In this document: piece after piece, positions 1-64,000 of the stretch | Layout: every line of letters begins with the position of its first letter | Position numbering within the stretch: the first letter of the stretch is position 1 | Virus record (IMG/VR): IMGVR_UViG_3300031994_000057 | Span: 1 to 64,000 of that record | From: a virus | Taxonomy: Duplodnaviria; Caudoviricetes | DNA: 64,000 nucleotides | Direction: 5' to 3' (one strand) | The notes under the pieces: model-generated | The model's database searches: none | The model's input: only the letters and a program-made list of their open reading frames with translations | What the model was told of the DNA's origin: nothing | Position numbers and translations under genes: made by a program

Positions 1-324
1 TTCAGAAAGATTTATAATTTTGAATATAAAGAGAATGATATGTCTGTAAAGATATTACTTCCTGCACCTGCATACTTGAATATGACTAATACACAGCAGT
101 TAATAGATAATGCAAAGAGCCTTACAACTGCTTTATCTGATATGAGACTTGCTACTGAAGAAGATGAAAAAGTTAAACAGAATTTTACTATGTTGTTCAT
201 GCAACAGCAGTTGGGCACATACATTGACTTCAGTATGGTTGATGATATTATTATGCAGGCTAGACTTATGGCTAATGCAGATAAGGATGACCCTGACTTA
301 GCTGATGATGGAACAGATTATTAA
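1..324 (+). CDS. hypothetical protein, 5'-truncated by window edge
   Basis: Frame is open from base 1 through the 94-aa ORF to TAA at 322-324. Confidence 0.7.
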   Translation, partial: FRKIYNFEYKENDMSVKILLPAPAYLNMTNTQQLIDNAKSLTTALSDMRLATEEDEKVKQNFTMLFMQQQLGTYIDFSMVDDIIMQARLMANADKDDPDLADDGTDY

Positions 325-338
325 TTTTTGTCAGTATT

Positions 339-350
339 AACTATTATATA
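339..350 (+). promoter_or_regulatory. late-type promoter AACT-N6-TA
   Basis: AACT ATTATA TA matches the motif seen upstream of about 20 genes. Confidence 0.45.
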
Positions 351-756
351 ATATAGAAATTTGGGAATATCTTTAACTTATGCCTTTCTTTATACCTTGA
401 AATAAGTATAGAAAGGAGATATATGATGAGAAACACAGTCCTTCGATATCTCCTATTAATAGATGAAACTTTATAAAATATAAGTATATTAAATTTAATT
501 ATCTGACTCTTATTTTTGGAGTAAACTGGCACAGATTATTTAGTAGAACATATTTTATATTGTCTATTAATTAGCAGATTTCCGTTAGATCAGATAAAAA
601 TATTTAATATATTTTTCGTGTTGAAGCTGATATTTATATGAATAAAATGAAGCTAAAATATTTTAAGGTCTAGGAGATTAGAAATAATCTCCTAGATATT
701 TTTTGATTTATATTTATCAATTTATTATATCTAGATTGTGGGAGGAGATTATATCC

Positions 757-1344
757 ATGGGAAATTTATCTTTTAAAGAATTACGTGTTGCTATATCTAA
801 ATCATGTACAGCGGTACAGACAGAAGACATATCAGATAGATATGCATTCACACTTGATGCTATTAAGCTGGAAAACATACTTAAACAGAAGAAGTCGCCG
901 TTACATGTAATGGCTTTTAATAAAGTTTTAGAGTCTAGAGTTCCTTCAGTAAAGGATGTACAGTTAATCACAGAGTATATGAGATTACCTGAAGAAATAG
1001 ACAATACATTTAATGGAAAAGTTCAGGTTTGTGAATTTATGATTTTCTGTAAGCAGAACATTCAAGGACCTGTTGAAATAAATAACGAAGCAGGAGAAAT
1101 AATTTCAGATAAAGATTTATTTAATTTCTGTAATAATGCAGAAGAATTAAATGAAGAGATTATCTATGGAATTATTAAGAATCTTCCTGTATATAAAATA
1201 TTAATAACCAGAGAGTTTGATTATAATTCGGATATGTTTGAATATAAGATTTATATCAGATCAAACTATGAAATGGTTACATATTACAAAGCTCTTACAG
1301 ATCAGAGATCTGCAACTGCAGTAGAACCTAAAGACGAACAGTAA
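757..1344 (+). CDS. hypothetical protein
   Basis: GGAGGAG RBS before ATG 757 (track start 703); followed by hairpin gccaatgggat/atcccattggc. Confidence 0.8.
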   Translation: MGNLSFKELRVAISKSCTAVQTEDISDRYAFTLDAIKLENILKQKKSPLHVMAFNKVLESRVPSVKDVQLITEYMRLPEEIDNTFNGKVQVCEFMIFCKQNIQGPVEINNEAGEIISDKDLFNFCNNAEELNEEIIYGIIKNLPVYKILITREFDYNSDMFEYKIYIRSNYEMVTYYKALTDQRSATAVEPKDEQ

Positions 1345-1379
1345 AATAATGCCAATGGGATTCTATATCCCATTGGCTT

Positions 1380-1901
1380 TTAATTCATAAACCTAATTAA
1401 TTTGCAATTTATATAGTTTCCCAAATGATTTGTATCCGCAGTCATCATATACCTAGCATTATCATCAATCACTTTATCCGAATAAGTATCCACATATTTC
1501 CAAAAACCCTTATATTTACGATTAAAGCAATCAATATTATTCATAAAAAACCAGTATTTAATTTCCGCTCCAGTATAAATCTTCCCATCATTTATTATAC
1601 TAGATTTATCCGATAAATTATTATCGTCCTTAATCATTCTATAATCATAGTCAGGGTCTATATCAGTACACATATATGCATGAAGACCATCACTATGTTT
1701 AATCTCAGCCCCTTCTAATTCTCCTGTATTATAGTATTTAACAAATAATACTCTAAATACTTTACCATAGAATCCACTGAAATAGTAATTTCCTTTTTCA
1801 TATTTATCACGTTTCCCCAAACTATAGGGGATAACATGTTTACTTTTAACAATTTCTTCTAACTTTTTGTTTCCGTAAGATATCGTTTTATACATATTCA
1901 A
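1380..1901 (-). CDS. hypothetical protein
   Basis: 173-aa ORF with GGGGAA RBS and an upstream AACT-N6-TA motif. Confidence 0.75.
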   Translation of the reverse strand: MNMYKTISYGNKKLEEIVKSKHVIPYSLGKRDKYEKGNYYFSGFYGKVFRVLFVKYYNTGELEGAEIKHSDGLHAYMCTDIDPDYDYRMIKDDNNLSDKSSIINDGKIYTGAEIKYWFFMNNIDCFNRKYKGFWKYVDTYSDKVIDDNARYMMTADTNHLGNYINCKLIRFMN

Positions 1902-2229
1902 TTTCCCCCATATATATTACGAATTACTATAAAGTTAGCCTTAAACACCAGAGTGTTAAATATTATTATTTAAACTCATTATAATAGTATAAAAAATAAC
2001 ATTTTAAAGAAAAATATTACAAACAAATAAGTAAAAAATATATGAAAAATGAGAAATAATGTTACCTTTCTTTTTAATTCTCCTTTTAATTGTATTTTTC
2101 TGTCATTTTTGCGATTCTTATAGGACTATTAATACTACTTATTCCTTCCATGTATTATATTTTCTTGTAAGAATGCTACGTTCCTCTATTTATTTTGTGT
2201 CGAATAATAAGGACTAGGATAGTTGTATC

Positions 2230-3153
2230 CTAGTCCTTATTATTGTCTTTTCCATAAACCATGTCATAAGGTTTCATCAATATACAATCTTCAGCATTTC
2301 CTAGCATAAAGATATCTACTTTATTTTCTTCTCTAAGGTATACACATACTCTTTTTACAAATTCTTTACCATCTACCCAATCTACAATAAATATTTTAGT
2401 CATATTTACTATAGCCATCTTATTCTGATACATGGTAACAAATTTTTCTTTATCTAAAATATTAGAAGTTAGTATTCTATCATTTAATGCTTTAATAGGA
2501 GATATTAATCCCATTTTACGTCCTAGTATATCGGATAATGAATAAAATGTAAGAATCTGTGTACTATAAGATGTGTCACAACCTATATAGGAGAGATTAC
2601 AGTTTTGATGTAGATTTACTTTACTATATGCTGGGTCTTGATCTATAAATACATTTATAGGTATATTATACAGCATCTGATTCTTTAGTATATGAATTCT
2701 ACAATATACATTAAACGGTAAACTGAATTCTATTTTATGTTGTTTAGAGTCTTTATCTGTATGAACCCCTATACATTTAATATCATCACAGTCTTTACCT
2801 ACCGATATTGCTTTAAATGAACTATAATACTGTTTATCATCTGCTATATCTAATAATAACTCAGATAATCTTTCCTCATTACTTTTAGCCTGTTTATTAA
2901 GATTAATAGTATCATGTATTGGACTATTAAGAAATTCTAAATCCATATCTCTATTATCACCAAAGATAAATGAATTCTTTATGAGATATGTATCATCTTT
3001 ATCATCAGAGAGGTAAAAGAAGAATTCTACCCCATCTAATGAATCATTACGCTCATCTAATATATTAAATCCAACAAAAGCAAAGTCTTTTACTTTGAAT
3101 TCTCCATCATTAATAGCATCTTCATTGACTTTTACATCAACATTTATTGCCAT
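2230..3153 (-). CDS. hypothetical protein
   Basis: 307-aa ORF overlapping the upstream gene; ends at hairpin ggactaggata/tatcctagtcc. Confidence 0.8.
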   Translation of the reverse strand: MAINVDVKVNEDAINDGEFKVKDFAFVGFNILDERNDSLDGVEFFFYLSDDKDDTYLIKNSFIFGDNRDMDLEFLNSPIHDTINLNKQAKSNEERLSELLLDIADDKQYYSSFKAISVGKDCDDIKCIGVHTDKDSKQHKIEFSLPFNVYCRIHILKNQMLYNIPINVFIDQDPAYSKVNLHQNCNLSYIGCDTSYSTQILTFYSLSDILGRKMGLISPIKALNDRILTSNILDKEKFVTMYQNKMAIVNMTKIFIVDWVDGKEFVKRVCVYLREENKVDIFMLGNAEDCILMKPYDMVYGKDNNKD

Positions 3154-3935
3154 AATTCTAACTCCTCTAATTTCTTTTGTTCAGTATCATCTGAATCTAT
3201 ATAAAAATATGCTTCTGTGCCAAGAACAAACTTCCTAGTTCCAGATTCTTCATCAACTACCATGACTACTATTTGTGCTTCTGTGCCATTCTCATCTGCC
3301 CTAATTATATAACCTTTTTCCTTAGCTCTATATACTTTGTCTAAGAAATCCTGATTATGCCTAGGAGTTTCATCACTAGAGCGTTCAGAAGGCTGAATAA
3401 TAGTATCACCATGGTCTAAGTTAACTAAATCTTTGAAATATTCTACATAAGCAGTTTTACCAATCCATTCATCATTGGATACATGAACTATCCACATTTT
3501 CTCTGAATTATATTCTTCATTAAATTCGGGCCAGTTACTAGCCATAGGTAAAAATGCCTCATCAAATCCTTTATATCTAGAATATCTATATCTTGGATAT
3601 ATTTTATACTTAAGTAACTCTCTAGTATCTGCTACTATAATATTAAATAGAGTATCTACTAAAATAGCAACATAAGGCTCACCCATATCAAATCTTAATA
3701 CTCTAGTATAATTCTCATAAGGACCTTTATGCCCATCAAACTCTGGATGCTTCTTTTTAGATACAGGTAATCTAAAATTAACTGTTAGAGTATTCTCATC
3801 TCTATAAGGCACAAATAATAATTTGTCTATAAAATCAGGATTCTGTGCAGGATAATTATCATGACTTAGTAATGACTGATCTTTCCATATATAGTCTCCT
3901 GTATAATGTAATAAGTTCTGAAGCATTAAAACCAT
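3144..3935 (-). CDS. hypothetical protein
   Basis: 263-aa ORF in a tight operon. Confidence 0.8.
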   Translation of the reverse strand: MVLMLQNLLHYTGDYIWKDQSLLSHDNYPAQNPDFIDKLLFVPYRDENTLTVNFRLPVSKKKHPEFDGHKGPYENYTRVLRFDMGEPYVAILVDTLFNIIVADTRELLKYKIYPRYRYSRYKGFDEAFLPMASNWPEFNEEYNSEKMWIVHVSNDEWIGKTAYVEYFKDLVNLDHGDTIIQPSERSSDETPRHNQDFLDKVYRAKEKGYIIRADENGTEAQIVVMVVDEESGTRKFVLGTEAYFYIDSDDTEQKKLEELELWQ

Positions 3936-3940
3936 AATTA

Positions 3941-4537
3941 TTACTCTCCTTGATTATTAAGGTTAAGTGTCAGTGTGTAAATATTAATATTTCTATTATA
4001 TTTCTTCTTAAATAAAGTATATTTATATAAGAGTCTGTTATAATCTGCTTCATAAACACGAACTGATAATCTATCAGCTTTGTTTAACTTGAAAAATGAT
4101 TTATCAACTGTTGTAAATGTTCTGCTATGACGTAATGAAGAATCTACGAAATATTTCATACCACCATCTGTAGGTCTATATTTAGATAAAGTTTCAAATT
4201 GTTTATCATCTAAACAATCTTCATCCACAAATACTGGTTGACCAGCACAATATGTAATAATCTTTATCTTTTCAACCATATCACTAAATAGATCGGGTCT
4301 ATCTATTATAGTATTGTCAATAGAAAATGAACCAGGGTTTTCATCGTTTCTCCAGAAGCAACATATTAAATCTACTGGATAATGCTCTGGTAATTCTACC
4401 TCATACATTATACACCAATTTTCGATAAAATAAAGGGTACGGTTAAAAACCATACCCATTAAGTCATCTGCAGACATTGAAGCAAAGTTAAATATGAGTG
4501 ATCTAAGATAATTAGCATCATCTCCTACAATATTCAT
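3941..4537 (-). CDS. hypothetical protein
   Basis: 198-aa ORF in a tight operon downstream of the polymerase gene. Confidence 0.8.
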   Translation of the reverse strand: MNIVGDDANYLRSLIFNFASMSADDLMGMVFNRTLYFIENWCIMYEVELPEHYPVDLICCFWRNDENPGSFSIDNTIIDRPDLFSDMVEKIKIITYCAGQPVFVDEDCLDDKQFETLSKYRPTDGGMKYFVDSSLRHSRTFTTVDKSFFKLNKADRLSVRVYEADYNRLLYKYTLFKKKYNRNINIYTLTLNLNNQGE

Positions 4538-4549
4538 ATATATTCCTTT

Positions 4550-6469
4550 CTAATTATTCGGTCTTTTATTATAAAATCTGAATGGATTAATAGCTCCGCC
4601 AGTAACATTAACAAACGGCTGAATAATCTTATCGTTAGTTACACCTACAAATGGACAAGATATATATTGGCCATTTGTATATTGATATGCATCTATTAGA
4701 TAATTATATCCAATATCACAAGTACATTGTGTCATATAGAACTCTTGTAAATCTTGTACCATTTCAGATACATTTGCAAGATGTAACCATCTATTCGCAA
4801 ATACTATAATATTATCACATACAAGATTCTCTACAAATTCTCCACCACGCTCATACTTTTCATTTGCATATCTATTCTCATTTTCATAGACTTTATTCTC
4901 AATCTCTATCTTACCAATCTGAGTATTAGGAGCAATATTATTCTCCAAATCTATAGAAGGATAAAGACTTTTATAATCATAGTCTTGTCCTGTGTCTGCA
5001 ATATTCACAGGTTTTCCATCTATTTTCAATTTTGAATAATCACTCAGATGTAAAGGATCACCTACTAATGCTCCTGCAAACTTATCCGGCTTCTCATTCC
5101 ATTTATTGACATTATTTCCGATTATATAACCAAGTTTATCCCATTCTTTATTCATTCTATTTATAAGATAAACTGTTTGTCTATGAATCTTCTTATATGA
5201 AGTATTATTCATTAATGCTTTTGCAAAGATATATTCCATATCATTACATTTAAACTCAATACAATACTGAACAATAACGTCGAAGATATTATATAATACA
5301 AATGTCTTAAAGTCTAACCAAGGAAGCATAGCAATATCTTTAGTAATATGAGAATAATCTAACTTATGAACTCCAGCAATCATAGTTCCGATATCATCCA
5401 ATTTGAATGATGTAAAACTACCTATCTTTGCTTTACGTCTGGAACAGAACTGTATCATCTGGTCAATCCATACTGTATTACCCGATATAACTGTATAATC
5501 TCCTCTTTCTGCAAATTCTGAGAGATTCTTATTATCTACATAATTATATACCTGTCTCATTGTCCACGATTGATCGCACATGATATCAACAGGGTCATAT
5601 CCTAATACTTTAATTCTCGCTATTATATATTCCAAGTCGAATCCAGAACTATTCCAACCCATGATAAAATCATTATCATCTCTATGGACATCACCAAAGA
5701 ATGTACTAAGTAATTCAATCTCACTATCAAAGAATCTAATATTTACAGTAAACTCTTTCATATTATATCTAGTAAACTGTTTATATCCACCAATATTTTC
5801 TTCAATGAAGTTCATTATATCAGAATGACTAAATATATTGAAGCTATATTCATTCTCAAATTCTTCGATTAATTTATTCTTATCATTCCTTAATAGATAT
5901 GAGTTAATTGTATGAGTTTTACCATTTAGATAACCCACACAGTTTATAGGACATTCACCCATTTCGGTGAAGTCTCCAGCCATATATCTGGTATCAACTT
6001 CGATATCGAAGAATGATTTACTTAATCTATGAATATTATTTGTGAATCTATTACCAAATTCTTTTCTATAATAATCTTCTATATTTACATCAGATGCAAA
6101 TACCTGTGGTAATGTATGAAGCTTCTGATTCTCACTATAATTACCACTCTGAAGATTGCTATTATAAAAATCTATATTACCAGTTCTTTCTGCTATAGAC
6201 TTCAATAACTGAGAATATTTACAGACAACTGGTTCTACTTTTTCCTTCTCTATGAATAACTGATTATATCCAGGGTCAGGTTCTTTCATAATATAATAAG
6301 TAAAGTTTGGCTCATATATTATCTCATGATGCTTCTTACCTGTACTATTATCAGAATAAACAATCGCTAAATAATCTTTAACTCTATTACCTTCACTATC
6401 TTTAGTAGGTCTTTGATAAAAGACATTATGTACTGTCAAATCTGCGCCATCTTGATATTGATCTAACAT
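4550..6469 (-). CDS. family B DNA polymerase, exonuclease plus motif A half (split polymerase)
   Basis: ExoI FFDIEVD, ExoII GWNSSGFDLEYI, ExoIII YNIFD and motif A DYDYKSLYPS are present; motifs B (KxxxNSxYG) and C (YxDTDS) are absent. Confidence 0.85.
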   Translation of the reverse strand: MLDQYQDGADLTVHNVFYQRPTKDSEGNRVKDYLAIVYSDNSTGKKHHEIIYEPNFTYYIMKEPDPGYNQLFIEKEKVEPVVCKYSQLLKSIAERTGNIDFYNSNLQSGNYSENQKLHTLPQVFASDVNIEDYYRKEFGNRFTNNIHRLSKSFFDIEVDTRYMAGDFTEMGECPINCVGYLNGKTHTINSYLLRNDKNKLIEEFENEYSFNIFSHSDIMNFIEENIGGYKQFTRYNMKEFTVNIRFFDSEIELLSTFFGDVHRDDNDFIMGWNSSGFDLEYIIARIKVLGYDPVDIMCDQSWTMRQVYNYVDNKNLSEFAERGDYTVISGNTVWIDQMIQFCSRRKAKIGSFTSFKLDDIGTMIAGVHKLDYSHITKDIAMLPWLDFKTFVLYNIFDVIVQYCIEFKCNDMEYIFAKALMNNTSYKKIHRQTVYLINRMNKEWDKLGYIIGNNVNKWNEKPDKFAGALVGDPLHLSDYSKLKIDGKPVNIADTGQDYDYKSLYPSIDLENNIAPNTQIGKIEIENKVYENENRYANEKYERGGEFVENLVCDNIIVFANRWLHLANVSEMVQDLQEFYMTQCTCDIGYNYLIDAYQYTNGQYISCPFVGVTNDKIIQPFVNVTGGAINPFRFYNKRPNN

Positions 6470-6502
6470 GCTTTGCCTCCTTATATATTTTATGTGTCGA
6501 GT

Positions 6503-6514
6503 TATATAGATGTG
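6503..6514 (-). promoter_or_regulatory. late/middle-type promoter CACA-N6-TA of the polymerase operon
   Basis: Minus strand reads CACA TCTATA TA, about 35 nt before the start. Confidence 0.5.
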
Positions 6515-6578
6515 ATAGGTATATTAAATTGTCAAAAAGAAAAGGGGAAAACCCCTTTTCTCTTTTTATAAATGCCGT

Positions 6579-6836
6579 TTACGAACGACATTTATCTTCC
6601 CAATCACGCTCTTCCATACCATGACATTCGGTTACATTACCATCTTCATCTACATGAATATGATCATGTTCATCCCAATTGCTGTCTTTGGCATTGTAGA
6701 TTTCTGTACCGTTTCCATGGACATCAATCTTAGAGTCATATTCACCATCTTCTGAAGTTAAATGATATAACTCACAGTCCGTAGTGTAATTAACCTCTAC
6801 ACCATTCTCATCGATTTCTGTGTCATACTTGCACAT
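6579..6836 (-). CDS. small acidic His/Asp-rich protein
   Basis: AAGGAGG RBS; last gene of the early operon, before hairpin aaggggaaaacccctt. Confidence 0.75.
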   Translation of the reverse strand: MCKYDTEIDENGVEVNYTTDCELYHLTSEDGEYDSKIDVHGNGTEIYNAKDSNWDEHDHIHVDEDGNVTECHGMEERDWEDKCRS

Positions 6837-6870
6837 AGTACTAATCCTCCTTTGTGATTGAATTATTTAT

Positions 6871-7131
6871 TTAAACACCCGCTTTCATCGAATATGTCTT
6901 GATGAAAGTAGTGTCTAAACCACCTGCAAAATTGCACATCCAACGTGCTCTATTAATACATTCAGGATAATTAATCATAATCTTAAGTTCATGCTCTCCA
7001 AAGTCAAAGTGTGATACAAGATGGTACAGATTTGCATTATCCATAGGCTGCATCTTCTCAGCAGCTTGAACTAATTCATTAGAGTAGTCCATCTCTTTAA
7101 GATATTTACCAAGTTCTGATAAATCTTCCAT
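6871..7131 (-). CDS. hypothetical protein
   Basis: GGAGG RBS, 86 aa. Confidence 0.75.
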   Translation of the reverse strand: MEDLSELGKYLKEMDYSNELVQAAEKMQPMDNANLYHLVSHFDFGEHELKIMINYPECINRARWMCNFAGGLDTTFIKTYSMKAGV

Positions 7132-7143
7132 ATTAATATCCTC

Positions 7144-7362
7144 CTATTCTGAATACATAGTGATAGCACCTATAAGGCCACCTGCCATAAGTGCAAAGAA
7201 ACCAATTATTATAGCCCACTTACTAATGGTAAAGAATACCAATGAACCTCCCATACAAAAATATATGGCAAATGTGATGAGTGCTGTTAATACACAAACA
7301 CTCATAAATCCTAATAATAACCCTACTGATAAATCTCTAATACTTAATGTTTCTTTCTTCAT
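7144..7362 (-). CDS. small membrane protein (2 TM)
   Basis: GGAGG RBS; two long hydrophobic stretches. Confidence 0.75.
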   Translation of the reverse strand: MKKETLSIRDLSVGLLLGFMSVCVLTALITFAIYFCMGGSLVFFTISKWAIIIGFFALMAGGLIGAITMYSE

Positions 7363-7386
7363 AATAATACCTCCAAATAATAATTA

Positions 7387-7749
7387 TTATTCTTCCTTCA
7401 ATAATACTTCGCTTACATACTTATCATATAATTCAAGCATCTCATTGCAGCCATCTCTAATATCAGGTGCAATCTCATTAAATTCTCTAAATCTAATATC
7501 TCTTTCTTCAAAAGTTCCATCTTCAATATTATTACCATATTTCTGAATCCAGTCAATCATCTTATCCTGATTCTGTTCAATCTTATCTAAGAACGATAAC
7601 CCTACAGTATTCTCGATGTATGTTCCAAATCCATTACATAATTCATAATCAATTATAGGACTTGTCTCTTTCAATAATTTTACTACCTTGCCATAGTTTA
7701 CTCTAAATTTAAAGTATTCTTCAATTTGCATAAAGTTGGGATTTTCCAT
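7387..7749 (-). CDS. hypothetical protein
   Basis: AAAGGAG RBS, 120 aa. Confidence 0.75.
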   Translation of the reverse strand: MENPNFMQIEEYFKFRVNYGKVVKLLKETSPIIDYELCNGFGTYIENTVGLSFLDKIEQNQDKMIDWIQKYGNNIEDGTFEERDIRFREFNEIAPDIRDGCNEMLELYDKYVSEVLLKEE

Positions 7750-7766
7750 ATTTTTATCTCCTTTCG

Positions 7767-8072
7767 CTATTTAATTATAAGAGTCTCAATAATCTTGAGT
7801 TCATTTATTATATTCAGTTGTATTTCTTTGATCCTATTTTCAAATAGGCATTTAACCTTCTTATCATCTAAATCAAACGTAAACACATTATGTTTACCTG
7901 TCAGTGTATTTAATCCTTCATATCGAATATTTACACCAGATTTAATGCCTAATTCTTCAGCAGGAACCTTAATGAAGTAATATCCACTACAATATTTATA
8001 ATTAGTTGTGGATAAATGTTTTAATTCACCATCTTCTATATAGTATCTATAAAGTGGTTTATTATCTTCCAT
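7767..8072 (-). CDS. hypothetical protein, first gene of an early operon
   Basis: AAAGGAG RBS directly downstream of the early-type promoter. Confidence 0.75.
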   Translation of the reverse strand: MEDNKPLYRYYIEDGELKHLSTTNYKYCSGYYFIKVPAEELGIKSGVNIRYEGLNTLTGKHNVFTFDLDDKKVKCLFENRIKEIQLNIINELKIIETLIIK

Positions 8073-8118
8073 ATATTTAATCTCCTTTCGTTTAATGGAA
8101 ATATTGTTTGCTTATTAC

Positions 8119-8151
8119 CTATATAATATATAATTGAAATTTTGAACTTTT
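8119..8151 (-). promoter_or_regulatory. early-type promoter
   Basis: AAAAGTTCAAAATTTCAATTATATATTATATAG, nearly identical to 28043-28075. Confidence 0.7.
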
Positions 8152-8220
8152 ACTAATTTGTAAAACTTTAAGAAAATTACATTCTATTAATAATCTATGA
8201 TTATAGGAGGATATATTACA

Positions 8221-8700
8221 ATGGGCGAAAATGCTAAGTACGATCAGGGAAAGAATAGATTAGATTTAGTCTTCCCTTCAATTATAGAAGAGATTGGATT
8301 TATTAGAACTTATGGTGTTCAGAAGTATAAAGACCCTGATAACTGGAAAAGAATAGATAATGCTAAACAGAGATATACAGCTGCAGCTATGAGACATTTT
8401 GAAGCATGGAGAAAAGGTGAGAAACTTGATTCTGAATCAGGTCTAAGACATCTTGCACATTGTGCGACAAATATCATGTTTTTGTTGGAGATTGAACGTG
8501 AAGAAGAAGCTACAGAAGCAACTGTAGTAGATGTTATGCCTGACCCAGATGCTCCTGCTAGTAACCCTGAAGAAGAAAAATTTGTAGAATTATTAAAGGA
8601 TTATGATTTAGTCGCCAAACTTAGTGCAGCTATAGAGAAGAAGAAAGCAGAAGCTACAGAGACCGCTAAAGAAGAAAATAAGGAGAAAAATAATGTCTGA
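8221..8700 (+). CDS. dATP/dGTP diphosphohydrolase-like protein (DUF5664 type)
   Basis: KYDQGKNRLDLV, TYGVQKY..DNW, RYTAAAMRHFEAWRKGEKLDSESGLRHLAHCATNIMFL fit the family pattern; GGAGG RBS before ATG 8221. Confidence 0.8.
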   Translation: MGENAKYDQGKNRLDLVFPSIIEEIGFIRTYGVQKYKDPDNWKRIDNAKQRYTAAAMRHFEAWRKGEKLDSESGLRHLAHCATNIMFLLEIEREEEATEATVVDVMPDPDAPASNPEEEKFVELLKDYDLVAKLSAAIEKKKAEATETAKEENKEKNNV

Positions 8701-9811
8701 ATATTCAATGAATTCGCTTAATTTTGGCTATGATTTTGTTAATCCCGTTATACCAGGATCAACTAATACACCACAGCCTGTTACTACACCTCAGCAATTA
8801 CCTTCATATCAGATAAATACTACTTTAGCTAATGCTTCTGATCCTGTTATAGAAGGACCTAAGAAATCTATCTTTACTGTAAGACCTGATGAGGTTAAAC
8901 CTACTAAGGGAGCTATATTACCTGCTCCTGATGCACCTCAGATGCCAACTACAAGAAGAAAAAAGAAAGAGAATGAAACAGATACTACTGCTATTGTTAG
9001 AGCAGGTGATAGTAATCTTCCTGCAAATAATAACAAAGAGTTATCTACAATGTATAATTATGCTCAGACTACAGCACTCTTAGGTAATACTCTATCTCAA
9101 GCAGATGAATTAGCTAATGATTTAATGTCTGAGTTTGATAATATTAAAAACAGTAGAACTCTTAAGAATAAGTATATGATTCTTACTAACTTATCTCAGT
9201 CTATGAGTCAGTTATTGAATACAAAAGCTACTATTCTTAGAGAGATTAATAGTAGTATTACTAAAGCTACTGAACTTGATTACAAGAAAGAAAAGGATAG
9301 ACTTGCTGCTGAAGGTGCAGCTAATGATGATAAGTATATCATGGATCTCTATAGCAGTTTCATTAATAATCCTGCAAATGGTGTTAATGGAAGTCCTGCT
9401 ACATTAGCTCCTACTCCTATAGCAAATACTGTAGCTTCATCTGCTAACTTAGGTGGAATTATTAGATCGCCTTTAGCTGGTTCTAATCCTCCTCCTGCTG
9501 GTCAGCCTGTTGATGTAGGATACTTGAATTACTTAAGTAGAATTACACCTCAACAGAATAGTATGATTATGGAGAGTGATCCTAACTGTAAGATTTGTGT
9601 AGTATATGACGTACAAACAGGAAACAAATTCTTCAGTGCAATGAATATGGCAACAGGTATGACTGTACCTAATGTAGATTTACCTTCCGATAGATTTATT
9701 CAGGACTTAACAATAGACCTTCAGAATAATGTAGCAAAGAATGCTAATCTTCATATGGTTTATCCTCTTGTCGTAATCAATAATGATTCAAATATAGCAC
9801 AGAATTACTAA
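8693..9811 (+). CDS. hypothetical protein (Pro-rich, central coiled coil)
   Basis: 372-aa ORF overlapping the previous stop. Confidence 0.8.
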   Translation: MSEYSMNSLNFGYDFVNPVIPGSTNTPQPVTTPQQLPSYQINTTLANASDPVIEGPKKSIFTVRPDEVKPTKGAILPAPDAPQMPTTRRKKKENETDTTAIVRAGDSNLPANNNKELSTMYNYAQTTALLGNTLSQADELANDLMSEFDNIKNSRTLKNKYMILTNLSQSMSQLLNTKATILREINSSITKATELDYKKEKDRLAAEGAANDDKYIMDLYSSFINNPANGVNGSPATLAPTPIANTVASSANLGGIIRSPLAGSNPPPAGQPVDVGYLNYLSRITPQQNSMIMESDPNCKICVVYDVQTGNKFFSAMNMATGMTVPNVDLPSDRFIQDLTIDLQNNVAKNANLHMVYPLVVINNDSNIAQNY

Positions 9812-9820
9812 AAAATAAAA

Positions 9821-9845
9821 GCCAGAGAGTATTATACTCTCTGGC
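9821..9845 (-). terminator. hairpin terminator of cassette A
   Basis: gccagagagt-attat-actctctggc; U-tract on the minus strand. Confidence 0.75.
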
Positions 9846-9869
9846 TTAGTAATAGATTATCACCACGAT

Positions 9870-9881
9870 AACACAATAGTA
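9870..9881 (+). promoter_or_regulatory. antisense late-type promoter of cassette A
   Basis: AACA CAATAG TA, 2 nt before the inverted leader copy 9884-9905. Confidence 0.6.
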
Positions 9882-9998
9882 ATATGAATAAAGCTTTAGA
9901 GAAGATTTAAATATTACTTTGCTTTAGTTATAACATGGAGTTTGATTAATCTATATAAGATATAATCATGAGATATATGTTTCTGATAAATAGTGGGG

Positions 9999-10136
9999 CT
10001 ATTTATACAGAATTTTATCAATTATCCAGGACATAATCCTATAGATAAGTCGATTGTCGATATGATAACGGTAGCATACGAACATCCAAAATCGGACTTC
10101 GATGTACTCTCTAATCAAAGATGATAATCTTTTCAT
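9999..10136 (-). CDS. cassette A small protein, 45 aa (MKRLSSLIREYIEVRFWMFVCYRYHIDNRLIYRIMSWIIDKILYK)
   Basis: Hand-translated; AAAGGATGTGAT RBS; paralogous to B, E and H. Confidence 0.75.
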   Translation of the reverse strand: MKRLSSLIREYIEVRFWMFVCYRYHIDNRLIYRIMSWIIDKILYK

Positions 10137-10182
10137 AGATATCACATCCTTTGCATGATTATTTCTTCTCAGCTTTATTCAT

Positions 10183-10214
10183 ATTTATAATATATAATTG
10201 AAATATTGAACTTT
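10183..10214 (-). promoter_or_regulatory. early-type promoter of cassette A
   Basis: AAAGTTCAATATTTCAATTATATATTATAAAT directly before leader ATGAATAAAGCTGAGAAGA. Confidence 0.7.
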
Positions 10215-10232
10215 AACTAAGAAAAAATAAAA

Positions 10233-10257
10233 GCCAGAGAGTATAATACTCTCTGGC
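10233..10257 (-). terminator. hairpin terminator of cassette B
   Basis: gccagagagt-ataat-actctctggc; same stem as 9821-9845. Confidence 0.75.
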
Positions 10258-10281
10258 TTAGTAATAGATTATCACTGTATT

Positions 10282-10293
10282 AACAATGAAATA
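10282..10293 (+). promoter_or_regulatory. antisense late-type promoter of cassette B
   Basis: AACA ATGAAA TA before the inverted leader copy 10296-10317. Confidence 0.6.
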
Positions 10294-10407
10294 ATATGAA
10301 TAAAGTTATAGAGAAGATTTAATATTATTCATTTAGGTTATATACAGCTTTTGATTAATCTATAAAGATATAATCATAAAAATATATACTAACTAATAAC
10401 GTGGTGG

Positions 10408-10542
10408 TTATTTAGTAAGCTTCATAAGAAGCCAATACAATATTTTATGTATTGGCTTCTCATTGTGTATAAGATGGCGGTATATCAATATACCAATTTG
10501 GATATCAATATAACTCTTAATCAAAGAAATAATTCTTTTCAT
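10408..10542 (-). CDS. cassette B small protein, 44 aa (MKRIISLIKSYIDIQIGILIYRHLIHNEKPIHKILYWLLMKLTK)
   Basis: Hand-translated; AAAGGTGGTGAT RBS. Confidence 0.75.
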   Translation of the reverse strand: MKRIISLIKSYIDIQIGILIYRHLIHNEKPIHKILYWLLMKLTK

Positions 10543-10591
10543 AAGATGTATCACCACCTTTATGATTATATTTCTTCTCAACTTTATTCAT

Positions 10592-10624
10592 ATCTATAAT
10601 ATATAATTGAAATATTGAACTTTA
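10592..10624 (-). promoter_or_regulatory. early-type promoter of cassette B
   Basis: Same motif as at 10183-10214. Confidence 0.7.
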
Positions 10625-10639
10625 ACTAAAAAATAAAAG

Positions 10640-10666
10640 GTCTGTAGAGTATTATACTCTACAGAC
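10640..10666. terminator. bidirectional hairpin terminator
   Basis: gtctgtagagt-attat-actctacagac, flanked by A- and T-runs. Confidence 0.7.
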
Positions 10667-10672
10667 TTTCTT

Positions 10673-10912
10673 TTAGCATTTAAATCCACCAGTCATTTGA
10701 ACCGAAGTCACAGTATTATTAGGTTTCTTCAAACCTTTAATAGGAGCATTAGTAACAGAGGTAACCTTAGTCACTTTACATCTCTCTAACTCTGCTTTCT
10801 TATCTTTAAGCATGTCCTGAGCGATAAGTAACTGTTCTCCTCTGTATACTCCAGCAGCAATCTTTGATTCTAATTCTTTGATTTCTCTTTTGAGTTTATC
10901 AGCATTAGGCAT
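10673..10912 (-). CDS. small basic hypothetical protein
   Basis: AAGGAGG RBS, 79 aa. Confidence 0.75.
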   Translation of the reverse strand: MPNADKLKREIKELESKIAAGVYRGEQLLIAQDMLKDKKAELERCKVTKVTSVTNAPIKGLKKPNNTVTSVQMTGGFKC

Positions 10913-11459
10913 TGGAATATTCCTCCTTTATCTTATCAAATAACATATCTAAATCAATAGATATATTCTTTAAACCTTCAAAGGCATTTATCTTAATGTC
11001 ATAAAAACCATCGTCCATTAAATTTCCAATTTTTACAGTATGAATTATTTCATACTTTTCCTTAAGTTTATCATTGGATATCATATTCTTGATGATTTCT
11101 TTACCGCTAACAAAGTTAATCATAAGAAAGTTCTTACAACCTACGTAAGGGCTATAATAATCTTCATCTACAAGATAATCTGCTATATACTTTGGATATT
11201 TACTACTGATATATGTATTAATATCTCTATACATCTCTGCTTGTATAGCTAATTTATTATCAACTTCATCAATATGATCTGGATAAACCTGAATTACATC
11301 TATAAGACTCTCTAAAGGAAAATGATAATGATCATCAGAATTAATCACTCTTAAATCGTAAATATCATAAAATTTAGTAAATTGGAGATTAGATATAGCT
11401 TCCATTATATCACCATTACATATATCAGACATATTACGGATTAATAATAATATCTTCAT
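10905..11459 (-). CDS. hypothetical protein
   Basis: AAGGAGGAG RBS, 184 aa. Confidence 0.8.
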   Translation of the reverse strand: MKILLLIRNMSDICNGDIMEAISNLQFTKFYDIYDLRVINSDDHYHFPLESLIDVIQVYPDHIDEVDNKLAIQAEMYRDINTYISSKYPKYIADYLVDEDYYSPYVGCKNFLMINFVSGKEIIKNMISNDKLKEKYEIIHTVKIGNLMDDGFYDIKINAFEGLKNISIDLDMLFDKIKEEYSNA

Positions 11460-11470
11460 AATTCTCCTCC

Positions 11471-12190
11471 TTATCTATTAAAGAAATTCTTTCCTGATTT
11501 ACCTTTCGCTTTACCCCAATCATCATCGTCATAACTATTATATCTATCTATATTTCCATTTCCATTCATATCTACTATCCCTACATCATAAGGCATAGTC
11601 TTTATATAATTCGCCATATTTGCTCCGGCATTATATAAATCTGTATTAGCTATGAAATAATAGAATGATATAAAAGTATCTATAGTCATATCGACAAATC
11701 TATCCTTAGAATTAACTAGCATTCTAATTCCTTCTTTGTCTGTACCATCTTCATATCTCACTACTATAGGAGCAAAAGCAAGAAACATATAATCACTTAA
11801 CTTAAACTCCTGTATATCCCATTTACCTTTAATTTGTAGTTTGTTATTTTCATCAAAGAAAAATATTCTACTACTACCTACAAACCAAGGCATTATCTTA
11901 TTATCGATAAGCATCTTTAAAAGCCATACATCATTTGCTCTAAGGATAACACTATTTCTAAAATCCTTAATATCATTAATCATGAAATATGGTCTCAAAT
12001 CTCTCTTAATAGAATAACTATTCTTATTAAGATTAGACGATGTATAATGAAACTCTGAATGAAAGTTTCTAATACCTTTATCATTAGTCTTTCTATTTAA
12101 CTGCATACAAATAGAAAGAGTTATATCATTCGAAAAGTATAAAATAGTATCAGATATTTTATCAAAATCTGTAAATACTATATCTCCCAT
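11471..12190 (-). CDS. hypothetical protein
   Basis: 239-aa ORF in operon. Confidence 0.8.
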   Translation of the reverse strand: MGDIVFTDFDKISDTILYFSNDITLSICMQLNRKTNDKGIRNFHSEFHYTSSNLNKNSYSIKRDLRPYFMINDIKDFRNSVILRANDVWLLKMLIDNKIMPWFVGSSRIFFFDENNKLQIKGKWDIQEFKLSDYMFLAFAPIVVRYEDGTDKEGIRMLVNSKDRFVDMTIDTFISFYYFIANTDLYNAGANMANYIKTMPYDVGIVDMNGNGNIDRYNSYDDDDWGKAKGKSGKNFFNR

Positions 12191-12219
12191 AAATCCCAGC
12201 TTCCTTTCGTTTTATATAT

Positions 12220-12429
12220 CTACATACCAGCTTCTCTCATTCCTATTAAAGCATCTAACAAAGCCTGGTACTCATTTAATAATACAAATAATTCCTTCGG
12301 TGGATCTTTATCATTATCTGTATATTCAAATATTTTTTCTGTAATATCTTCAATCGCTACCGAAGCTCTAATCATATCTTCATTGATTAAATCTCTCATG
12401 ATAGTGCACTTTACACCACTTGTGTTCAT
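12220..12429 (-). CDS. hypothetical protein
   Basis: AAGGAG RBS, 69 aa. Confidence 0.7.
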   Translation of the reverse strand: MNTSGVKCTIMRDLINEDMIRASVAIEDITEKIFEYTDNDKDPPKELFVLLNEYQALLDALIGMREAGM

Positions 12430-12475
12430 ATTTATATAACTCCTTAATCAAGAGTTTAAAAGAATCTCTGAGGTA

Positions 12476-12772
12476 TTAAACCTCAGAGAATACTTTCTTA
12501 CTTAATACTGATGTAGTAAACGCTGTTGCAATAGAATCACAGTGATTCCTAAATGTCTTTAAAATATACATGTTTGTTTCATTCTCAAACTGGTCATAGT
12601 TATAAATGACACATCTAAACATCTCTGTGACTTTGTTATACTTTACAGTATAAGCTTCTTCCGAACCTGGTTTAATATTATCAGCAGACACTTCTTTAAT
12701 ATGTCTAACGACTCTGTTATTAATATTAACGAATACTGTGTGCTTATAAATAACCTTAGATTCATTTCCCAT
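12476..12772 (-). CDS. hypothetical protein
   Basis: GGGAGG RBS; AACA-N6-TA at 12799-12810. Confidence 0.75.
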   Translation of the reverse strand: MGNESKVIYKHTVFVNINNRVVRHIKEVSADNIKPGSEEAYTVKYNKVTEMFRCVIYNYDQFENETNMYILKTFRNHCDSIATAFTTSVLSKKVFSEV

Positions 12773-12829
12773 TTTACATTTCCTCCCAAAACACTGATTA
12801 CTTGAATGTTGGGGTGGTTGTAAAATATC

Positions 12830-13924
12830 TTATAATTTATAAATGTCTATAGGATTCAAACTAAAGTACTGGTCATTGATTAATTGAATAGCATTGTTAT
12901 CCTCTAAATCAATGAATGATAACTCTAATGGTTCAGATGAATCATTGTATATAATATCTTGATATAAAACATCTAATGCTTTATATCTACTCTCTACTAA
13001 TTGAAGAGGTAATCCTGTAATAAGAGATTCATCTGCACTAGTAAGCATATCTGGTGTGACTGTTATATCAGAGCCATTAGTAATAGAATTGATTATCTTG
13101 TTAGCCTTTGTAAAATTCACCAAAGCAGTGATTCCTCTATCAGGAAAACGATTTAGTGCTGCTAAGAGCACGTAATTACGGCTAGATATGCACACAGTAG
13201 ATTCATTTAAGACGAATTCATCTTTTTCCTGACAAATCATACGCCAAAAGCTAATTTGATGCTGAAAATGCGATTTTGGACATATTATCTCTGATATGTC
13301 TTCTCCCATAGCTTTCTTTGGTCTGATGTAAGCTACATCATCCAATATAGTTGTAAGTTGTATAGGATAGCTATCTGCTGATATAATAATACTAGGAACA
13401 TCTCTTCCATAAGATTTCTCTTTCTTAATAATATTATAGATAGCGACAGATGATTCAAATTCAGATTTAATAAAATATATCTGAGGAAGATATGGACACA
13501 TGATTTCTAATAACTGAATATTCTGTTCTACCATATCGTAGATAAGTTTATTATTTATCTTTTCTTTAAATATCTTATTATATCCAGCTACAAACTTACT
13601 ATTTATTTCTGGAATATTATATGAAGATACTAGGAATATATTTGTCTGTACTCCTAACTTCTTGAAGTAAGTTCTATAATGACCGCACATATTTATCAAT
13701 GTAGAAGTAAATACTGTATAGTCAGTTATATTAGTTACATAATGCCTGGAGAATATAGACTTATATATTCCATAGATATCTATGAATAAATCAATCTTAG
13801 TTGCAGATGATCCAGCAAATGCGTATTGAATCAGTTGATCCATTCTAGTATATTTGATGAAGTATCTAGTCATAAACATTTCTACCGGTATCGAAGCAGA
13901 TTCATTATTCTTCATCTTCATCAC
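12830..13924 (-). CDS. putative 5'-3' exonuclease / T4 RNase H-like (PIN/FEN fold)
   Basis: N-terminal LFIDIYG, acidic ESS and IIISADS segments; size fits, but the motifs are degenerate. Confidence 0.4.
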   Translation of the reverse strand: MMKMKNNESASIPVEMFMTRYFIKYTRMDQLIQYAFAGSSATKIDLFIDIYGIYKSIFSRHYVTNITDYTVFTSTLINMCGHYRTYFKKLGVQTNIFLVSSYNIPEINSKFVAGYNKIFKEKINNKLIYDMVEQNIQLLEIMCPYLPQIYFIKSEFESSVAIYNIIKKEKSYGRDVPSIIISADSYPIQLTTILDDVAYIRPKKAMGEDISEIICPKSHFQHQISFWRMICQEKDEFVLNESTVCISSRNYVLLAALNRFPDRGITALVNFTKANKIINSITNGSDITVTPDMLTSADESLITGLPLQLVESRYKALDVLYQDIIYNDSSEPLELSFIDLEDNNAIQLINDQYFSLNPIDIYKL

Positions 13925-14366
13925 TTTCCTTATTATCTTCTTCTGAGTAAGAAAGGAGCATATCTCTCATGTCGAAGTATTCACCAGAACTTGTATCTAT
14001 ATCATCATCTTTTTCAAGATTAGTAACAGACTCTTTAAAATCATCTCTCTTTATAAGAGATTTTAATACAAGCTTAGTTCTACCATAACCTTTATCGGTC
14101 ATAACTTCAACTAACTGGTTAGGTCCTTCTTCTGTCATGAATACAACACCTTTGTTTGCTCGTTCTGTTCCGTCCTTATCAATAAGCCATCTTCTTATCT
14201 CAAGACGTGCTTTAGCAGGATCAGGTTCATCTCCTTCTTTAATCCATTGCACGTAACGCAATGCTGTATATTGGTTACCCTTCTCTTCTACAATTTCATT
14301 TGTTCTATCTAAAAATATAAATGGTTTTATAGGTCTGTCATCAGATTTATTAAACATTATAATCAC
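13905..14366 (-). CDS. PC4/YdbC-like ssDNA-binding protein
   Basis: ALRYVQW...RLEIRRW...KGVVF resembles the PC4 fold; acidic tail. Confidence 0.5.
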   Translation of the reverse strand: MIIMFNKSDDRPIKPFIFLDRTNEIVEEKGNQYTALRYVQWIKEGDEPDPAKARLEIRRWLIDKDGTERANKGVVFMTEEGPNQLVEVMTDKGYGRTKLVLKSLIKRDDFKESVTNLEKDDDIDTSSGEYFDMRDMLLSYSEEDNKESDEDEE

Positions 14367-14434
14367 CTCATAATTAGAAAAAAATGATGTGCTGGACTCC
14401 TGCCCAGCACATCATATTGTTTACATCAGACAAA

Positions 14435-15166
14435 TTATCTGATAATGGAAAGTCCCTGATTGGTATTGAGACCGAACTGCTTAGCTAATCTATCAACTTC
14501 GCTACTGCTTACTCTCTCGATAGCAAGAAGGTAGTTGTTAGTAGCTGTAGGGCCAACGAATGAGAATGAAGGGATGGATCTGATTACTCTTACACCATAT
14601 ACCCACTCGTCATTGTCATTTCCATAAATAACCTCTGCAATCTTAGCAGGATCAAGATACTTAACCTGTGTAAACTGCTGAGGAATTGTGAAGTTCGAAT
14701 CAGCAACTTCAGACACCAGCTTTGCCCAGTTTACTTTACGAACATTGTCTTTTGTTGAGAAGAAATCATTGAATACGAAATCTTCAAGTCCCTGTCCCTG
14801 TTCTGTAAGATAATATCTATCTCCATTGATGAGACGGTTACTATAAGATCTTGTGGATCTTAAAGTAGAGTTAACTGCAGAAGCAGTTGTGTCTTCCTTG
14901 CTGCATGCAAAAGGAAGTCCCTTTTCTTCTACTCTGTGGTTGAAGAAAAGGTCGATTGCAGGACGATTGCTACCAGGAACAAAATCGAACATACAACCTT
15001 CATAGTCGGAATAAATGTTACTGAACAAAGCAGAAACGCGCTCACAGAGTTCAGTTGAAGTTACATACTCAGCATCCATGATTCTCTTCATGTCTTCATG
15101 CTCTGTTACGAGATCTGAAATTTTGAACTTCACTGTCTTGGCAGCGTCTTCGTTGATGTTTGACAT
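14435..15166 (-). CDS. hypothetical, probably highly expressed early protein
   Basis: AAGGAGG RBS; strong AAC/TTC/ATC/CGT codon bias; own promoter and terminator (gatgtgctgg/ccagcacatc, ~14385-14415). Confidence 0.85.
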   Translation of the reverse strand: MSNINEDAAKTVKFKISDLVTEHEDMKRIMDAEYVTSTELCERVSALFSNIYSDYEGCMFDFVPGSNRPAIDLFFNHRVEEKGLPFACSKEDTTASAVNSTLRSTRSYSNRLINGDRYYLTEQGQGLEDFVFNDFFSTKDNVRKVNWAKLVSEVADSNFTIPQQFTQVKYLDPAKIAEVIYGNDNDEWVYGVRVIRSIPSFSFVGPTATNNYLLAIERVSSSEVDRLAKQFGLNTNQGLSIIR

Positions 15167-15327
15167 AATTATGTCCTCCTTATAAATAAAAAATATTCTT
15201 CGAATAATTTTCGATTTGTTCCAGCAAGAGAATCATTAAGCTGGGATAGATTCTCTTACTGGATATGACTTTATTAAATATGACTGTGAATAATACTTAA
15301 TTCAGTCATACAAATCTCCAATCATTC

Positions 15328-15356
15328 ACTTATATAATATATAATCAAAATTATTT
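15328..15356 (-). promoter_or_regulatory. early-type promoter with ~165-nt structured 5' leader
   Basis: TTTTGATTATATATTATATAAG core; hairpins at 15221-15262 and 15281-15308. Confidence 0.55.
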
Positions 15357-16442
15357 TTGATTACTATATTTGTTGTAAAATTGAATTCTTAATTTATCGA
15401 TTGCTGAGAGTTTATTCTCTTCTTCGATTAAATCAGATTCTCTATGTTCTCCATCAAGAATATATGAGATAATATATGTAATATTAGTTGTATCTCTGAG
15501 TAAGACATAGTTGGTATTATTGAACTCAGCTAAGTCTATATCTACATCATACTTCATGATAATACATTTGTCCTGGATGTTTAATCTAAATGTCTTAGCT
15601 ATGAATGCTCTTAATTCAGCATTAGCATAAGATACTTCAAGACCATTTTCATCTTTAATATCTGTATAGTCAGATATATCGAAATCTACAGCAGATACAT
15701 TTCTCATAGTATCCATATCTGTCTGTACATTATTCTCAATAAGTAGGGTCTTTAAATCTCTACACCATCCATCATGAGATATTCTGTTATCTTTAGCAGA
15801 TACATAATTAGGATCAATAGTCTTCATATGAATCTGATATAATTTCTCTAATACTTTATCATATAAAGTAGTATCAATCATCTCTAATACATCATTTATG
15901 GTATCTGTTAAATAGAAGTGTACCATTGTAAAATTAAACACCTCATCACAAGCAGCCATCATATAATAAGGAATTTCAACAGGACAATTCTCTCTAGAAC
16001 AACATACTCCCGCTAACTCTTTTGTGTCACCACTAATGATACCATAGAAGAAGTCATTTACAGACTGCCTACAAATAGCATACGGCTCATTGATATTGAG
16101 TTTGATATCTACCAATCTATATAATGAGAAGATGACATCATAATTCATTAATGTTTTAATCTTATCATCCTGCATACCTACTTTAGCTACAGTAACAAAA
16201 CCAGTAGGTTCAAGAGGAGTATAACCAGATAACTCTTCAATACCGATTACCTTCTCTTCATTAGTATCACAATTCTTAATCTTTACTTTATTATCGTCTT
16301 TTATAATTTTAATAACTCTGACTAAATCAACCTCTTCTGAATCTTCTTTATTCTTAAAGAACTTATATCCTAAATATTTTGATAATTTCTGTTCTTCTGT
16401 AAAAGTTTTCTTATTAGATGTAAAATAATGTGTAGTGGCCAT
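15351..16442 (-). CDS. hypothetical protein
   Basis: 363-aa ORF with CACA-N6-TA upstream. Confidence 0.8.
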   Translation of the reverse strand: MATTHYFTSNKKTFTEEQKLSKYLGYKFFKNKEDSEEVDLVRVIKIIKDDNKVKIKNCDTNEEKVIGIEELSGYTPLEPTGFVTVAKVGMQDDKIKTLMNYDVIFSLYRLVDIKLNINEPYAICRQSVNDFFYGIISGDTKELAGVCCSRENCPVEIPYYMMAACDEVFNFTMVHFYLTDTINDVLEMIDTTLYDKVLEKLYQIHMKTIDPNYVSAKDNRISHDGWCRDLKTLLIENNVQTDMDTMRNVSAVDFDISDYTDIKDENGLEVSYANAELRAFIAKTFRLNIQDKCIIMKYDVDIDLAEFNNTNYVLLRDTTNITYIISYILDGEHRESDLIEEENKLSAIDKLRIQFYNKYSNQK

Positions 16443-16579
16443 AAAAGAACACCTCTCCTATATATTTATATTGTATATAAATGTGAATGATATTGTAAAA
16501 ATGCAAAATTATACCCAAGGAATACTAAGATTCCTCAGGCATAATTTGATTTTTAGGAATTTATGTGATTAATTTTATG

Positions 16580-18622
16580 TTATACTGTTTGTAAACCATC
16601 ATACTTGAAATCATAATTAGCAAGTCTATCTGCATAATACTTAGCAAAACCTTTGAGATTATGTAAATCAGGTTCACCTGCTTCTGCAATTAGATTCTTA
16701 TATAAGTCAAAATCAGAAGATAACTTATCTAAATATTCTTCAGCAAGTTTCTCATCATTCTCTTTCATATAAGTTGCTAATCCTCTATTCTCATATAATA
16801 ATACTTTAATAGAATCTATATCAGAATAAGAGCATTCCATCAACTCTTTATGATTTCTATAGCATAATTCCTTGATATTCTCAGGGTTAATCTCTATTAG
16901 CTTGCTATCAGGATTCATATATGCTCTCACTTCTCTAAGAATAGAATTAATTTCTTCATTATCTGTGCAAACTTCCAAGAATGATTCCATTACTTTTGTA
17001 TTCTTAGTATTGGATTTCATATTTTCCATAGTCGTAGCACATAATTTATCATAATCAAGAGCATCTACAATGAACTTAATCTTCTTGTCTATTTCCTTTT
17101 GCTTATAATTAGGAATTTTTCCTTCAAATAAAGCATAGATATTTATAGCATTCTCATCTGTCTTAGATAAATCACCAGGTGTAACTAAGTTAGATGCTTT
17201 ATTAGTGATATCTATTCCAGCAAGTTTAAGAATATAGTCTACAAACTGGCTACAAACCATTTGCATAGACTGATCATCTTTCTGAATATTAAATGCTATA
17301 TTAAAATAGTTCATCTTATCATACTTAGTATTAGCCTGATTTTTCTCATAGAATGCTAATTCTTCTTTAACCTTCTTCTTAATGTCTTTATCTACAAAGA
17401 AGCATAATACCAATAAGTCATTGATATTGAGACTTGAATATAAATCAAGAGATTCTATACGGAATCCGCCTTGTTTATTATTCTCATTCAACTCTTTAGC
17501 ACTAAATGTATAAATCTTATCAAGCTTACTATTAAGAGCAATACCAGCATGTGACCAATATGATTTAGTCCATTTCTTAATAATCTTTCCTAAAAGATTA
17601 TTAGATGAAGTAAAGGTTAAGAATAATGGTTCTAGCCTACTCTTATCCCCAGTAATACCAGCACCTTCTATCAATTGTTCTGTAGATAATGCTGTTGCAG
17701 GGGCTTCATCTCCAGGCACTTCATAATCAGTTAAATCGATAATATTAGTTTGCATATTATCATTATACCAATCGGTCTGTCTTTCTTTAGCATCCTTTAC
17801 AGACTTACCATTAATTCTTCGATAAGGAAACCAACCTAACTGAAGTATAGAATCTTCTAATTCTTTCTTCTTTTTCTTATCAGAAGTAGACTCTAATTGA
17901 TTCTGAAAATTCTCTATAAGAGTATAATATTTCTTAGGCTCACTTATATTGATATAATCTGATACTGTAATCTTCTTATCAGGGAATAAGCTACAATACT
18001 CTGTATATGTAAGTAATGGAACCATCTGAGGAATATCATTTGAATAATCAAATTTGGTGTTCTCTAATGATATTCTTTCATCACTACCTTCTAAGATATT
18101 CTCAATATTGATAAAAGCATTCTCTATTAAATCATAATCATATTCTGATTTAACACCATCCTCAGCATCAGATGAAACTGATAAACTTTTTACCTTCTTA
18201 TATGCTTCATCTACAGTTACACCCCATATTTTAAGAGAGAAACTATTAGAAATATTTTTAGCAAATTGAGGTAACTGTTGATATCTCTGATAAGCCACAT
18301 CTACTGAAAAAGGTTGACAATCTACTACAGGAATAATAACCACATTAATAGGATCATTATTCATAGCTATTCTAGTCTGCTCCATTTTTTGATTTAATAA
18401 AGTCATAGATAAATCATTATCTATAAATGTAGCTGCTTCATTTATCGTAGTAAGTTTAGCTTTCTGCTTTTCATATAACTGGATATTGGTTATTCCATAT
18501 CTAGCTAAACAGAGATCATTAGATACTCTCTTCTGATCATCTGTCAAGAGATTCCATTTATTAAAGTCTATCTCTAAATCATTTAAATTATCACAAATAT
18601 CCAAAACATTATCTGTAGTCAT
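16580..18622 (-). CDS. probable virion protein with permuted papain-like amidase (YiiX/YaeF, C92-type) domain
   Basis: KSYWSHAGIAL, then KYD, then VCSQFVDYILKLAGIDI..LVTPGDL: His precedes Cys, as in permuted NlpC/P60. Confidence 0.7.
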   Translation of the reverse strand: MTTDNVLDICDNLNDLEIDFNKWNLLTDDQKRVSNDLCLARYGITNIQLYEKQKAKLTTINEAATFIDNDLSMTLLNQKMEQTRIAMNNDPINVVIIPVVDCQPFSVDVAYQRYQQLPQFAKNISNSFSLKIWGVTVDEAYKKVKSLSVSSDAEDGVKSEYDYDLIENAFINIENILEGSDERISLENTKFDYSNDIPQMVPLLTYTEYCSLFPDKKITVSDYINISEPKKYYTLIENFQNQLESTSDKKKKKELEDSILQLGWFPYRRINGKSVKDAKERQTDWYNDNMQTNIIDLTDYEVPGDEAPATALSTEQLIEGAGITGDKSRLEPLFLTFTSSNNLLGKIIKKWTKSYWSHAGIALNSKLDKIYTFSAKELNENNKQGGFRIESLDLYSSLNINDLLVLCFFVDKDIKKKVKEELAFYEKNQANTKYDKMNYFNIAFNIQKDDQSMQMVCSQFVDYILKLAGIDITNKASNLVTPGDLSKTDENAINIYALFEGKIPNYKQKEIDKKIKFIVDALDYDKLCATTMENMKSNTKNTKVMESFLEVCTDNEEINSILREVRAYMNPDSKLIEINPENIKELCYRNHKELMECSYSDIDSIKVLLYENRGLATYMKENDEKLAEEYLDKLSSDFDLYKNLIAEAGEPDLHNLKGFAKYYADRLANYDFKYDGLQTV

Positions 18623-18624
18623 AT

Positions 18625-19839
18625 CTACTCTCCTTTTGTGATATTATTAGTTACATACTCTACTAATCTTTGTTGCATATGAGATTCATCTTCATATTCT
18701 ATAGCAGAATCTTCAAATATAATTTGATTATTAAGCATTAATCTATGCCCAAATACAGCTTCATATAAATCTGATTCAGATACTTCTTTATTTAAATTAG
18801 CTTCACAGAATTCTTTTACAGATTCTTTACAATTATCTACAAAATATGTATTATATTTACACTCTTTGAGATAATCTTTCTTTACCTTCTTAAGTTGTCC
18901 ATCTACTATAGTGTATAATGTATCAAACTTAGGCGAATCAGATACTCCTAAACTTGAATTTGGAAGAAATGCAGTATTTCTCATATGATTTACAATATAT
19001 ACACCACTATCACTAGCAGACATAGGAGGCAAAGCACCTGCTAATGCCCCAGCCATATTTTCATTCACATGAATTACCCTCTTTCCATCATACTCTTTAA
19101 GACTCATCTTCAAATCAGCAAATACAGCCATTAACTGACTAAAGTCTTTATTAGTTAATCTAATATAGTTATAGTTTGTCTCCTCTATAACGTATTTCTC
19201 TTTAGCTAACTTCTTCTTTCTATTCTCGTACATTTCTGGATTAGTATTAGGATTATTACCACCATCCTTAACTTCTATAATTAGATTATAAGGAATATAA
19301 TAGATATCAGTAATGTAATAATGAAGTTTGCCTTCAAACTCATATTGAAGAACAGGTCCAGGAACCATAATATCTTCAGACTTAATCTCTAATACTTTAT
19401 CCATAAATTCAAGTGTAGCCTTTTCATAAGAACCTACATAAGTAAACTCTTTACCATCAGACCACTTATACTTACCTGCTATCTTTCTAGCAGCAAGCAT
19501 CTTCTGTAATCCTTCTTTTGTTGCTGTAGGACGATTAGAGCCTTTCTTATCACCCATATCTTTATCCATCTTTTTAGCCCATGCTTCATGACATTCTTTC
19601 TTATTGCAGAGAAGATTATATCTTCCTTTCTTCTCATCCCAGTCACAAGGTTCTTTACAAACTCTACAAGGTTTCTTCCAATTTAAAGGATGCTTATTTA
19701 CTATATGAAATGTAACCTGAAGAGGTGTCATTCCTTCGGGAATCTCACTTAAATGCTTGGAAGAAATATGGTTTACTAATTTATCTTTTGTATCCCTTGC
19801 ATTACAATAAATGCAATTATACTTCTTGTCATAGGTCAT
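18625..19839 (-). CDS. Zn-finger plus TnsA/gp4-like PD-(D/E)xK nuclease
   Basis: CIYC..H..H and CRVC/CxxxxC motifs; YVGSYE..YITD..IIEVK; AACA-N6-TA at 19863-19874. Confidence 0.5.
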   Translation of the reverse strand: MTYDKKYNCIYCNARDTKDKLVNHISSKHLSEIPEGMTPLQVTFHIVNKHPLNWKKPCRVCKEPCDWDEKKGRYNLLCNKKECHEAWAKKMDKDMGDKKGSNRPTATKEGLQKMLAARKIAGKYKWSDGKEFTYVGSYEKATLEFMDKVLEIKSEDIMVPGPVLQYEFEGKLHYYITDIYYIPYNLIIEVKDGGNNPNTNPEMYENRKKKLAKEKYVIEETNYNYIRLTNKDFSQLMAVFADLKMSLKEYDGKRVIHVNENMAGALAGALPPMSASDSGVYIVNHMRNTAFLPNSSLGVSDSPKFDTLYTIVDGQLKKVKKDYLKECKYNTYFVDNCKESVKEFCEANLNKEVSESDLYEAVFGHRLMLNNQIIFEDSAIEYEDESHMQQRLVEYVTNNITKGE

Positions 19840-19959
19840 AATACTTAACCTCCTTAACTCATTATTAATGTGTTCGGGGTTATTAGAACTCTTATATAAA
19901 TAACATATTGTATATTTTTACAGTGAAAACTTTAATATAATTCTAGTGGAGGATTATTT

Positions 19960-20331
19960 ATGGCTATTAAAGAAAAAGAATACTGTATGGCTGTCGATAG
20001 CTTTAAAAAACCTGTAGTTTTTGAGCATGAACAAGCTATAGCAGTATTATTAACGAGATTAATCTTACTTAATCCTGGTTCAGATCCTCTACATCCTGAT
20101 ATGGGTGTTGGAATAACCAATTATCGATTCTTACTTGGTAAAGTTGAAGAACTTGAACAAAGAGTTCATGACCAAGTACAAACGTATTTACAATGTTTCA
20201 GTAGCCCTGAAGTAAAGATAGTAGTTACTGAAGATAAACTTTGTAATATTGAAATTAAAATTGATGAAGTCTTATATGTATATGACTCATCAGAAGCACC
20301 TGTTCCAATTACATTGGAAAGTGTAAAATAG
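19960..20331 (+). CDS. baseplate wedge protein, T4 gp25/gpW-like
   Basis: LLTRLILLNPGSDPLHPDMGVGI, 123 aa; AACT-N6-TA at 19928-19939. Confidence 0.65.
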   Translation: MAIKEKEYCMAVDSFKKPVVFEHEQAIAVLLTRLILLNPGSDPLHPDMGVGITNYRFLLGKVEELEQRVHDQVQTYLQCFSSPEVKIVVTEDKLCNIEIKIDEVLYVYDSSEAPVPITLESVK

Positions 20332-20358
20332 ATATATAATATTTAGGAGGGAAGATTA

Positions 20359-22131
20359 ATGCCTAGTATCAACGATTTAAAGAATGATGGCAATGCTAAA
20401 CAGCCTTTTATTCCTAGTATAAGCCAGGAAGCAGAAGGTACATCTACAAATTTAAATGATATCAAAAATGACGGCTCTGTTGGATTAGTACAGGGTGAAT
20501 CAGTTTATTCCAGTGAGATAGCTCCTGTAAAAAAGAAAGTTATGTCTATGACATCAGGTAAAGTACAGAGACAGAAGGCTGATTTAACTCAGTTACCTGA
20601 AGGTGAAACACCTGGTGTAGATTTGAAAGAATCTCTTGAAAAAGAGATATTAGGTCCTGGTGGAGTATTTGATGAATATCTTGCAGATATGACCACTAAG
20701 GCTAAAGAAGATATCGATATTATGGAAGCTGAACAAGAGCTTAATGAAGCTTCTAAGACAGCTGACGAATCTAAAGAAGAAAAACCTAAGACAGAAGCAG
20801 AGTTAGAATTAGAAGAACTTGAAAAAGAGTATGAAGATGCTCCTGTTACTAAGGAATATAAGACTATCGATGTATTCGCTAACGATACAACCAATGAGGT
20901 AAATGAAATGGAAAATGAAGAAGTAGTTCTTAATGAAGTAGAAGAAAAGGCTGTAGAAGTTACAGAATCTGTGGATGATGAACCTATTGCAGTTGAAGAG
21001 CCTGTAGATGAAATCGAAATTGAAAGAACTATAACAGTCAATGTAGAAACTCCTGATATTTCTGATAATGATGAAGATGAATTAGAAGTAGATGATTCAG
21101 ATTCTGATGCTATTGATGAAGCTGAAGCTAATCGTTATGTAGAAATTATCAGAGCAGAAGTATCTAAGAGAATTAAACCTGTATCTAAGAAAATGGATAT
21201 TTCTAGCTTTAAGATTGCTTCTAAGCCTAGTATGTCCAATAATATTATTACCCCTAAGGAAGTTCCTATTGCTAAATGGGCATTACCTGCTACAGGAATT
21301 ACCTTCCAGGTTAAAGAATTTACTGGTGCTAGTATAGAGAAGGTTAGAACTGCGATTACTAATAACCAGATGAATACAGTTCTTCAGATTATATATGATC
21401 ATATAGTATCACCTAAACCTGCTTCTATGGAAGCATGGGCTAAGTCTATCGCATTTGATGACTTTGATCATTTATTCTTCGGTGTATATATTGCATCATT
21501 TGCTGATAGCAACTTTATTCAGATGACATGTGATAATAAGGAATGTAAAGATAAGGTATTTGTAACTGACAATATTCCTATGATGGAGATGGTTAAGTTC
21601 AAAGATACTGATGTAGAGAAGAAGTTTAAGATATTATTATCATCAGATGCAACCAACTCTAATGGTTTAACAGCATCAGAAGTAGTTCCTATTTCTGAGA
21701 ACTTTGCAATTGGATTTGTTATGCCTTCTATCTACGCTGTACAGATAGAGAATAGTTATATAGATGCAGACTTCAGAACTAAATATGATACTGCATCTGC
21801 TATTACTCCTTATATCGATAATATTTATTATATTGATAAAGAGAAGCAGGAATTAGTTCCTGTAGGATATAAGGAATATCCTAATAACAAGGCTAAGTCT
21901 GTTAAATCAAGAATTATCAGATATGATAAAGTACTTCAGACTCTTAGTATGGATGAGATTAACCTTATCAGAGCATATATTGTTAAGATTATGGAAGAAT
22001 CTCAGGATATTACATACCAGATTCCTGCAGCAACTTGTCCTCACTGTGGAAAAGAGTTAGCAGCGACTAGTGCTACTGCAAGTCAGATTTTGTTCAGCAG
22101 AAATCAACTTTCTCTATTGGTGAATACGTAA
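20359..22131 (+). CDS. baseplate hub protein, T4 gp26-like C-terminal domain with long acidic N-terminus
   Basis: CxxxxC (TCDNKEC) and CPHC motifs; located between gp25-like and gp51-like genes. Confidence 0.5.
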   Translation: MPSINDLKNDGNAKQPFIPSISQEAEGTSTNLNDIKNDGSVGLVQGESVYSSEIAPVKKKVMSMTSGKVQRQKADLTQLPEGETPGVDLKESLEKEILGPGGVFDEYLADMTTKAKEDIDIMEAEQELNEASKTADESKEEKPKTEAELELEELEKEYEDAPVTKEYKTIDVFANDTTNEVNEMENEEVVLNEVEEKAVEVTESVDDEPIAVEEPVDEIEIERTITVNVETPDISDNDEDELEVDDSDSDAIDEAEANRYVEIIRAEVSKRIKPVSKKMDISSFKIASKPSMSNNIITPKEVPIAKWALPATGITFQVKEFTGASIEKVRTAITNNQMNTVLQIIYDHIVSPKPASMEAWAKSIAFDDFDHLFFGVYIASFADSNFIQMTCDNKECKDKVFVTDNIPMMEMVKFKDTDVEKKFKILLSSDATNSNGLTASEVVPISENFAIGFVMPSIYAVQIENSYIDADFRTKYDTASAITPYIDNIYYIDKEKQELVPVGYKEYPNNKAKSVKSRIIRYDKVLQTLSMDEINLIRAYIVKIMEESQDITYQIPAATCPHCGKELAATSATASQILFSRNQLSLLVNT

Positions 22132-22313
22132 TGTTTTTAAAGGCGATAGCTGATTTTGTTAAACGAACTACAATAGCAGAATTAGATAATATGCCATATC
22201 GTTATCTCAATGCACTCTATCACGAGTTATACTTGAAGAATGAATATGACAAAACACATCCTGAAGAAGCTAAAGCAGAGGCTATGGGTGAGGCATTATC
22301 TGAATTAGGATAA
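22131..22313 (+). CDS. small baseplate hub assembly chaperone, gp51-like
   Basis: IAELDNMPYRYLNALY; start overlaps the previous stop. Confidence 0.45.
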   Translation: MFLKAIADFVKRTTIAELDNMPYRYLNALYHELYLKNEYDKTHPEEAKAEAMGEALSELG

Positions 22314-22489
22314 CTTATTGTTGGATGATTGATGATTTTAATTAACACCAATATCATTATGATTCTTTATTCGTAAATTTAAAATAATAAAAATAAGTCT
22401 AGGGATATTATATCTCTAGACTTTATTCTTTGTCTATTTTTATTACATATTATACACAATTATAAAAAATATATGGAGGAACTTTTTAT

Positions 22490-22825
22490 ATGAATAAGTG
22501 TAAGAAATGTGGATATTCATTTGTAGCAGATAATGATATTGTATGTTGTAGCTTATGTGAAGTTAATAATAACAATATTTCTTATGAATACAAAATCGTA
22601 GATGAACCTATTTGTGATAATAAGTATTCGGAGAATAATGATTTGATAAAAGAGATTAATGATAGATTTGATCTAGGGGCATGTATAGAATGTGATAATT
22701 TTGTAAAGTATGCTTCTGTTGAATCTGGTACGGTTACTACATATTGTAAAATGACTGAACAAGTTATGATACCTAAAGCTGCTTATGGTACATGTCTAAA
22801 ATTTACTAGAAAAAATATGGAGTAG
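22490..22825 (+). CDS. Cys-rich small protein (putative Zn-binding)
   Basis: CKKC, CSLC, CIEC motifs. Confidence 0.7.
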   Translation: MNKCKKCGYSFVADNDIVCCSLCEVNNNNISYEYKIVDEPICDNKYSENNDLIKEINDRFDLGACIECDNFVKYASVESGTVTTYCKMTEQVMIPKAAYGTCLKFTRKNME

Positions 22826-22979
22826 GATATAATTATCCTACTCCTATTATTTTTTATTTAAATATAATCCTATATATCTGGTAATATTTTACTAATTTCA
22901 CATTTTATTAATTATTAATAATTAGGCATAAAAATCTCCATTTACAATAGAATATAAATAATTATAGGAGGTAATCCTC

Positions 22980-23288
22980 ATGGATAGAGTGCAGTTCATG
23001 AGATGTATAGAAGAATCTAATGTAACTCATGCAGATATACTATCAAAGTTTTTTGATCAGTATATGATTCTCTATAATCTCATTGAAAAGATAGATAGGA
23101 TAATATTCTTAAGCTCTGATAATAATAATGTGGTCTTCCAGTTATGCTGTTCAGATGAGAATGTATTACCACCAATCATTGATAGAATACAATCCCAATC
23201 AATGGTTATGATATATAATAAAACATTCACTGTTCAATATAGTAATATTACAGCGAATACAATAGATATAAGTATAACTTTAATGTAG
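22980..23288 (+). CDS. hypothetical protein
   Basis: GGAGGT RBS; CACA-N6-TA at 22899-22910. Confidence 0.75.
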   Translation: MDRVQFMRCIEESNVTHADILSKFFDQYMILYNLIEKIDRIIFLSSDNNNVVFQLCCSDENVLPPIIDRIQSQSMVMIYNKTFTVQYSNITANTIDISITLM

Positions 23289-23416
23289 ATAATAAGAGAG
23301 TAGGAGTATTATACTCCTACTCTTTTATTTCTTTTTTGACAAATAAAACGATTTTTAGATAAACTTCTATCTTTTTCACATCTTTATAATTATCCTATAG
23401 AAAGGAGAAGTGAATT

Positions 23417-24640
23417 TTGGGAAAAGTATTAACGACTAAGTATTTCGATACTAATAATAGTATCGTTAATTCTAGTGCTACATTTTTAAATAATAGCTTT
23501 TATAGTTACAATGATAAAAAGGGCCTTTCGGTGTCGTACTTTAATATCGCAGATTATTCTTCGAGCCTGGACCCTGCTTCTAAATTAGCATATACGGATT
23601 TAGGTAAAGACTCTCCTATAAGATTTAATCTTATTAAAGGAATGTATCTCTATCAGTTTAATAAAGCTGAATTAAACTTTGATAATGGTGAATATGGTCT
23701 AGAATCCAGTGCTATTACAGGAGATTCATATATACTTCCGAATACTATTGTACCTAGAGATGGAGATTTCTTTGAAGTAGATCATATTAAAGATTCTACT
23801 TGGTTATTTAAAGTAGTTGATGTACAGAGAGATACTCTTGAAGATGGTTCTAATATGTATAAGATATCTTGGATATTGGATAGAACTACTAATAGAGAAA
23901 TTTTAGGTAATGTAGTAAAAATATTTAGATATATTGATACTATAGAAGGAACTAATGCTAAAGCTGTAGTAGAAGAAGAGAAGTATGATATTGCTAAACA
24001 GTTAGATGATTTAACAGTATCATTTATCCAATACTTCAAAGATTTATTCTATAGCAAAGCAGTACAGACATTTATCTATAAATGGTACAATGAGTATAAT
24101 ATGTATGATCCTTTTGCTATAGAGTTTATCATAAGAAATAAATTACTTAATGTACAGGATGGATATACTTATGTAGATCATAAGATGAATCCACCTAGAA
24201 CATTTTCTATTGATTATGATAAGACTATTTATAGAGCATTTGAGGATAGAGATATAAAGAAATTATGTTGTACTCAGAAACAATCTCAGGCAGACTTTAT
24301 AGATGATATCACATCTGTATTTAGTACTAGATTTGAGATGTATTGGTCTTTGAATTATAAAGTTATAGCAGAGGAAAATGGTCCTCTTAATCCTAGAGGA
24401 ATTATCCAGATAATGGATGAAGACTTTGAAGAGAGAATATTAAAGAATGATAAATATGATTGTAAATGTCCTTATGCTTATAGAAATATAATTATTAAAT
24501 ATTTCAATAATGAGGGTATTACATCAAAAGATGTAGAGAATATAGATAAGATAGACCTTAATTCTGTTAAGGATATCTTCTACGATTGTCTATATCTAAT
24601 ATTCTGTTTAGACTATTACACAAAATATCTGTTAAGTTAA
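23417..24640 (+). CDS. probable virion structural protein (neck/connector-like)
   Basis: 407 aa; late-type promoter at 23377-23388; PNTIVPRDGDFF beta-barrel-like segment. Confidence 0.4.
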   Translation: MGKVLTTKYFDTNNSIVNSSATFLNNSFYSYNDKKGLSVSYFNIADYSSSLDPASKLAYTDLGKDSPIRFNLIKGMYLYQFNKAELNFDNGEYGLESSAITGDSYILPNTIVPRDGDFFEVDHIKDSTWLFKVVDVQRDTLEDGSNMYKISWILDRTTNREILGNVVKIFRYIDTIEGTNAKAVVEEEKYDIAKQLDDLTVSFIQYFKDLFYSKAVQTFIYKWYNEYNMYDPFAIEFIIRNKLLNVQDGYTYVDHKMNPPRTFSIDYDKTIYRAFEDRDIKKLCCTQKQSQADFIDDITSVFSTRFEMYWSLNYKVIAEENGPLNPRGIIQIMDEDFEERILKNDKYDCKCPYAYRNIIIKYFNNEGITSKDVENIDKIDLNSVKDIFYDCLYLIFCLDYYTKYLLS

Positions 24641-24725
24641 CATATTCATAATATTAGGAAATAACGTATTTCTTAATACATAAAGACGTAAAAATCTTGA
24701 AAATAACTTTTAGGAGGAAATATAC

Positions 24726-25784
24726 ATGGATATCAATTTCCAGTCAATTTTTGACACAGCAGTTGAAGAAGAAAAGGCTTTTGATACTATCTTCGGTGGA
24801 GAAGAAGACGATGAAATAATGTCTGTTGTTCTTGGCGAAGATGTTGAAGATATTGTTTTCGGTGAAGAAGCTGAAGATATGAATACTATAGATGATAAGG
24901 AATCTGTAAAAGATTTAGAGAAAGATGTAGTTGGTAAAGAAATCGAAGCTCCTAAGTGTGAGCCTAGCGAGAATGTTACACAGCCTGAAGATATTGACAG
25001 TGAGAAGGATACTCCTGGTGAGCAGATTGCTTGTCCTGTAGCAGGTGTAGCTGATGCGGTTGAGAAGAAAGAGCCTGATGAGGAGAATCTTGAAGAAGAA
25101 ATCGATAAGGCTGAGAATAAAGTAGACATTGAGGAAGCTTTCCTTGCATCTATCCTTGGTGAAGACACAGAAGTTGAAATCGATTATGATACAGCTCCTG
25201 CAACTGATAATGGCGAAGCATCTGATGAAGGTGAACCTGCACCTGAGGATGAAGGATGTCATAAAGAAGGTGAAGGCTGCGAAGATGGTGAGTGTGAGAA
25301 GAAGGAAGAACCTGAAGATATCGCTCCCGATGCATCTGCAGAAGAGCCTGAAGCTCCTGTTGTTTATGATGGCGAGACAACGCCTGATGAGAATCTCGAT
25401 GACACTTTCTCTGATGAAGATGATGACGACGATGATGAAGATGTCGTAGATGATAGCTGTAAGAAAGAAGGAGTTGAAGAAATCGAAGATAATCAGACTC
25501 CTGAACTCGATGACAATGCTAACGTTAATACAGATAGTAGCTTAGATGGTGAGCCTGGTCTTGAAGGTGAATCAGAGTTACCTGGTGATGTTGGTCTTGA
25601 ATCAGCTAATCTTGATGATGTATTTGCTGAAGAGGCTGTTGATGGTGAAGAGAAATCTGAAAAGGTTGAAGATGAACTCATCAAAGCTGCTGAAGATGAA
25701 TCTGAACTTACTGATGCTGAAGTAGAGTCATTAGTTGGTGAAGAAGAAGATGATGAATTACTTGATGCTGTTCTTGGTCAGTAA
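24726..25784 (+). CDS. extremely acidic protein (scaffold or internal head candidate)
   Basis: 352 aa dominated by Asp/Glu; AACA-N6-TA at 24639-24650. Confidence 0.75.
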   Translation: MDINFQSIFDTAVEEEKAFDTIFGGEEDDEIMSVVLGEDVEDIVFGEEAEDMNTIDDKESVKDLEKDVVGKEIEAPKCEPSENVTQPEDIDSEKDTPGEQIACPVAGVADAVEKKEPDEENLEEEIDKAENKVDIEEAFLASILGEDTEVEIDYDTAPATDNGEASDEGEPAPEDEGCHKEGEGCEDGECEKKEEPEDIAPDASAEEPEAPVVYDGETTPDENLDDTFSDEDDDDDDEDVVDDSCKKEGVEEIEDNQTPELDDNANVNTDSSLDGEPGLEGESELPGDVGLESANLDDVFAEEAVDGEEKSEKVEDELIKAAEDESELTDAEVESLVGEEEDDELLDAVLGQ

Positions 25785-25820
25785 TATTCATATAAAAAAT
25801 ATAGAAAGGTGATAAATATC

Positions 25821-26552
25821 ATGGATGAAAGATTTCTTTATGAAGTTAGACCTCTTAGGATAATCTGTATCCCTGGACAAGAGAGATCAAAGAAACCATT
25901 CGTTGCTTTACTTACAAAACAAGAAGTAAAGACATATATGACTTATGGTCCTGTATATCGTAAGTATGCAGATCCTAATAAAGAAATGGTTAGAGTTACA
26001 GGTGAGAATCTTGATAGATTACATCATACTATGCCTGAGAATGGCAAGCCTAACAAGCCTGTATCTGATATTATTCCTATTAAAGCCGTAGAGAAGAACG
26101 AACCTGTTGTAGAAACTCCTGCTCCCGTAGTAGAAGAGAAGAAGGTTGAAGAGCCTAAGGTTATAGAGGAAGAAGAATTAAAAAAATCGAACGTGGAAGA
26201 GTCTACGACACCCCAGAATGAAGTAGAAGCTTCCACTGAAGATATAGTTACTGAAGAAGAAGTTGTTGAAGTTGTTGAAGAACCCGTTGCTCAGGAAGAG
26301 ACAAATGATGGTGCTGACGACGAGGTTATTGTAGAAGACGAAGCAGTTGCTGATGAAAACATCGATGTCGATGAGACCGACGACGAACAAGTCAATACAG
26401 AAGAGACAACTGAAGAAGTTGAATCTGAAGAAGAAACAGTAGAAGATACTGTAGAAGAAGCTGAAGAAGCTACAACTGAAGAGTCCACACAGAAGAATAC
26501 TCACAACAACAATAACGTACAATTCAACAGTAACAAGAAAAAGAAACATTAA
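25821..26552 (+). CDS. protein with small N-terminal domain, Glu-rich linker and basic tail
   Basis: AAAGGTG RBS before ATG 25821; terminator at ~26603-26630. Confidence 0.75.
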   Translation: MDERFLYEVRPLRIICIPGQERSKKPFVALLTKQEVKTYMTYGPVYRKYADPNKEMVRVTGENLDRLHHTMPENGKPNKPVSDIIPIKAVEKNEPVVETPAPVVEEKKVEEPKVIEEEELKKSNVEESTTPQNEVEASTEDIVTEEEVVEVVEEPVAQEETNDGADDEVIVEDEAVADENIDVDETDDEQVNTEETTEEVESEEETVEDTVEEAEEATTEESTQKNTHNNNNVQFNSNKKKKH

Positions 26553-26669
26553 TCAAAAACATGATTAATTGTTCCACCCTTTACATAAGCTACTTAAAGA
26601 ATGCCCCAGAGACTAGTGCAGTCTCTGGGGTGTTTTTTTTGTAAATTAAAATACATATAACTTTTAAGT

Positions 26670-26845
26670 AAAGAGTGGTGGTGAAGCCAAACCTCGTTCA
26701 ATTTATTGAACAATATGCTCGCACCCTTAGAGCACTTAAGCAAATTGCAACAATTTGTCCCCAAAGACAAGAGAACTAACCCCCTTTTGTTTATAAGAGT
26801 TACATTATAAAACTAACGTCAAAATGCCCTTCGCTTACCACTCTT
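26670..26845 (+). ncRNA. candidate ~175-nt structured RNA with paired ends
   Basis: AACT-N6-TA at 26659-26670; AAGAGTGGT (26671-79) pairs with ACCACTCTT (26837-45); internal hairpins; followed by a T-run. Confidence 0.45.
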
Positions 26846-26934
26846 GCCTTTTTCTTTTTAGTTCTGCCATACTATTAGAAAAAATAAAAGAGGTAGGGAA
26901 CTAATCCCTACCTCTTTTGCTCTGTTATTCAATT

Positions 26935-26976
26935 TTATTTTGTGCTACCTACAGTAGACCAATCTGACCAATCCAT
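26935..26976 (-). CDS. 13-aa micropeptide MDWSDWSTVGSTK
   Basis: CAGGAGGT RBS; last ORF before the terminator at ~26890-26914. Confidence 0.4.
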   Translation of the reverse strand: MDWSDWSTVGSTK

Positions 26977-26977
26977 A

Positions 26978-27136
26978 TTAAACCTCCTGAGGTTCTTTCT
27001 TCTTTATTTGGTAAATATTCTTATTCACCTTGAGAGCAACCTCATCAATGTTCTTATCAAATACATCCTTTGCTATATCTAATACTACAAACGATGCTGT
27101 AGTTATAGCAAACTGGATTAAGTATTTCTTCCACAT
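26978..27136 (-). CDS. 52-aa protein with N-terminal hydrophobic helix
   Basis: Hand-translated MWKKYLIQFAITTASFVVLDIAK...; CAGGAGGT RBS. Confidence 0.7.
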   Translation of the reverse strand: MWKKYLIQFAITTASFVVLDIAKDVFDKNIDEVALKVNKNIYQIKKKEPQEV

Positions 27137-27139
27137 AGA

Positions 27140-27319
27140 TTATACCTCCTGGAAACTATCGGGGGCAATCTCCTCTACATTAGCCTGGTCACGCTTTGAT
27201 TTTACTTTAACTTTGATAGCTCTGGCACCTTTCTCAATGCCCTTGGAAATATACTGCGCAGATATATCTGCTGCGATTACCACTGCAACTCCGATTAAAA
27301 CCTTAACTACTTTGTTCAT
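27140..27319 (-). CDS. 59-aa protein with N-terminal hydrophobic helix
   Basis: Hand-translated MNKVVKVLIGVAVVIAADISAQY...; AGGAGG RBS. Confidence 0.7.
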   Translation of the reverse strand: MNKVVKVLIGVAVVIAADISAQYISKGIEKGARAIKVKVKSKRDQANVEEIAPDSFQEV

Positions 27320-27322
27320 AAA

Positions 27323-27571
27323 TTAATCCTCCTTTGATTTAATAACTTCACATTCTTCAATATACTTTACATTAGTTAAAGGTACAATAATTCTCTTATG
27401 TATATCACCTTTATTTTGGTGATATAATATGAAATTATCATTTAATTCTACTCCATCAGAATCATGAATATGTAAAGCTTCTTGGATGCGTAATGATGTA
27501 CCATCAATAAACTTGATATCTACATTATTGGTATTATAAGTAAATGTCTTAAATGACTCTGCCATTATCAA
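27323..27571 (-). CDS. hypothetical protein
   Basis: 82 aa with GAGGAGG RBS. Confidence 0.7.
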   Translation of the reverse strand: MIMAESFKTFTYNTNNVDIKFIDGTSLRIQEALHIHDSDGVELNDNFILYHQNKGDIHKRIIVPLTNVKYIEECEVIKSKED

Positions 27572-27699
27572 TCCTCCTCACATTCATCTTCATCCTCAGG
27601 ACTTCCTGAGCATTCATACTTATTGGGACAAATGCTACAATCACATTCATCTGTGTATCTGCCTGTAGCATAGCAGATATCCATAGCTGTCATATCCAT
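27568..27699 (-). CDS. 43-aa Cys-rich acidic protein
   Basis: MDMTAMDICYATGRYTDECDCSICPNKYECSGSPEDEDECEED; AAGGAGGT RBS. Confidence 0.7.
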   Translation of the reverse strand: MDMTAMDICYATGRYTDECDCSICPNKYECSGSPEDEDECEED

Positions 27700-27713
27700 A
27701 TTAAATAACCTCC

Positions 27714-27998
27714 TTAATGTAACATAAACATAGCGGTTTGTAATTCCTCAATAAACTCTACAGCTTCAGAATCATTAGATACTTTCTTCTTTAAGTTCTT
27801 AAGCATCTTTTCATCTTTTTTCATTTCGACGACTTCATTAAACGCGAATCTTAGATTAGATAAATAAATTCTTTGAGTGTTTGTTGTCTCAAAATCATCT
27901 TCTAAGAATCTTTCTAAGTCAATATGAGCATCTTTACAAACCAGTGTAAGAAACATCTTTAAGTCTTTACTCATTGGTGGCGTTTTTGATTTTCCCAT
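27714..27998 (-). CDS. hypothetical protein, first gene of an early operon
   Basis: AAAGGAG RBS after the early-type promoter. Confidence 0.75.
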   Translation of the reverse strand: MGKSKTPPMSKDLKMFLTLVCKDAHIDLERFLEDDFETTNTQRIYLSNLRFAFNEVVEMKKDEKMLKNLKKKVSNDSEAVEFIEELQTAMFMLH

Positions 27999-28042
27999 AT
28001 TATTAATCTCCTTTCATAATGGAATATTGTTTGTTTATACAC

Positions 28043-28075
28043 CTATATTATATATAATTGAAATTTTGAACTTTT
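28043..28075 (-). promoter_or_regulatory. early-type promoter
   Basis: AAAAGTTCAAAATTTCAATTATATATAATATAG. Confidence 0.7.
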
Positions 28076-28086
28076 ATTAATATTAC

Positions 28087-28098
28087 AACTATATAATA
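28087..28098 (+). promoter_or_regulatory. antisense late-type promoter of cassette C
   Basis: AACT ATATAA TA overlapping the start of the inverted leader copy 28098-28111. Confidence 0.6.
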
Positions 28099-28163
28099 GA
28101 AGCATAGAAGATAGAAATTAGATTAATACCTTCAAAACTTATTATTCAATAGAATAAAAGTCA

Positions 28164-28337
28164 TTAAAAGATATTACTATCAGGCACGATAGTCTCGTTA
28201 ATCTTTTCTTTAAGATATAACGATAAATAAGATGTGATGATATAAATGGTTTGGCATTTAATATCATTGTCTTTCATATATCTATGGTAATATATCACTG
28301 ATATATTATGAAGAATATAATATAGACAATCTATCAT
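28164..28337 (-). CDS. cassette C small protein, 57 aa (MIDCLYYILHNISVIYYHRYMKDNDIKCQTIYIITSYLSLYLKEKINETIVPDSNIF)
   Basis: Hand-translated; AAAGGAG RBS; paralog of D. Confidence 0.75.
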   Translation of the reverse strand: MIDCLYYILHNISVIYYHRYMKDNDIKCQTIYIITSYLSLYLKEKINETIVPDSNIF

Positions 28338-28376
28338 TATTTAATCTCCTTTCTTAATATTTCTTCTATGCTTCTT

Positions 28377-28411
28377 ATCTATATTATATATTATTGAAAT
28401 TATATACTTTT
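28377..28411 (-). promoter_or_regulatory. early-type promoter of cassette C
   Basis: AAAAGT-N7-TTCAATAATATATAATATAG. Confidence 0.65.
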
Positions 28412-28426
28412 ACCATTATACAATAC

Positions 28427-28438
28427 AACTATATAATA
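28427..28438 (+). promoter_or_regulatory. antisense late-type promoter of cassette D
   Basis: AACT ATATAA TA before the inverted leader copy 28438-28451. Confidence 0.6.
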
Positions 28439-28516
28439 GAAGCATAAGAGATTAAAGAGTAGAGAATAACCAATAAACTTCGCTTGCTAATTATATATCT
28501 ACACTGTAACCATTAA

Positions 28517-28666
28517 TTACAGTCCATTAATCTTTTCTTTAAGATATAATGACAGATAATATAATACAATATAAATTACATAGAATTTAATATTGTTTTT
28601 CTTCTTATATTCATTTAAATATATCAGAGATATATTATTGCTGAGAATATAAAGATAATCAGTCAT
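28517..28666 (-). CDS. cassette D small protein, 49 aa (MTDYLYILSNNISLIYLNEYKKKNNIKFYVIYIVLYYLSLYLKEKINGL)
   Basis: Hand-translated; AAAGGAG RBS; shares YLSLYLKEKIN with C. Confidence 0.75.
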   Translation of the reverse strand: MTDYLYILSNNISLIYLNEYKKKNNIKFYVIYIVLYYLSLYLKEKINGL

Positions 28667-28705
28667 TGAAATAACTCCTTTCATTTTATTTCTCTTATGC
28701 TTCTT

Positions 28706-28740
28706 ATCTATATTATATATTATTGAAATTCCTTACTTTT
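28706..28740 (-). promoter_or_regulatory. early-type promoter of cassette D
   Basis: Same motif as cassette C. Confidence 0.65.
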
Positions 28741-28781
28741 ATATTTTGACATATTAATAAAAATATATAGAAAGTGAGGGA

Positions 28782-29045
28782 ATGATTATGAAAGATGCTT
28801 TTCTATTTTTATTCAAATATTTTTGGTTATTCTCCTCATGTGTTCTAATACTCATAGGAGATATATTATTTATTTTAAGAAGTCTTCAAGATTTCCATGA
28901 TACCATGAAGATATATAAACAGAATAAGGATAAGGAATACTTAAAACAACATCTAGTTGCACCAAAGATTTGTATTGGATGTAATATATTTTTGGCATTA
29001 GGTATAAGTAGTTTCTTATACTATGCTAGCATACATATGATCTGA
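28782..29045 (+). CDS. small membrane protein (2 TM)
   Basis: Two hydrophobic segments; GAGGG RBS; ends at the hairpin 29055-29081. Confidence 0.7.
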   Translation: MIMKDAFLFLFKYFWLFSSCVLILIGDILFILRSLQDFHDTMKIYKQNKDKEYLKQHLVAPKICIGCNIFLALGISSFLYYASIHMI

Positions 29046-29088
29046 TAAAATAATGGACTAGGGATATTATATCCCTAGTCCTTATCTT

Positions 29089-29877
29089 TTATAAATCCAT
29101 AAAGTCATTAAATAGATTACCATGTAATTCTTGCATTCTCTGCATCTCTATATCATCTTCATCTCCAAATATTTCATTAGGAAGTAATATCATAGTCCTC
29201 ATACCATTCTCATTATCTGGTTCATGATATGCATTATGAATAGCTTTTCTAAATGTAGGATCAGTACCCATCATATATCTGACTTGATCGTCTTCTCTAT
29301 CTCTGATTTCTTTCTCATAATCTTGATAGAGAATACCAGTTTTATTCCTATCATTTAGATACTGCATTTGAGATTGTATATCGTCATCATCTATATATTC
29401 ATATACATCTACATTGACAGTTTCACCTTTGGAATCTCTTTCAATATCACCATCTACTATCTCTTCATCTTCATCTGTTTTGATAGTATTCTTCATGATA
29501 TTCCAGTTTTCCATGACGTTCTTACCGTCATACCAGACATACATAGCCATGAGATATGAAAATACTTGGTCATCATGAGTATTATCAGAGTGCTCTACTT
29601 TACCGTTACGCTTCACTTGCATGCCGAGCATCTCTTCATAAAGAATAGGAGCAATAAATTTATCCTTATGATAATTTACTCTATCATATAATAACTCTAT
29701 TAATCTAGCACGAACTTCTTTATTAGAATTCAATCCATATACTTTAACAAGAGCATTACGTTTACCAACCATATGACCAGTGATTACTTCTTCTATAACC
29801 TTTTCTTTAATTTCAAAGTATAGATTCTTCTTTACATTAGTCTTAACAAGTCTTTGGACAACACTTCTTCCAAAACC
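29089..29877 (-). CDS. terL: terminase large subunit, exon 2
   Basis: GFGRSVV...EHSDNTHDDQVFSYLMA (nuclease DD motif); continues the exon 1 nuclease domain. Confidence 0.8.
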   Translation of the reverse strand, partial: GFGRSVVQRLVKTNVKKNLYFEIKEKVIEEVITGHMVGKRNALVKVYGLNSNKEVRARLIELLYDRVNYHKDKFIAPILYEEMLGMQVKRNGKVEHSDNTHDDQVFSYLMAMYVWYDGKNVMENWNIMKNTIKTDEDEEIVDGDIERDSKGETVNVDVYEYIDDDDIQSQMQYLNDRNKTGILYQDYEKEIRDREDDQVRYMMGTDPTFRKAIHNAYHEPDNENGMRTMILLPNEIFGDEDDIEMQRMQELHGNLFNDFMDL

Positions 29878-30311
29878 GTATAGTTTCATTATAGTCGCAA
29901 CTCTATAATGTATGGTCAATTCCATATCACTCCCATTACAGGACGTGACCAGATCATGTGTCATTCCTATTATGCATTTAATAGGACCGGTATTTTTCTT
30001 CCTCCATAAGCTTGAGGTTCTACTCCCTCGTCAAGGGATGATCGTTGAACGTATATCTCTATGAGATATTTCGCTGCTATACCTGGGCTTGTTAATGATA
30101 ACTTAGGATTTAACCTTATTATCGTCTTAATAACTTTTTTCTACTTTCGTAACTATCACGCTTATCATTACTGATTACGTTGTAGCATATTAAGCTCTAA
30201 CCCATTATCATAGCAATTAACACCGTTGAAACTTACAGGTTACCCTATAAGCTGAGACATATAGAAATATATCAACTACCATTACACTGGTAGAAATCAT
30301 TCCTAATCTGC
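29878..30311 (-). mobile_element. ORF-less group I intron in terL (ends uncertain by a few nt)
   Basis: P3 cggtgtt/aataccg, P4 tgctat/atagca, gttcaacg motif, P7 gatcat/atgatc and P9 hairpins; interrupts IELN(G)...GFG. Confidence 0.8.
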
Positions 30312-31730
30312 TCCATTGAGCTCGATATTTACTACCGAGGTTGGCATATATTGATTCACTAGTACATATATTAAGTCTGCAAGATCATCTTGTGGTATAA
30401 AATTACAATGGAATGTGGCACAAACACGAGTTGTTCGTGAATCTACTACTGTAATTGCAGATGAATCTCGCATAGCAGCACCAGATACATCGACTCCAAT
30501 AATAGGAGGGTATGTGAGGTCAATATCTTCATATACATCAAATAAGTATTGACCAACTCTACCAAACTTAAGAGTTCTAATAGGCTCTCTACAATGTGCT
30601 TTGATAATTTCAAGGTCTTCCATATTAAATGCTGCATTTTCTGTAATGGTCTCCCACTCAAGTAATACTTCTCGTCGTATCTTAGGCCAATCGTTTGCCA
30701 TCTGTGTACATATTTCTGAGAACCACTCTTCTGATAATCCCAATTGTTTATATGAGAATTTGATATAGAAGAACATTGATTGTGTATTGGCTTTTCTTAA
30801 TTCCTCTAATTGCTCATATGAGTAGTCGAGATATGATTCATCCCATCTACTAGACTTATTAATCAACTCTTGTGCATACTGTCCTTCCTTAGTGACAGGA
30901 TCACCAGGAGTTGATGCTATGAATACTCCATAAGGAGCATTATAGCTCTTTGCTATAGAAGCAGCTTTAGAATATGCAGGAATAGCTGCAGCATATACTG
31001 TTTTATTATAAGGCATAAATGCAAACTCATCATAGAACTGTAATGGCATAGTACAACCTCTTCCCAGTTTATCTGCAGCATCTTCTGATCTAGCAGAAGG
31101 GAATGTAACTATAGTGTTATGATTTAGTGGATGCTCCATTTTCTCTACAGTATTAGGTACTTTTAATTTCTGACCATTTGCATTTGTTACAGCTTCCATT
31201 CTAAGATAATTAGGTAATGTATCTCTAATCTCTTTTAATACTTTAAGATTTTCCTTAGAACCAGAATGTGCTTTATGGATAAACATCATCTGTGAGTTGG
31301 TTGTTCCGAAGTTATATAACCATAAGTAACGAATTCTGGCTGTGGTTGTTTTACCAGACTGTCGAGGAAGTTCTACATACATACTATAATTTAGTATGAA
31401 TAAAAAGTTCATCGCTAAGCCTGCTCTATCTAACTTATATCTAGCGCCTCCTGAAGCAGAACTACCCGTTTGTGGTACTCTAACAACTTCTCTTAAGAAA
31501 TACCAATAATTAACTCGTATTTCATTTAATACCATTGCTTTTTGCATTACAGAAAGATTTGGATCTCTCGGGTCTACTCCTGCTAATGCAGGATTATATA
31601 AAGCTAAAAAGAAGTCATTATTTCTAACACCAATACGTTTTAGATAATAATGCATATCCATGAACGATTGGTTGGTAGTTTCACGCTGTATGTATATTTT
31701 AATAGGGGCTACTACTTGTTCTTGAACCAT
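30312..31730 (-). CDS. terL: terminase large subunit, exon 1
   Basis: Walker A LPRQSGKTT, Walker B QFYDEFAF, ASTPG and nuclease IGVDVSG; AACA-N6-TA at 31756-31767. Confidence 0.9.
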
Positions 31731-31850
31731 AAGTTTATAACCTCCTTATTTGGGTTATATCGATGTTTTAACTATAAAATACTAATACATTAGATATTAT
31801 AATTAAGAATTATGCTTCAAACTTTAAAATAATAAGGAGGTATCTTATTT

Positions 31851-32672
31851 ATGAAAGATATTGTTATTATAGGAACTATTCTTTTTGTTATTATTTTTGT
31901 GGTAGTTCTAGTTTTAGGTATTGTGAATAGAAAAAAAAGAAATAAAGCTCTAGAAGAAGCATCTAAAATAGTTAATAAGATAATGTACGATACTAAGAAT
32001 GCTGTATTACCTATAATTATTGAATTTGCTTCTACTATTGTTATTGATGAATTCAGAGATGAAGGAGAGGATAATAGTAAAGTATATAATGATATAATTA
32101 ATACCATTAGTGATTTTATATTTAATAAGTGTTCTAGTAAGTCTAGAGAATTAGCCGATAATTATAAAGACGATAAAATGATATTTAAATATCTCAATGA
32201 GTTATTAGATATAGATGTGATTAATGAGTTATCTCTTACTATAAAAGATGATACTCAATTAGTAGATATATTTACAGATATCTATAATAATTGCTTTACT
32301 GAAGATATAGAGAGAATAGAAGCAGAAGACGAAGAATTATCTAAAGAATTAGCTGAATATGAATCTGCTCCTCCTAAAGATGAGACGCAAGAACAGCATA
32401 ATCAATCTATAGATGATTATATGGAAGCACATTTAGAAGAGAAGATTCAAGAACTTAATGATGTATATGATGAATTAGAGAAGACTATTCCTAACACTGT
32501 TCCTGTAAGAGATTTAAGTGCTTTAGCTCCTCTTATAGATGATGAGGTCATTATACCTCCTACTGATGAAGAACCTGATACATTGGTCGATGATGGAACT
32601 TTTGAAGTAGTTGAATATCTAGATAATAATATTACTGATGATACTCTAAATTCTACTGATTTAGGAGAATAA
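31851..32672 (+). CDS. membrane-anchored acidic protein
   Basis: N-terminal TM helix, acidic C-terminus; AAGGAGGT RBS. Confidence 0.75.
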   Translation: MKDIVIIGTILFVIIFVVVLVLGIVNRKKRNKALEEASKIVNKIMYDTKNAVLPIIIEFASTIVIDEFRDEGEDNSKVYNDIINTISDFIFNKCSSKSRELADNYKDDKMIFKYLNELLDIDVINELSLTIKDDTQLVDIFTDIYNNCFTEDIERIEAEDEELSKELAEYESAPPKDETQEQHNQSIDDYMEAHLEEKIQELNDVYDELEKTIPNTVPVRDLSALAPLIDDEVIIPPTDEEPDTLVDDGTFEVVEYLDNNITDDTLNSTDLGE

Positions 32673-32673
32673 A

Positions 32674-33822
32674 ATGAATATAATGAAGAAAAAGCCTGAA
32701 GAAAAGAAGGCTAAGACAACTACTAAATCCAAAAAAGAATCTACAAAGAAAACTACAACAAAGAAAATTTCTACCAGAAAGAAAAAAGAGCCTGTTGTAG
32801 AAGAACCTATACAACCTTATCTTTCTATAGTTATTCCTTGTTATAATTGTAGAAATTATATAGAAAGATTACTAGATTCTATCGTAAATCAAACTAAGAA
32901 GATTCCTTTAGAAGTTATTATCCAGGATGATAATTCTACAGATAACTTTATGGAATTAGTAGAACCATATAAATCTAAATTGAATATCAAATATTTTAAG
33001 AATAAGCCTAGGGAAATACATTGTCCTGCTAATACTAGATTAGATGGTATGAGTAATGCTACTGGAGAATGGATTACTTTTATTGATCATGATGATTTAT
33101 TTGAATTAGATATGGTAAAAGAATTTACTCAAGCAGTAGATGAACGAAAAGAAGAGTCTCTAGTAGTAACAGAATTCAGAGATTATAATCCTGAATTAGG
33201 TTCTTATGGAAAGACATACGATAGGACTAATATTACATGGTTACATGGTAAGTTTTACAATATGAAATTCTTAAAAGATAATAATATTACCTTTAAAGAG
33301 AACCTAGAAACTAATGAAGATTTATACTTCAATATGACAGTTTTTGCTGCTATTACAGCAGTAGAAAAAACATATACTATGGTTAAATCTTATACCTATA
33401 AATGGGTATATAACGAAGATTCTATAAGTAGAAGCATGTTTAAGCAGGATGAATTCTACATAGATAAATCATATAAAGATTATATAGATGCATCTATAGA
33501 ACCATGGTGGGATATATTATATACTCATCCTGAATTAGAGTCATATATTTTTAAAAGAACGTGTTATGTAATGCTGTATGCATACTTCTATTATCAATCA
33601 TTATATTTCCGTAGAGGATTTAAACACCATAGAGGAAACAGAGATATATTTGAAGATTTTGTAAATACTGTTAAATTGAGATTTGGTGTTAATACGGATA
33701 CAATTGTATCTATAGTTTACTCTGATGAAGCTAGATATAATGAGATAAGAAATGATTCTATGAATGGATGTAAATCGTTTATAGAGTCTGATAGTTTTTA
33801 TAATTTTCTTGAGAAGTTCTAA
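32674..33822 (+). CDS. glycosyltransferase family 2
   Basis: LSIVIPCYN, IIQDDNSTD, GEWITFIDHDD (DxD) and NEDLYF; Lys/Thr-rich N-terminal extension. Confidence 0.85.
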   Translation: MNIMKKKPEEKKAKTTTKSKKESTKKTTTKKISTRKKKEPVVEEPIQPYLSIVIPCYNCRNYIERLLDSIVNQTKKIPLEVIIQDDNSTDNFMELVEPYKSKLNIKYFKNKPREIHCPANTRLDGMSNATGEWITFIDHDDLFELDMVKEFTQAVDERKEESLVVTEFRDYNPELGSYGKTYDRTNITWLHGKFYNMKFLKDNNITFKENLETNEDLYFNMTVFAAITAVEKTYTMVKSYTYKWVYNEDSISRSMFKQDEFYIDKSYKDYIDASIEPWWDILYTHPELESYIFKRTCYVMLYAYFYYQSLYFRRGFKHHRGNRDIFEDFVNTVKLRFGVNTDTIVSIVYSDEARYNEIRNDSMNGCKSFIESDSFYNFLEKF

Positions 33823-33923
33823 GTAATTATAAGAAGTCATAGAGGTTTATCCTCTATGACTTTATTTTGTAAAATAATATATATAGACCTACTTTAATAT
33901 AATGATTGTAGGGAGAAGATTTT

Positions 33924-34658
33924 ATGAAAAATCGAAAACAGAAACAAAAAGAATATGAAGAAAAATATTCGATGATTCCTAACGATTATGGAGAACGTCT
34001 AGCTTGGATGGATGATAAATATAAACTAACAGATGGACTACGGGATCAGATAATGGATAGAGCATTCAATATTATCAATAATCTCGAGTTTTATGATTTT
34101 TTAATTGTTCTATATATGGTTCCTGAGGGAACACCAAGACATAGATATAGATTAATTACACCAAAGAATTATATGACTGCAGCTGTTAGTTCACCATATG
34201 TTCATGTATATCAACCAAGAGCTGGTGATGACGCAAATTATTTACATAGATTAGTTGATACTGAAGTTATACAACTTCAACAGTTTATACAAACACCTTT
34301 TGCTTGTAATATAAATGCATTCTTTCCAACTCCTAATAATTATACTAGATCGGATGTATTTATAGCAGAGATGGGATTAGATTTTCATATAAAGAAACCT
34401 GATCCTGATAATATTGAAAAGAAATTTCTAGACATGTTTAATGAGACTATTTGGTTAGATGATAATATGTGTTTCTCTGGCAGAGTAAACAAATTATATT
34501 CAATTAAACCTAGAGTAGAAATTCAAATTAGATATGCAAATTGTGCTATGAATAAGTATCAATATAATCATATAGTAAGTAGAGTAGGATATCGAGAGGA
34601 TGAGCCAATTACATACTTAGATAAAAACGGTATAATGTGGAGAGGAGATAGTGTTTAA
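33924..34658 (+). CDS. rusA: RusA-like Holliday junction resolvase
   Basis: KKPDPDNIEK..LD....IWLDD...KPRVEI. Confidence 0.8.
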   Translation: MKNRKQKQKEYEEKYSMIPNDYGERLAWMDDKYKLTDGLRDQIMDRAFNIINNLEFYDFLIVLYMVPEGTPRHRYRLITPKNYMTAAVSSPYVHVYQPRAGDDANYLHRLVDTEVIQLQQFIQTPFACNINAFFPTPNNYTRSDVFIAEMGLDFHIKKPDPDNIEKKFLDMFNETIWLDDNMCFSGRVNKLYSIKPRVEIQIRYANCAMNKYQYNHIVSRVGYREDEPITYLDKNGIMWRGDSV

Positions 34659-34663
34659 AAACA

Positions 34664-35083
34664 ATGGAAAACAAGATTACTGTATATGATGTGCAGAAAG
34701 TTATGCTTACAGCATTTCAAGATCCGAATATTGTAGCTTCTTTTATGGAGATGCTTTATGATTACTTTAATAGTACTGCAGGTATTGCAAAGACATCTCT
34801 ACAAGATCAGGCTATTACAACAAAATACATAGATATAGTTACAAAGAAGAAGGTTGATTCATTAAAAACTATATCAAATATTAAAGATTTATATGCTAGC
34901 TTTGTCATTAATGTAATTAATACAAAATCATTAGAGTTTTACCTAGGTAAAAATAATCCAGAGTATACTAAGATTAAGTGTAGTAGAGAACCAGATATTC
35001 ATTACTGCGCTGCTGGAGCTGTTTCTGTATTAGATTTATCCAATGAAACTGATTCTATCTTTAGAATATATCTAATTAATTAA
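34664..35083 (+). CDS. hypothetical protein
   Basis: 139-aa ORF in operon. Confidence 0.75.
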   Translation: MENKITVYDVQKVMLTAFQDPNIVASFMEMLYDYFNSTAGIAKTSLQDQAITTKYIDIVTKKKVDSLKTISNIKDLYASFVINVINTKSLEFYLGKNNPEYTKIKCSREPDIHYCAAGAVSVLDLSNETDSIFRIYLIN

Positions 35084-35145
35084 AAATTAATATTATACTA
35101 ACAAATTAATAGTAGTATTAATATAATATATGGAGGTTAAATATA

Positions 35146-35931
35146 ATGGCATTAGGAGATATTAGAAACAATAATAGTGGAACTAAGAGTAATAAGATGT
35201 ATGAGTCTACATATTATTCTCGTATGCAGTTTAAGGGTCAGGATAAAATCAGACTTGGTTTCTCTTTTAAGAGTGGTATGCTTATAATTGATATGTCTGA
35301 AGAGAAGGACGGATTCCAGTTTGAGACATTGACATCTTGTTACTTAACTCCTACTAAGGCTTTATTGTTCTACAATCAGATTCAGAAGTTCAATGAAGAT
35401 GTAGCTGCTGGTAAGTATAAGACAGATGCAGCATATGGTGTTAATACAGGTCTTGGAGAGATATCTACAGTTATTATGATTCATCTCTTAGGAAAAGATC
35501 CTGCTATTACTATTGCCAAGGTTAATGATTCAGGACAGTATGTATCTAAGTATACATATAAGTTTAATAAGGGATATCATTATGGAATTACATTAAAGAA
35601 CTATGAAGACATGGGATCATATGAGAAAGAGTTCTATGATGATATTGAGTTTACGCAGTTACAGCAGACAATTAAGACATTTGCCGATAACATGAATGGC
35701 GCTGTTGCATATTCTGTACTTGATTTAGCAAGATATGATTACAGAGCTGTAATGAATAAGATGAATCCTATCTATGATAAGTTAGGAATTGAGAGACAGG
35801 GTAATGGTGGAAGTTATTCTAAGTCTGACAACAATTTCTTTAATGGTAGCGGTTCATTTAATAAGGGTGGTACATCAAACAGTACATCTTTAGATGATGT
35901 AATGAATGATTTACCTATGGAAGAGGACTAA
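35146..35931 (+). CDS. probable single-stranded DNA-binding protein
   Basis: Beta-rich core, Gly/Asn/Ser linker, acidic tail DLPMEED; AACA-N6-TA at 35100-35111. Confidence 0.5.
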   Translation: MALGDIRNNNSGTKSNKMYESTYYSRMQFKGQDKIRLGFSFKSGMLIIDMSEEKDGFQFETLTSCYLTPTKALLFYNQIQKFNEDVAAGKYKTDAAYGVNTGLGEISTVIMIHLLGKDPAITIAKVNDSGQYVSKYTYKFNKGYHYGITLKNYEDMGSYEKEFYDDIEFTQLQQTIKTFADNMNGAVAYSVLDLARYDYRAVMNKMNPIYDKLGIERQGNGGSYSKSDNNFFNGSGSFNKGGTSNSTSLDDVMNDLPMEED

Positions 35932-35935
35932 ATAA

Positions 35936-36649
35936 ATGGCGGATTCCAAAGAGATTACCAAATTGAGTTTTTCGGAAATAAATACTCGAGGAATTCTAAA
36001 TCCATTAGTTTCATTTGATTGTTTGATTGATATAGATTTTGGGCTATTAGTTTTAATAGCCCAAAATTTTTTCGATACTAGTGTCTTTTCAGCAGAGTTC
36101 TTCAAGGATAACGACAATATCGAAAATATGAAGTGGACAATATATGATAGACCACAAAAGAATCCTTTGACACTCTGCTTGAAGGACGTTAGTCTAGCAG
36201 ATGATTACTATAACCAGTTTATGGATCAGTATTATGCTGATATATTAGATAGGTCAATGATTACAGATTTAGCTAATCTATTACCTAATCTAGCAACTTC
36301 AGGTGCTACATTTAGTATTTTATGTAATAATAAATTAGAGTACGAATTATTGGATAAAATTCCTATACTAAAAGATTATACTAGAGTATTATTAAGTGAT
36401 ATAGTAGAACCTGATAAATATCATCAATTCTTTATTAAAGATTTTGATGATAAAGGTATGCATAAATATGCTCACCTATTAAGAGATAAGAATATTTATA
36501 TAGCAAGATATAAATTTAATGTAATTGAAGATATGGATAAGATTGATGAGAGATTCAAGACTTATGCTATATTAGATAATATGAGATGTAATATCACAAA
36601 ATTTGATTTATATTCTAGAAGAAAGGAAGATAATTCTACAAATGAATGA
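35936..36649 (+). CDS. hypothetical protein (possible HAD-like fold)
   Basis: LVSFDCLIDIDFG N-terminal motif. Confidence 0.6.
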   Translation: MADSKEITKLSFSEINTRGILNPLVSFDCLIDIDFGLLVLIAQNFFDTSVFSAEFFKDNDNIENMKWTIYDRPQKNPLTLCLKDVSLADDYYNQFMDQYYADILDRSMITDLANLLPNLATSGATFSILCNNKLEYELLDKIPILKDYTRVLLSDIVEPDKYHQFFIKDFDDKGMHKYAHLLRDKNIYIARYKFNVIEDMDKIDERFKTYAILDNMRCNITKFDLYSRRKEDNSTNE

Positions 36650-38492
36650 TATTAAAGATATAAAGAAGAACTTGGACACTGCATTAGCAACAGAGTTTCA
36701 TTCTACTAAAGAAGAAAAGAAGGTTGAATTAGGTTGCTCTAAACAGTGTATGAACAATGTAGTTACAGAAGATAAGTTAAAAGAAGTTCAGGAGAATACA
36801 CTTGCTGCACTTAGAGAGTTTCTCTCTAAGACTTATGGCCCTATGGGATCATATACAGCTATTATAAAGGGCGATTCTATTAGAACTATCACTTCAGACT
36901 ATTCTAAAGATGGTTTAAAGGTATTAAAGAATATTATCTTTGATTTACCCTTAGAGATGTCTATGCAGGCAGAATTGTGTGATATCTGTCAGTATGTAGT
37001 TAAACAGGTAGGTGATGGTACAACATCAGCTGTTATCTTATCATCATTGATTTATTCAGAGATGCTTAAGATTAAAGATAGCAATAATATCCCTCCTAGA
37101 AAACTTGTTAAGACTTTCCAGGATGTAGTTAAGAAATGCCAGGAGATTATTGATTCTAAAAAGAGAGATATTACTTTAGATGATATTTATAAGATTTGTA
37201 TGATATCCACTAATGGTAATGAGACTATATCTGAGCAGATTACATCTGTTTATAGAGATTATGGATTCAATGTAAATGTAGATGTGACTATATCTAATGA
37301 TGCTGATACTAAGATTAGAATTTATGATGGTATGACAATCAATGCTGGTTATTCAGACCCTGCATATATTAATAATGTAACTGCAAGTGGTGCTGGTACA
37401 GCTGATATTCATAATCCTCATATTTATGCATTTCCTGACCCTATAGATACTCCTGAAATGATTACATATTTCGAGAAGATTATCTATGATAATATTATTA
37501 CTCCTTATAAAGAGAGAGATGAGATGACACCTACCGTTATCATAACTCCTATGATTAGTAGAGACGGAAGTGGTGTCTTAACTCAGTTAGTTCAGATTAT
37601 GTATGAGTATACCAGAAATAATATGAACAATCAGAAGCCTCCTATCTTGATTATCTCAGATATACATGGTACTGATGAAGCTATTGCTTTGGATATTGAG
37701 AATCTCTGTGGATGTAAGGCAATTAAGAAGTATATTAATCCCGATATCCAGAAGCATGACCAGGAGACAGGAGAAGCTCCTACATTAGAGACTATTCATA
37801 ATTTTGCTGGTACAGCAGAATTAGTTGTTGCTGACAATAATAAGACAAAGTTCATCAATCCTAAAGCACTTATGGATGAGAATGATACTTCTTATGAAGC
37901 ATTAAAGAACTTCCTTAGTGCTGAGATTAAGAAGGCTACAGAGAACAATGATGATATCTTAACAATCGGAAGATTAAAGAAGAGATTGAATTGTCTTGAA
38001 GCTAATATGATTGAATTCATGGTAGGCGGTATTTCTGTATCAGATAGAGATTCACTTAGAGACCTAGTTGAAGATGCTGTATTGAACTGTGCATCTGCAG
38101 CCGAGAATGGAGTTGGCAGAGCTGCAAATTTCGAAGGATTATCAGCTATTTATAAATTATACACAGAAGATGCTGAGTTTACTGATATTGAAAAGCAGAT
38201 TATTATTGCTATTCTTAAGGCATACTATAAAGCAGCATATATTCTCTATGGTTCTGTAATTGAAGGGGACAAGATTGATGATATTATAGCACGTTCTATT
38301 GCTAATGATATGCCTTTCAATGTAATCGACTTATTCAATGCTACTGACTTGGAAGAGGTTAAAGCTGGTGATGATGTACTCTGTTCTATTAAGACAGATT
38401 CTGTTATCTTAGATGCTATTTCTAAGATTATAACTATGATGGTTACATCAAATCAGTGCTTATTACAGTCTACAACTATAAATACATATTAA
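36642..38492 (+). CDS. phage chaperonin (GroEL/TCP-1 family)
   Basis: SKTYGPMG, SKDG, VGDGTTSAVIL and VEDAVLNCASA; AAGGAAG RBS before ATG 36642. Confidence 0.92.
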   Translation: MNDIKDIKKNLDTALATEFHSTKEEKKVELGCSKQCMNNVVTEDKLKEVQENTLAALREFLSKTYGPMGSYTAIIKGDSIRTITSDYSKDGLKVLKNIIFDLPLEMSMQAELCDICQYVVKQVGDGTTSAVILSSLIYSEMLKIKDSNNIPPRKLVKTFQDVVKKCQEIIDSKKRDITLDDIYKICMISTNGNETISEQITSVYRDYGFNVNVDVTISNDADTKIRIYDGMTINAGYSDPAYINNVTASGAGTADIHNPHIYAFPDPIDTPEMITYFEKIIYDNIITPYKERDEMTPTVIITPMISRDGSGVLTQLVQIMYEYTRNNMNNQKPPILIISDIHGTDEAIALDIENLCGCKAIKKYINPDIQKHDQETGEAPTLETIHNFAGTAELVVADNNKTKFINPKALMDENDTSYEALKNFLSAEIKKATENNDDILTIGRLKKRLNCLEANMIEFMVGGISVSDRDSLRDLVEDAVLNCASAAENGVGRAANFEGLSAIYKLYTEDAEFTDIEKQIIIAILKAYYKAAYILYGSVIEGDKIDDIIARSIANDMPFNVIDLFNATDLEEVKAGDDVLCSIKTDSVILDAISKIITMMVTSNQCLLQSTTINTY

Positions 38493-38568
38493 TTATACCT
38501 ACAATATAATAACAGGGCTTAATTCAGATAGCCCTGTTATTATAAACTGTTTAGGAGGAAACTGTAAT

Positions 38569-39354
38569 ATGACATTAGAAGATTATATTTCTAATCCTAT
38601 GGGTAAGAATAATGCTACCTTTACACCTCTTGTAAGAGAAGCTATAAAGAATAACTATAAAGCTAAGTTTGATAACGTAATGCTTCGTGAAAAAGGTAAA
38701 ATGGGATATTATCTTTATAGAGATAGAGATAATAATATTTATTATGCCCATCTCAAAGTACCTTCAGAAGTTATAGAGAATTTCTACTATGATGTAGTAT
38801 TTAAGTTTTATACATCATCCGATAATGATACAGCTGGTGGAACTAATTTAAAGAAATTTGATATACAGTTCTTTTCTAATGACCCTGCATTTGTATATAA
38901 TCATGCCCATACTTTTATGGAAAAAGGATTATTTTTAAATGAATTAGAGTTTAAAATGTCTAAGGAAGCTATACAGAAGAAAGCTGTGGTCAAGAATCCT
39001 AATGATTCTGTAGGTTATGTAAAGTCATTATACTTTGCATATCTTTATATGGAAGAACGTGGGTTATATAAAACTATATCTTATATTTCGGCAGAGAAGT
39101 TTAATCTAATGAATATGGCATCTCAGATAATGGGAGCCGATTTAAAGATTGCTTTAAGAGAAGAAGAAGAGAAGAAACGAGACAAGAAGAAGAAACTTGT
39201 AGTTGATAAAGACTTAGCTAAGAAATTAGGTAAGTATAATTTATCAGATAAGGCAAAAAGTAGATTGGTTACAACCACAGGTAAGACTTCTACTATTAAG
39301 AAGACTTCTGCAATTAACTCCACTAAAACAACAAAACGAGTTGGTAAAAAATAA
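38569..39354 (+). CDS. hypothetical protein with basic C-terminus
   Basis: AGGAGG RBS, 261 aa. Confidence 0.8.
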   Translation: MTLEDYISNPMGKNNATFTPLVREAIKNNYKAKFDNVMLREKGKMGYYLYRDRDNNIYYAHLKVPSEVIENFYYDVVFKFYTSSDNDTAGGTNLKKFDIQFFSNDPAFVYNHAHTFMEKGLFLNELEFKMSKEAIQKKAVVKNPNDSVGYVKSLYFAYLYMEERGLYKTISYISAEKFNLMNMASQIMGADLKIALREEEEKKRDKKKKLVVDKDLAKKLGKYNLSDKAKSRLVTTTGKTSTIKKTSAINSTKTTKRVGKK

Positions 39355-39375
39355 TATAATAATATATTATATAAT
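39349..39375 (+). promoter_or_regulatory. early-type promoter
   Basis: ATAATATATTATATA core. Confidence 0.5.
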
Positions 39376-39502
39376 TGAAGTGGATTAAGAAAATCTACTT
39401 TAAAAAGGAGATTCGTAATGCAAACAATTATTTTTTCTAACCCGAGTCAATAGCAAATCAATAATATAAGGGAAATTGAATATTGACAAGGGGGTTTATG
39501 TG

Positions 39503-40408
39503 ATGGAAATAATACAACCATTTATTACAACAATACCCAAAGTGGATACTTGGGTTTGTCAACCAGAAGATGTGATATTCTCATCTTCGAAGAATATTAT
39601 TATTGCTCCTATAAGTGCTAGCTTGAATATATCTTCAGATAATCTGGATTATTTTGTAATTAGACCTAAGAAGTGTTATAATAGCCAGGACTTAAGAGAC
39701 CATCTTTGCCAAGTATTGAATTACTTTGAGAAGTATTTTGATACTGATAAGGAATTATTTGTTTATCTAGCAAGAATCAAGTTCATGATAGATAATGTAG
39801 AAGGATACGATTACGCAAACTTCATGCATGATATGAGGACATATGTTCTAGGGGAATCTATCAAGAGAAAAGTTGTATTGATGACAGAATATAACTATAA
39901 ACTTGATTTGACTTACAAGAATATTTCGGAATCATTACAATATACTAATGACCATGCTAAGATGCTTTTAGAGATTAGTATATTGATGGATTGTGCTATA
40001 CCTCTGACAATCCACTTTGCTCATGTGAATAGAATTACTGAGATAGATGATTTTATCTTGGATGTATATGATATCATATTGCAGAGATTTCCTGCTGCTG
40101 ATATCTTCTCTAAGTTATATACTACATCTTATAGTAACGTGTCTAAATCAGAATATAAGAATGCAATTCTATGGGCAAAACAAGATGTAAGAGGTAAAGA
40201 TGTAGCAACTCATTCATTGGAGTCTGTAAACAATATCATATTAAATATTATGCCTAAGTATGCATTTGATAAGAATATAGTCGCATTAAACTATACTTCT
40301 GTAATCAAGAATACAAAGTGTCAGATAACAGATATTGAATATGAATATAGTTTCGTGCCATTATCTTCTAGTAAGAGAGATGGTGAAGATGCCACATCTG
40401 AATTCGAT
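39503..40408 (+). CDS. putative nvRNAP promoter-specificity (sigma-like, AR9 gp226/phiKZ gp68-like) subunit, exon 1
   Basis: Spliced product ~499 aa (SEFD|KYEA); lies two genes downstream of the chaperonin, as gp226 does relative to gp228 in AR9 (recalled); early-type promoter. Confidence 0.5.
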
Positions 40409-41290
40409 TGACTTATACGAGTCGAATTAAAACTCCTTTAACTGCTGGGAACTCTCTAGTAGACAATCAGCAGCCAAGACCCAATCATCAATTTTGTGGA
40501 GGGAATTATGATATTACCTACAGAAATTGATTGTATTTATAATGAATTTTGGATTTCATTAAACGAAGAAGTAGTGCAGAATATTGAAGATATTTATCTT
40601 ATAAGTAATTATGGAAGATTATATAATAAAGAAACAAATCATTATCTTCCGCAAAATATGAATTATGATAAAGATAAATATATAACAATACGTTTGAGAT
40701 TAAAAGATCAATCCCATGTATGTAGACAAGTTCATAGACTAGTATTAGAAAGTTTTGTTCCTATAATTAATTCAGATATGTTTGATGTCAATCATAAAGA
40801 TGGCATTAAATATCATAATTGGGTATGGAATTTAGAATGGACAACACATGATGAAAATATGAAGCATGCTTCGAGAAATAAATTATTTCATTATTGTGAG
40901 AATCACCAAAATTCAAAATTGTCTAATGATGAAGTAAGTAAAATTTGTGAATTAATTATAGAAGGAAAAACACCTGCAGAAATTTCAGATATTATTAATC
41001 GACCAGATTGTAATATAAGAAAAATTGTAACTAATATTAAAGGTGGACATAGTTGGTTAGATATATCACGAAAGTATGGAATCATTGATGATTGAGTAAG
41101 GTTCAACGACTATCGAAAGCATAGTATAGAAGAAATATCTATATGAAGAAGCGAGTAGAGTAGGGCCTATTTATATAATAGGTGGGTGAGAATCCCTTAA
41201 ATCGAAATGGGGAGCATTTTAAATATGGTAACAGTATTTAAGATGAAGATATAGTCTGATCTATATGGCGACATATAGCTAACATAAATG
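40409..41290 (+). mobile_element. group I intron with homing endonuclease
   Basis: P1 AATTCGAT|...GTCGAATT with U-G pair; caatcagcagccaag, ggttcaacgacta and gaagatatagtctg core motifs; terminal G 41290; splicing restores the frame. Confidence 0.92.
40508..41095 (+). CDS. NUMOD4-HNH homing endonuclease (in the P6a loop)
   Basis: YLISNYGRL, VHRLVLESF, VNHKDGIKYHNWVWNLEWTTHDENMKHA; flanked by caatcatcaat/attgatgattg. Confidence 0.9.
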   Translation: MILPTEIDCIYNEFWISLNEEVVQNIEDIYLISNYGRLYNKETNHYLPQNMNYDKDKYITIRLRLKDQSHVCRQVHRLVLESFVPIINSDMFDVNHKDGIKYHNWVWNLEWTTHDENMKHASRNKLFHYCENHQNSKLSNDEVSKICELIIEGKTPAEISDIINRPDCNIRKIVTNIKGGHSWLDISRKYGIIDD

Positions 41291-41884
41291 AAGTATGAAG
41301 CAGGTCTTATAAGAACTAATGAATCTTTGTATATTCAGAATAAGGTAAATTCTATAGAGACTATGAAGATTATTGAATCTCAATATGGTCCTTTTGATGA
41401 GAAGGAAATAGAATTCTATAGAGAGAACTTAAAGAATGACTCTGGTTCATTTGTAAATAACTTCCAGAAGCAGTTGATATTTAATATGTTTTATAAGTAC
41501 TTTGGTGATGTAGAATCTGTATATTCTATTGAACCTGCAACAGATTATATTAAATTGATGCTAGCTGCGAAGAAAATACTATTGGATAATTATATGATAA
41601 TTATGCCATATGTAATAAGCGGTAAAGCTATAAGAATTGTTCCTAGAAAGACAATTAATAAGAAAGAAGAAAAGGATTTAAAGTCTAGTCAGTATTATCC
41701 AATGCTTATAGATAAGTATCGTAACGAAAAGGTATTACAGCAGATATTATCTACATTTGCTACGGTTATAAGTAGTTCCTTCCAGGTTATTGATTATCAT
41801 AATCCTGAATTACATGGTAAGACTATTGATTGTATTGCTCCGATAGTTTTGGAAGAACTACAACTTATGTGTCTCTTGTACTAA
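41291..41884 (+). CDS. putative sigma-like nvRNAP subunit, exon 2
   Basis: In frame with exon 1 after intron removal; no RBS at the track ATG 41288. Confidence 0.6.
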   Translation, partial: KYEAGLIRTNESLYIQNKVNSIETMKIIESQYGPFDEKEIEFYRENLKNDSGSFVNNFQKQLIFNMFYKYFGDVESVYSIEPATDYIKLMLAAKKILLDNYMIIMPYVISGKAIRIVPRKTINKKEEKDLKSSQYYPMLIDKYRNEKVLQQILSTFATVISSSFQVIDYHNPELHGKTIDCIAPIVLEELQLMCLLY

Positions 41885-41976
41885 TTGTTTGGTAGTAATT
41901 TTAATTATATTTATATATGAGGTAGGGTATAATTACCCTACCTCTTTATGTTTTGTTTATTATAAGGAGGTGTATT

Positions 41977-42387
41977 GTGAAAGAAATCATCAGTCCGTTC
42001 TCATTTTTAACTGACGAAGAGTCAGCTATAGAAATCAAAAAGATTGAAAAAGAGAAGGAGGAAATCAGAAGACGTCACGGTAATGAAAGAAAAGGGGATT
42101 TGGTTATTCCTAGTACTGCTCCTAGAAGCAGAAAACCTATTAAACAGAGTAATCCATTCCTGAATATGTGTAAGAAGACATTTGAATTCATAAGGGATAA
42201 TCTAGATGTGAATGTCAATGTAGAAGGTGGTTTAAGTTCTATTGATCCTGTTGGTGTTATTCAAGATCCATTGGATAAACTTAAACCAAGAATTAAGACA
42301 CAGATAAGTGCAGGACCAATTAATATAGAAGTTGATTCTGATACTGTAATGAAAAATTTGAAACGAGGAGGAGTAATAACTCACTGA
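41977..42387 (+). CDS. hypothetical protein
   Basis: AAGGAGGT RBS before GTG 41977. Confidence 0.7.
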   Translation: MKEIISPFSFLTDEESAIEIKKIEKEKEEIRRRHGNERKGDLVIPSTAPRSRKPIKQSNPFLNMCKKTFEFIRDNLDVNVNVEGGLSSIDPVGVIQDPLDKLKPRIKTQISAGPINIEVDSDTVMKNLKRGGVITH

Positions 42388-42484
42388 CTAACGAGGGGTA
42401 TGTAGAAATACATGCCCCTTAAATTTTTGATATTTATTAAGGCATTCACTTATCTATAAGAATACTCTAGGAGGGTTGTGATAA

Positions 42485-42973
42485 ATGTTTAAGAAACGAG
42501 AAAAAATAGATAAGCAAGAGGTATTTGACTCACTATTATTTTCATTTGAAAAATCGGCTGGTAATGCAGCTAGAATCACATTTAGATTAGCAGGTACAGA
42601 GAATATGAAGAGCCATCTTAAATTCTCTATAATGGTTAATGATATTATGAAGTATAAAGATAATCCTATAATATTATTTGAACCTGAATCTCATAAACCT
42701 GCTATTCCATTCTTTAAACAACAATTAGATTCAGATGGTAAAGTGGTAAGCTTTATACTTATATTAAAGGAATTCTTAGAGAATGCTAATTCATTAGTTA
42801 TAGAGAGTTTGAAAGATAAAGACCATGTGTTATATCGTATCACTTCAGAGTATGATGACTTTATTACCGAATTATCATTCTATGAATCTGATATGTATCC
42901 ATCTGTTTCTAAATATATTATCAATACAACAGCAGATGCTATTTATAAAAAAGCTATGAAGGGGAATAAATAA
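42485..42973 (+). CDS. hypothetical protein
   Basis: 162 aa, GGAGGG RBS. Confidence 0.75.
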   Translation: MFKKREKIDKQEVFDSLLFSFEKSAGNAARITFRLAGTENMKSHLKFSIMVNDIMKYKDNPIILFEPESHKPAIPFFKQQLDSDGKVVSFILILKEFLENANSLVIESLKDKDHVLYRITSEYDDFITELSFYESDMYPSVSKYIINTTADAIYKKAMKGNK

Positions 42974-42976
42974 TCA

Positions 42977-43114
42977 ATGAAACATTATTTAATTACAGTA
43001 GAAGAAATTAACTCACCTGAAACTAAGAAGACTTATGTAATAAATCAATATGAGAAAGATAAAGTTGACTCAATAATAAAAGAGAGTCTAGAAAATAAAG
43101 ATATAGAAGATTAG
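42977..43114 (+). CDS. 45-aa hypothetical protein
   Basis: Hand-translated MKHYLITVEEINSPETKK...; fills the operon gap. Confidence 0.55.
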   Translation: MKHYLITVEEINSPETKKTYVINQYEKDKVDSIIKESLENKDIED

Positions 43115-43126
43115 AGGAAATATATT

Positions 43127-44578
43127 ATGGATAATAATAAGATTGATATAATTGATATCACATGTAAACAACATGAATCCAAACCGATAATAACTATAGA
43201 TGTAATTTGCTCTAATGCATGTTGGTATCGTATAACAATGCGTAAAAATTCTATTCTTATGAATAGAGTAGAATTAAGTTTAGATAAATCTGATATAAGT
43301 TGGTATATTGATAAAGATCATTATGAGATATATAACCGTCAGTCACTAATTTTACCTATTCCTATCGTTATCGATGAGTGTTATCATTTTAATGATTTAA
43401 TAGCAACATATTCTTTACGTAGTAGAGCGTTATTTTGTATCGATGATATATTCGAAAAATATATTCCTGAAAAATCAAACATTGCACAAATACGAGAGCT
43501 AGTATTTGATGTAATTAATCAAAATTATGATGTGTATATGTTTATGAAGAATATATATGATAATAAGTTATTAAAAGAAGATGATAACATTTCTATCAAA
43601 ACGGTAGCAATTGAAACTAACGAAGATAAATCTAGTATAGAAATATATAAATTAAAAGGTGATACATTCTATAAAATATGGATACGTAGGGATAGTAATA
43701 ATGCTAAATATTTAATAAGCTTTTATGAATTAAAAGATAATATATTATTTTATCCAAATATTTCAGAATGCGAAGTAGAGCATTATATAATGTTTCCTGG
43801 TCCTTTTTATATTGATGGTGAAAAACCTTTTAATCTTGATTCGGCTGGTGTACATTATATATTCGATACAAAAAAGTTAATAATATCTAATGCAAAATTA
43901 TATACTACAACTTATGGCCATGATGATTATGATATTATATATTCACTAGAGAATGATGAAGAATTCCATGATTTTGCAAAGTATAATGCAGATAAAGATT
44001 TCGAGGATTCAGTAATGGATGATATTAAGAATAATGATTTTAGTAAATGGCAACAGGTACCTATAGTAGAATTTCCTGGATTTGACAGGAATTGTGATAT
44101 TGATGAACCAATTAGATTAGGTGATATAGAATATACTATTGATTTCGCTGTATCTAATAGAAATGCTAGGAATTATTCACAAGAATTCATTTACAGAACA
44201 TTTGGTTATCCTCTCGCTGCTGATAAAACTCTTATTGATATTAAATTTAATAAGAATGCTACAATTTTAATATGGAGTAATGGTTCTAAGACTGTTGTTA
44301 AGTGTGCTAAGTCTGATAATTATAATCCTTTAGCTGGTGTTGCTATTGCTCTTTTCAAAGAGAATATTGGTGGTGATTTTAGAGATTTTCTCAATTTTAT
44401 AGATGAGAAATATGAAGAGTCTAAAGAATTTGAGAAACGTAAAGAAGCTAGAGCAGCCAAGAAGAAAGAGAAGAAGAAAAAAGCAGAGAAGGCTGTTAAA
44501 CAGAAAGCTGTAGAAGATAAACTTTTACAACAGGCTGAAAATCAATATAAAAGACGTACTAGAAAATCTAGTAAATAA
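43127..44578 (+). CDS. hypothetical protein with conserved phage C-terminal domain
   Basis: IKFNKNATILIWSNGSKTVVKC..YNPLAGVAIALFK domain, also present in the two paralogs at 46.5-48.7 kb. Confidence 0.75.
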   Translation: MDNNKIDIIDITCKQHESKPIITIDVICSNACWYRITMRKNSILMNRVELSLDKSDISWYIDKDHYEIYNRQSLILPIPIVIDECYHFNDLIATYSLRSRALFCIDDIFEKYIPEKSNIAQIRELVFDVINQNYDVYMFMKNIYDNKLLKEDDNISIKTVAIETNEDKSSIEIYKLKGDTFYKIWIRRDSNNAKYLISFYELKDNILFYPNISECEVEHYIMFPGPFYIDGEKPFNLDSAGVHYIFDTKKLIISNAKLYTTTYGHDDYDIIYSLENDEEFHDFAKYNADKDFEDSVMDDIKNNDFSKWQQVPIVEFPGFDRNCDIDEPIRLGDIEYTIDFAVSNRNARNYSQEFIYRTFGYPLAADKTLIDIKFNKNATILIWSNGSKTVVKCAKSDNYNPLAGVAIALFKENIGGDFRDFLNFIDEKYEESKEFEKRKEARAAKKKEKKKKAEKAVKQKAVEDKLLQQAENQYKRRTRKSSK

Positions 44579-44591
44579 TATCTAAAAGGAG

Positions 44592-45644
44592 GTGAGTTTA
44601 GTGGATTGGAATTTGTATAGACAATTCCTATTAACTAATATTCCAACTGCTAGAACTGCCTCTGGTGGAACATTCGTTACTTGTAAATGTATGGAATGTG
44701 GAGATTCTCTAAAGTCTAAGAATACACACATGTATATCAGTATTCCTCAGAATGATGATGATGTATCTTGGTACTATTGTCATAAATGTAATTGCTATGG
44801 GTGGGTTACTCATAACACATTAATCAAATGGGGATTATTTGATAAAGATATTGCTCTGGGATTATCTGAGCATATAACTAAGATAAGACTATCAGGTAAG
44901 GGTGACAGACTTTTCCGTCCGTCAGTATATCGAATTAGGCATAGTTACGTGACCCCTAATGCGAAAACAGAAGAAAAACGACAATATGTGTGTAATCGTA
45001 TAGGAAGAGACCTTTCAGTGGCTGATTTGTGCAATTTGAAGATTTGTCTCAATTTGATAGACTTATTAGAAGAAAACAATATTCGATATCTAACTAGAGA
45101 TAAGAGTATTGTTGAACAGTTAGACAGAGAGTTTGTTGGATTTATATCTATAGATAACGCATTCCTTAATATGAGAAGAACTTGTGATGAGGGAATTGTA
45201 AATGAGAATATCGATAAGAGATATATCAATTATAGAATATTTGATAAAGAAGATACAGCGCAAAGATTCTATACAATTCCATCGCAAGTAGATTTAAATT
45301 CTAGGAATAGAATTAAATTACATATAGCAGAAGGACCATTTGATATTTTATCAGTATATCTAAATCTTAGAAATTGTGAACCTGGAATATATACAGCTGT
45401 ATCAGGAAATAATTATTTCAATATTATTATGCATTTCTTATCGACTATGAAGTTACCATATGTCTCTTTAGAAATGTATATAGATAATGATGCTTATGGA
45501 TCAATTGATAGAATTAAGAGTATTATGGATAAGATTCCTGATAAGACTATTCCTGTATATATTCATAAGAATACATATCCAGGTGAGAAGGATTTTGGTG
45601 TACCTTTGAATAGAATAAATGAGTCTGTATTGAAACTAAGATAA
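44592..45644 (+). CDS. DNA primase (Zn-binding plus TOPRIM)
   Basis: CMECGDS..CHKC; HIAEGPFDILS; YIDND. Confidence 0.8.
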   Translation: MSLVDWNLYRQFLLTNIPTARTASGGTFVTCKCMECGDSLKSKNTHMYISIPQNDDDVSWYYCHKCNCYGWVTHNTLIKWGLFDKDIALGLSEHITKIRLSGKGDRLFRPSVYRIRHSYVTPNAKTEEKRQYVCNRIGRDLSVADLCNLKICLNLIDLLEENNIRYLTRDKSIVEQLDREFVGFISIDNAFLNMRRTCDEGIVNENIDKRYINYRIFDKEDTAQRFYTIPSQVDLNSRNRIKLHIAEGPFDILSVYLNLRNCEPGIYTAVSGNNYFNIIMHFLSTMKLPYVSLEMYIDNDAYGSIDRIKSIMDKIPDKTIPVYIHKNTYPGEKDFGVPLNRINESVLKLR

Positions 45645-45657
45645 TGGGGGATTACTT

Positions 45658-45828
45658 ATGTTTGCTATGAAAGATGAACAATCTGGAAAAGTTAAGTTTA
45701 GAGGAACCGAAGCAGAATGTTTAGAATTCTCTAAACAGAATCCTAATTATAAATATGTCATGGAAGATTTAGATAAAGATAAGGAGAAGTTCAAGAAGTA
45801 TCAAGTAGTAGATTCTATAGAAGATTAA
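45658..45828 (+). CDS. 56-aa hypothetical protein
   Basis: Hand-translated MFAMKDEQSGKVKFRGTEAEC...; GGGGG RBS. Confidence 0.6.
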   Translation: MFAMKDEQSGKVKFRGTEAECLEFSKQNPNYKYVMEDLDKDKEKFKKYQVVDSIED

Positions 45829-45845
45829 TTCAAAGGAGTTTCTCG

Positions 45846-46043
45846 ATGGTTGATTCACAAACAATAGAAGAGTTAAAGAAGGATATTATATTTAGTTGTG
45901 AATTTATATTAGATGATGACGATGATGTTTCTGTAAGAAAATCATTTATATCTTTATTCGTAGAAAAGAGTTTGAGAAAATCTAAATTATCAGATGATAT
46001 CATGAGAGATATCATTGAAGATATATGTAATGAATTAGTCTAA
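45846..46043 (+). CDS. hypothetical protein
   Basis: AAAGGAG RBS. Confidence 0.7.
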   Translation: MVDSQTIEELKKDIIFSCEFILDDDDDVSVRKSFISLFVEKSLRKSKLSDDIMRDIIEDICNELV

Positions 46044-46057
46044 GAAAGGAGGACCAT

Positions 46058-46303
46058 ATGAATATTCCCTGGGCGATGCATATTAATCTATCTCATAATA
46101 AAGAAAATCTAGAACGATTTACAACGAATATTAAATTCGATGAAGATATGAAAAAATATTCATATGATATAGATGATATATTAGACCAGATTAAAGAGAT
46201 GCTAGAGAAATATGGTCCTATAGAATATCATAAGTCTGTTGATGTAAAAGCATTAGAAAGATTTATGATGAAACGATTAGTAGAAATGGATAAGATAAAA
46301 TAA
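46058..46303 (+). CDS. hypothetical protein
   Basis: AAAGGAGG RBS. Confidence 0.7.
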   Translation: MNIPWAMHINLSHNKENLERFTTNIKFDEDMKKYSYDIDDILDQIKEMLEKYGPIEYHKSVDVKALERFMMKRLVEMDKIK

Positions 46304-46350
46304 GTGGAGTCACATACTCCACTTATTTAATTTCAGTTGGAGGTATTAAA

Positions 46351-46542
46351 ATGGCTAAAGTATATTTAAAAGATAAGATGTATGGCTTCTTAATCGATGC
46401 TGATAAGATAGTCAAATTTGAGAAGAATGAGAAGAAAGGTGAAGTCACAGCATACTTAGCAATGGGTGATAAGTATGATACTATCATTCTTTCTGCAGAG
46501 ACTTACAATAATTATATGAAGAATTGTAAGATTATATATTAA
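46351..46542 (+). CDS. hypothetical protein
   Basis: GGAGGT RBS. Confidence 0.7.
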   Translation: MAKVYLKDKMYGFLIDADKIVKFEKNEKKGEVTAYLAMGDKYDTIILSAETYNNYMKNCKIIY

Positions 46543-46557
46543 TGGAGGTATTATATT

Positions 46558-47664
46558 ATGGAATTTCATATAAATGATAAGGTAAAATTTAAATCAATAA
46601 ATGAGAATAATGAAATTCGATCTGGTAAAATTACTGAAATCATTGATGATAGTTATTTATTTAACAGAAAATTTTATAATATCTGTTCAGAAGGTGAAGT
46701 TTATCTAAATATACCTGAAGGGTCCATTATTAGTTATTTTCCAGTTACAGATTGTATTGAAGATGAATGTGTCGATGCAGTGAAAGAGCAGGAGAGACCT
46801 TCCGATAAGTATAAAAATTATAAACGTGGTGATTGTGTTTACCTTATAAATGATCCAATGAATGTACACGATCACGTAATTATCACTGCAATTTATTCGG
46901 ACAATACTATAGGTGTAATTGATTTGCTTGGAAGAGTCTATGTATTGGATTTATCGAATACTTTTATAAAACGGAATTTTGGTAATATCATTATTCCTGG
47001 GTTTGGCGAAGTAAATGAAACAAGAATACCTGTTTTTGACGATTTTAAATATCATTATGGTGATATTGTTACATATACCAGTGGATTAGATAAATATGTT
47101 GGAAGAATTGAAAGTGGAATACATATTGAAATAGTCTATACAGATTTATATCCATCATCAATTGAATATCAAATTATAAATATAGATAGCTCAATTAATG
47201 CATTGAGGAATTATAATGAGATAGAACCTGGTGATTATAGAATGAAAGAGCAGGAGAATAAAATCACCATGGAAGATATTCGGAACTGTTTCGATGATGA
47301 CTTTGCCGCAGATGGTGATGATAAGTGTGATGCTGAAGAAGATTATCGCTGTTCATATCAAGACAAAATTGGATGTCCTGTTGAAATTTTTACAGGTCCA
47401 TTAGCACCACTTCAATCATTCAAAGATATCTCTGAAATAAGATTTGATAAACCTGAAATAACTATAGTTTATTCTAATGGCGGAGAGTCTAATGTTGAAC
47501 TTCCAAAGAATGCATATAATAAGAAAGTAGGTTTTCTCTTAGCATATCTTAAGGGAATATTAGATGATATAGAATATGCTAGAGTCGCTGGTATTATGGA
47601 ATCGATCAATAAGGAACCTCAGCAGATTATTGTGAATTTAGAGACTTATAATGAAGATGATTAG
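46558..47664 (+). CDS. SH3/KOW-like repeat protein, paralog 1
   Basis: Three (F/Y)xxGD(K/C/I)V modules; tandem paralog follows. Confidence 0.7.
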   Translation: MEFHINDKVKFKSINENNEIRSGKITEIIDDSYLFNRKFYNICSEGEVYLNIPEGSIISYFPVTDCIEDECVDAVKEQERPSDKYKNYKRGDCVYLINDPMNVHDHVIITAIYSDNTIGVIDLLGRVYVLDLSNTFIKRNFGNIIIPGFGEVNETRIPVFDDFKYHYGDIVTYTSGLDKYVGRIESGIHIEIVYTDLYPSSIEYQIINIDSSINALRNYNEIEPGDYRMKEQENKITMEDIRNCFDDDFAADGDDKCDAEEDYRCSYQDKIGCPVEIFTGPLAPLQSFKDISEIRFDKPEITIVYSNGGESNVELPKNAYNKKVGFLLAYLKGILDDIEYARVAGIMESINKEPQQIIVNLETYNEDD

Positions 47665-47677
47665 GAGGTATTATATT

Positions 47678-48751
47678 ATGGAATTACAAATAAAAGATAA
47701 AGTAAAGTTTAGAAGTGTATCCGAGAACTTAGTAAAGATTGGTTTGATTAAAAATATTACTCATAAACTTAATAATCCTAATAATAAATATGAGATTCTT
47801 GCTGATGACGGAGAATTGTATCTTAATGTATATGAAGATGATATAATTAGCTTTCTTGGTTTTGGCCCTTCATATATGACTGATGAATGTAATGATACAG
47901 TAGAAGAGTTGACGGCAAACTGTATTGACAAGGCTAAAGTTGAAGTAGGTGATTGTGTTTATCTTGAGCATAAATCAGATAAAGAAATAAAAGGTGATTT
48001 TATCATTACATATATCCTGGGTAATAAAATAGAGTTATTATCTTTAACAGGAATACATTATTTTGTTTACAAAGAAAATGTCAAAATCACTGCAAATATA
48101 GGTTCTATATTTATTCCTGGAGTAGGATACAGTCATACAGTATTACTTAATAAAGGTAAAATAGACACAGATACCTTCATGTATAGATTAGGTGATATTG
48201 TTACTATTAAAGCCACAAAACGAGTAGGTAAGATTGTTGATGCTTATTTCTCTAGAAGTAACGGATGTATAGCATATAAAATTGATTATTTTGATAACAA
48301 TGAAGATGAGTATATAGTATGGCAACCTTATACTAATATAGAACCTGGTGATTATAGAATGAAAGAGCAGGAGCAGAAGACTAAATCAGATAAAAATTTT
48401 ACATATGAATGGGATGAAGAATCAGGACTCTCAGTACATGGACGCTGTGATAAATGCCCTGCTACGGATATTCTCAATCAAGATTCATTAGCAGGTTTAC
48501 GTTCTCATGATGATATATGCTCAATAAGTTTTCATAAACCTTTGGTATCTATATATTATAATAATGGCGGAGAGTCTAATATTGAACTTCCAGAGATTGT
48601 ATATAATAAGAAAGTAGGTTTTCTCCTGGCATATATTCAAGGTTTAGTATCAACCAAAGAATATCATAAAGTTATCAGTGTTATGGAATCAATCAACAAA
48701 AACCCTCAGCAGGATATTGAATTTGATGAGACTTGTAATGAAGATGATTAA
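47678..48751 (+). CDS. SH3/KOW-like repeat protein, paralog 2
   Basis: Same architecture; identical 36-nt stretch encoding IEPGDYRMKEQE. Confidence 0.7.
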   Translation: MELQIKDKVKFRSVSENLVKIGLIKNITHKLNNPNNKYEILADDGELYLNVYEDDIISFLGFGPSYMTDECNDTVEELTANCIDKAKVEVGDCVYLEHKSDKEIKGDFIITYILGNKIELLSLTGIHYFVYKENVKITANIGSIFIPGVGYSHTVLLNKGKIDTDTFMYRLGDIVTIKATKRVGKIVDAYFSRSNGCIAYKIDYFDNNEDEYIVWQPYTNIEPGDYRMKEQEQKTKSDKNFTYEWDEESGLSVHGRCDKCPATDILNQDSLAGLRSHDDICSISFHKPLVSIYYNNGGESNIELPEIVYNKKVGFLLAYIQGLVSTKEYHKVISVMESINKNPQQDIEFDETCNEDD

Positions 48752-48763
48752 GAGGTATTCTCT

Positions 48764-49021
48764 ATGGCTAAGAATAATAAGTTGATTGATACTTGTAATA
48801 GGCTATTAGCAGATAAGATATCTCAAATATTACCATGTGCATTCTGTTCATTCTTAGTAGTACTCTATGAAGAATATGGTTGGACAACAGACCAATTAGA
48901 AGAGTTATTAAATAGAGTACAAGCTAGATATGATGAACTAGAAGAAATGGGTAATAAACAGATGAATACTTACTGTGAAGAACGTACAGGAATCACTCTA
49001 ATACCAAACAAAGACAGATAA
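48764..49021 (+). CDS. hypothetical protein
   Basis: 85 aa; ends before the hairpin 49029-49053. Confidence 0.7.
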   Translation: MAKNNKLIDTCNRLLADKISQILPCAFCSFLVVLYEEYGWTTDQLEELLNRVQARYDELEEMGNKQMNTYCEERTGITLIPNKDR

Positions 49022-49071
49022 GAAATAGCCAGAGGAGTATAATACTCCTCTGGTGTTTTATTTTTTTTTTA

Positions 49072-49105
49072 TAAAAGTTAGATATTTCAATAATATATTA
49101 TATCT
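49072..49105 (+). promoter_or_regulatory. early-type promoter of cassette E
   Basis: AAAAGTTAGATATTTCAATAATATATTATATCT. Confidence 0.7.
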
Positions 49106-49146
49106 ATGAATAAAGTTGAGAAGAAATAATTGTGGAGGCTATATGT

Positions 49147-49284
49147 ATGAGAAAGCGACTTAGCTTCATTAAAGATTATTTCGATACTAAATATTGCGAA
49201 ATCATATATAGACATGATATCCACAATGAGAAATTTATCCATAAAATAATTTATTGGATAATCTCAAAAACCATTATTAAATAG
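49147..49284 (+). CDS. cassette E small protein, 45 aa (MRKRLSFIKDYFDTKYCEIIYRHDIHNEKFIHKIIYWIISKTIIK)
   Basis: Hand-translated; GGAGG RBS; shares YRHxIHNEKxIHKIxYW with B. Confidence 0.78.
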   Translation: MRKRLSFIKDYFDTKYCEIIYRHDIHNEKFIHKIIYWIISKTIIK

Positions 49285-49395
49285 CCACCAACTATTTATA
49301 TTGGTATATCTAGATAATTAATCATCTGATTAATGAGTATCATAATAACAATATGTGAAATGGTATAACAATCTTCTCAATAACTTTATTCATAT

Positions 49396-49407
49396 TATTT
49401 CATAGTT
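49396..49407 (-). promoter_or_regulatory. antisense late-type promoter of cassette E
   Basis: Minus strand AACT ATGAAA TA, 2 nt before the inverted leader copy 49373-49393. Confidence 0.6.
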
Positions 49408-49431
49408 ATTATGATATTAATATCTTAATAG

Positions 49432-49460
49432 AGAAAGAGGAGCATAATACTCCTCTTTCT
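49432..49460 (+). terminator. hairpin terminator of cassette E
   Basis: agaaagaggag-cataata-ctcctctttct plus T-run. Confidence 0.75.
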
Positions 49461-49473
49461 TTTTTTATAAAAA

Positions 49474-49506
49474 AAAAGTAGATTATTTCCATAATATATT
49501 ATATCT
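49474..49506 (+). promoter_or_regulatory. early-type promoter of cassette F
   Basis: AAAAGTAGATTATTTCCATAATATATTATATCT. Confidence 0.65.
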
Positions 49507-49551
49507 ATGAAAGAAACTAGAATAAATATAAAGAAAGGAAAATTAATAGAT

Positions 49552-49704
49552 ATGAGAAGAATTGTATTTAATCTTAGATCTAAACTTGATGATATTTATA
49601 TCTCCAGATATTATGAAGATATGATTTCTGATTGTGATAGGTCTTTCTATTATAATATTTTAAAATACTTATGTATCTTTCTTTATAAGATCGAGCATCT
49701 ATAA
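49552..49704 (+). CDS. cassette F small protein, 50 aa (MRRIVFNLRSKLDDIYISRYYEDMISDCDRSFYYNILKYLCIFLYKIEHL)
   Basis: AAAGGA RBS before ATG 49552; the track start 49507 lies in the leader. Confidence 0.72.
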   Translation: MRRIVFNLRSKLDDIYISRYYEDMISDCDRSFYYNILKYLCIFLYKIEHL

Positions 49705-49792
49705 TTATCGCAACTAATTATAGATGAGATATCAATCAAGTTAATATTATATCCCAATTTCTATATATTGACTATATTCTAGTTTCTTTCGT

Positions 49793-49804
49793 TATCTTAA
49801 AGTT
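49793..49804 (-). promoter_or_regulatory. antisense late-type promoter of cassette F
   Basis: Minus strand AACT TTAAGA TA before the inverted leader copy 49775-49790. Confidence 0.6.
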
Positions 49805-49823
49805 AACCTAGTTTTATTTTTTT

Positions 49824-49858
49824 GTAAAAGTTGGTTATTTCAATAATATATTATAGAT
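49824..49858 (+). promoter_or_regulatory. early-type promoter of cassette G
   Basis: AAAAGTTGGTTATTTCAATAATATATTATAGAT. Confidence 0.7.
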
Positions 49859-49903
49859 ATGAAAGAAACTAGAATAAATATGGTACAAAGGAGATGATAT
49901 AAT

Positions 49904-50056
49904 ATGAAGCCTTTGCTTAATAAAGCTAGGTCTATTATAGATACTAAATATATTTATATCTTATATGAACTCACACTTCAGAATAAGAATAATAGTATTA
50001 TCTGTAATATATTATCTATAATTAGTAATGTATTATATACATTAGAGAATTTATAA
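49904..50056 (+). CDS. cassette G small protein, 50 aa (MKPLLNKARSIIDTKYIYILYELTLQNKNNSIICNILSIISNVLYTLENL)
   Basis: Hand-translated; AAAGGAG RBS. Confidence 0.75.
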   Translation: MKPLLNKARSIIDTKYIYILYELTLQNKNNSIICNILSIISNVLYTLENL

Positions 50057-50137
50057 AATAAATTCATATCTTCATAACTCCATAAGTTAATATAATTCCC
50101 AATTTCTATATATTAACTATATTCTAGTTTCTTTCAT

Positions 50138-50149
50138 TATCTCAAAGTT
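50138..50149 (-). promoter_or_regulatory. antisense late-type promoter of cassette G
   Basis: Minus strand AACT TTGAGA TA directly before the inverted leader copy 50120-50137. Confidence 0.6.
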
Positions 50150-50167
50150 AATCATGTTTTATTTTTG

Positions 50168-50201
50168 TAAAAGTAGATTATTTCAATTATATATTATAGA
50201 T
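50168..50201 (+). promoter_or_regulatory. early-type promoter of cassette H
   Basis: AAAAGTAGATTATTTCAATTATATATTATAGAT. Confidence 0.7.
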
Positions 50202-50245
50202 ATGAATAAAGCCATGAAGAAATAAATTCATGGAGGATATTTAGA

Positions 50246-50384
50246 ATGATTGATAAGATTAAGAATTCAATTATTCAATATTTAAGAGGCAAGATATATT
50301 ATTTTGTACTATTTAAATATCATCCACGAAGAGACAAAAGCCCAGAGCATTGAGCTCTGGGTATTGTCCAAAATTCTTAAATAG
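50246..50384 (+). pseudogene. cassette H small protein, frameshifted (35 aa as read; ~45 aa if repaired)
   Basis: MIDKIKNSIIQYLRGKIYYFVLFKY runs on to TGA 50351-53; the shifted frame gives IHEETKAQSIELWVLSKILK*, matching the A/B/E C-termini. Confidence 0.6.
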
Positions 50385-50502
50385 TCTCACCACTATTAAG
50401 AATAAATCTGTAATAAGTTAAATTTCCTCACAAGAATTTAACGAGTATCACAATACAATATGTAAAGTAATAATCAAATCTTCATTACAGCTTTATTCAT
50501 AT

Positions 50503-50514
50503 TACTTTATAGTT
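50503..50514 (-). promoter_or_regulatory. antisense late-type promoter of cassette H
   Basis: Minus strand AACT ATAAAG TA before the inverted leader copy 50480-50500. Confidence 0.6.
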
Positions 50515-50538
50515 ATTGTGGTATTAATATCTTAGCAA

Positions 50539-50566
50539 AGAAAGAGGAGCACATACTTCTCTTTCT
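50539..50566 (+). terminator. hairpin terminator of cassette H
   Basis: agaaagaggag/cttctctttct plus T-run. Confidence 0.7.
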
Positions 50567-50665
50567 TTTTTTTACGTAGGGTCTATAGATTGAGTCTTAA
50601 CTTTATTATAATATGTATATTTAGTAAAAATTTATATATAATAATTCTAAAAGGAGGATTATACT

Positions 50666-51463
50666 ATGTCATATATTACACCCGGTACAGACGGCAAATG
50701 GTATCCTGAAAAGGAACCTGTAATCCCTCGTGTATATCATGAACATCTCTCAGAAGAGCAACTTTTAAATTTATACAGCCCTACTGAGATCCAATCTTTA
50801 TATAACAAAGCGTACTTTGTATCTAATCCTAATGCATTTCCTGCTAACGGATATCTTGGAGCAAAGTGCGAATATGTAGACAAATGTCAGAGCGGAGCTC
50901 GCCTTAAACCTGGTTCAAAGACAACTAATCAGGTTATTAAGTCTATGAGAATTAGAAACCTTGGTACAGCGAAAGCATGGGTTAGATTATTCATTGCTAT
51001 CCCTTCAATTCTTGATGATGCTCAGCCCGATTTCGATGCTTCCAAGAATGTACTTCATTTCAATACAGATTCTGCTAAGGGTCTTGCTGAAGGACAGTGG
51101 AACTATGGTAAGGCTATGGATAGAGCAGCTGGCGCATATGTTGGACCTTCTGGTTGGAACTTTTATGCTACAACTATCAAGGGTATCGCTTACAATGTAT
51201 ATGTAGCTACACTTGAGACAGCTCTTATGCCTGGACAGCTTTCATCTGAAGCAGTATTCCAGGTATATCTTGATGCTAAGTGCTCTGAAGATGATATCAT
51301 TAAGATCAATAAGACATTCGGAACAGATAAGTGGCAGATGTATGCTGCAGCTGAAGCTGTTGCTGCTGAAGGTATTGATGAAGATGATACAGAAGATGCA
51401 TTCACAGCATTCGCTAAGATTTATGAAGAAGTAGGCGAAGGAAAGCATAATCCTTTTGCTTAA
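50666..51463 (+). CDS. TasA/CalY-like domain protein lacking the signal peptide
   Basis: IRNLGTAKAWVRLFIAIPSILDD...NVLHFN...YNVY...AEAVAAEG..DAF recalls Clostridial SipW-dependent proteins; AACT-N6-TA at 50599-50610. Confidence 0.55.
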   Translation: MSYITPGTDGKWYPEKEPVIPRVYHEHLSEEQLLNLYSPTEIQSLYNKAYFVSNPNAFPANGYLGAKCEYVDKCQSGARLKPGSKTTNQVIKSMRIRNLGTAKAWVRLFIAIPSILDDAQPDFDASKNVLHFNTDSAKGLAEGQWNYGKAMDRAAGAYVGPSGWNFYATTIKGIAYNVYVATLETALMPGQLSSEAVFQVYLDAKCSEDDIIKINKTFGTDKWQMYAAAEAVAAEGIDEDDTEDAFTAFAKIYEEVGEGKHNPFA

Positions 51464-51577
51464 TCTCTTTGTAGATATATCACCTTTCTATTTTAAGGCA
51501 TTCATTAAAAAAACGTGATCTCTCGGGATTAAATATCCCGAGAGATTATTTTTTATTATCGTACTAACCTTAATATA

Positions 51578-51880
51578 ATAAAAATCGGTATGGACAAAAT
51601 TGTTCCTAGCCAGACAATTATATACCGATTATTTTTTGCCTCTCTCGTTCAGATGATGGGAGGGGGTGATTTGAACGAGAAATGTACAAATTAGTTTTAC
51701 TTCCATTCTTTAATCTGGAATTGCCATTTTTGAAAAGCTCCATAAATAATATAACAATGACTCTAAAGTTCGCATATTGACACGTACATCAAATCCCCCT
51801 CCAATTACTAAGACAATAAGGTTACTAAATCTCATTGTTTCTTCTTTCTTCTGTTGAGGGCTAGAAATAGCCCTCATATT
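51578..51880 (+). ncRNA. candidate ~300-nt structured RNA or small-ORF mRNA
   Basis: AACC-N6-TA at 51566-51577; stems aatcggtat/ataccgatt and tctcgttca/tgaacgaga; GGAGGGGG complement at 51789-51802; terminator 51856-51875. Confidence 0.45.
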
Positions 51881-51991
51881 TTATTTGTAAAATATTACAT
51901 TTTAATATGATTAAAATGGTAGTAAAAATAGTAAATAATTACACACTCTATAACAGAAATATAATAGAATATATCAGAAAGGACAACTGAT

Positions 51992-52171
51992 ATGCAAAAA
52001 GATACATTTATAGCCGTACTTAAGGATAATGATCCTGAAAAGATGATGGAATATTTACTTAATAACGGCAAGAAGCCTAAACCTTTTAATCCGTTTAGAC
52101 TTCTTTCATCTAAAGAAATGGAGGAATTAAAAGATGGAACAAACAATGAAAGACTTAATGAAAGAGATTAA
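51992..52171 (+). CDS. 59-aa hypothetical protein
   Basis: Hand-translated MQKDTFIAVLKDNDPEK...; AAAGGA RBS. Confidence 0.65.
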   Translation: MQKDTFIAVLKDNDPEKMMEYLLNNGKKPKPFNPFRLLSSKEMEELKDGTNNERLNERD

Positions 52172-52631
52172 GGAAGTAACAGCTAAACAGAGAGGTGCAT
52201 CTAAGGTAGATGAAATCAGAGTTATGAGAACTATGCTTAATGACCCTGACTTTACTGTATCTGTTTATGACAAGAGTAAAGGATTAATTGGTTCTCGCTG
52301 TCCTAGAGAAGAAGCTATTAAGTTTGCTAGTAATCTTTGCTCATCTGTAACTGGTATCGATAGCAAGTCTGCAGATGAACTCGCAGCTAATTATGAGTTT
52401 ACTAAGAAGGATGCTATCTTCATGATTGATAATGCAAAGTCATTCATCCAGACTTATACTTCCACAATGCGTAAGTTGCCTATAATTCAGACAGAAGATT
52501 CACAGGCAGAGATCTTTACAAGACCTGTAGAAGCTAAGACTAAGGTTATTCCTAGCACAGGAAAGACAACAACTGTCCCTGCTTATACTAAGATTATCTG
52601 CAAGTCAAAATGTCCTAAGTATGCTAAATAA
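52134..52631 (+). CDS. possible HU/IHF-like DNA-binding protein
   Basis: C-terminal RPVEAKTKVIPSTGKTTTVPAYTKI resembles the HU beta-arm; GGAGG RBS. Confidence 0.4.
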   Translation: MEQTMKDLMKEIKEVTAKQRGASKVDEIRVMRTMLNDPDFTVSVYDKSKGLIGSRCPREEAIKFASNLCSSVTGIDSKSADELAANYEFTKKDAIFMIDNAKSFIQTYTSTMRKLPIIQTEDSQAEIFTRPVEAKTKVIPSTGKTTTVPAYTKIICKSKCPKYAK

Positions 52632-52677
52632 TTAAATATAGAAAATAAGTCATAGGAGTATTATACTCCTATGACTT

Positions 52678-53325
52678 TTATTTATTTAATTCATTTAAAA
52701 GATTATCTATTTCTTTAATAGAAATATCAAATGCATATATAAGTGCTTCTTCCAATTTTATTCTAAATGATAACAAATCGTTTTCATATTTGATAAATTG
52801 TTTAACGATTTTTTCATCATTTATTATTTTAATAGCATTATCAAAATATTTTGATTCATTATATTTATAACTCTTTTTATCTTCGTTAATATTTTTATTA
52901 TAAATATTAAGTTCATTCTTTACACTATTTAAATCATATTTTAATTTGTTAATAATTTTACTACGATTTTTATTATTAATTTCTATCTCAAATAATTGTA
53001 TTGAAGCATCTTTATATGATTTACCGTTTAAATTTTCTGCAAGTTCTGATTTAATTTCTTTTAATTTATTAATATTATTATTAATTAAATCATTCCATTC
53101 TTTAATAGTTACTGATTTATCATCATTTTTATTAAATTTAAAATATAATATAGGATCTTCATCAAAATCTTCATAGGAATCAATTTCTGATATTGCTGTT
53201 ATTAATGGACAATTATCAGATAAATATTTATATGATTTTTTAATCGTACTATCATCTTTCTTTTTAAAAATATTTAATGATTCATTTATTACGCCATATC
53301 CGTAAAATTTATCACCATATATCAT
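52678..53325 (-). CDS. Asn/Lys/Ile-rich hypothetical protein
   Basis: AGGAGG RBS; AACA-N6-TA upstream; very AT-rich. Confidence 0.7.
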   Translation of the reverse strand: MIYGDKFYGYGVINESLNIFKKKDDSTIKKSYKYLSDNCPLITAISEIDSYEDFDEDPILYFKFNKNDDKSVTIKEWNDLINNNINKLKEIKSELAENLNGKSYKDASIQLFEIEINNKNRSKIINKLKYDLNSVKNELNIYNKNINEDKKSYKYNESKYFDNAIKIINDEKIVKQFIKYENDLLSFRIKLEEALIYAFDISIKEIDNLLNELNK

Positions 53326-53443
53326 TATATTATCCTCCTAATATATATTATTATAAAAATGTTTTTTTTTTGATTAATGTATAGAATATATTTTTTCTTA
53401 ACTGGATAACTTTATAGTAATTGACTATTAGGAGGAGATAACA

Positions 53444-53587
53444 ATGACAGAATCCGAGAAATATAATATAGTCGAACAAGAAAAAGAGAGAGTGCTTGTT
53501 ATGATGAAAGCATCTGTACAACAACTTCTTTTACGAAAGTGTATGAAAGATTGGGAGAGGAAGAATAACAATGGCTCAGATAATTAA
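53444..53587 (+). CDS. 47-aa hypothetical protein
   Basis: AGGAGGAG RBS; AACT-N6-TA at 53408-53419. Confidence 0.65.
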   Translation: MTESEKYNIVEQEKERVLVMMKASVQQLLLRKCMKDWERKNNNGSDN

Positions 53588-54284
53588 CCATGATAAAGAA
53601 TATCCTGCAAAATGTGAAGAGTATATGAAATATATAGATAATCATAGAGAAAGAGTAAAGACCGCTTACTGTATGTATTTCAAAGATAAAGTTGGCATTA
53701 TATTTGAAAAGGTCTTTAATGAATCATGTACAGACCTGGGATTATTAGTGCCACAAATAGAATACCAAATAGAAAATCATGATATGTCTAAGTATGGTGA
53801 TGAAGAGTTTGAAGGATATAGAGCACACTTTAATCCAACCGCTTTAGAAGTAGAGAAGATGAATGATGATTCTGAATTCAAAGATTTGATTCAGGAGAAT
53901 TTTGATCAGGCATGGTTACATCATCAGCAGAATAATGATCATCATCCTCAATTCTGGGCTTGGAATAAACTTGAAGGTAGTAAATGGATTATATTAGATC
54001 AAATGAAACCAAAGGCTACATTGGATGATGGTATTATAGATATACCTTTCAATTGTATAATATGTATGCTATGTGATTGGGCAGCGATGTCTAAAGGTGA
54101 TAATGATTTTAATTATATTCCTTGGATGATTTCTGATGATTCTAGAGATGAGATTGATTTATTAACTGGAGATACCAGAGATATTATTGTAAAGATTACT
54201 GAGTTAATTTTACCTGGTGAATATAATAAATATAAAGATCAAATTGAACAAAAGTTTTATGGAGATGATAATAAGGAGGAATAA
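53571..54284 (+). CDS. HD-superfamily phosphohydrolase (DUF5662-like)
   Basis: H..V, HDMSKY, AWLHHQQNNDHHPQFW and MLCDWAAM. Confidence 0.65.
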   Translation: MAQIINHDKEYPAKCEEYMKYIDNHRERVKTAYCMYFKDKVGIIFEKVFNESCTDLGLLVPQIEYQIENHDMSKYGDEEFEGYRAHFNPTALEVEKMNDDSEFKDLIQENFDQAWLHHQQNNDHHPQFWAWNKLEGSKWIILDQMKPKATLDDGIIDIPFNCIICMLCDWAAMSKGDNDFNYIPWMISDDSRDEIDLLTGDTRDIIVKITELILPGEYNKYKDQIEQKFYGDDNKEE

Positions 54285-54287
54285 TAG

Positions 54288-55586
54288 ATGAATGCTTCTA
54301 CATATGCACATAGTGTGACTATTAGTTTCCTTCTACATAATCAAGTAACAGAGATTAATCCTAATCATATAAAGTATATTATAATCGAAAGTAATTATGA
54401 GCAGATTTTTATGCCTGTTATTTATATTTCGATGTCTATAAACAGGGATACTTATTCTAAGATAGTTAATAATGAGAAAGAAGGTAAGATATATCTCAAG
54501 ATAGATAAATATAATGAGTATTCTCAGAATAAATTATATAAAAAATATCTTGAAGGACAATTTACTTACTTAACTTCAAATAACAACCCTAACTATGCTG
54601 AAGACTTATCATCATCTGGTAGTGGTAGTGATATTTATGTAACTATTAATCTTGCATTAATGAGTATGGATATCTTGAATAAAGAGAAGAGATCTTTTAA
54701 TGGTATCTATAAAGATATAGACCAAGGAACTCTAATCTTAAAAGCATTTGAAGATTTAGAATCTGTTATATCTCCTTTGAAGTTTAATCCTCATTATAAG
54801 AATATCATGATTCCGCCTCTATCTTCAATACATAAATACTTATACTATCTATATGACATGTGTCCATTCTATGATACGAACTATATGTTTTTCATGGATT
54901 TCAATAGAACTTATTTATTGGACTATTCTGGTGATTATTGTCCTTCTAGAGATGGTCAGAAACATACTGTTATCTTGGATATAAATTCTGTATTAAGTGA
55001 AAAAGCATATTATGAAGGTATGGAAGAAACTGATGAAGAATACCATATCTACATAAATCCCTCATACAGTACAATCGGTTTGAATAAACACTCAGATAAG
55101 ATAATAAATCAGTTAGTATTTATAGATGATGAAGGAGATATTCAAAAAGTAGATATTAACGTAAATGCTTCACCTGATTCTGCTGTTAAACAGAGTTTTA
55201 TCAGAGGAGAACATGCTAAACTTTATATGAACGTCATGAACTCTTCTGCTGAAGGTGTTGAAGTAATGAAAGAAGGTATGGATAGTTCTATTCTCACTCC
55301 AAATAAGATGTATATGGTTAATAATACCAAAGACCATTCATGTGATGGTAAGTATTGTCTTATAAACAAGAGAGAAGTTATCAGAAATATGTCTGGTACT
55401 TTTAGAAATTCTATATCTCTTGGTTTACGTAAAGTAGGAGTTGTATTACCTCTTAGAGATGATGTAGAAGCAAGAGCAGTATATGATAATGCCTCTGCTG
55501 TATATCGTCAGAAGAATACTATAACAGAGAATACAACTAGGGAAATTTTAACTAATAATGGTACTAAAATAACAATAAATGGATGA
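54288..55586 (+). CDS. putative baseplate/tail hub protein
   Basis: 432 aa, beta-rich; IIIESNYEQIFMP N-terminus; precedes the tail-fibre region. Confidence 0.35.
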   Translation: MNASTYAHSVTISFLLHNQVTEINPNHIKYIIIESNYEQIFMPVIYISMSINRDTYSKIVNNEKEGKIYLKIDKYNEYSQNKLYKKYLEGQFTYLTSNNNPNYAEDLSSSGSGSDIYVTINLALMSMDILNKEKRSFNGIYKDIDQGTLILKAFEDLESVISPLKFNPHYKNIMIPPLSSIHKYLYYLYDMCPFYDTNYMFFMDFNRTYLLDYSGDYCPSRDGQKHTVILDINSVLSEKAYYEGMEETDEEYHIYINPSYSTIGLNKHSDKIINQLVFIDDEGDIQKVDINVNASPDSAVKQSFIRGEHAKLYMNVMNSSAEGVEVMKEGMDSSILTPNKMYMVNNTKDHSCDGKYCLINKREVIRNMSGTFRNSISLGLRKVGVVLPLRDDVEARAVYDNASAVYRQKNTITENTTREILTNNGTKITING

Positions 55587-55680
55587 CCTATGATGGTCAT
55601 CCATTTTATTTTTTATCTTCTAATAATCTCTAAAACTATTTAACTTTTTAATAAATTACTTAAAGGAGGAATAAAGCCTT

Positions 55681-56379
55681 ATGTTGTTAGATATAAAATA
55701 TGACGTCATTAATAGCCTTTTAATTAAGCTTAGATTTGACGATAATTCTGTTAAAGAAGCTCGTGTATCTATTGGTGATGTTGTTAATTGCTCATATAAC
55801 AAAAATGGTATGCGTAAGACCATTGAAGGTGTAGTTAAGAGAATTGCTACAGAGAACAATCCTTGCAACTGTCCTAAGTGGTATATGTATGTAGATTCTA
55901 GTAAGACTGGATTTGCAGCTGTTGAAAAGATTGAAGTTGATAAGATTCTTGATATTGATGTATTAAGAAAGGGTGCTGGATTAATGGTTATCCATACACC
56001 TGGAAATAGAATGATGGTATCTGACTTCAGAATCAATGGCAATTACTTACAGTGTAGCCCTGACTACGGTAAGCATTGGTTTAAGGTTGCAGAACTTAAA
56101 TGTGATACTTATGACGTTCCTGCAGAATATCAGGAACTTGCAGCTAAGATTGCTTCATTATTACCTGCTCATATGAATCCTGGTCTTAAGGCAGACTTAG
56201 TTGTTAAATTAGTATTACTCTTTAAGGATGAGAATCCTGAAGATATTGATATCAGAAGAATCGAAGAGAAGCTTGACAACACAATTGAAGATGTTGCTGA
56301 GAATACTTCCAATATCAACTATGTAACCAATAATTATGCATTAGCTGAACAGGGAGATGAGACATCTGATGATTTCTAA
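55681..56379 (+). CDS. hypothetical virion protein
   Basis: AAAGGAGG RBS; AACT-N6-TA at 55642-55653. Confidence 0.75.
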   Translation: MLLDIKYDVINSLLIKLRFDDNSVKEARVSIGDVVNCSYNKNGMRKTIEGVVKRIATENNPCNCPKWYMYVDSSKTGFAAVEKIEVDKILDIDVLRKGAGLMVIHTPGNRMMVSDFRINGNYLQCSPDYGKHWFKVAELKCDTYDVPAEYQELAAKIASLLPAHMNPGLKADLVVKLVLLFKDENPEDIDIRRIEEKLDNTIEDVAENTSNINYVTNNYALAEQGDETSDDF

Positions 56380-56629
56380 TGAATATCCTCACAAAAGTGA
56401 AGAACCAGTTAAACCTCAATTAGGTGTATTCATAGGTTCGGATGACTCTAATTATAAGAGAAAACCTGTATATCCTAGAGTATACCATAAACATTTGAAT
56501 ACTCAGACTCGTAATACCATATACGGTGAACAAGCCGATTCGTTATATGGTAATGTAACTGGATTAGAGATAGCAGAATTAAGCGCAGCGCAAATAGATT
56601 TCCTACTTGCAGAACAAAGAGACTATTAA
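56357..56629 (+). CDS. small protein sharing the PVxPRVYHxHL motif with 50666..51463
   Basis: KRKPVYPRVYHKHL versus KEPVIPRVYHEHL. Confidence 0.65.
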   Translation: MRHLMISNEYPHKSEEPVKPQLGVFIGSDDSNYKRKPVYPRVYHKHLNTQTRNTIYGEQADSLYGNVTGLEIAELSAAQIDFLLAEQRDY

Positions 56630-56705
56630 AAAGATAGATTAGAAGAGGAGATTTTTAATCTCCTCTTCATACTTGTTTAAATATTATGAAAGGAGAACAT
56701 TAAAT

Positions 56706-57494
56706 ATGCCAACGGAATTAAAAACAGACTTTAGATTTAAGCGTGGCACAAAAGATGGCTTAGAGCATTTAGCCGTTGAAAATGGATCTCTTAATTTTAC
56801 TATTGACACTCAAGAATTCTATGTAGATATAGATGATCGTAGATTAACTATAAGTGGTGTAGAGTTCTATAATACTGAAGCAGAAATTAAGGCTTTAACA
56901 ATTCCTGGTGACAAGATTTATGTCGCCAAAAATACAAGACGAATATTAGCATATGATAAAGTTCAAGAGGACTGGATATACTTATCCAGTTCGGGTTTAT
57001 CTATCGGTACTTGTTCTACATTAGGAGATGTAAAAGATAAGGTTGTTACTATAGCTGGTGACTTTGTATTAGATACAGGAGCTACAATTGTAGTTAAGTT
57101 CGCTAATACAAATACTTATAGTGCTACACTTGAGAATCATATCACTCTCAATGTAAACAATACTGGTGCCAAAGACATTTACTATGGAAATTCAGCCTCA
57201 CCCACTGGAACTATTCCTATTGCATTTGGTGAAGAGAATGTTCTCATTCAATATATGTATGATGGAACTTATTGGGTTTGGATGGGATCTTCTAAAGATC
57301 AGAATACACAATATTCTGAAATGGATGAAACTGAAGCTAAGATTGGTGAATCTACTGTAGCTAAGGTTTTATCAGCAAGAACTTTAAATGCTGCTATAGA
57401 GAATAAGAATTGGGATGGAACTGTTAGTGAATATGAAGATATCACACATCCTGATCCTACGATAAATTATTTCATAGTACCAGATGAAGAATAG
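56706..57494 (+). CDS. tail fibre / receptor-binding associated protein
   Basis: GTCSTLGDVKDKVVTI..GATIVVKFANTNT module typical of Firmicutes phage fibres. Confidence 0.6.
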   Translation: MPTELKTDFRFKRGTKDGLEHLAVENGSLNFTIDTQEFYVDIDDRRLTISGVEFYNTEAEIKALTIPGDKIYVAKNTRRILAYDKVQEDWIYLSSSGLSIGTCSTLGDVKDKVVTIAGDFVLDTGATIVVKFANTNTYSATLENHITLNVNNTGAKDIYYGNSASPTGTIPIAFGEENVLIQYMYDGTYWVWMGSSKDQNTQYSEMDETEAKIGESTVAKVLSARTLNAAIENKNWDGTVSEYEDITHPDPTINYFIVPDEE

Positions 57495-57507
57495 GGGGTA
57501 ATGAATT

Positions 57508-58761
57508 ATGAAAACATTAAGAATTTGTAATTCAGAATTCTTGCCCGTATATCAAGATAGATCTCCTGATTACATATATTTCTTATATGATAAATTAGAG
57601 ATCTATATCGAAAAGACACAGTATTTTGGATTGTATACTATTATAGATACTCTTCCTGATGCTAGTGATCCTCATGATAAACCTGTTCCCAATATGCTTT
57701 ATATCACTATGGATGGAGATGTTCATGTATTTGATGATGAACACTGGAGAACCATTGCTGAGATAGAAGATGCTAGTCAGACAGAATATCTGACCAAGGC
57801 AGGTACTACATTCTTAATTAAATCTGGATATAGATACATTGATTCACAACAGAAGGTATTATGCTTACCATATCAGAATGGTGTATACCAATTATCTGTT
57901 ATAGTAGATAAACCTATTATGATAGATAACCAGACTATCATTGTTTATAATGAAGAGACTGGTCATTTTGAAATTGATGGTGAGAGATACTATGATGAAT
58001 TTGGTCGTAATCCTGAAATAATGAAGTATACGGCAGATGAAACTAATACTGTCAAGACTTATATTCAGAATGACCATATTCATGCCGATGTAAAGTTATC
58101 TGCTAAGGTGGGTAATACTATTCAGATTAGAACTGATGGTTTATACGTTGGTGAGAAAGACTTTGCTTCTATACAAGAATTTGAAGCATTAGTAACAAGA
58201 GCACAGGCTCAGATGACTGCTTTCAATTCTTATATGACTAATATTGAAGAAGCATTAGCTCATGTCGATATTACTCTTAGTGATGAGACTCTTAGAATGA
58301 AGATTCATGAATCATTACAAGATTATCAGTCAAATATCGATGAGGCTATTAATAATTATGCAGAAATAGTTGCTAGATATGAAGAATTAAAACAACAGTT
58401 AATCAATCATATCTATGAAACTTTAAATGAGTATAGAGTAGATACTGTAGATAGAATTAATCAGATTGCTAATGCATGGAATATGATGATTCCATACTTC
58501 AAAGCAACTCTTACAGCTACTCCAGATGGTTATGATCCTGCATTCTATGGTTTAGATATAGATGATGAGAATAAAGTTTACTATAAACTTGGTCAAGAGT
58601 ACTTATATCCTGATCAGAATATTGCTGATTTAGGATATACACAGATAGATCCTCATACTATGATGAATCTTAATCCTGGAGATGTGGTTACATTCTGCTA
58701 TGCTCATATTAATAATGATATTATAGAAGCCAAATCTTGTGCGATTTGTGTTGCTGAATAA
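57508..58761 (+). CDS. tail-associated protein with coiled coil
   Basis: 417 aa within the fibre cluster. Confidence 0.6.
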   Translation: MKTLRICNSEFLPVYQDRSPDYIYFLYDKLEIYIEKTQYFGLYTIIDTLPDASDPHDKPVPNMLYITMDGDVHVFDDEHWRTIAEIEDASQTEYLTKAGTTFLIKSGYRYIDSQQKVLCLPYQNGVYQLSVIVDKPIMIDNQTIIVYNEETGHFEIDGERYYDEFGRNPEIMKYTADETNTVKTYIQNDHIHADVKLSAKVGNTIQIRTDGLYVGEKDFASIQEFEALVTRAQAQMTAFNSYMTNIEEALAHVDITLSDETLRMKIHESLQDYQSNIDEAINNYAEIVARYEELKQQLINHIYETLNEYRVDTVDRINQIANAWNMMIPYFKATLTATPDGYDPAFYGLDIDDENKVYYKLGQEYLYPDQNIADLGYTQIDPHTMMNLNPGDVVTFCYAHINNDIIEAKSCAICVAE

Positions 58762-58818
58762 GGTACATATTATATTGTAGATTTTAACATTGATATAATA
58801 TGGTGAAAGGAGACTACT

Positions 58819-59253
58819 ATGTCCGTTGTATCATCATTTGCAAAGATTCGACCTCGTAGAGGTACTCTGGCTAACTGGTCAGTTGAAAATCCTTTACTTG
58901 ATGAAGGCGAATTTGTAATGGAAGTTCCTGATGCTGGTATCGGTACAGGACTTACTAAAATAAAAGTTGGAGATGGTATTCATAGATATAATGAATTACC
59001 TTACTCTTTTGATGCAACTTCTGCTGCTAGTATTATCGGTGGTGGTGTTACATCATTTAATATGATCCAGATTCGTTCTGGTTCAAATTCTGAATGGAAT
59101 GAAGTTGATCCTATTATTGCTACTAATGAAATTGTTTATGACCAGACTTATAATTCTATTAAAATCGGTGACGGTGTTAAGAGATACTCTGAGTTATCTT
59201 TCATTAATGCAGCAGCAGTATTAGAAGATATCAATGCTGGTTCAGAAGGTTAA
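58819..59253 (+). CDS. tandem Mtd_N/hyaluronidase-N-like domain protein
   Basis: PRRG..GEFVME..KIKVGDG..YNELPY, then a second KIGDG..YSEL copy; AACA-N6-TA at 58786-58797. Confidence 0.7.
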   Translation: MSVVSSFAKIRPRRGTLANWSVENPLLDEGEFVMEVPDAGIGTGLTKIKVGDGIHRYNELPYSFDATSAASIIGGGVTSFNMIQIRSGSNSEWNEVDPIIATNEIVYDQTYNSIKIGDGVKRYSELSFINAAAVLEDINAGSEG

Positions 59254-59335
59254 TTGTTAATTAAGAATTGTAGTTATGCCAGTTTCTATAATTCTATAAT
59301 TATAAAAAAAAAATAAATTAAAGGAGAAAAATATT

Positions 59336-60883
59336 ATGCCTATCACAAATATTGCTAATCAGTTTAGCCCTCGTAGAGGTGCCAAGACTGCTATGAATAA
59401 TCCTAGCAATCCTCAGTCAGCGATAGTTCTTAAAGCAGGTGAATTATTCATCGAATATCCCGATACCGGAGTCGGCACTGGTGCTTGTAAGGTAAAAGTC
59501 GGTGACGGCACTACACAGTATAAGGATCTTCCTTATGCCATCGAGAACGATGCTTCAGGTGCTACTATTGATTTTGATCCTGATACATCTACTACAGTAG
59601 CTACAGCACTTTCACATGTTGTTAGTGGTGCTGCTACATCTGCTATCGTTGCTGGTCTTAAGCAGGCTGTTACATTGCTTAATGGTGAAGCTATTAAGTC
59701 AATGACAGTTGACGGTAACGTTATTACAGTTACAGACAATGCTGTTTCATTTGATTCACCCGATTACACAATCGGCGTTTCTGCTGCATCTGGTACTGCT
59801 ACAGTTACATTAGGTGCTGAGTCTGGCTATGGTAAGACAGATTCTACATTCGATATTTCATCAAGTGATGGATCTATCGCTATTGATGTAACAAGTGGTG
59901 CTCTTGATCTTACAGCTAATGCTACAGGTGCAATCTCAACTGTTTATGATACAGATCTTACAGCTGCTAAGGCTGTTGTATCTGATGCTAGTGGTAAGAT
60001 TTCCGTTTCTACAGCTTCTGCTACAGAAGTTGGATACCTTGCTGGTGTTACAGGATCAATCCAGGATCAGTTAGACGCTAAGGCTGCTACTATCACTGGT
60101 GCTATCACAACAGTTGTTACAGATGACCTTACAGCTTCTAAGGTTGTTGTATCTGACACTAATGGAAAGATTGCTGCTTCTTCAGTTACTACTGCTGAAC
60201 TTGAATACCTTGCTGGTACTACTGCTTCTGTTCAGAATCAGTTAGATGGTAAGGCTGCAGCTGCTCATACACATACAGAAGATGATATCACAGGATATAT
60301 CGATGTAGCTAAACTTTATGGTGGTGCTTCAAGTGCTGGTCATAAGATTGACCTTGCATTAATTCCTCAGGGAGCACTCGAGAGACTTGTTGTCGTTGCT
60401 GATGAGGCAGCACTCCGTGCACTTACATCTTCAGATGTACAGCTTGGCGATGTTGTTAAAGTTACAGCTACAGGTCTTATGTACTTCGTTAAGGATGAGT
60501 CCGCTCTTCCTGTTGGTGCAGAAGGACAGATTTCTGACGCATTCGAAGAGTTCTCAGCTGGTACTGCTTCTTCAGTTCCTTGGAGTGGTGTAACTGGTAA
60601 GCCTGAGACATTCCCTCCTTCAACTCATACTCATACAATGAGTGAAATCACTGACCTTTACGGAAACTTCAGTGGTGCTACAAGCGCAGCAGCTGGTGCA
60701 ACAGGTTTCGTTCCTGCTCCTCAGGCTGGTGATGAAGCTAAGTACCTTTGCGGAAATGGTACATGGGTTGCATTCACAAATGCTACAACAGCAGCAGCTG
60801 GTCTTATGTCAGCTGAAGATAAGCAGGCAGTTGAACTTCTTAAGGCTGGTATCTTTGACTTTGGTGATGAGACACCCGCTTAA
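59336..60883 (+). CDS. tail fibre protein (Mtd_N-like N-terminus, Ala/Thr-rich repeats)
   Basis: SPRRG..GELFIEYPD..KVGDGTTQYKDLPY; duplicated VVSD.xGKI..S...ELxYLAG.T.S.Q.QLD.K repeat. Confidence 0.8.
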   Translation: MPITNIANQFSPRRGAKTAMNNPSNPQSAIVLKAGELFIEYPDTGVGTGACKVKVGDGTTQYKDLPYAIENDASGATIDFDPDTSTTVATALSHVVSGAATSAIVAGLKQAVTLLNGEAIKSMTVDGNVITVTDNAVSFDSPDYTIGVSAASGTATVTLGAESGYGKTDSTFDISSSDGSIAIDVTSGALDLTANATGAISTVYDTDLTAAKAVVSDASGKISVSTASATEVGYLAGVTGSIQDQLDAKAATITGAITTVVTDDLTASKVVVSDTNGKIAASSVTTAELEYLAGTTASVQNQLDGKAAAAHTHTEDDITGYIDVAKLYGGASSAGHKIDLALIPQGALERLVVVADEAALRALTSSDVQLGDVVKVTATGLMYFVKDESALPVGAEGQISDAFEEFSAGTASSVPWSGVTGKPETFPPSTHTHTMSEITDLYGNFSGATSAAAGATGFVPAPQAGDEAKYLCGNGTWVAFTNATTAAAGLMSAEDKQAVELLKAGIFDFGDETPA

Positions 60884-60969
60884 TAATCAGTCATTTAAAA
60901 ATAAATAGTGGAGTGTGTAATTTTACATGCTCCACTATTTAATAATAAATAATGGAGGTTAATGATAAA

Positions 60970-61776
60970 ATGCCAATTGATATTGCAAAAACCTTATCAC
61001 CTCGTAGAGGCAAAACCTCCGCAATGGCGACCAGTGATAAGAAGAATATAGTTCTCTCTCAAGGAGAAATATTTATAGAATATCCTAACACTGGTCTAGG
61101 TAGCAGTGGTATTTATCGCATTAAAGTCGGTGATGGAACTACAACCTATGAAAACCTGCCAGATGCATTTATATCTGATATAAGTGATTGTGACGTTACA
61201 TTTTCTGCTGATACATCGACAGATGTTACTACAGCACTTAGTCATGTAACTACTGGAGCTTCGTTAGCTACAATAGTAGCAGGTTTAAAGCAAGCTGCTC
61301 AGCTTATGCAGAACAGAGTATATTATCCTGCTAGTGTTTCATCTTCGGGCATCAGTGCAAAGACTTTGGTAGGTAAGAGTAGTACAGGCAATTATGTGTC
61401 TTTGGCACAGAATGTCACTATAGATACCAAATATCCTATTCTTTATAGTGAGACTGCTGTTACTAGTGGTTCAACTAATGCTAATGCTCTGCTTATTGCA
61501 GCAGCAGATATAAGTGGAACTAAGACTTTTAGTGATTCAGGATCGATTCTATATGCTAAGGGACTTTTAAATGGTGTATTGTTTACAATAAATGATATTA
61601 CTACAACTGCTCCTAGTACTGAGGATGGATATGAATATCTCATGCTTGGTATAACAAGTGGTTCAAATACCTTAGTTATCACTCCTAATCATGAAATCTT
61701 CAAGTATACCAATGGTGTATTTGCTAGATACTGTGATATTGGAGATTATGGATCTGAAGATCCCCTTTCAAATTAA
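60970..61776 (+). CDS. tail fibre protein (Mtd_N-like N-terminus)
   Basis: Same N-terminal module plus DTSTDVTTAL.HV..GA....IVAGLKQA. Confidence 0.75.
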   Translation: MPIDIAKTLSPRRGKTSAMATSDKKNIVLSQGEIFIEYPNTGLGSSGIYRIKVGDGTTTYENLPDAFISDISDCDVTFSADTSTDVTTALSHVTTGASLATIVAGLKQAAQLMQNRVYYPASVSSSGISAKTLVGKSSTGNYVSLAQNVTIDTKYPILYSETAVTSGSTNANALLIAAADISGTKTFSDSGSILYAKGLLNGVLFTINDITTTAPSTEDGYEYLMLGITSGSNTLVITPNHEIFKYTNGVFARYCDIGDYGSEDPLSN

Positions 61777-61861
61777 AATACACATAAATGAAACGATAAA
61801 GGTGAGATTCTATATCTCACCTTTTTCATTTATTTAATCGGATAATGGAGGAAATAATAAG

Positions 61862-62326
61862 ATGGCTACTGTAAATAAAATTCTGTTGCCTCGAAGAGGT
61901 AAAAAATCTCTTATGGAGACTACAAAAGCATCAACACTCTTGGAGTCAGGAGAATTATTCGCAGAAGTTCCTGATGAAGGCGTTGGAAAAGGTCATACTA
62001 GATTCAAGATAGGTGACGGTACAACTGTTTATAGTGATCTTCCTTATGCTTTAGGAGATACCTCCAATGATGAAATTACTTTCCTTGATACAGCAGAGAC
62101 TGATATCAATGTAGTAATTAGTAAGATAGCATCTGGTGCTAAATTAGAAACTTTAATTAAGAATATTAAGAAAGCCATTTCTATTTTAAAAGGAAATGAT
62201 GATAAGTTAAACACATCTATCAGTAATCTTACTGATAGCAATACAATTAAATACGTTAAGTTAGTTAATACTTTACCTGCAGACGCTGCATCACATCCTG
62301 ATACAGTATACTTAATCAAGTCGTAG
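61862..62326 (+). CDS. short tail fibre protein (Mtd_N-like N-terminus)
   Basis: PRRG..GELFAEVPD..KIGDGTT.YSDLPY; C-terminal LPADAASHPDTVYLI. Confidence 0.75.
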   Translation: MATVNKILLPRRGKKSLMETTKASTLLESGELFAEVPDEGVGKGHTRFKIGDGTTVYSDLPYALGDTSNDEITFLDTAETDINVVISKIASGAKLETLIKNIKKAISILKGNDDKLNTSISNLTDSNTIKYVKLVNTLPADAASHPDTVYLIKS

Positions 62327-62342
62327 AAAAGAGGTATTTGAT

Positions 62343-64000
62343 ATGGGTAAGCTTTTTATAGGCAATACCGGGTATAAAATGACTGTAGGTAATTCAAAGA
62401 TAAAACGTGCTTATTTGGGTAATACTCTTATCTATAGTGATGATGTAACTGTTGTATATCATCTTGATGATAGTATTCCCCTTACATATACAGAATACGT
62501 AGATGAGGGAGCAGATTGTCTAACTCCTAAGTCATTTAATCCTGTAGGTGTGAAGCCAGAATATACTTTCTTAGGTTGGAGATTAGATAATCAGCCTGTC
62601 AATGAAGTATTAAGCACTTGTACTGCAACTGGCTCTACCGAAATACATCTGTATGCAGTATTCTATAATACTTATACAGTAAACTTCTATAATGCATCTA
62701 CTACTAAGATTACTAAGACTTATATGATGTATTATAATAATGGAAATAGAGTACATCCTAAGATAAGTGCAGAAGATATGACTCTTAAAGCAGTTAGTTC
62801 ATTTAAGAATGCTCTTGGATGGACAGATGTACTTAATTCATTTACACAGAAATACGCTAATGGAGTTGCTATAGAGATAAAATCTAATTTAGACTTATAT
62901 TCTATATATACACAGAACTCTACACTATATATCTATAACGGTAGTGAAAGTGGTTCTATCAAGAGTGTATTTACAGCTACAAGAAATAGACAGTATAACT
63001 CATCTGCAGTATATACTGTAAATCCTTCAATAACTCTGAAGCATAACAATATAGCTGGATGGAATAATGCTGGATGGACTACTGTTAAAGATAGTACAGT
63101 ATCTACTATTAATGATGGATTACTGAATATCACTGAGGCTTATGATGGCAAATCATTATATGCTCTTTATAGTAAACAAGCAGAGATGTATATCATTAAT
63201 GGTGAGAATCGTACTCCTGATATGCCTGTTGGTGCTAAATCAACTATTACTGCTATGAGATATAGACAGATGATAGCAGATAAGGTTAATGTAATAGATC
63301 CTACTATCGTATTAGAGCATAATGAAGTACGTAGTGAAAGAAATTCTTATGTACCCAATGGATGGAATTTAGGCGATGATAATCAAACACCTGTTGCACA
63401 GGATGGTAACTTTAAATTTAGTTCTGAGTATGATGGCAAGACTTTATATGCATTGTATATAAGTGGTATTATGGTCACATGGAATACTTCTGTAAATATC
63501 ATTAATAATTATGAATATAAAGACGTATATTTCAGAATGACAGAAAGTTCACGTTCTATAACCGCTCCTAAATTTAGACAGAAAATTAAAGAAATATCAG
63601 GATGGGATATATTAGGTTGGTCAGATTCTGAATTTACAGAATTCCCTACAACTGCTACATATGGTGATAATGAAGTATTCAGCAGAACTACTAGTGTAAC
63701 TTTATTCCCTTACTTTAGAAAAGAAGTTAAACTCACAGCTACAGCTAAGGAAGTCACTACTATAGAATCTAAATATGCTTATTATAAACCTACTAATCCG
63801 AATCCTAGTATATTGTACAAATATCCTTCATTTACTATACCTAATCCTAGTGGAGATACAGAAACACCTGTTAAGTACTTCTTAGGATGGTCTAATGATA
63901 AGAATAAGACAGATATTGTATATCCTGCTATAGATAATATCACATTACAAGATTCTGTTCATATCTATGCGGTATGGAAGATTAAAGATATCCTAGTAAA
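62343..64000 (+). CDS. InlB B-repeat / Listeria-Bacteroides-like repeat protein, 3'-truncated (absent from ORF track)
   Basis: Hand translation is open from ATG 62343 to the window end, with about 6 repeats of GW...(L/I)YA(V/L)(F/Y/W). Confidence 0.75.
   Translation, partial: MGKLFIGNTGYKMTVGNSKIKRAYLGNTLIYSDDVTVVYHLDDSIPLTYTEYVDEGADCLTPKSFNPVGVKPEYTFLGWRLDNQPVNEVLSTCTATGSTEIHLYAVFYNTYTVNFYNASTTKITKTYMMYYNNGNRVHPKISAEDMTLKAVSSFKNALGWTDVLNSFTQKYANGVAIEIKSNLDLYSIYTQNSTLYIYNGSESGSIKSVFTATRNRQYNSSAVYTVNPSITLKHNNIAGWNNAGWTTVKDSTVSTINDGLLNITEAYDGKSLYALYSKQAEMYIINGENRTPDMPVGAKSTITAMRYRQMIADKVNVIDPTIVLEHNEVRSERNSYVPNGWNLGDDNQTPVAQDGNFKFSSEYDGKTLYALYISGIMVTWNTSVNIINNYEYKDVYFRMTESSRSITAPKFRQKIKEISGWDILGWSDSEFTEFPTTATYGDNEVFSRTTSVTLFPYFRKEVKLTATAKEVTTIESKYAYYKPTNPNPSILYKYPSFTIPNPSGDTETPVKYFLGWSNDKNKTDIVYPAIDNITLQDSVHIYAVWKIKDILV

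Follow-up and report, generated by a model that had tools for sequence, protein, structure and literature searches.

Why should each of a series of small early genes in a giant phage be faced, on the opposite strand and at the edge of an inverted copy of its own leader, by a motif of the type that drives late transcription? The question is raised by eight cassettes (U1-U8) in a 64,000-nucleotide stretch of DNA, termed here the window, from an uncultured giant phage of a sheep gut metagenome. Because sequence comparison places its TerL at 38-39% identity to the TerLs of Bacillus jumbo phages, and because its 87-kb fragment encodes a protein homologous to the beta' subunit of the virion RNA polymerase, this phage is, as judged from sequence, a distant relative of AR9. 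The beta' homologue was the only such polymerase component found in the 87-kb fragment, where no gene for a non-virion RNA polymerase was identified. In AR9, the virion polymerase uses early promoters of the form AAATATATATTAT-N6-G, and the non-virion polymerase uses late promoters of the form AACA-N6-T-A/G, the final base of which is +1 (PMC5312081; PMC5449584); the promoter rules given in the initial annotation are borne out by the literature. Both start-site rules were taken over from AR9 for the present phage, across the TerL distance given above.

Each cassette is built from an early (virion-polymerase type) promoter, a leader forming the 5' arm, a small ORF, a 3' arm that is an inverted copy of the leader, and a convergent late-type promoter. 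In the first two loci, the cassettes lie on the minus strand and the late-type promoters on the plus strand. The early promoter of U1 (10186-10203) matches TTTCAATWATATATWATA and contains the core ATATATTAT-N6-G common to this phage and AR9 (PMC5312081), with a predicted +1 at G 10180; it is followed by the 5' arm (10164-10180), an ORF of 45 aa (9999-10136), the 3' arm with a 3-nt bulge (9886-9905) and the motif AACA-N6-TA (9870-9881, predicted +1 at 9881). U2 is composed of an early promoter at 10595-10612 (predicted +1 at G 10589), arms at 10573-10589 and 10298-10317, an ORF of 44 aa at 10408-10542 and a late-type promoter at 10282-10293 (predicted +1 at 10293). The second locus harbors U3, with its early promoter at 28382-28399 (predicted +1 at A 28376), arms at 28362-28375 and 28098-28111, an ORF of 57 aa at 28164-28337 and the variant AACT-N6-TA at 28087-28098, whose predicted +1, 28098, is the first base of the arm, together with U4, in which the corresponding features occupy 28711-28728 (predicted +1 at A 28705), 28691-28704 and 28438-28451, 28517-28666 (49 aa) and 28427-28438 (predicted +1 at 28438).

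The third locus carries four cassettes on the plus strand, and the late-type promoters are found on the minus strand. U5 has its early promoter at 49085-49102 (predicted +1 at G 49108), arms at 49108-49124 and 49372-49391, an ORF of 45 aa at 49147-49284 and a late-type promoter at 49396-49407 (predicted +1 at 49396). In U6, the early promoter (49486-49503, predicted +1 at G 49509) leads into a perfect 16-nt arm (49509-49524) whose inverted copy is at 49775-49790, on either side of an ORF of 50 aa (49552-49704), and the late-type promoter lies at 49793-49804 (predicted +1 at 49793). U7 also encodes 50 aa (49904-50056), its early promoter being located at 49838-49855 (predicted +1 at G 49861), its arms at 49861-49876 and 50120-50135 and its late-type promoter at 50138-50149 (predicted +1 at 50138). 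U8 encodes a probably truncated ORF of 35 aa (50246-50353), with an early promoter at 50181-50198 (predicted +1 at G 50204), arms at 50204-50220 and 50479-50498 and a late-type promoter at 50503-50514 (predicted +1 at 50503).

A pattern search of the window for AAC[AT]-N6-TA recovered all eight motifs reported by the initial annotation, starting at 9870, 10282, 28087 and 28427 on the plus strand and at 49407, 49804, 50149 and 50514 on the minus strand, in every case facing a small early cassette on the other strand. When the late +1 is predicted as the last base of the motif, following the AR9 rule, it falls 0-5 nt beyond the inverted leader copy of the same cassette: relative to the counterpart of the early +1, it is 5 nt upstream in U1, U2, U5 and U8 and 3 nt upstream in U6 and U7, and in U3 and U4 it coincides with the arm's own first base. 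The spacing of 0-2 nt from the repeat that had been proposed holds because the DNA repeat itself extends 2-5 nt past the early +1.

Such placement is not explained by chance, since the background in intergenic DNA away from gene starts is only 1.59 matches per kb per strand (the rate falls to 0.78 in coding sequence and rises to 5.07 within the 60 nt ahead of start codons), which gives a chance of about 0.005 per cassette for a match in a 3-nt slot and about 1e-7 over three independent leader families; the background count thus upholds the positional enrichment seen at first reading. Moreover, six further cassettes in four other phage contigs, with different and unrelated leaders, share the identical layout: measured from the base that pairs with the early +1, the predicted late +1 falls between -5 and +3 nt in 14/14 cassettes from five contigs; cassettes of one family are paralogues, and the 14, with about seven leader sequences, amount to some seven independent samples. 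With the looser pattern nAC[AT]-N6-TA, 16 matches occur in the 9-position slot from -5 to +3 of these 14 cassettes, and only five in all the rest of the +-45 nt around it.

The motifs belong to the nACW-N6-TA class of late promoters of this phage, which is found 14-40 nt upstream of 36 start codons. The initial annotation had placed the motif before TerL, baseplate and tail genes; it does head TerL (31767, minus strand) and a tail-fibre-like gene (58786, plus strand), and no baseplate gene was identified. At positions outside the search pattern, the mean score of the cassette sites (1.10) resembles that of gene-proximal sites (0.68) and exceeds that of coding matches (-2.14; p = 1e-4), a contrast between cassette and coding sites partly inflated by intergenic AT-richness. 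In the four A-family units, GTTA (the reverse complement of TAAC) and TA are invariant, and four of the six spacer bases vary. Judged in these ways within the genome, the motifs of the cassettes resemble genuine late promoters. The A-C at -10/-9, the 6-nt spacer and the T-A at -1/+1 are shared with AR9, as is the position of late elements a short distance upstream of structural genes. The consensus is looser, however, with -11 free and -8 either A or T, whereas in AR9 any change from -11 to -8 abolishes transcription and -11 is essential (PMC5449584), so the rules of the polymerase would differ from those of AR9. The late +1 rule finds support in a separate late-type promoter at 26659, which heads a structured RNA (26670-26850) whose predicted closing helix begins at nt 2 counted from the predicted +1. 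Since the cassettes contain no conserved antisense ORF, and since no gene lies downstream of the late-type promoters in two of the three loci, these promoters appear to have no other job than to transcribe the cassettes backwards.

What, then, is the inverted repeat for? Across the 14 cassettes, the two arms covary, with 156/168 positions paired, a value reached by 0/5000 shuffles; in U4, a GA-to-AG swap in the 5' arm relative to U3 is compensated in the 3' arm, and in U8 the altered second half of the 5' arm is likewise compensated. In 12/14 cassettes, the predicted early +1 is also the point at which the helix begins, and the helix is present in the predicted fold of all eight window RNAs (z -5 to -10). 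In 8/8 units, predicted folding is stronger for the sense strand than for the antisense, which places structural selection mainly on the early RNA. A covarying helix that closes the early RNA by joining its 5' and 3' ends, to which the initial annotation alluded only indirectly, accounts better for the repeat than does antisense shut-off, which could operate without it. These features also speak for a narrower reading, in which the helix is the whole story: a panhandle that protects the 5' end of the early mRNA, gives a double-strand RNase a stalk to process or aids termination, with the adjoining late-type motif either inactive in vivo or serving the sense RNA as part of its 3' tail. A panhandle indeed needs no antisense promoter. 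However, this explanation leaves unaccounted for the restriction of nACW-N6-TA to a 9-nt slot in 14/14 cassettes despite drift in its spacer and flanks, the presence of this motif class ahead of late genes, and the agreement of the cassette sites with the late consensus at additional positions, so that it is regarded as somewhat unlikely.

The arms could alternatively act at the level of DNA, as recombination sites of an invertible segment that would place the ORF under either the early or the late promoter, or as terminal repeats of a miniature mobile element. Covarying arms of 14-22 bp around a segment of about 250 bp would suit such an element, and gene conversion could also yield covariation. 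Yet the ORF is oriented away from the early promoter in 14/14 cassettes from five contigs without a single flipped copy, the duplicated units take in the promoter and terminator outside the arms, as in tandem duplication rather than arm-bounded transposition, and the arms contain bulges; this alternative is accordingly given very little credence.

How far would the two RNAs extend? Intrinsic terminators of the sense RNAs are predicted at 9819-9847 for U1 (minus strand, with a T-run on that strand only), 10231-10259 for U2 (minus strand), 49430-49462 for U5 (plus strand) and 50537-50568 for U6-U8 (plus strand). A hairpin at 10640-10666 has T-rich tails on both strands (plus-strand tail TTTCTTTT) and would stop the plus-strand antisense RNAs from 9881 and 10293, and a two-way terminator-like hairpin left of U5 (49028-49054) is a possible stop for those on the minus strand. 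Within the window units, antisense-strand terminators occur only in U8 (strong) and U2 (a weaker terminator-like hairpin), from which RNAs of 150-180 nt would result; 12/14 cassettes lack an internal antisense terminator, and most antisense RNAs would therefore span the whole unit. Should the start-site rules hold for this phage, the sense RNA and its antisense partner would have their first 10-16 bases in common, or 17-22 counting one bulge; the initial estimate was of roughly 18 nt of near-identity.

The late antisense RNA might itself be the product, a stable, closed and structured non-coding RNA with a late function, overlapping an early gene to save space. Its predicted +1 is flush with the terminal helix, antisense RNAs are also predicted to fold well (z -3.3 to -7.2), conservation within the units is highest over the 70-110 nt following the late +1, and the closed RNA at 26670-26850 offers a parallel in the same phage. 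Against this, besides the better folding of the sense strand, several units show only weak structure in the inner part of the antisense RNA (z +0.1 in U7), and the conservation equally fits a function in the 3'-UTR of the sense RNA, which makes this proposal quite unlikely.

A type I toxin-antitoxin-like arrangement has also been considered, in which the peptides harm host or phage, the mRNA is a stable, poorly translated store shut by its 5'-3' interaction, and the convergent RNA is the antitoxin. Such 5'-3' long-distance interactions are known from the fbi element of hok/Sok (PMC9841398) and from the full-length aapA1 mRNA of aapA1/IsoA1 (PMC5416894), and 3'-overlapping convergent antitoxins from the Bacillus subtilis prophage pairs bsrG/SR4 (PMC3834814) and yonT/SR6 (PMC5848175). 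The cassettes resemble them in their small ORFs (35-59 aa, under purifying selection with dN/dS 0.2-0.7), in a compact mRNA whose extreme 5' end is predicted to pair with its 3' end, and in a predicted cis-encoded RNA running convergently from the 3' side, which the U2 and U8 hairpins would cut to a short form. However, consistent masking of the RBS by the closing helix is contradicted by fold predictions with and without the 3' arm, in which its accessibility changed little or inconsistently; the antisense RNA would cover the whole unit in most copies; the peptides, as read from their translations, are amphipathic and charged and not clearly membrane-spanning; and the promoters are of phage-polymerase type, predicted to serve two polymerases at different times, rather than constitutive host promoters, in a lytic jumbo phage with eight copies in 87 kb. 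This arrangement is thus considered unlikely.

Antisense control by stage is familiar in phages, as exemplified by lambda oop and P22 sar, which exert temporal control in cis. Early antisense RNAs against late genes have been described in PAK_P3 (PMC4933390), and an antisense phage-polymerase promoter, P001, in LUZ19 (PMC10914365). In all four, as proposed here, a stage-specific promoter is directed against genes of another temporal class, with shut-off or prevention of leakage as the suggested role; the direction is reversed relative to PAK_P3, the late acting against the early, and the present cassettes differ from all four in that each has a dedicated promoter flush with a covarying terminal helix and in their many repeated copies. 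The nearest precedent is AR9, where late antisense start sites were mapped experimentally, one of them, AACA-N6-TA at 115851, converging on the g142 3' end (PMC5312081), although its named antisense targets include the late virion genes g125 and g126. AR9 has no cassette of this kind in the 85 kb scanned: no leader/3'-arm repeat is present at g142 or at the eight matches to the early-promoter core. No published cassette is known to unite an early promoter with a closing helix and a late promoter flush with that helix.

The reading favoured here, tentatively and at a little under an even chance, is that of convergent early/late units whose late antisense RNA shuts off the small early peptides and whose closing helix protects the RNA 5' end; both start sites, their timing, the antisense RNA and its silencing effect are what we infer from the sequence. 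Early in infection, the virion polymerase would initiate at ATATATWAT-N6-G and produce a strongly folded mRNA of about 300 nt encoding a peptide of 35-59 aa. Its first 14-17 nt would pair with the 3' arm, burying the 5' end in a long-range closing helix that probably guards the mRNA from 5'-end-dependent decay. Late in infection, the non-virion polymerase would initiate at nACW-N6-TA on the opposite strand, at the outer edge of the 3' arm, and run back across the whole unit, giving a non-coding RNA that is complementary to the complete early RNA and would, by symmetry, form the same closing helix. Shut-off may proceed through duplex formation and cleavage by a double-strand RNase, through head-on polymerase collision, or both, and the production of early peptides would end once late transcription begins. 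The arrangement thus looks like a late off-switch built into the early genes of this phage.

The window makes up the initial 64 kb of a viral contig 86.9 kb in length (GC content 28-36%; completeness ~35% as estimated by CheckV), which probably originated from a sheep gut metagenome. A search of sequencing runs returned the source sheep-gut runs, as well as one metatranscriptome sharing a small fraction of the sequence words. The TerL of the contig shares 38-39% identity with its counterparts in the Bacillus jumbo phages BpSp and Goe21, and less with those of Staphylococcus jumbo phages, and positions 66931-68697 (+) of the contig, beyond the window, encode a 588-aa protein sharing 30% identity with the N-terminal part of g145, the virion RNA polymerase (RNAP) beta' subunit of the Bacillus jumbo phage AR9. 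On the strength of the TerL identity and the virion beta' homologue, this uncultured phage belongs, as a distant member, to the AR9/PBS1-like group, whose phages use two RNA polymerases of their own. With 85 kb of AR9 as the query, no gene for the non-virion RNAP was found in this ~35%-complete contig, the virion beta' homologue being the only RNAP component recovered. Look-ups with positions 28164-28337 and 49904-50056 revealed identical cassette peptides and the same neighbours in an ENA assembly contig of 259,257 bases (ERZ27256871), and a complete genome for this phage probably exists.

Eight cassettes, designated U1-U8, are constructed in the same order from an early promoter, a purine-rich leader (the 5' arm), a strong ribosome-binding site, a small ORF, a 3' UTR of ~100 nt and an inverted copy of the leader (the 3' arm), which is faced by a late-type promoter motif on the opposite strand. 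The ORFs encode 35-57 aa in the window (35-59 aa with the related cassettes of other contigs included) and appear from their dN/dS of 0.2-0.7 to be real genes, and the peptides are rich in Tyr, Ile and Leu, but charged too; none of the eight window peptides matched a Pfam or PHROG family. Between paralogues, the nucleotide identity of the ORFs is 49-74%, in contrast with 85-94% for the flanks. U6 and U7 show 91% identity over their last 70-90 nt (49752-49821 and 50097-50166), a stretch that covers the 3' UTR, the arm and the late motif, against only 49% of nucleotides shared between their ORFs, which is attributable either to strong constraint or to homogenisation by gene conversion. A mini-ORF in the leader (MNKxxxK-like) was ruled out, since U6 lacks the ATG and the early +1 lies inside the ATG.

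The start-site rules were both carried over from the distant relative AR9, and the start sites discussed here are thus predicted ones. The early promoter of AR9 is AAATATATATTAT-N6-G(+1), and its late promoter is AACA-N6-T-A/G with the final base as +1 (PMC5312081), in agreement with the AACA-N6-TA rule given in the initial annotation. When examined against the former consensus, the ATATATTAT core, 6 nt and G at +1 were observed in 12/14 cassettes (the eight in the window and six in other contigs), the remainder being U3 and U4, where the core is ATATATAAT and +1 is A; the early promoter of the window cassettes, TTTCAATWATATATWATA, matches the AR9 rule in core and spacing. The late consensus here differs from that of AR9 at -11 and -8. 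The AR9 late polymerase reads template-strand positions -11 to -8, even in single-stranded uracil-containing DNA, and all four positions are essential there, any change abolishing transcription (PMC5449584).

A late-type motif at the inverted leader copy of every cassette had been claimed in the initial annotation, and AAC[AT]-N6-TA indeed begins at 9870, 10282, 28087 and 28427 on the + strand and at 49407, 49804, 50149 and 50514 on the - strand (8/8), each time opposite a small cassette of the common anatomy. Taking the pairing partner of the early +1 as reference, the predicted late +1 is located 5 nt outside in U1, U2, U5 and U8 and 3 nt outside in U6 and U7, and it coincides with the arm's first base in U3 and U4. 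The background frequency, on which the claimed enrichment depends, amounts to 1.59 per kb per strand in intergenic DNA; it falls to 0.78 within coding sequence and rises to 5.07 in the stretch immediately preceding start codons. The chance of a match in the 3-nt slot is ~0.005 per unit, and the coincidence remains at ~1e-7 even if the eight units are counted as three leader families, namely A (U1, U2, U5, U8), B (U3, U4) and C (U6, U7).

The motif was also said to precede late genes, which holds for TerL and a tail-fibre-like gene. Scanning 60 nt upstream of all called genes with the looser pattern nAC[AT]-N6-TA disclosed 36 sites ending 14-40 nt before start codons, a 3.2-fold enrichment versus the intergenic background. 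In these sites, A-C at -10/-9 and A/T at -8 are set by the search pattern, and the 14 cassette sites conform to them too; position -11 is unconstrained (16 A, 9 C, 3 G, 8 T), being A in 8/8 window cassettes and G, T or C in other contigs. The 6-nt spacer, T at -1 and A/G at +1 are present in the 8 window cassettes and the 6 others. Extra preferences of the gene-proximal sites comprise T after W, A before T-A (-2) and A-T after +1, among which A at -2 and A-T recur in the cassettes. At such extra positions the cassette sites reach a mean score of 1.10 versus 0.68 for gene-proximal sites (leave-one-out), and pattern matches inside genes score -2.14, far below the cassettes (p = 1e-4), a gap partly explained by intergenic AT-richness. 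Moreover, when the four A-family units are aligned, T-A and the complement of A-A-C are invariant and most spacer bases vary, the footprint of a two-part recognition element. That the cassette late-type promoters fire at all is likely, and more so than the shut-off reading given below.

Scanning metagenomes for the extended early promoter, together with the viral-contig loci, brought six further cassettes to light: contig L077 has two (present in L079 and L142 as well), and a single one occurs in each of L147, L148, L165 and L166. Their leaders differ from those of the window, except for the B-like leader of L147, and each is accompanied by its own matching 3' arm. The looser motif occupies the same slot in each as GACA, AACT, TACA or CACT with the late +1 at -3 or -4, and in L165 as TACT with the start 3 nt inside the arm. 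In 14/14 cassettes, 248-303 nt separate the early +1 from its pairing partner. Helix-anchored alignment of four independent lineages with an offset of -3 revealed invariant A-C at -13/-12 and T-A at -4/-3, with varying neighbours. Because the cassettes are homologous, they represent ~7 independent samples. Of 111 viral-contig loci carrying an exact early-promoter match, cassettes were recognized in L077 and L079 only, the other matches being AT-rich noise; in ~250 kb from the four closest TerL relatives (52-53% identity) there is no cassette, and the search for flanking-gene relatives gave either none or one distant contig without a cassette at that position. Distant blastn against GenBank phages yielded no match, and in Rfam no family reached its gathering score, the matches with E below 1 being noise. 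In the JGI contig L169 (1-1270), bases 228-1270 match window 28357-27315 at 99.8%, including the exact U3 peptide and 3' arm, and upstream of the ribosome-binding site an unrelated 63-aa ORF replaces the early promoter and 5' arm; L169 arose either through natural recombination or as a chimera of the assembly.

The two arms change in concert. Where paralogues differ in the 5' arm, the 3' arm carries the matching change, as exemplified by C/T (U1 vs U2), a GA-to-AG swap (U3 vs U4) and the entire second half of the arm in U8, and over the first 12 positions of 14 cassettes, 156/168 cells are pairable, with 3-5 pair types per column and 0/5000 shuffles equalling this. Pairing starts at the predicted early +1 in 12/14 cassettes, and in the predicted folds of 8/8 sense RNAs nucleotide 1 or 2 is paired with the 3' arm. 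The sense RNAs gave fold z-scores of -5.2, -5.9 and -7.5 with one shuffle set and of -5 to -10 with a second; the sense strand is lower in energy than the antisense in 8/8 units, and the inner parts are structured as well. Covariation and folding thus argue for the inverted repeat being an RNA helix, and such terminal helices, predicted to start at the first transcribed base, lend independent support to moving the start-site rules of AR9 to its uncultured relatives. Pairing of the 5' end is known to slow 5'-end-dependent decay in low-GC Gram-positive hosts. That the helix is all there is to the arrangement is nonetheless an unlikely account, with the late-type motif standing in the same slot throughout.

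A separate gene-free RNA of ~175 nt (z -7.4) in window 26659-26850 (+) is headed by a late-type promoter, AACT-N6-TA at 26659, with +1 at 26670, a 16-bp closing helix that starts at nt 2, several internal hairpins and a terminator near 26885-26920. The start of its helix at nt 2 supports the +1 rule, and its predicted fold suggests that this phage habitually buries 5' ends in long-range helices. The first 45 nt of the L165 cassette RNA form a strong hairpin (-18.7 kcal/mol) with a T-run inside the 5' UTR, which may act as an attenuator ahead of the ORF.

A DNA-level element, such as an invertible switch or a miniature inverted-repeat element, would also carry inverted arms. The contig assemblies present one and the same orientation in 14/14 cassettes, and the duplication units reach beyond the arms; on these grounds an inversion switch or mobile element was rejected, and this reading is highly improbable. 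The 5'-3' fold-back, here covarying, and the convergent RNA resemble type I toxin-antitoxin loci (PMC5416894, PMC9841398, PMC3834814, PMC5848175), and the cassettes could accordingly be regarded as a store of that kind. Against this, the predicted accessibility of the ribosome-binding site has no consistent dependence on the 3' arm, by which the hok-like reading is weakened, and U8 alone, with U2 weakly, gives support for a short cis-antisense RNA that has a terminator of its own, leaving the type I interpretation quite improbable.

On the antisense strand, a strong internal terminator is located in U8 alone and a weaker one in U2, and a relaxed scan of the other 12 cassettes yielded none. Internal terminators being so rare, most antisense RNAs would cross the whole cassette, and by symmetry they would end with the leader complement and close the same helix. 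The antisense strand harbors no conserved ORF with a ribosome-binding site, and at 2/3 loci no gene lies downstream on it before a terminator. That the antisense RNA is itself the real product is a shade more doubtful still than the type I interpretation. In window 50246-50361, the U8 ORF, of just 35 aa, stops in the loop of a GC-rich hairpin that on the opposite strand is the strong terminator (50361-50341 plus T-run), and U8 may be a decaying copy or the source of a short antisense RNA. A palindromic core, GAGTATWATACTC, is common to six terminator hairpins (window 9827, 10239, 10647, 23304, 49035 and 52656; 0.01 copies expected by chance), which points to a conserved terminator motif in this phage.

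The best explanation, advanced tentatively and at somewhat short of even confidence, is that a full-length late antisense RNA per cassette ends early peptide expression. The late polymerase would transcribe such an RNA from each cassette, and early peptide output would end by RNA pairing, polymerase collision or both. The shut-off by antisense RNA or collision proposed in the initial annotation is thereby adopted, with the amendment that the repeat would have as its main role the closure of the early RNA, which by symmetry extends to the antisense RNA, leaving the 5' end base-paired. A far more speculative idea stems from the single-stranded 3' tail of the early RNA, which adjoins the helix and reads, 3' to 5', U-U-G-W, six bases, A-U. 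The tail may be an RNA copy of the late promoter template strand, and since the AR9 non-virion polymerase recognises the same element in single-stranded, uracil-containing form (PMC5449584), the early RNAs could serve the late polymerase as 6S-RNA-like decoys or even RNA templates; this is highly improbable, and if true, it would tie the early-to-late switch to how much early RNA is present.

AR9 is the source of the promoter grammar and also sets a precedent for antisense initiation by late promoters: seven of its late promoters drive antisense RNAs, and its supplement places an AACA-N6-TA at 115851, convergent on g142 (PMC5312081). Unlike the cassettes, the g142 site is devoid of a leader repeat, and no leader/3'-arm repeat was detected at the AR9 early promoters in the 85 kb scanned. 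Stage-specific antisense transcription has been described in the lytic phages PAK_P3 and LUZ19 (PMC4933390, PMC10914365), and a full-text literature search retrieved no paper describing the combination of early promoter, closing helix and flush late promoter.

The question at stake is how jumbo phages with two RNAPs switch early genes off, for which the cassettes offer a concrete, repeated and conserved arrangement, in which each small early gene has a dedicated late promoter lying flush with a covarying terminal helix. The small diverging peptides within strongly conserved control flanks are candidate host-takeover or counter-defence factors, and the terminal helices starting from the first transcribed base suggest an RNA-stabilisation rule for this phage group.

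Follow-up and report, generated by a model that had tools for sequence, protein, structure and literature searches.

Why should two neighbouring copies of a short viral gene each be bracketed by a perfect 14-bp inverted repeat, and why should the repeats of the two copies differ? Cassettes C and D raise this question. They lie on the minus strand, which is their sense strand, within a 64-kb window (the whole stretch of DNA analysed here, corresponding to the start of an 86.9-kb IMG/VR record with an estimated completeness of 35%). A preliminary description had proposed that pairing between the two ends of each unit is under selection. The most economical reading of our analysis is that of an end-paired early mRNA: C and D would be self-closing early messages, protected by their end helix and shut off late by antisense RNA. 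We put the probability of this reading at about one half.

Anatomy and setting of cassettes C and D

Both repeats are exact. The repeat of C reads AGAAGCATAGAAGA at 28098-28111 (plus strand), with its reverse complement at 28362-28375, and that of D reads AGAAGCATAAGAGA at 28438-28451 (plus strand), with its reverse complement at 28691-28704; apart from these four arm sites, the 64 kb contain no exact match to AGAAGCATARRAGA. The arms differ solely at positions 10-11 (GA vs AG), a change mirrored in both arms and hence compensatory, as had been claimed. Each helix is exactly 14 bp long with A-A mismatches on its flanks, and the two cassettes are approximately 75% identical. In order, each unit contains an early-type promoter, a leader arm, a Shine-Dalgarno sequence, an ORF, a 3′UTR of 50-65 nt and the reverse complement of the leader. 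The promoter is of an extended form (AAAGT-N9-11-TTTCAATAATATATAATAT-N6), the leader arm begins at most about 2 nt from the predicted +1, and AAAGGAG stands 8 nt 5′ of the ATG. The architecture said to be shared with other cassettes is indeed common to all eight in this genome. The individual features are located as follows.

28706-28744, minus: early-type promoter of D (AAAGT...TTTCAATAATATATAATAT-N6), predicted +1 at 28705/28703; fits the AR9 consensus and has 10 copies across the 87-kb record
28691-28704, minus: 5′ arm (leader) of D, AGAAGCAUAAGAGA; closing-helix probability 1.0
28675-28681, minus: Shine-Dalgarno sequence of D, AAAGGAG, 8 nt 5′ of the ATG at 28666
28517-28666, minus: ORF of D, 49 aa
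28438-28451, minus: 3′ arm of D, UCUCUUAUGCUUCU, exact reverse complement of the D 5′ arm
28427-28438, plus: late-type promoter of D, AACT-ATATAA-TA; predicted +1 at 28438, the outermost arm base; motif of the AR9 non-virion RNAP
28377-28415, minus: early-type promoter of C, from its motif
28362-28375, minus: 5′ arm of C, AGAAGCAUAGAAGA, identified by exact repeat and folding
28346-28352, minus: Shine-Dalgarno sequence of C, AAAGGAG, within a second long-range helix predicted to form with the 3′UTR at 28113-28130 (pairs 27-31/277-281 of the fold)
28164-28337, minus: ORF of C, 57 aa
28098-28111, minus: 3′ arm of C, UCUUCUAUGCUUCU, exact reverse complement of the C 5′ arm
28087-28098, plus: late-type promoter of C, AACT-ATATAA-TA; predicted +1 at 28098
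28288-28308, minus: first conserved hairpin inside the C ORF (in D, 28618-28636; alignment columns 75-93)
28239-28265, minus: second conserved hairpin inside the C ORF (in D, 28566-28596; two compensated C/D pairs; columns 115-145)
28195-28223, minus: third conserved hairpin of C, spanning the YLKEKIN codons (in D, 28524-28552; GC to AU compensation; columns 159-187)
28037-28080, minus: early-type promoter of the downstream operon (27998-26978), directly past the C 3′ arm, with a leader lacking any 3′ partner
28782-29045, plus: 87-aa ORF, likely with two transmembrane segments, 3′ of the C and D late promoters

In agreement with the preliminary description, no terminator is predicted between 28000 and 28740, and so none after C or D; the nearest predicted intrinsic terminators lie at 26886-26918 and 29055-29081. 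The sense RNA of D and C may accordingly read on into the downstream operon, with or without processing.

Judged from its sequence, the source of these cassettes is an uncultured AR9-like jumbo phage of the sheep rumen. Matching DNA is present in sheep-gut metagenome runs and partly in bovine and goat runs, and the nearest relatives of its TerL are found in AR9/PBS1-like Bacillus jumbo phages (39% identity), followed by Staphylococcus jumbo phages (34%). The 87-kb record, itself 35% complete, gave no match to the Pfam multisubunit RNAP families Rpb2_6 and Rpb1_2, and a blastn search of window positions 27000-30000 against cultured phages returned zero matches. When the cassette ORFs and eight neighbours were compared with Pfam and PHROGs, the terminase was the sole match. 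Scans of IMG/VR with neighbouring genes and C/D profiles gave no matches either, and four loci with a TerL at 52% identity were set aside, having early promoters and no cassettes. TerL itself lies in two parts on the minus strand (span 29089-31730), the ATPase part at 30303-31730 and the other at 29089-29964; the 338-nt interruption between them is likely an intron, and the TerL of AR9 is annotated as a join of 5 pieces. The 87-aa ORF is convergent with TerL and shares with it a bidirectional terminator at 29055-29081, and two neighbouring ORFs of 352 and 247 aa at 24726-26552 (plus strand) have an extreme Asp/Glu content.

In AR9, both the early promoter of the virion RNAP, AAATATATATTAT-N6-G(+1), and the late promoter of the non-virion RNAP, AACA-N6-T(A/G)(+1), have been mapped experimentally (Lavysh et al. 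2017, PMC5312081). The cassette motifs match these, fitting ATATATTAT-N6-G and AACA/T-N6-TA. Within our record the early promoter TTTCAATWATATATWAT-N6-(G/A) occurs in 10 copies, 8 of them at cassettes and 2 at operons. The late motif AACT-N6-TA abuts the 3′ arm on the opposite strand in 8/8 cassettes, with +1 either coinciding with the outer tip of the exact arm or lying 1 nt outside it. In C and D its last base falls exactly on the outermost arm position, so that the opening 14 nt of a late antisense RNA would be identical to those of the sense RNA. The motif is also found upstream of TerL and other structural genes; it is short, with 237 occurrences in the genome, and is thus no proof of promoter activity. 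If +1 is taken to be the G of the AR9 rule, 1-4 repeat bases fall upstream of the sense start in several cassettes, and these would matter only to an antisense RNA or to DNA.

For C and D alone, the plus-strand AACT-N6-TA motifs might instead be late promoters of the 87-aa membrane-protein gene, which would then have long 5′UTRs and acquire antisense silencing as a by-product. This gene follows both motifs on the plus strand and has a terminator at its end, and AR9 5′UTRs of up to 491 nt have been reported (PMC5312081). However, A, B and E-H share both motif and offset with no gene downstream on that strand, and the inverted repeat would be left unexplained, which makes this proposal highly improbable.

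Predicted folding and covariation across eight cassettes

Folded from the predicted sense +1 to the antisense +1, cassette C has a minimum free energy of -77.6 kcal/mol (z = -8.3) and cassette D of -64.1 kcal/mol (z = -5.3). Over 12 cassettes, z ranges from -5 to -12.6 at 20-29% GC (mononucleotide shuffles), compared with -1.74 +/- 0.97 (minimum -3.9) for 30 random windows of genome background. In 12/12 cassettes the sense strand folds more stably than its antisense, and the partition function gives a closing-helix probability of 1.0 in all of them. Three intra-ORF hairpins with compensated pairs are common to C, D and their homologue on contigs L122/L123. Sequestration of the Shine-Dalgarno sequence by the 3′UTR is strong in C and G and inconsistent in the others; given this variability, it can only tentatively be ascribed to the cassettes as a group. 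Rfam, searched at a permissive threshold, yielded chance-level matches only, all outside the cassettes. Contigs from an RNA run contain the early operon (27177-27944) at 100% identity, and the cassettes only as short, diverged pieces.

A modelled D-to-C read-through RNA of 608 nt folds with z = -10.2, each cassette closing on itself. Such separate closed domains, the lack of terminators in C and D, and the continuation of the C closing helix into a second helix over the Shine-Dalgarno sequence could all be expected if the helices were processing stems. Host RNase III would then cut the 14-bp helix and the adjacent Shine-Dalgarno/3′UTR helix (approximately 25 bp with internal loops) in a D-C-operon transcript, freeing monocistronic RNAs with protected ends. 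Precursors of rRNA and the early mRNAs of T7 are processed in this manner by RNase III. We nevertheless consider it unlikely here, since 14 bp is short for RNase III and since A, B, E and H retain the helix despite having terminators of their own.

The end-paired reading gains most from comparison within the genome. Besides C and D, cassettes A and B lie at 9.8-10.6 kb and E-H at 49.0-50.6 kb, and in all eight the leader and 3′ arm form a duplex of -21 to -27 kcal/mol. By comparison, the best duplexes of 107 related early leaders with their downstream 600 nt average -12.1 +/- 3.7 kcal/mol, and the two operon leaders of this genome, which have the same promoter and no 3′ partner, reach only -12 and -15. 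The arms fall into three mutually unrelated families (AGAAGCATAGAAGA, ATGAATAAAGYTGAGAAGA and ATGAAAGAAACTAGAATA). In this sense the leader of C and D is unrelated to the others, as had been proposed; the description does not hold for the leaders in full, all of which are purine-rich and end in a common ...GAAGAAATA.

Covariation, the signature that selected pairing should leave in homologous cassettes, was looked for and found. At least five closing-helix pairs covary, two between C and D and three among A, B, E and H (column 11/297, CG:2 UA:2, together with columns 13/292 and 14/291); in cassette H, a change of GAG to AUG is matched by CUC to CAU in the other arm. The A/B/E/H helix retains a 3-4-nt bulge of variable sequence, which favours RNA pairing over homogenisation at the DNA level. 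In cassette F, one repeat position forms a G.U pair on the sense strand, where the antisense would have a C.A mismatch. The ORF of cassette H (50246-50400, plus strand) ends after 35 aa, and the C-terminal motif of its family, ELWVLSKILK, resumes in another frame across a GC-rich hairpin; this break may be a frameshift, a pseudogene or an assembly error.

Homologues, strain variation and the encoded peptides

A metagenome scan for a cassette homologue returned at least one locus. The C/D homologue P0007 is found on two further metagenome contigs (L122 and L123) with the same plan: its helix of 13 bp has moved 3 nt outward, UGAAGAAGCAUAG pairing with CUAUGCUUCUUCA, and its late motif is retained with a different N6. 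On the same contig, a tubulin/PhuZ-like gene (L122:541-1279) has an in-frame TAA just before a GGTGSG motif resembling the tubulin signature, which may reflect a sequencing error, a split gene or recoding.

Similar arrangements recur where the sequences themselves are unrelated. Another IMG/VR phage contig (L076/L082) has two tandem cassettes (L076:6840-7530) with unrelated ORFs of 40 and 55 aa, whose unrelated leaders ATGATATAACGAGTACTGCAG and ATGATACAGTAGATAGATAGTTAGA each pair with their own 3′UTR; in L076, each 3′ arm is directly adjoined by GACA-N6-TA, located on the opposite strand, and followed by a terminator. In AR9, the early gene g237 has a 13-bp leader/3′UTR repeat that includes the Shine-Dalgarno sequence: its leader ATGGAGGTTTAAG has a perfect complement just 5′ of, and immediately adjoining, the terminator (L161:251-740, equal to positions 204050-204540 of the AR9 record; leader at 204069-204082, 3′ arm at 204508-204521). 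This makes g237 a cultivable test case for end pairing. Two other AR9 genes, g125 and g126, which have the strongest antisense RNA, were considered as cassettes and excluded, being late structural genes. In the related jumbo phages L017, L019, L027, L069, L072 and L086, the same early promoter is followed by local hairpins starting from the predicted +1 (within the promoter-proximal 60 nt; in L027, ATGAATAAAGGA with TCCTTTATTCAT), which point to the same need.

Together, the covarying pairs, the shifted but retained helix of L122/L123, the unrelated analogues and the operon leaders lacking a 3′ partner support the proposal that terminal pairing has been maintained in evolution, both in C/D and in A/B/E/H. 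Pairing preserved by matched mutations probably serves to protect or gate the message.

Strains differ in cassette number. In strain L121 (93% identity; L121:150-560 vs window 49029-50570), a single G-like cassette stands in place of the four (E-H) found here, its arms, leader and Shine-Dalgarno sequence unchanged and its ORF (4 amino-acid changes) and 3′UTR spacer altered. The rumen contig L120 (1-247 vs window 28358-28760) is identical to the window from the Shine-Dalgarno sequence of C onward; upstream, a different 63-aa ORF replaces cassette D together with the C promoter and 5′ arm. The mosaic breakpoint of L120 thus coincides with the ribosome-binding site of C. Within the 247 nt upstream of gene C on this short contig there is no promoter or 5′ arm, and gene C and its 3′ arm are present all the same, so that a 3′ arm can exist without a nearby partner.

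Such variation in copy number, the breakpoint at the Shine-Dalgarno sequence of C, the indels and replacements in rumen contigs, and the fact that the repeat already begins a few bases before the predicted sense +1 could also be accounted for at the DNA level, the repeats serving inversion, recombination, cruciform formation or gene conversion with RNA pairing as an incidental outcome. We find this very hard to sustain. Arm sequences differ between copies, so there is no single recombinase site; MITEs or invertible elements would share one terminal repeat recognised by one enzyme, and instead three unrelated arm families with copy-specific changes were found. Further, 240-277 bp separate the arms, no joint in inverted orientation is listed in the assembled contigs of four runs, and the variable A/B/E/H bulge, the shifted helix of L122 and the sense-only G.U pair of cassette F all speak against it.

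What, then, do the cassettes encode? The C and D ORFs, 57 aa (28337-28164) and 49 aa (28666-28517), had been noted to share YLSLYLKEKIN, and this is the case; their 47-codon alignment is gap-free, with 57% identity. Values of dN/dS are 0.13-0.67 for five pairs (for D, 0.29 vs C and 0.13 vs the L122 homologue), with zero indels over these 47 codons in C, D and the homologue, which indicates that the ORFs are under purifying selection. Both peptides are rich in Tyr and Ile with many charges and have no clear transmembrane span. AlphaFold (AF2) confidently models the C peptide as a two-helix hairpin (pLDDT 88.8), and the peptides are predicted to be charged amphipathic helical hairpins. A Foldseek search of the C model against the PDB gave nothing below E = 1, and the ESM Atlas contained no usable match. 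Across Pfam, PHROGs, the ESM Atlas and 1.8 billion representative proteins there was no family match outside this lineage, and word-indexed and full HMM protein searches recovered this lineage plus two variants only. One match, P0005, is a spurious repeat protein. Among rumen assemblies, a 259-kb contig encodes the same proteins.

Could the structured RNA be the main product, acting as decoy or regulator of host RNases, sensors or polymerase, and the peptide be secondary? The z values far beyond the genome background are compatible with such a role, as are the compensated hairpins inside ORFs, which come with amino-acid changes, and cassette H, whose arms and fold remain intact despite the broken ORF. 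In our view it is improbable, given the purifying selection and absence of indels just described, a strong Shine-Dalgarno sequence at the correct spacing in all cassettes, and the lack of an Rfam match.

The small size of the peptides (< 60 aa), the tandem copies, the highly folded mRNA with its long-range 5′/3′ helix and the promoter-like convergent motif also recall type I toxin-antitoxin systems, in which the mRNA of a toxic peptide would be locked by 5′/3′ pairing (similar to the hok fbi) and a cis-antisense RNA would be the antidote. Yet the peptides are predicted to be charged amphipathic hairpins lacking a clear transmembrane span, no Pfam, PHROG or Rfam family was matched, and the element resides in a lytic-type jumbo phage. 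Moreover, with an immediate-early sense promoter and a late antisense promoter, the antidote logic would be reversed. This makes a toxin-antitoxin function very unlikely.

Proposed early-to-late course and relation to known systems

We infer the transcript boundaries and the functions of the cassettes as follows. From the promoter motifs, the virion RNA polymerase would initiate sense transcription on the first base of the purine-rich leader or right beside it. Approximately 250 nt further on, behind the small ORF, it would copy the exact complement of the leader, so that a 14-bp helix at the extreme 5′ end could close the ~270-nt message. Pairing of an RNA from its first base onward hinders 5′-end-dependent decay, as is established for RNase J1 and RNase E; in the cassettes such pairing, combined with the very compact fold, would shield the message from host RNases of this kind. 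End pairing may in addition limit access of ribosomes to the Shine-Dalgarno sequence once the RNA is full-length. As C and D lack terminators, each would form a closed domain inside a read-through transcript. Late in infection, the non-virion polymerase would start at the AACT-N6-TA abutting the 3′ arm and produce an antisense RNA of full length; any early message still present would be silenced or destroyed by it, amounting to timed silencing.

A more far-reaching proposal, which we regard as rather unlikely, is that the cassettes represent a new class of phage 'closed' dual-function RNAs of approximately 280 nt, immediate-early and hyper-structured. Besides encoding a peptide, such an RNA would act on the host through its fold, for instance by decoying RNases or defences that sense RNA. 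Here, sense and antisense RNAs would start with the same sequence, so that both strands end-pair, and together they would constitute a programmed early-to-late double-stranded RNA switch.

If confirmed, the end-paired early mRNA would illustrate how giant phages equipped with polymerases of their own keep their first messages stable and later turn them off, and the cassettes would provide compact natural modules (promoter, leader, ORF and closing arm) for studies of mRNA end pairing. To our knowledge, few bacterial genes have documented long-range 5′/3′-UTR pairing. Of these, the B. subtilis hbs mRNA is closest: a 14-bp helix between its 5′ and 3′ UTRs modulates RNase Y (Braun, Durand and Condon 2017, PMC5737220). 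As in hbs and icaR, the 5′ and 3′ UTRs of C and D are predicted to pair within the same transcript, here through an exact 14-bp helix, and the small gene, the Firmicute context and the long-range helix, which in hbs modulates RNase access, are further points of likeness. In contrast, hbs is a single host gene rather than a multi-copy family, its helix lies away from the extreme 5′ end, and no convergent promoter is found at its 3′ arm. In S. aureus icaR, the 3′UTR pairs with the 5′UTR/Shine-Dalgarno region, and translation block and RNase III cleavage have been reported (PMC3868564). Involvement of the Shine-Dalgarno sequence is shared by AR9 g237 and cassette C; however, icaR uses an anti-Shine-Dalgarno motif, not the first transcribed bases, and encodes a regulator of the host, whereas the cassettes are early units of a phage.

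Fold-back of the fbi/tac type is known from hok/sok and other type I toxin mRNAs (PMC9841398, PMC6733600), which have in common with the cassettes a small ORF, a highly folded, 5′-3′-closed mRNA, a cis-antisense RNA (predicted in our case) and frequent tandem copies. The cassettes differ in having no hydrophobic toxin signature and no family match, and in combining early sense with late antisense promoters in a virulent-type jumbo phage. Late antisense transcripts also cover some genes of AR9 (PMC5312081). The text of that paper makes no mention of end-complementary messages, of antisense initiation at the complement of a leader, or of g237 or its repeat. Pairing of 5′ and 3′ UTRs and late antisense RNAs are thus each already known, and the literature searched contains no description of covarying multi-copy cassettes that combine both in jumbo-phage early genes. 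Compared with these systems, end pairing in this jumbo-phage lineage would be a repeated, covarying design rule of immediate-early genes, with late antisense transcription predicted to begin at the foot of the helix.

Follow-up and report, generated by a model that had tools for sequence, protein, structure and literature searches.

Early mini-gene cassettes with self-complementary mRNA ends in an AR9-like jumbo phage

Positions 49029-50570 of the window, the whole 64,000-nucleotide stretch that was analysed, hold four tandem units described in an earlier note as small-protein cassettes whose transcripts have self-complementary ends and face a convergent antisense promoter. Why should the start of a short phage mRNA be complementary to its own tail? 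The window lies within an 87-kb fragment of an uncultured AR9-like jumbo phage, a relative of Bacillus phage AR9. A homologue of AR9 g145, the β′ subunit of the virion RNA polymerase (vRNAP), was found at contig positions 66931-68697 (tblastn against AR9, E = 8e-52), and DNA polymerase and terminase homologues are also encoded. The Pfam RNA polymerase domains PF00562 and PF00623 had no match in the contig. The units are best explained as self-contained early accessory-gene units of this phage.

Anatomy of the cassettes

Direct reading of the sequence located the four units, E-H, where the earlier note had placed them, together with its four further units, A-D, at 9.8-10.6 and 28.1-28.7 kb. Each of the eight contains an early promoter, a 5′ arm at the predicted start site (+1), a Shine-Dalgarno sequence (SD), an ORF of 35-57 amino acids, a 3′ arm about 260 nt downstream of the leader and a late-type motif on the opposite strand. 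The predicted mRNA is roughly 300-360 nt long. The SD lies about 26-30 nt from the predicted +1, which replaces the 16-21 nt leader proposed originally. In window coordinates the features are:

49028-49064: intrinsic terminator of the upstream gene and left bound of the array, scoring on the plus strand at 49028-49054 and on the minus strand at 49053-49029
49074-49107, plus strand: early promoter of E, AAAGT-N5-ATTTCAAT-AATATATTAT-N6 (AR9 consensus), with predicted +1 at G 49108
49108-49124, plus strand: 5′ arm of E, the first 17 nt of the predicted mRNA
49147-49284, plus strand: ORF of E, 45 aa, with SD GGAGG at 49134-49138 and a conserved hairpin at about 49227-49265
49372-49391, plus strand: 3′ arm of E, pairing with 49108-49124 around a 3-nt bulge
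49396-49407, minus strand: convergent late-type promoter of E, AACT-N6-TA, with predicted antisense +1 at 49396
49430-49469, plus strand: terminator of E
49475-49524, plus strand: early promoter and 5′ arm of F (arm 49509-49524, predicted +1 at 49509)
49552-49704, plus strand: ORF of F, 50 aa, with a hairpin spanning the stop codon
49775-49804: 3′ arm of F (49775-49790, plus strand) and adjoining late-type promoter (49793-49804, minus strand), with no strong terminator after them
49827-49876, plus strand: early promoter and 5′ arm of G, with predicted +1 at 49861 and the repeat reaching 49859
49904-50056, plus strand: ORF of G, 50 aa
50120-50149: 3′ arm of G (50120-50137, plus strand) and late-type promoter (50138-50149, minus strand)
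50170-50219, plus strand: early promoter and 5′ arm of H, with predicted +1 at 50204 and a local leader hairpin competing with the clamp
50246-50353, plus strand: ORF of H, 35 aa, cut by a TGA located in a hairpin loop; the hairpin, at 50341-50361, is GC-rich
50480-50514: 3′ arm of H (about 50480-50500, plus strand) and late-type promoter (50503-50514, minus strand)
50537-50575, plus strand: terminator of H and right end of the array
10222-10630, minus strand: cassette A, with predicted +1 at 10589, 5′ arm 10573-10589, ORF 10408-10542, 3′ arm 10298-10317, late-type AACA-N6-TA on the plus strand at 10282-10293 and terminator 10233-10257
9811-10221, minus strand: cassette B, with predicted +1 at 10180, 5′ arm 10164-10180, ORF 9999-10136, 3′ arm 9886-9905, late-type motif on the plus strand at 9870-9881 and terminator 9821-9845
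28427-28745, minus strand: cassette C, with predicted +1 at 28705, 5′ arm 28691-28704, ORF 28517-28666, 3′ arm 28438-28451, late-type motif on the plus strand at 28427-28438 and no terminator
28087-28426, minus strand: cassette D, with predicted +1 at 28376, 5′ arm 28362-28375, ORF 28164-28337, 3′ arm 28098-28111 and late-type motif on the plus strand at 28087-28098

The flanks of the cassettes are about 90-100% identical, and the ORFs share 32-57% amino-acid identity with saturated synonymous sites. Judged by its truncated ORF and a leader that favours a local hairpin, H appears to be a degenerate copy.

Promoters, paired ends and coding constraint

The early-type promoter reported in front of each unit matches the AR9 vRNAP consensus, and the predicted +1 is the first paired base. 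With ≤3 mismatches allowed, the window has 9 occurrences of the core TTATTTCAATAATATATTATA, where 0.16 would be expected; the core fits the AR9 early consensus AAATATATATTAT-N6-G(+1). In AR9, early vRNAP promoters have the form AAATATATATTAT-N6-G and late promoters of the non-virion polymerase the form AACA-N6-TA/G, the latter lying 20-60 nt in front of late genes (Lavysh et al. 2017, PMC5312081). The early box, its spacing and the predicted G start are shared with AR9, which has a vRNAP where the contig has a β′ homologue. Sigma-70-like sites were not enriched (22 versus 18.8 expected). About half of the recognisable early promoters in the fragment drive cassettes, which makes the cassettes a major part of the early programme.

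The complementarity proposed for F (49509-49524 with 49775-49790, 16 nt) and G (49859-49876 with 50120-50137, 18 nt) is perfect. That of E and H is present as two blocks interrupted by a bulge of 3-4 nt. The stems span 14-22 bp. A promoter-anchored scan gave scores of 27-36 in eight of eight units, compared with values always below 28 for the reversed, not complemented control in the cassette phage genome. Moreover, a promoter-free detector (inverted repeat of ≥13 nt enclosing an SD and an ORF of 30-80 aa) returned exactly the eight cassettes from the 87-kb contig and nothing else; on AR9 and the related genomes G003, G005, G006, G008 and G009, about 1.1 Mb in total, it returned zero matches. 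Each leader pairs best with its own 3′ arm, the mean duplex energy being -22.0 kcal/mol versus -7.4 kcal/mol across families, and compensatory changes separate A from B, C from D and E from H. Pairing with the next unit, in which the arms would bracket the intergenic promoter block, was rejected, the arms of A/B, C/D, E/F and G/H fitting their own leaders only.

Folding predicted that nt 1-16 pair with the 3′ arm with a probability of 0.85-1.0 in 12 of 13 cassettes. For H the value was 0.03, its leader preferring the local hairpin. The helix covers nt 1-17 or 2-15 and leaves the SD, at nt 26-33, outside. The probability of the SD being unpaired varies from 0.01 to 0.75, and no conserved anti-SD was found. 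In another early transcript (predicted +1 at 39377), the first nucleotide already belongs to a local hairpin of 10 bp (z = -3.4); burial of the 5′ end is therefore a recurring theme in the cassette phage.

Searches for relatives were carried out at several levels, with about 1.3 Mb scanned in all. BLASTN of 47-53 kb against the phage collection gave no match, the flanking 265-aa gene used as query found no relatives, and a scan for the early-promoter pattern with N5 spacing matched six contigs. A related phage with a 61% identical terminase carries three cassettes with unrelated leaders and peptides. All three retain the terminal complementarity, as the earlier note had asked of homologous cassettes, and its proposal that pairing rather than sequence is conserved is upheld by them and by the compensatory changes between paralogues. 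Four terminase relatives (52-53% identity) had no cassettes in the 7.5-21 kb loci around the terminase gene. Leader complements occurred at control frequency in whole-genome scans of AR9, G005, G006 and G009; at the 38 promoter sites scanned in AR9 the signal was level with that of the control, and AR9 itself is without such cassettes. Candidates in G005 (-77329, 12 nt) and G003 were within chance expectation. A 16-nt candidate in G008 (+6124), in which the leader complement lies 490 nt downstream, past two ORFs, and is followed by a T-run, is suggestive only. On comparative sequence evidence, the cassette design is judged to be real and its 5′/3′ self-complementarity to be under selection.

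On the opposite strand, AAC[AT]-N6-TA is located 0-4 nt outside the 3′ arm in all eight units. The motif first given as AACT-N6-TA holds with one amendment: A and B carry AACA, the rest AACT. In refined form (AAC[AT]-N5-RTAR), 32 of 49 occurrences are intergenic in a genome that is 13.5% intergenic, and the motif stands 10-70 nt before 14 ORF starts versus 1.9 expected. It is shared with AR9, precedes the terminase and other ORFs, and is a credible candidate for a late promoter. AR9 late promoters drive antisense RNAs late in infection (PMC5312081). The most abundant of these differ from what is predicted here in that they cover g125 and g126, which are late structural genes and not early mini-genes; both were rejected as analogues. 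In the three cassettes of the related phage the late motif is found only as one-mismatch variants (GACA or TACA), so that the part of the model that concerns antisense RNA may apply to the cassette phage alone. An apparent antisense ORF in a cassette of the related phage was dismissed for want of a credible SD.

The ORFs claimed in the earlier note proved to be real coding sequence under purifying selection, with dN/dS of 0.15-0.31, well below 1, in all five pairs compared. All intact copies have kept a good SD, and their ORFs are similar in length. No peptide homologues were found by word search, and HMMER against 1.84 billion representatives gave one marginal match (3e-4), to a 258-aa protein, which was taken as spurious. 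Nothing below E = 0.02 was obtained for the peptides from Pfam and PHROGs. AlphaFold, one of the checks proposed at the outset, returned a single long amphipathic helix for E and, for the A/B/E family, a lone helix (pLDDT 75), an uninformative result.

Function of the paired ends

The preferred reading, to which a probability of about 0.45 is assigned, is that the cassettes produce small early mRNAs, each with its 5′ end clamped and protected, and that late antisense RNA silences them. Anatomy, covariation, constraint on the ORFs and the statistics of the promoter motifs are established from the sequence; the two transcript starts, when each RNA is made, stabilisation by the clamp and silencing are predictions drawn from them. 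The vRNAP would initiate at the G six bases past the early promoter box, and the first 14-20 nt of the mRNA would pair with its own 3′ UTR, closing the molecule as a clamp. With the 5′-triphosphate end buried, the short message would be shielded from 5′-end-dependent decay while its SD stays usable; this decay logic (RNase J1/Y) is borrowed by analogy from Bacillota. The small basic helical peptide that would be made early probably serves host takeover or is an accessory factor. Late in infection, initiation by the non-virion polymerase would shift to the AAC(A/T)-N6-TA promoter adjoining the 3′ arm. The antisense RNA is predicted to open with nearly the same bases as the sense leader and would therefore be able to displace the leader from the clamp and pair with the whole message. 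The resulting sense-antisense duplex would be an RNase III substrate, and antisense transcription would also collide with the remaining sense transcription, turning the gene off. Inconsistent masking of the SD agrees better with protection than with translational locking.

The ompA, aprE and ermC leaders are 5′-terminal stabiliser stem-loops of bacterial mRNAs. Like them, the cassette helix starts at or beside nt +1, a geometry that blocks 5′-end-dependent decay. Those leaders, however, form local hairpins, whereas the partner strand in the cassettes lies some 260 nt further along the mRNA and is coupled to a promoter facing the other way. As a local 5′ hairpin would be the cheaper end protection, the long-range design probably does something more. 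A programmable clamp-and-unclamp switch is conceivable, with the odds clearly against it: a message closed end to end from its first nucleotide would be unclamped, through strand displacement, by a stage-specific antisense RNA that starts as a leader copy, and would thereby be destroyed. Sense and antisense would then be mirror-image clamped RNAs made by two phage RNA polymerases. The clamp is imperfect at two positions, one in H and one in the related phage unit at 9703. Both are C·A in the sense RNA and U·G in the antisense RNA; their pairing only in the antisense hints that the antisense RNA's own clamp may matter.

It is unlikely that the cassettes are type I toxin-antitoxin-like, with toxic peptides, a 5′-3′ pairing that keeps the full-length mRNA inert (as for hok and aapA1) and a convergent antisense RNA as antitoxin (as for txpA/RatA and bsrG/SR4). 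The hok (tac/fbi) and aapA1 mRNAs are type I toxin mRNAs with a 5′-3′ long-distance interaction, and txpA/RatA and bsrG/SR4 are Bacillus type I systems with 3′-convergent antisense RNAs. The cassettes resemble them in the pairing of the extreme 5′ end, terminal nucleotides included, with a 3′ segment, in a highly structured mRNA (z = -7.98 for E) of about 300-400 nt encoding a peptide of <60 aa rich in Tyr, Ile and Leu, and in a cis-encoded convergent antisense RNA, here predicted from the motif at the 3′ end. The selected pairing, the coding ORFs and the credible convergent motif are the parts of the toxin proposal that stand. Uncharged stretches of 15-19 residues in G and C speak for it, but the peptides as a whole do not: a long run is found only in G (19 residues), C and D (15), and runs are ≤8 residues in A, B, E, F, H and two of the three related-phage peptides. 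Most (8 of 11 without an uncharged run >13 residues) are basic amphipathic helices lacking a transmembrane-length run, contrary to the suggestion of membrane-active toxins, and the related phage's peptides are unrelated to those of the cassette phage and not hydrophobic. Since the clamp covers the first 14-20 nt and SD masking is inconsistent, hok-like translational locking does not follow from the predicted folds. The putative antitoxin promoter is of the late-phage type, predicted to be stage-specific where that of type I systems is constitutive, so the antitoxin would be absent while the toxin is made, a poor fit to an addiction module. No toxin or antitoxin RNA family was matched, Rfam giving sub-threshold noise only.

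Somewhat less likely still, the long-range stem would be a 3′-end or processing signal, either a terminator hairpin for the phage polymerases or a stalk at which RNase III would trim both ends and so leave a stable mature mRNA. RNase III processing stalks are known from rRNA precursors and T7 or SP82 early RNAs, and the stems are of about RNase III substrate size. C, D, F and G have no other good terminator, and a leader complement followed by a T-run occurs in the two more distant phages G005 and G008 at the sites given above. Nevertheless, the G005 example lies within chance expectation, no U-tract follows the arm in the cassette phage, and a separate local terminator stands 40-50 nt past the 3′ arm in the related phage and in A, B, E and H, where it is a strong intrinsic one. 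A hairpin with a 250-nt loop would also be kinetically unusual as a terminator.

That the folded RNA is itself the effector, or has a dual function with the peptide secondary, is improbable. Helices within and past the ORF are conserved with compensatory changes, their G·U pairs working on the sense strand only; the flanks are much better conserved than the ORFs; and H keeps its internal hairpin in a wholly different sequence despite the truncated ORF. H has also lost the clamp, however, and so looks like decay rather than a pure-RNA variant. The low dN/dS and the SD and ORF kept in every intact copy argue against this explanation, and no exposed conserved seed sequence was seen.

Least probable is that the inverted repeats act on DNA, as MITE-like terminal repeats or recombination/inversion sites with flanks that mediate PeSL-like (promoter-early stem-loop) shuffling and RNA pairing as a by-product: copies do occur at three loci with conserved flanks and divergent cargo, and covariation alone cannot tell an RNA helix from a DNA inverted repeat, but the arms begin at the predicted +1 of the early promoter and of the opposite promoter, which is RNA logic, direct reading of the loci revealed no target-site duplication, no transposase or invertase was noticed beside the arrays, a separate recombinase specificity would be required for each of at least five unrelated arm sequences, and in all 11 cassettes the ORF is in sense orientation behind the early promoter, so that no inversion is seen.

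Relation to known systems and significance

The cassettes are a variant of known designs, and the variant itself is new. T4-type phages carry PeSLs, a kind of mobile regulatory cassette (Arbiol et al. 2010, PMC2839356). In PeSLs and in the present cassettes alike, small orphan early genes occur singly or in arrays, and a highly conserved promoter-plus-terminator block brackets variable cargo; in PeSLs, mini-circles arise by recombination between such blocks. PeSLs, however, use host sigma-70 promoters and a local stem-loop, whereas the cassettes use an AR9 vRNAP-type promoter, and PeSLs have neither pairing of the mRNA start with its tail nor a convergent late promoter. The icaR mRNA of Staphylococcus aureus folds its 3′ UTR back onto the 5′ UTR, and the double strand so formed is a substrate of RNase III (Ruiz de los Mozos et al. 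2013, PMC3868564). This is likewise an mRNA, from a member of the Bacillota, that pairs its own two UTRs, but the target in icaR is the SD and the outcome translational repression, whereas in the cassettes the 5′-terminal 14-20 nt are paired.

The cassettes also point to a reservoir of small early proteins that evolve fast, and it is among such proteins that host-takeover and anti-defence functions are usually hidden. If the clamp protects and the late antisense RNA opens it, the cassettes would provide a compact, sequence-programmable means of timing expression post-transcriptionally, one that couples both multisubunit phage RNA polymerases. Pairing of 5′ and 3′ mRNA ends, so far a matter of a few bacterial mRNAs (hok, aapA1, icaR), would then include an entire class of viral messages, and giant phages may use clamping and unclamping generally, as a layer of temporal control or RNA protection that is as yet undescribed.

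Source phage and cassette anatomy

The window covers positions 1 to 64,000 of an 86,940-bp IMG/VR viral contig with a GC content of about 31%. CheckV estimated the contig to be about 35% complete, implying a genome of roughly 250 kb; DNA polymerase, terminase and a GroEL-like chaperonin are among its PHROG matches. BLASTN against a phage collection gave no match. Comparison of the contig ORFs with Bacillus phage AR9 by tblastn gave 14 matches, including DNA polymerase and the split terminase. A homologue of the AR9 virion RNA polymerase β′ subunit (g145), missed by Pfam RNA polymerase domains, was also found by tblastn outside the window at contig positions 66931–68697 (30% identity over 415 aa, E = 8e-52). 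These matches mark the phage as a distant jumbo relative of the AR9/PBS1 type. Two minus-strand ORFs (29089–29964 and 30303–31730), both matching AR9 terminase, together encode the terminase large subunit. The gap of about 340 nt between them is probably an intron, since the CDS of AR9 terminase is itself assembled from 5 segments.

A 21-nt early promoter core occurs nine times in the window (0.16 expected) and fits the AR9 early consensus, which was defined experimentally and has its start at a G six bases past the box (PMC5312081). On the basis of this match, +1 was placed at the corresponding G in each cassette. Direct reading of the sequence confirmed the anatomy proposed in an earlier note at all three regions: early promoter, leader (5′ arm), SD, small ORF, 3′ arm and an opposite-strand late-type motif.

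Predicted +1 positions of the eight cassettes, each following an AR9-type early box
10589, minus strand, cassette A
10180, minus strand, cassette B
28705, minus strand, cassette C
28376, minus strand, cassette D
49108, plus strand, cassette E
49509, plus strand, cassette F
49861, plus strand, cassette G
50204, plus strand, cassette H

In every unit, the sequence from +1 or +2 onward is complementary to a segment beginning 250–287 nt downstream.

The early box is common to many 200–265 kb IMG/VR contigs; an extended box with an upstream AAAGT was found in only six. This element lies 5 nt upstream of the TTTCAAT box in early promoters (49074–49078 in E, the equivalent place elsewhere), and its opposite strand, AACTT, resembles the start of the late motif. 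Two ordinary minus-strand early units (8072–8116 and 27996–28040) have similar leaders, each about 45 nt long; these 5′ UTRs are paralogous and contain a UUUCC stretch able to pair with the SD, but neither has a 3′ complement.

Predicted pairing of the transcript ends

The complementarity of leader and 3′ arm is beyond chance by three controls. Scores from downstream sequence that was reversed and left uncomplemented stayed below those of the cassettes throughout this genome. A promoter-free detector (inverted repeat of 13 nt or longer, 150–450 nt apart, enclosing an SD and a 30–80 aa ORF) returned exactly the eight cassettes in the 87-kb contig, and none in AR9 and the related contigs G003, G005, G006, G008 and G009 (about 1.1 Mb in total). 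Seven other early promoters of the contig had no leader complement within 4 kb.

Thermodynamic folding of predicted transcripts gave a probability of 0.85–1.0 that nt 1–16 pair with the 3′ arm, forming a clamp, in 12 of 13 cassettes. The minimum free energy of the E transcript was −92.9 kcal/mol, compared with −56.7 ± 4.5 in dinucleotide shuffles (z = −7.98). Leaders formed duplexes of −22.0 kcal/mol on average with their own arms and −7.4 across families. Within families, too, each leader's best partner was its own arm (own versus other, in kcal/mol: B, −21.6 versus −16.5; C, −22.0 versus −16.0; D, −22.0 versus −15.3; H, −17.4 versus −11.5 to −15.1), owing to compensatory differences between copies: GTT/AAC in A versus GCT/AGC in B, AAGAG versus AGAAG in C and D, and GAG versus ATG in E and H. 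An arrangement in which the arms bracket the next unit's intergenic promoter block was rejected because leaders fit their own arm best.

Besides the clamp, RNAalifold predicted for A, B, E and H a conserved hairpin within the ORF, another directly past the 3′ arm, and a terminator, with 17 pairs maintained by double changes. The antisense alignment folded worse (−30.9 versus −35.1 kcal/mol), losing the post-arm hairpin and converting G·U pairs to A·C mismatches, so that the internal helices belong to the sense RNA. The clamp itself is not attributable to one strand, its two imperfect positions being C·A in the sense and U·G in the antisense RNA.

About 1.3 Mb of related sequence was fetched. 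Three cassettes occur in a single related phage represented by two short contigs (G002 and G007; terminase 61% identical). Their leaders and peptides are unrelated to those of the window, and every leader again complements its own 3′ arm. Two of the copies differ by C/T in one arm and, correspondingly, by G/A in the other. These observations uphold the earlier suggestion that pairing is conserved and not sequence, and provide independent support for selection on pairing. In this phage a terminator hairpin follows the arm, and the late motif is present on the opposite strand only in GACA or TACA form. Leader complements were not above control in distant phages (terminase 46–53% identical), and a whole-genome scan of AR9 revealed no cassettes of this kind.

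At 77329 (−) in G005 (L122) and 6124 (+) in G008 (L132), an early-leader complement (12 and 16 nt, respectively) leads directly into a T-run, as if the mRNA 5′ end served as the upstream strand of a terminator hairpin; the G005 complement does not exceed chance expectation. Separately, a non-cassette early transcript at 39377–39401 (+) is predicted to form a local 10-bp hairpin from nt +1 (−9 kcal/mol, z = −3.4), which would be a second means of 5′-end burial in this phage.

Putative convergent promoters and encoded peptides

The opposite-strand motif reported in the earlier note was recovered as AAC(A/T)-N6-TA, the AR9 late consensus (defined in PMC5312081), in all eight units. It lies 0–4 nt outside the arm, so the predicted antisense RNA would open with a sequence nearly identical to that of the sense RNA. 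A refined motif, AAC[AT]-N5-RTAR, occurs 49 times in the contig; 32 of these sites are intergenic, though intergenic sequence makes up only 13.5%. Fourteen lie 10–70 nt ahead of a same-strand ORF start, terminase included (1.9 expected). Ten intergenic sites are cassette antisense sites, eight abutting the arm and a second inside it in F and G. Most of the remainder point into same-strand genes, making convergent late-type promoters special to the cassettes.

Two further late-type motifs were observed on the plus strand. One, with its predicted +1 at 26670, precedes a gene-free stretch (region 26670–26850). The other (10624–10635) lies between the cassette A promoter and the upstream terminator, antisense to the preceding minus-strand operon; being within an A-run, it may be a chance occurrence.

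The peptides form a weakly alignable single family with three subfamilies, and neither they nor the RNAs matched any protein family, homologue or RNA family in searches. Paralogues share about 90–100% identity in the promoter, leader, 3′ arm and opposite-strand motif but only 32–57% amino-acid identity in the ORFs, conserved flanks with variable cargo being a pattern typical of regulatory cassettes. H is a decaying copy: a stop codon within a GC-rich hairpin loop cuts its ORF to 35 aa, and its leader favors a local hairpin (clamp probability 0.03).

Interpretation and relation to known systems

The cassettes are real and well supported as structures; their function is putative. The predicted helix starts with the transcript's first base and excludes the SD, whose masking is inconsistent, the opposing promoter motif is fixed at the arm's outer edge, and the design is kept despite sequence change. 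For these reasons the best fit, held tentatively (probability about 0.45), would be an early mini-mRNA closed and protected by its clamp, which late antisense RNA would open, destroying the message.

The peptides are mostly basic and amphipathic, and AlphaFold models that of E as one helix. Their proposed membrane activity fared poorly, as most have uncharged runs shorter than a membrane span needs. A type I toxin module is an unlikely account of the cassettes. A stalk for termination or RNase III processing is somewhat less probable again. That the RNA itself is the effector is more doubtful still, and dN/dS values of 0.15–0.31 (Nei–Gojobori, synonymous sites saturated) indicate translated, constrained ORFs. 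A DNA-level repeat is the least credible alternative.

The ingredients are each known: AR9 early and late promoters, PeSL-type cassettes, 5′–3′ mRNA pairing and convergent antisense RNAs. Pairing of the two ends within one mRNA occurs in hok and aapA1. It is also described for icaR (PMC3868564), and PeSL are conserved promoter–terminator cassettes around orphan early genes (PMC2839356). AR9 makes late antisense RNAs (PMC5312081), but the clearest cases lie over late structural genes, and AR9 lacks such cassettes. The combination was not found in the literature searched. This combination, which would be new, comprises a start-anchored clamp, a stage-specific opposing promoter fixed to the clamp's edge, and the recurrence of both in many jumbo-phage early genes.
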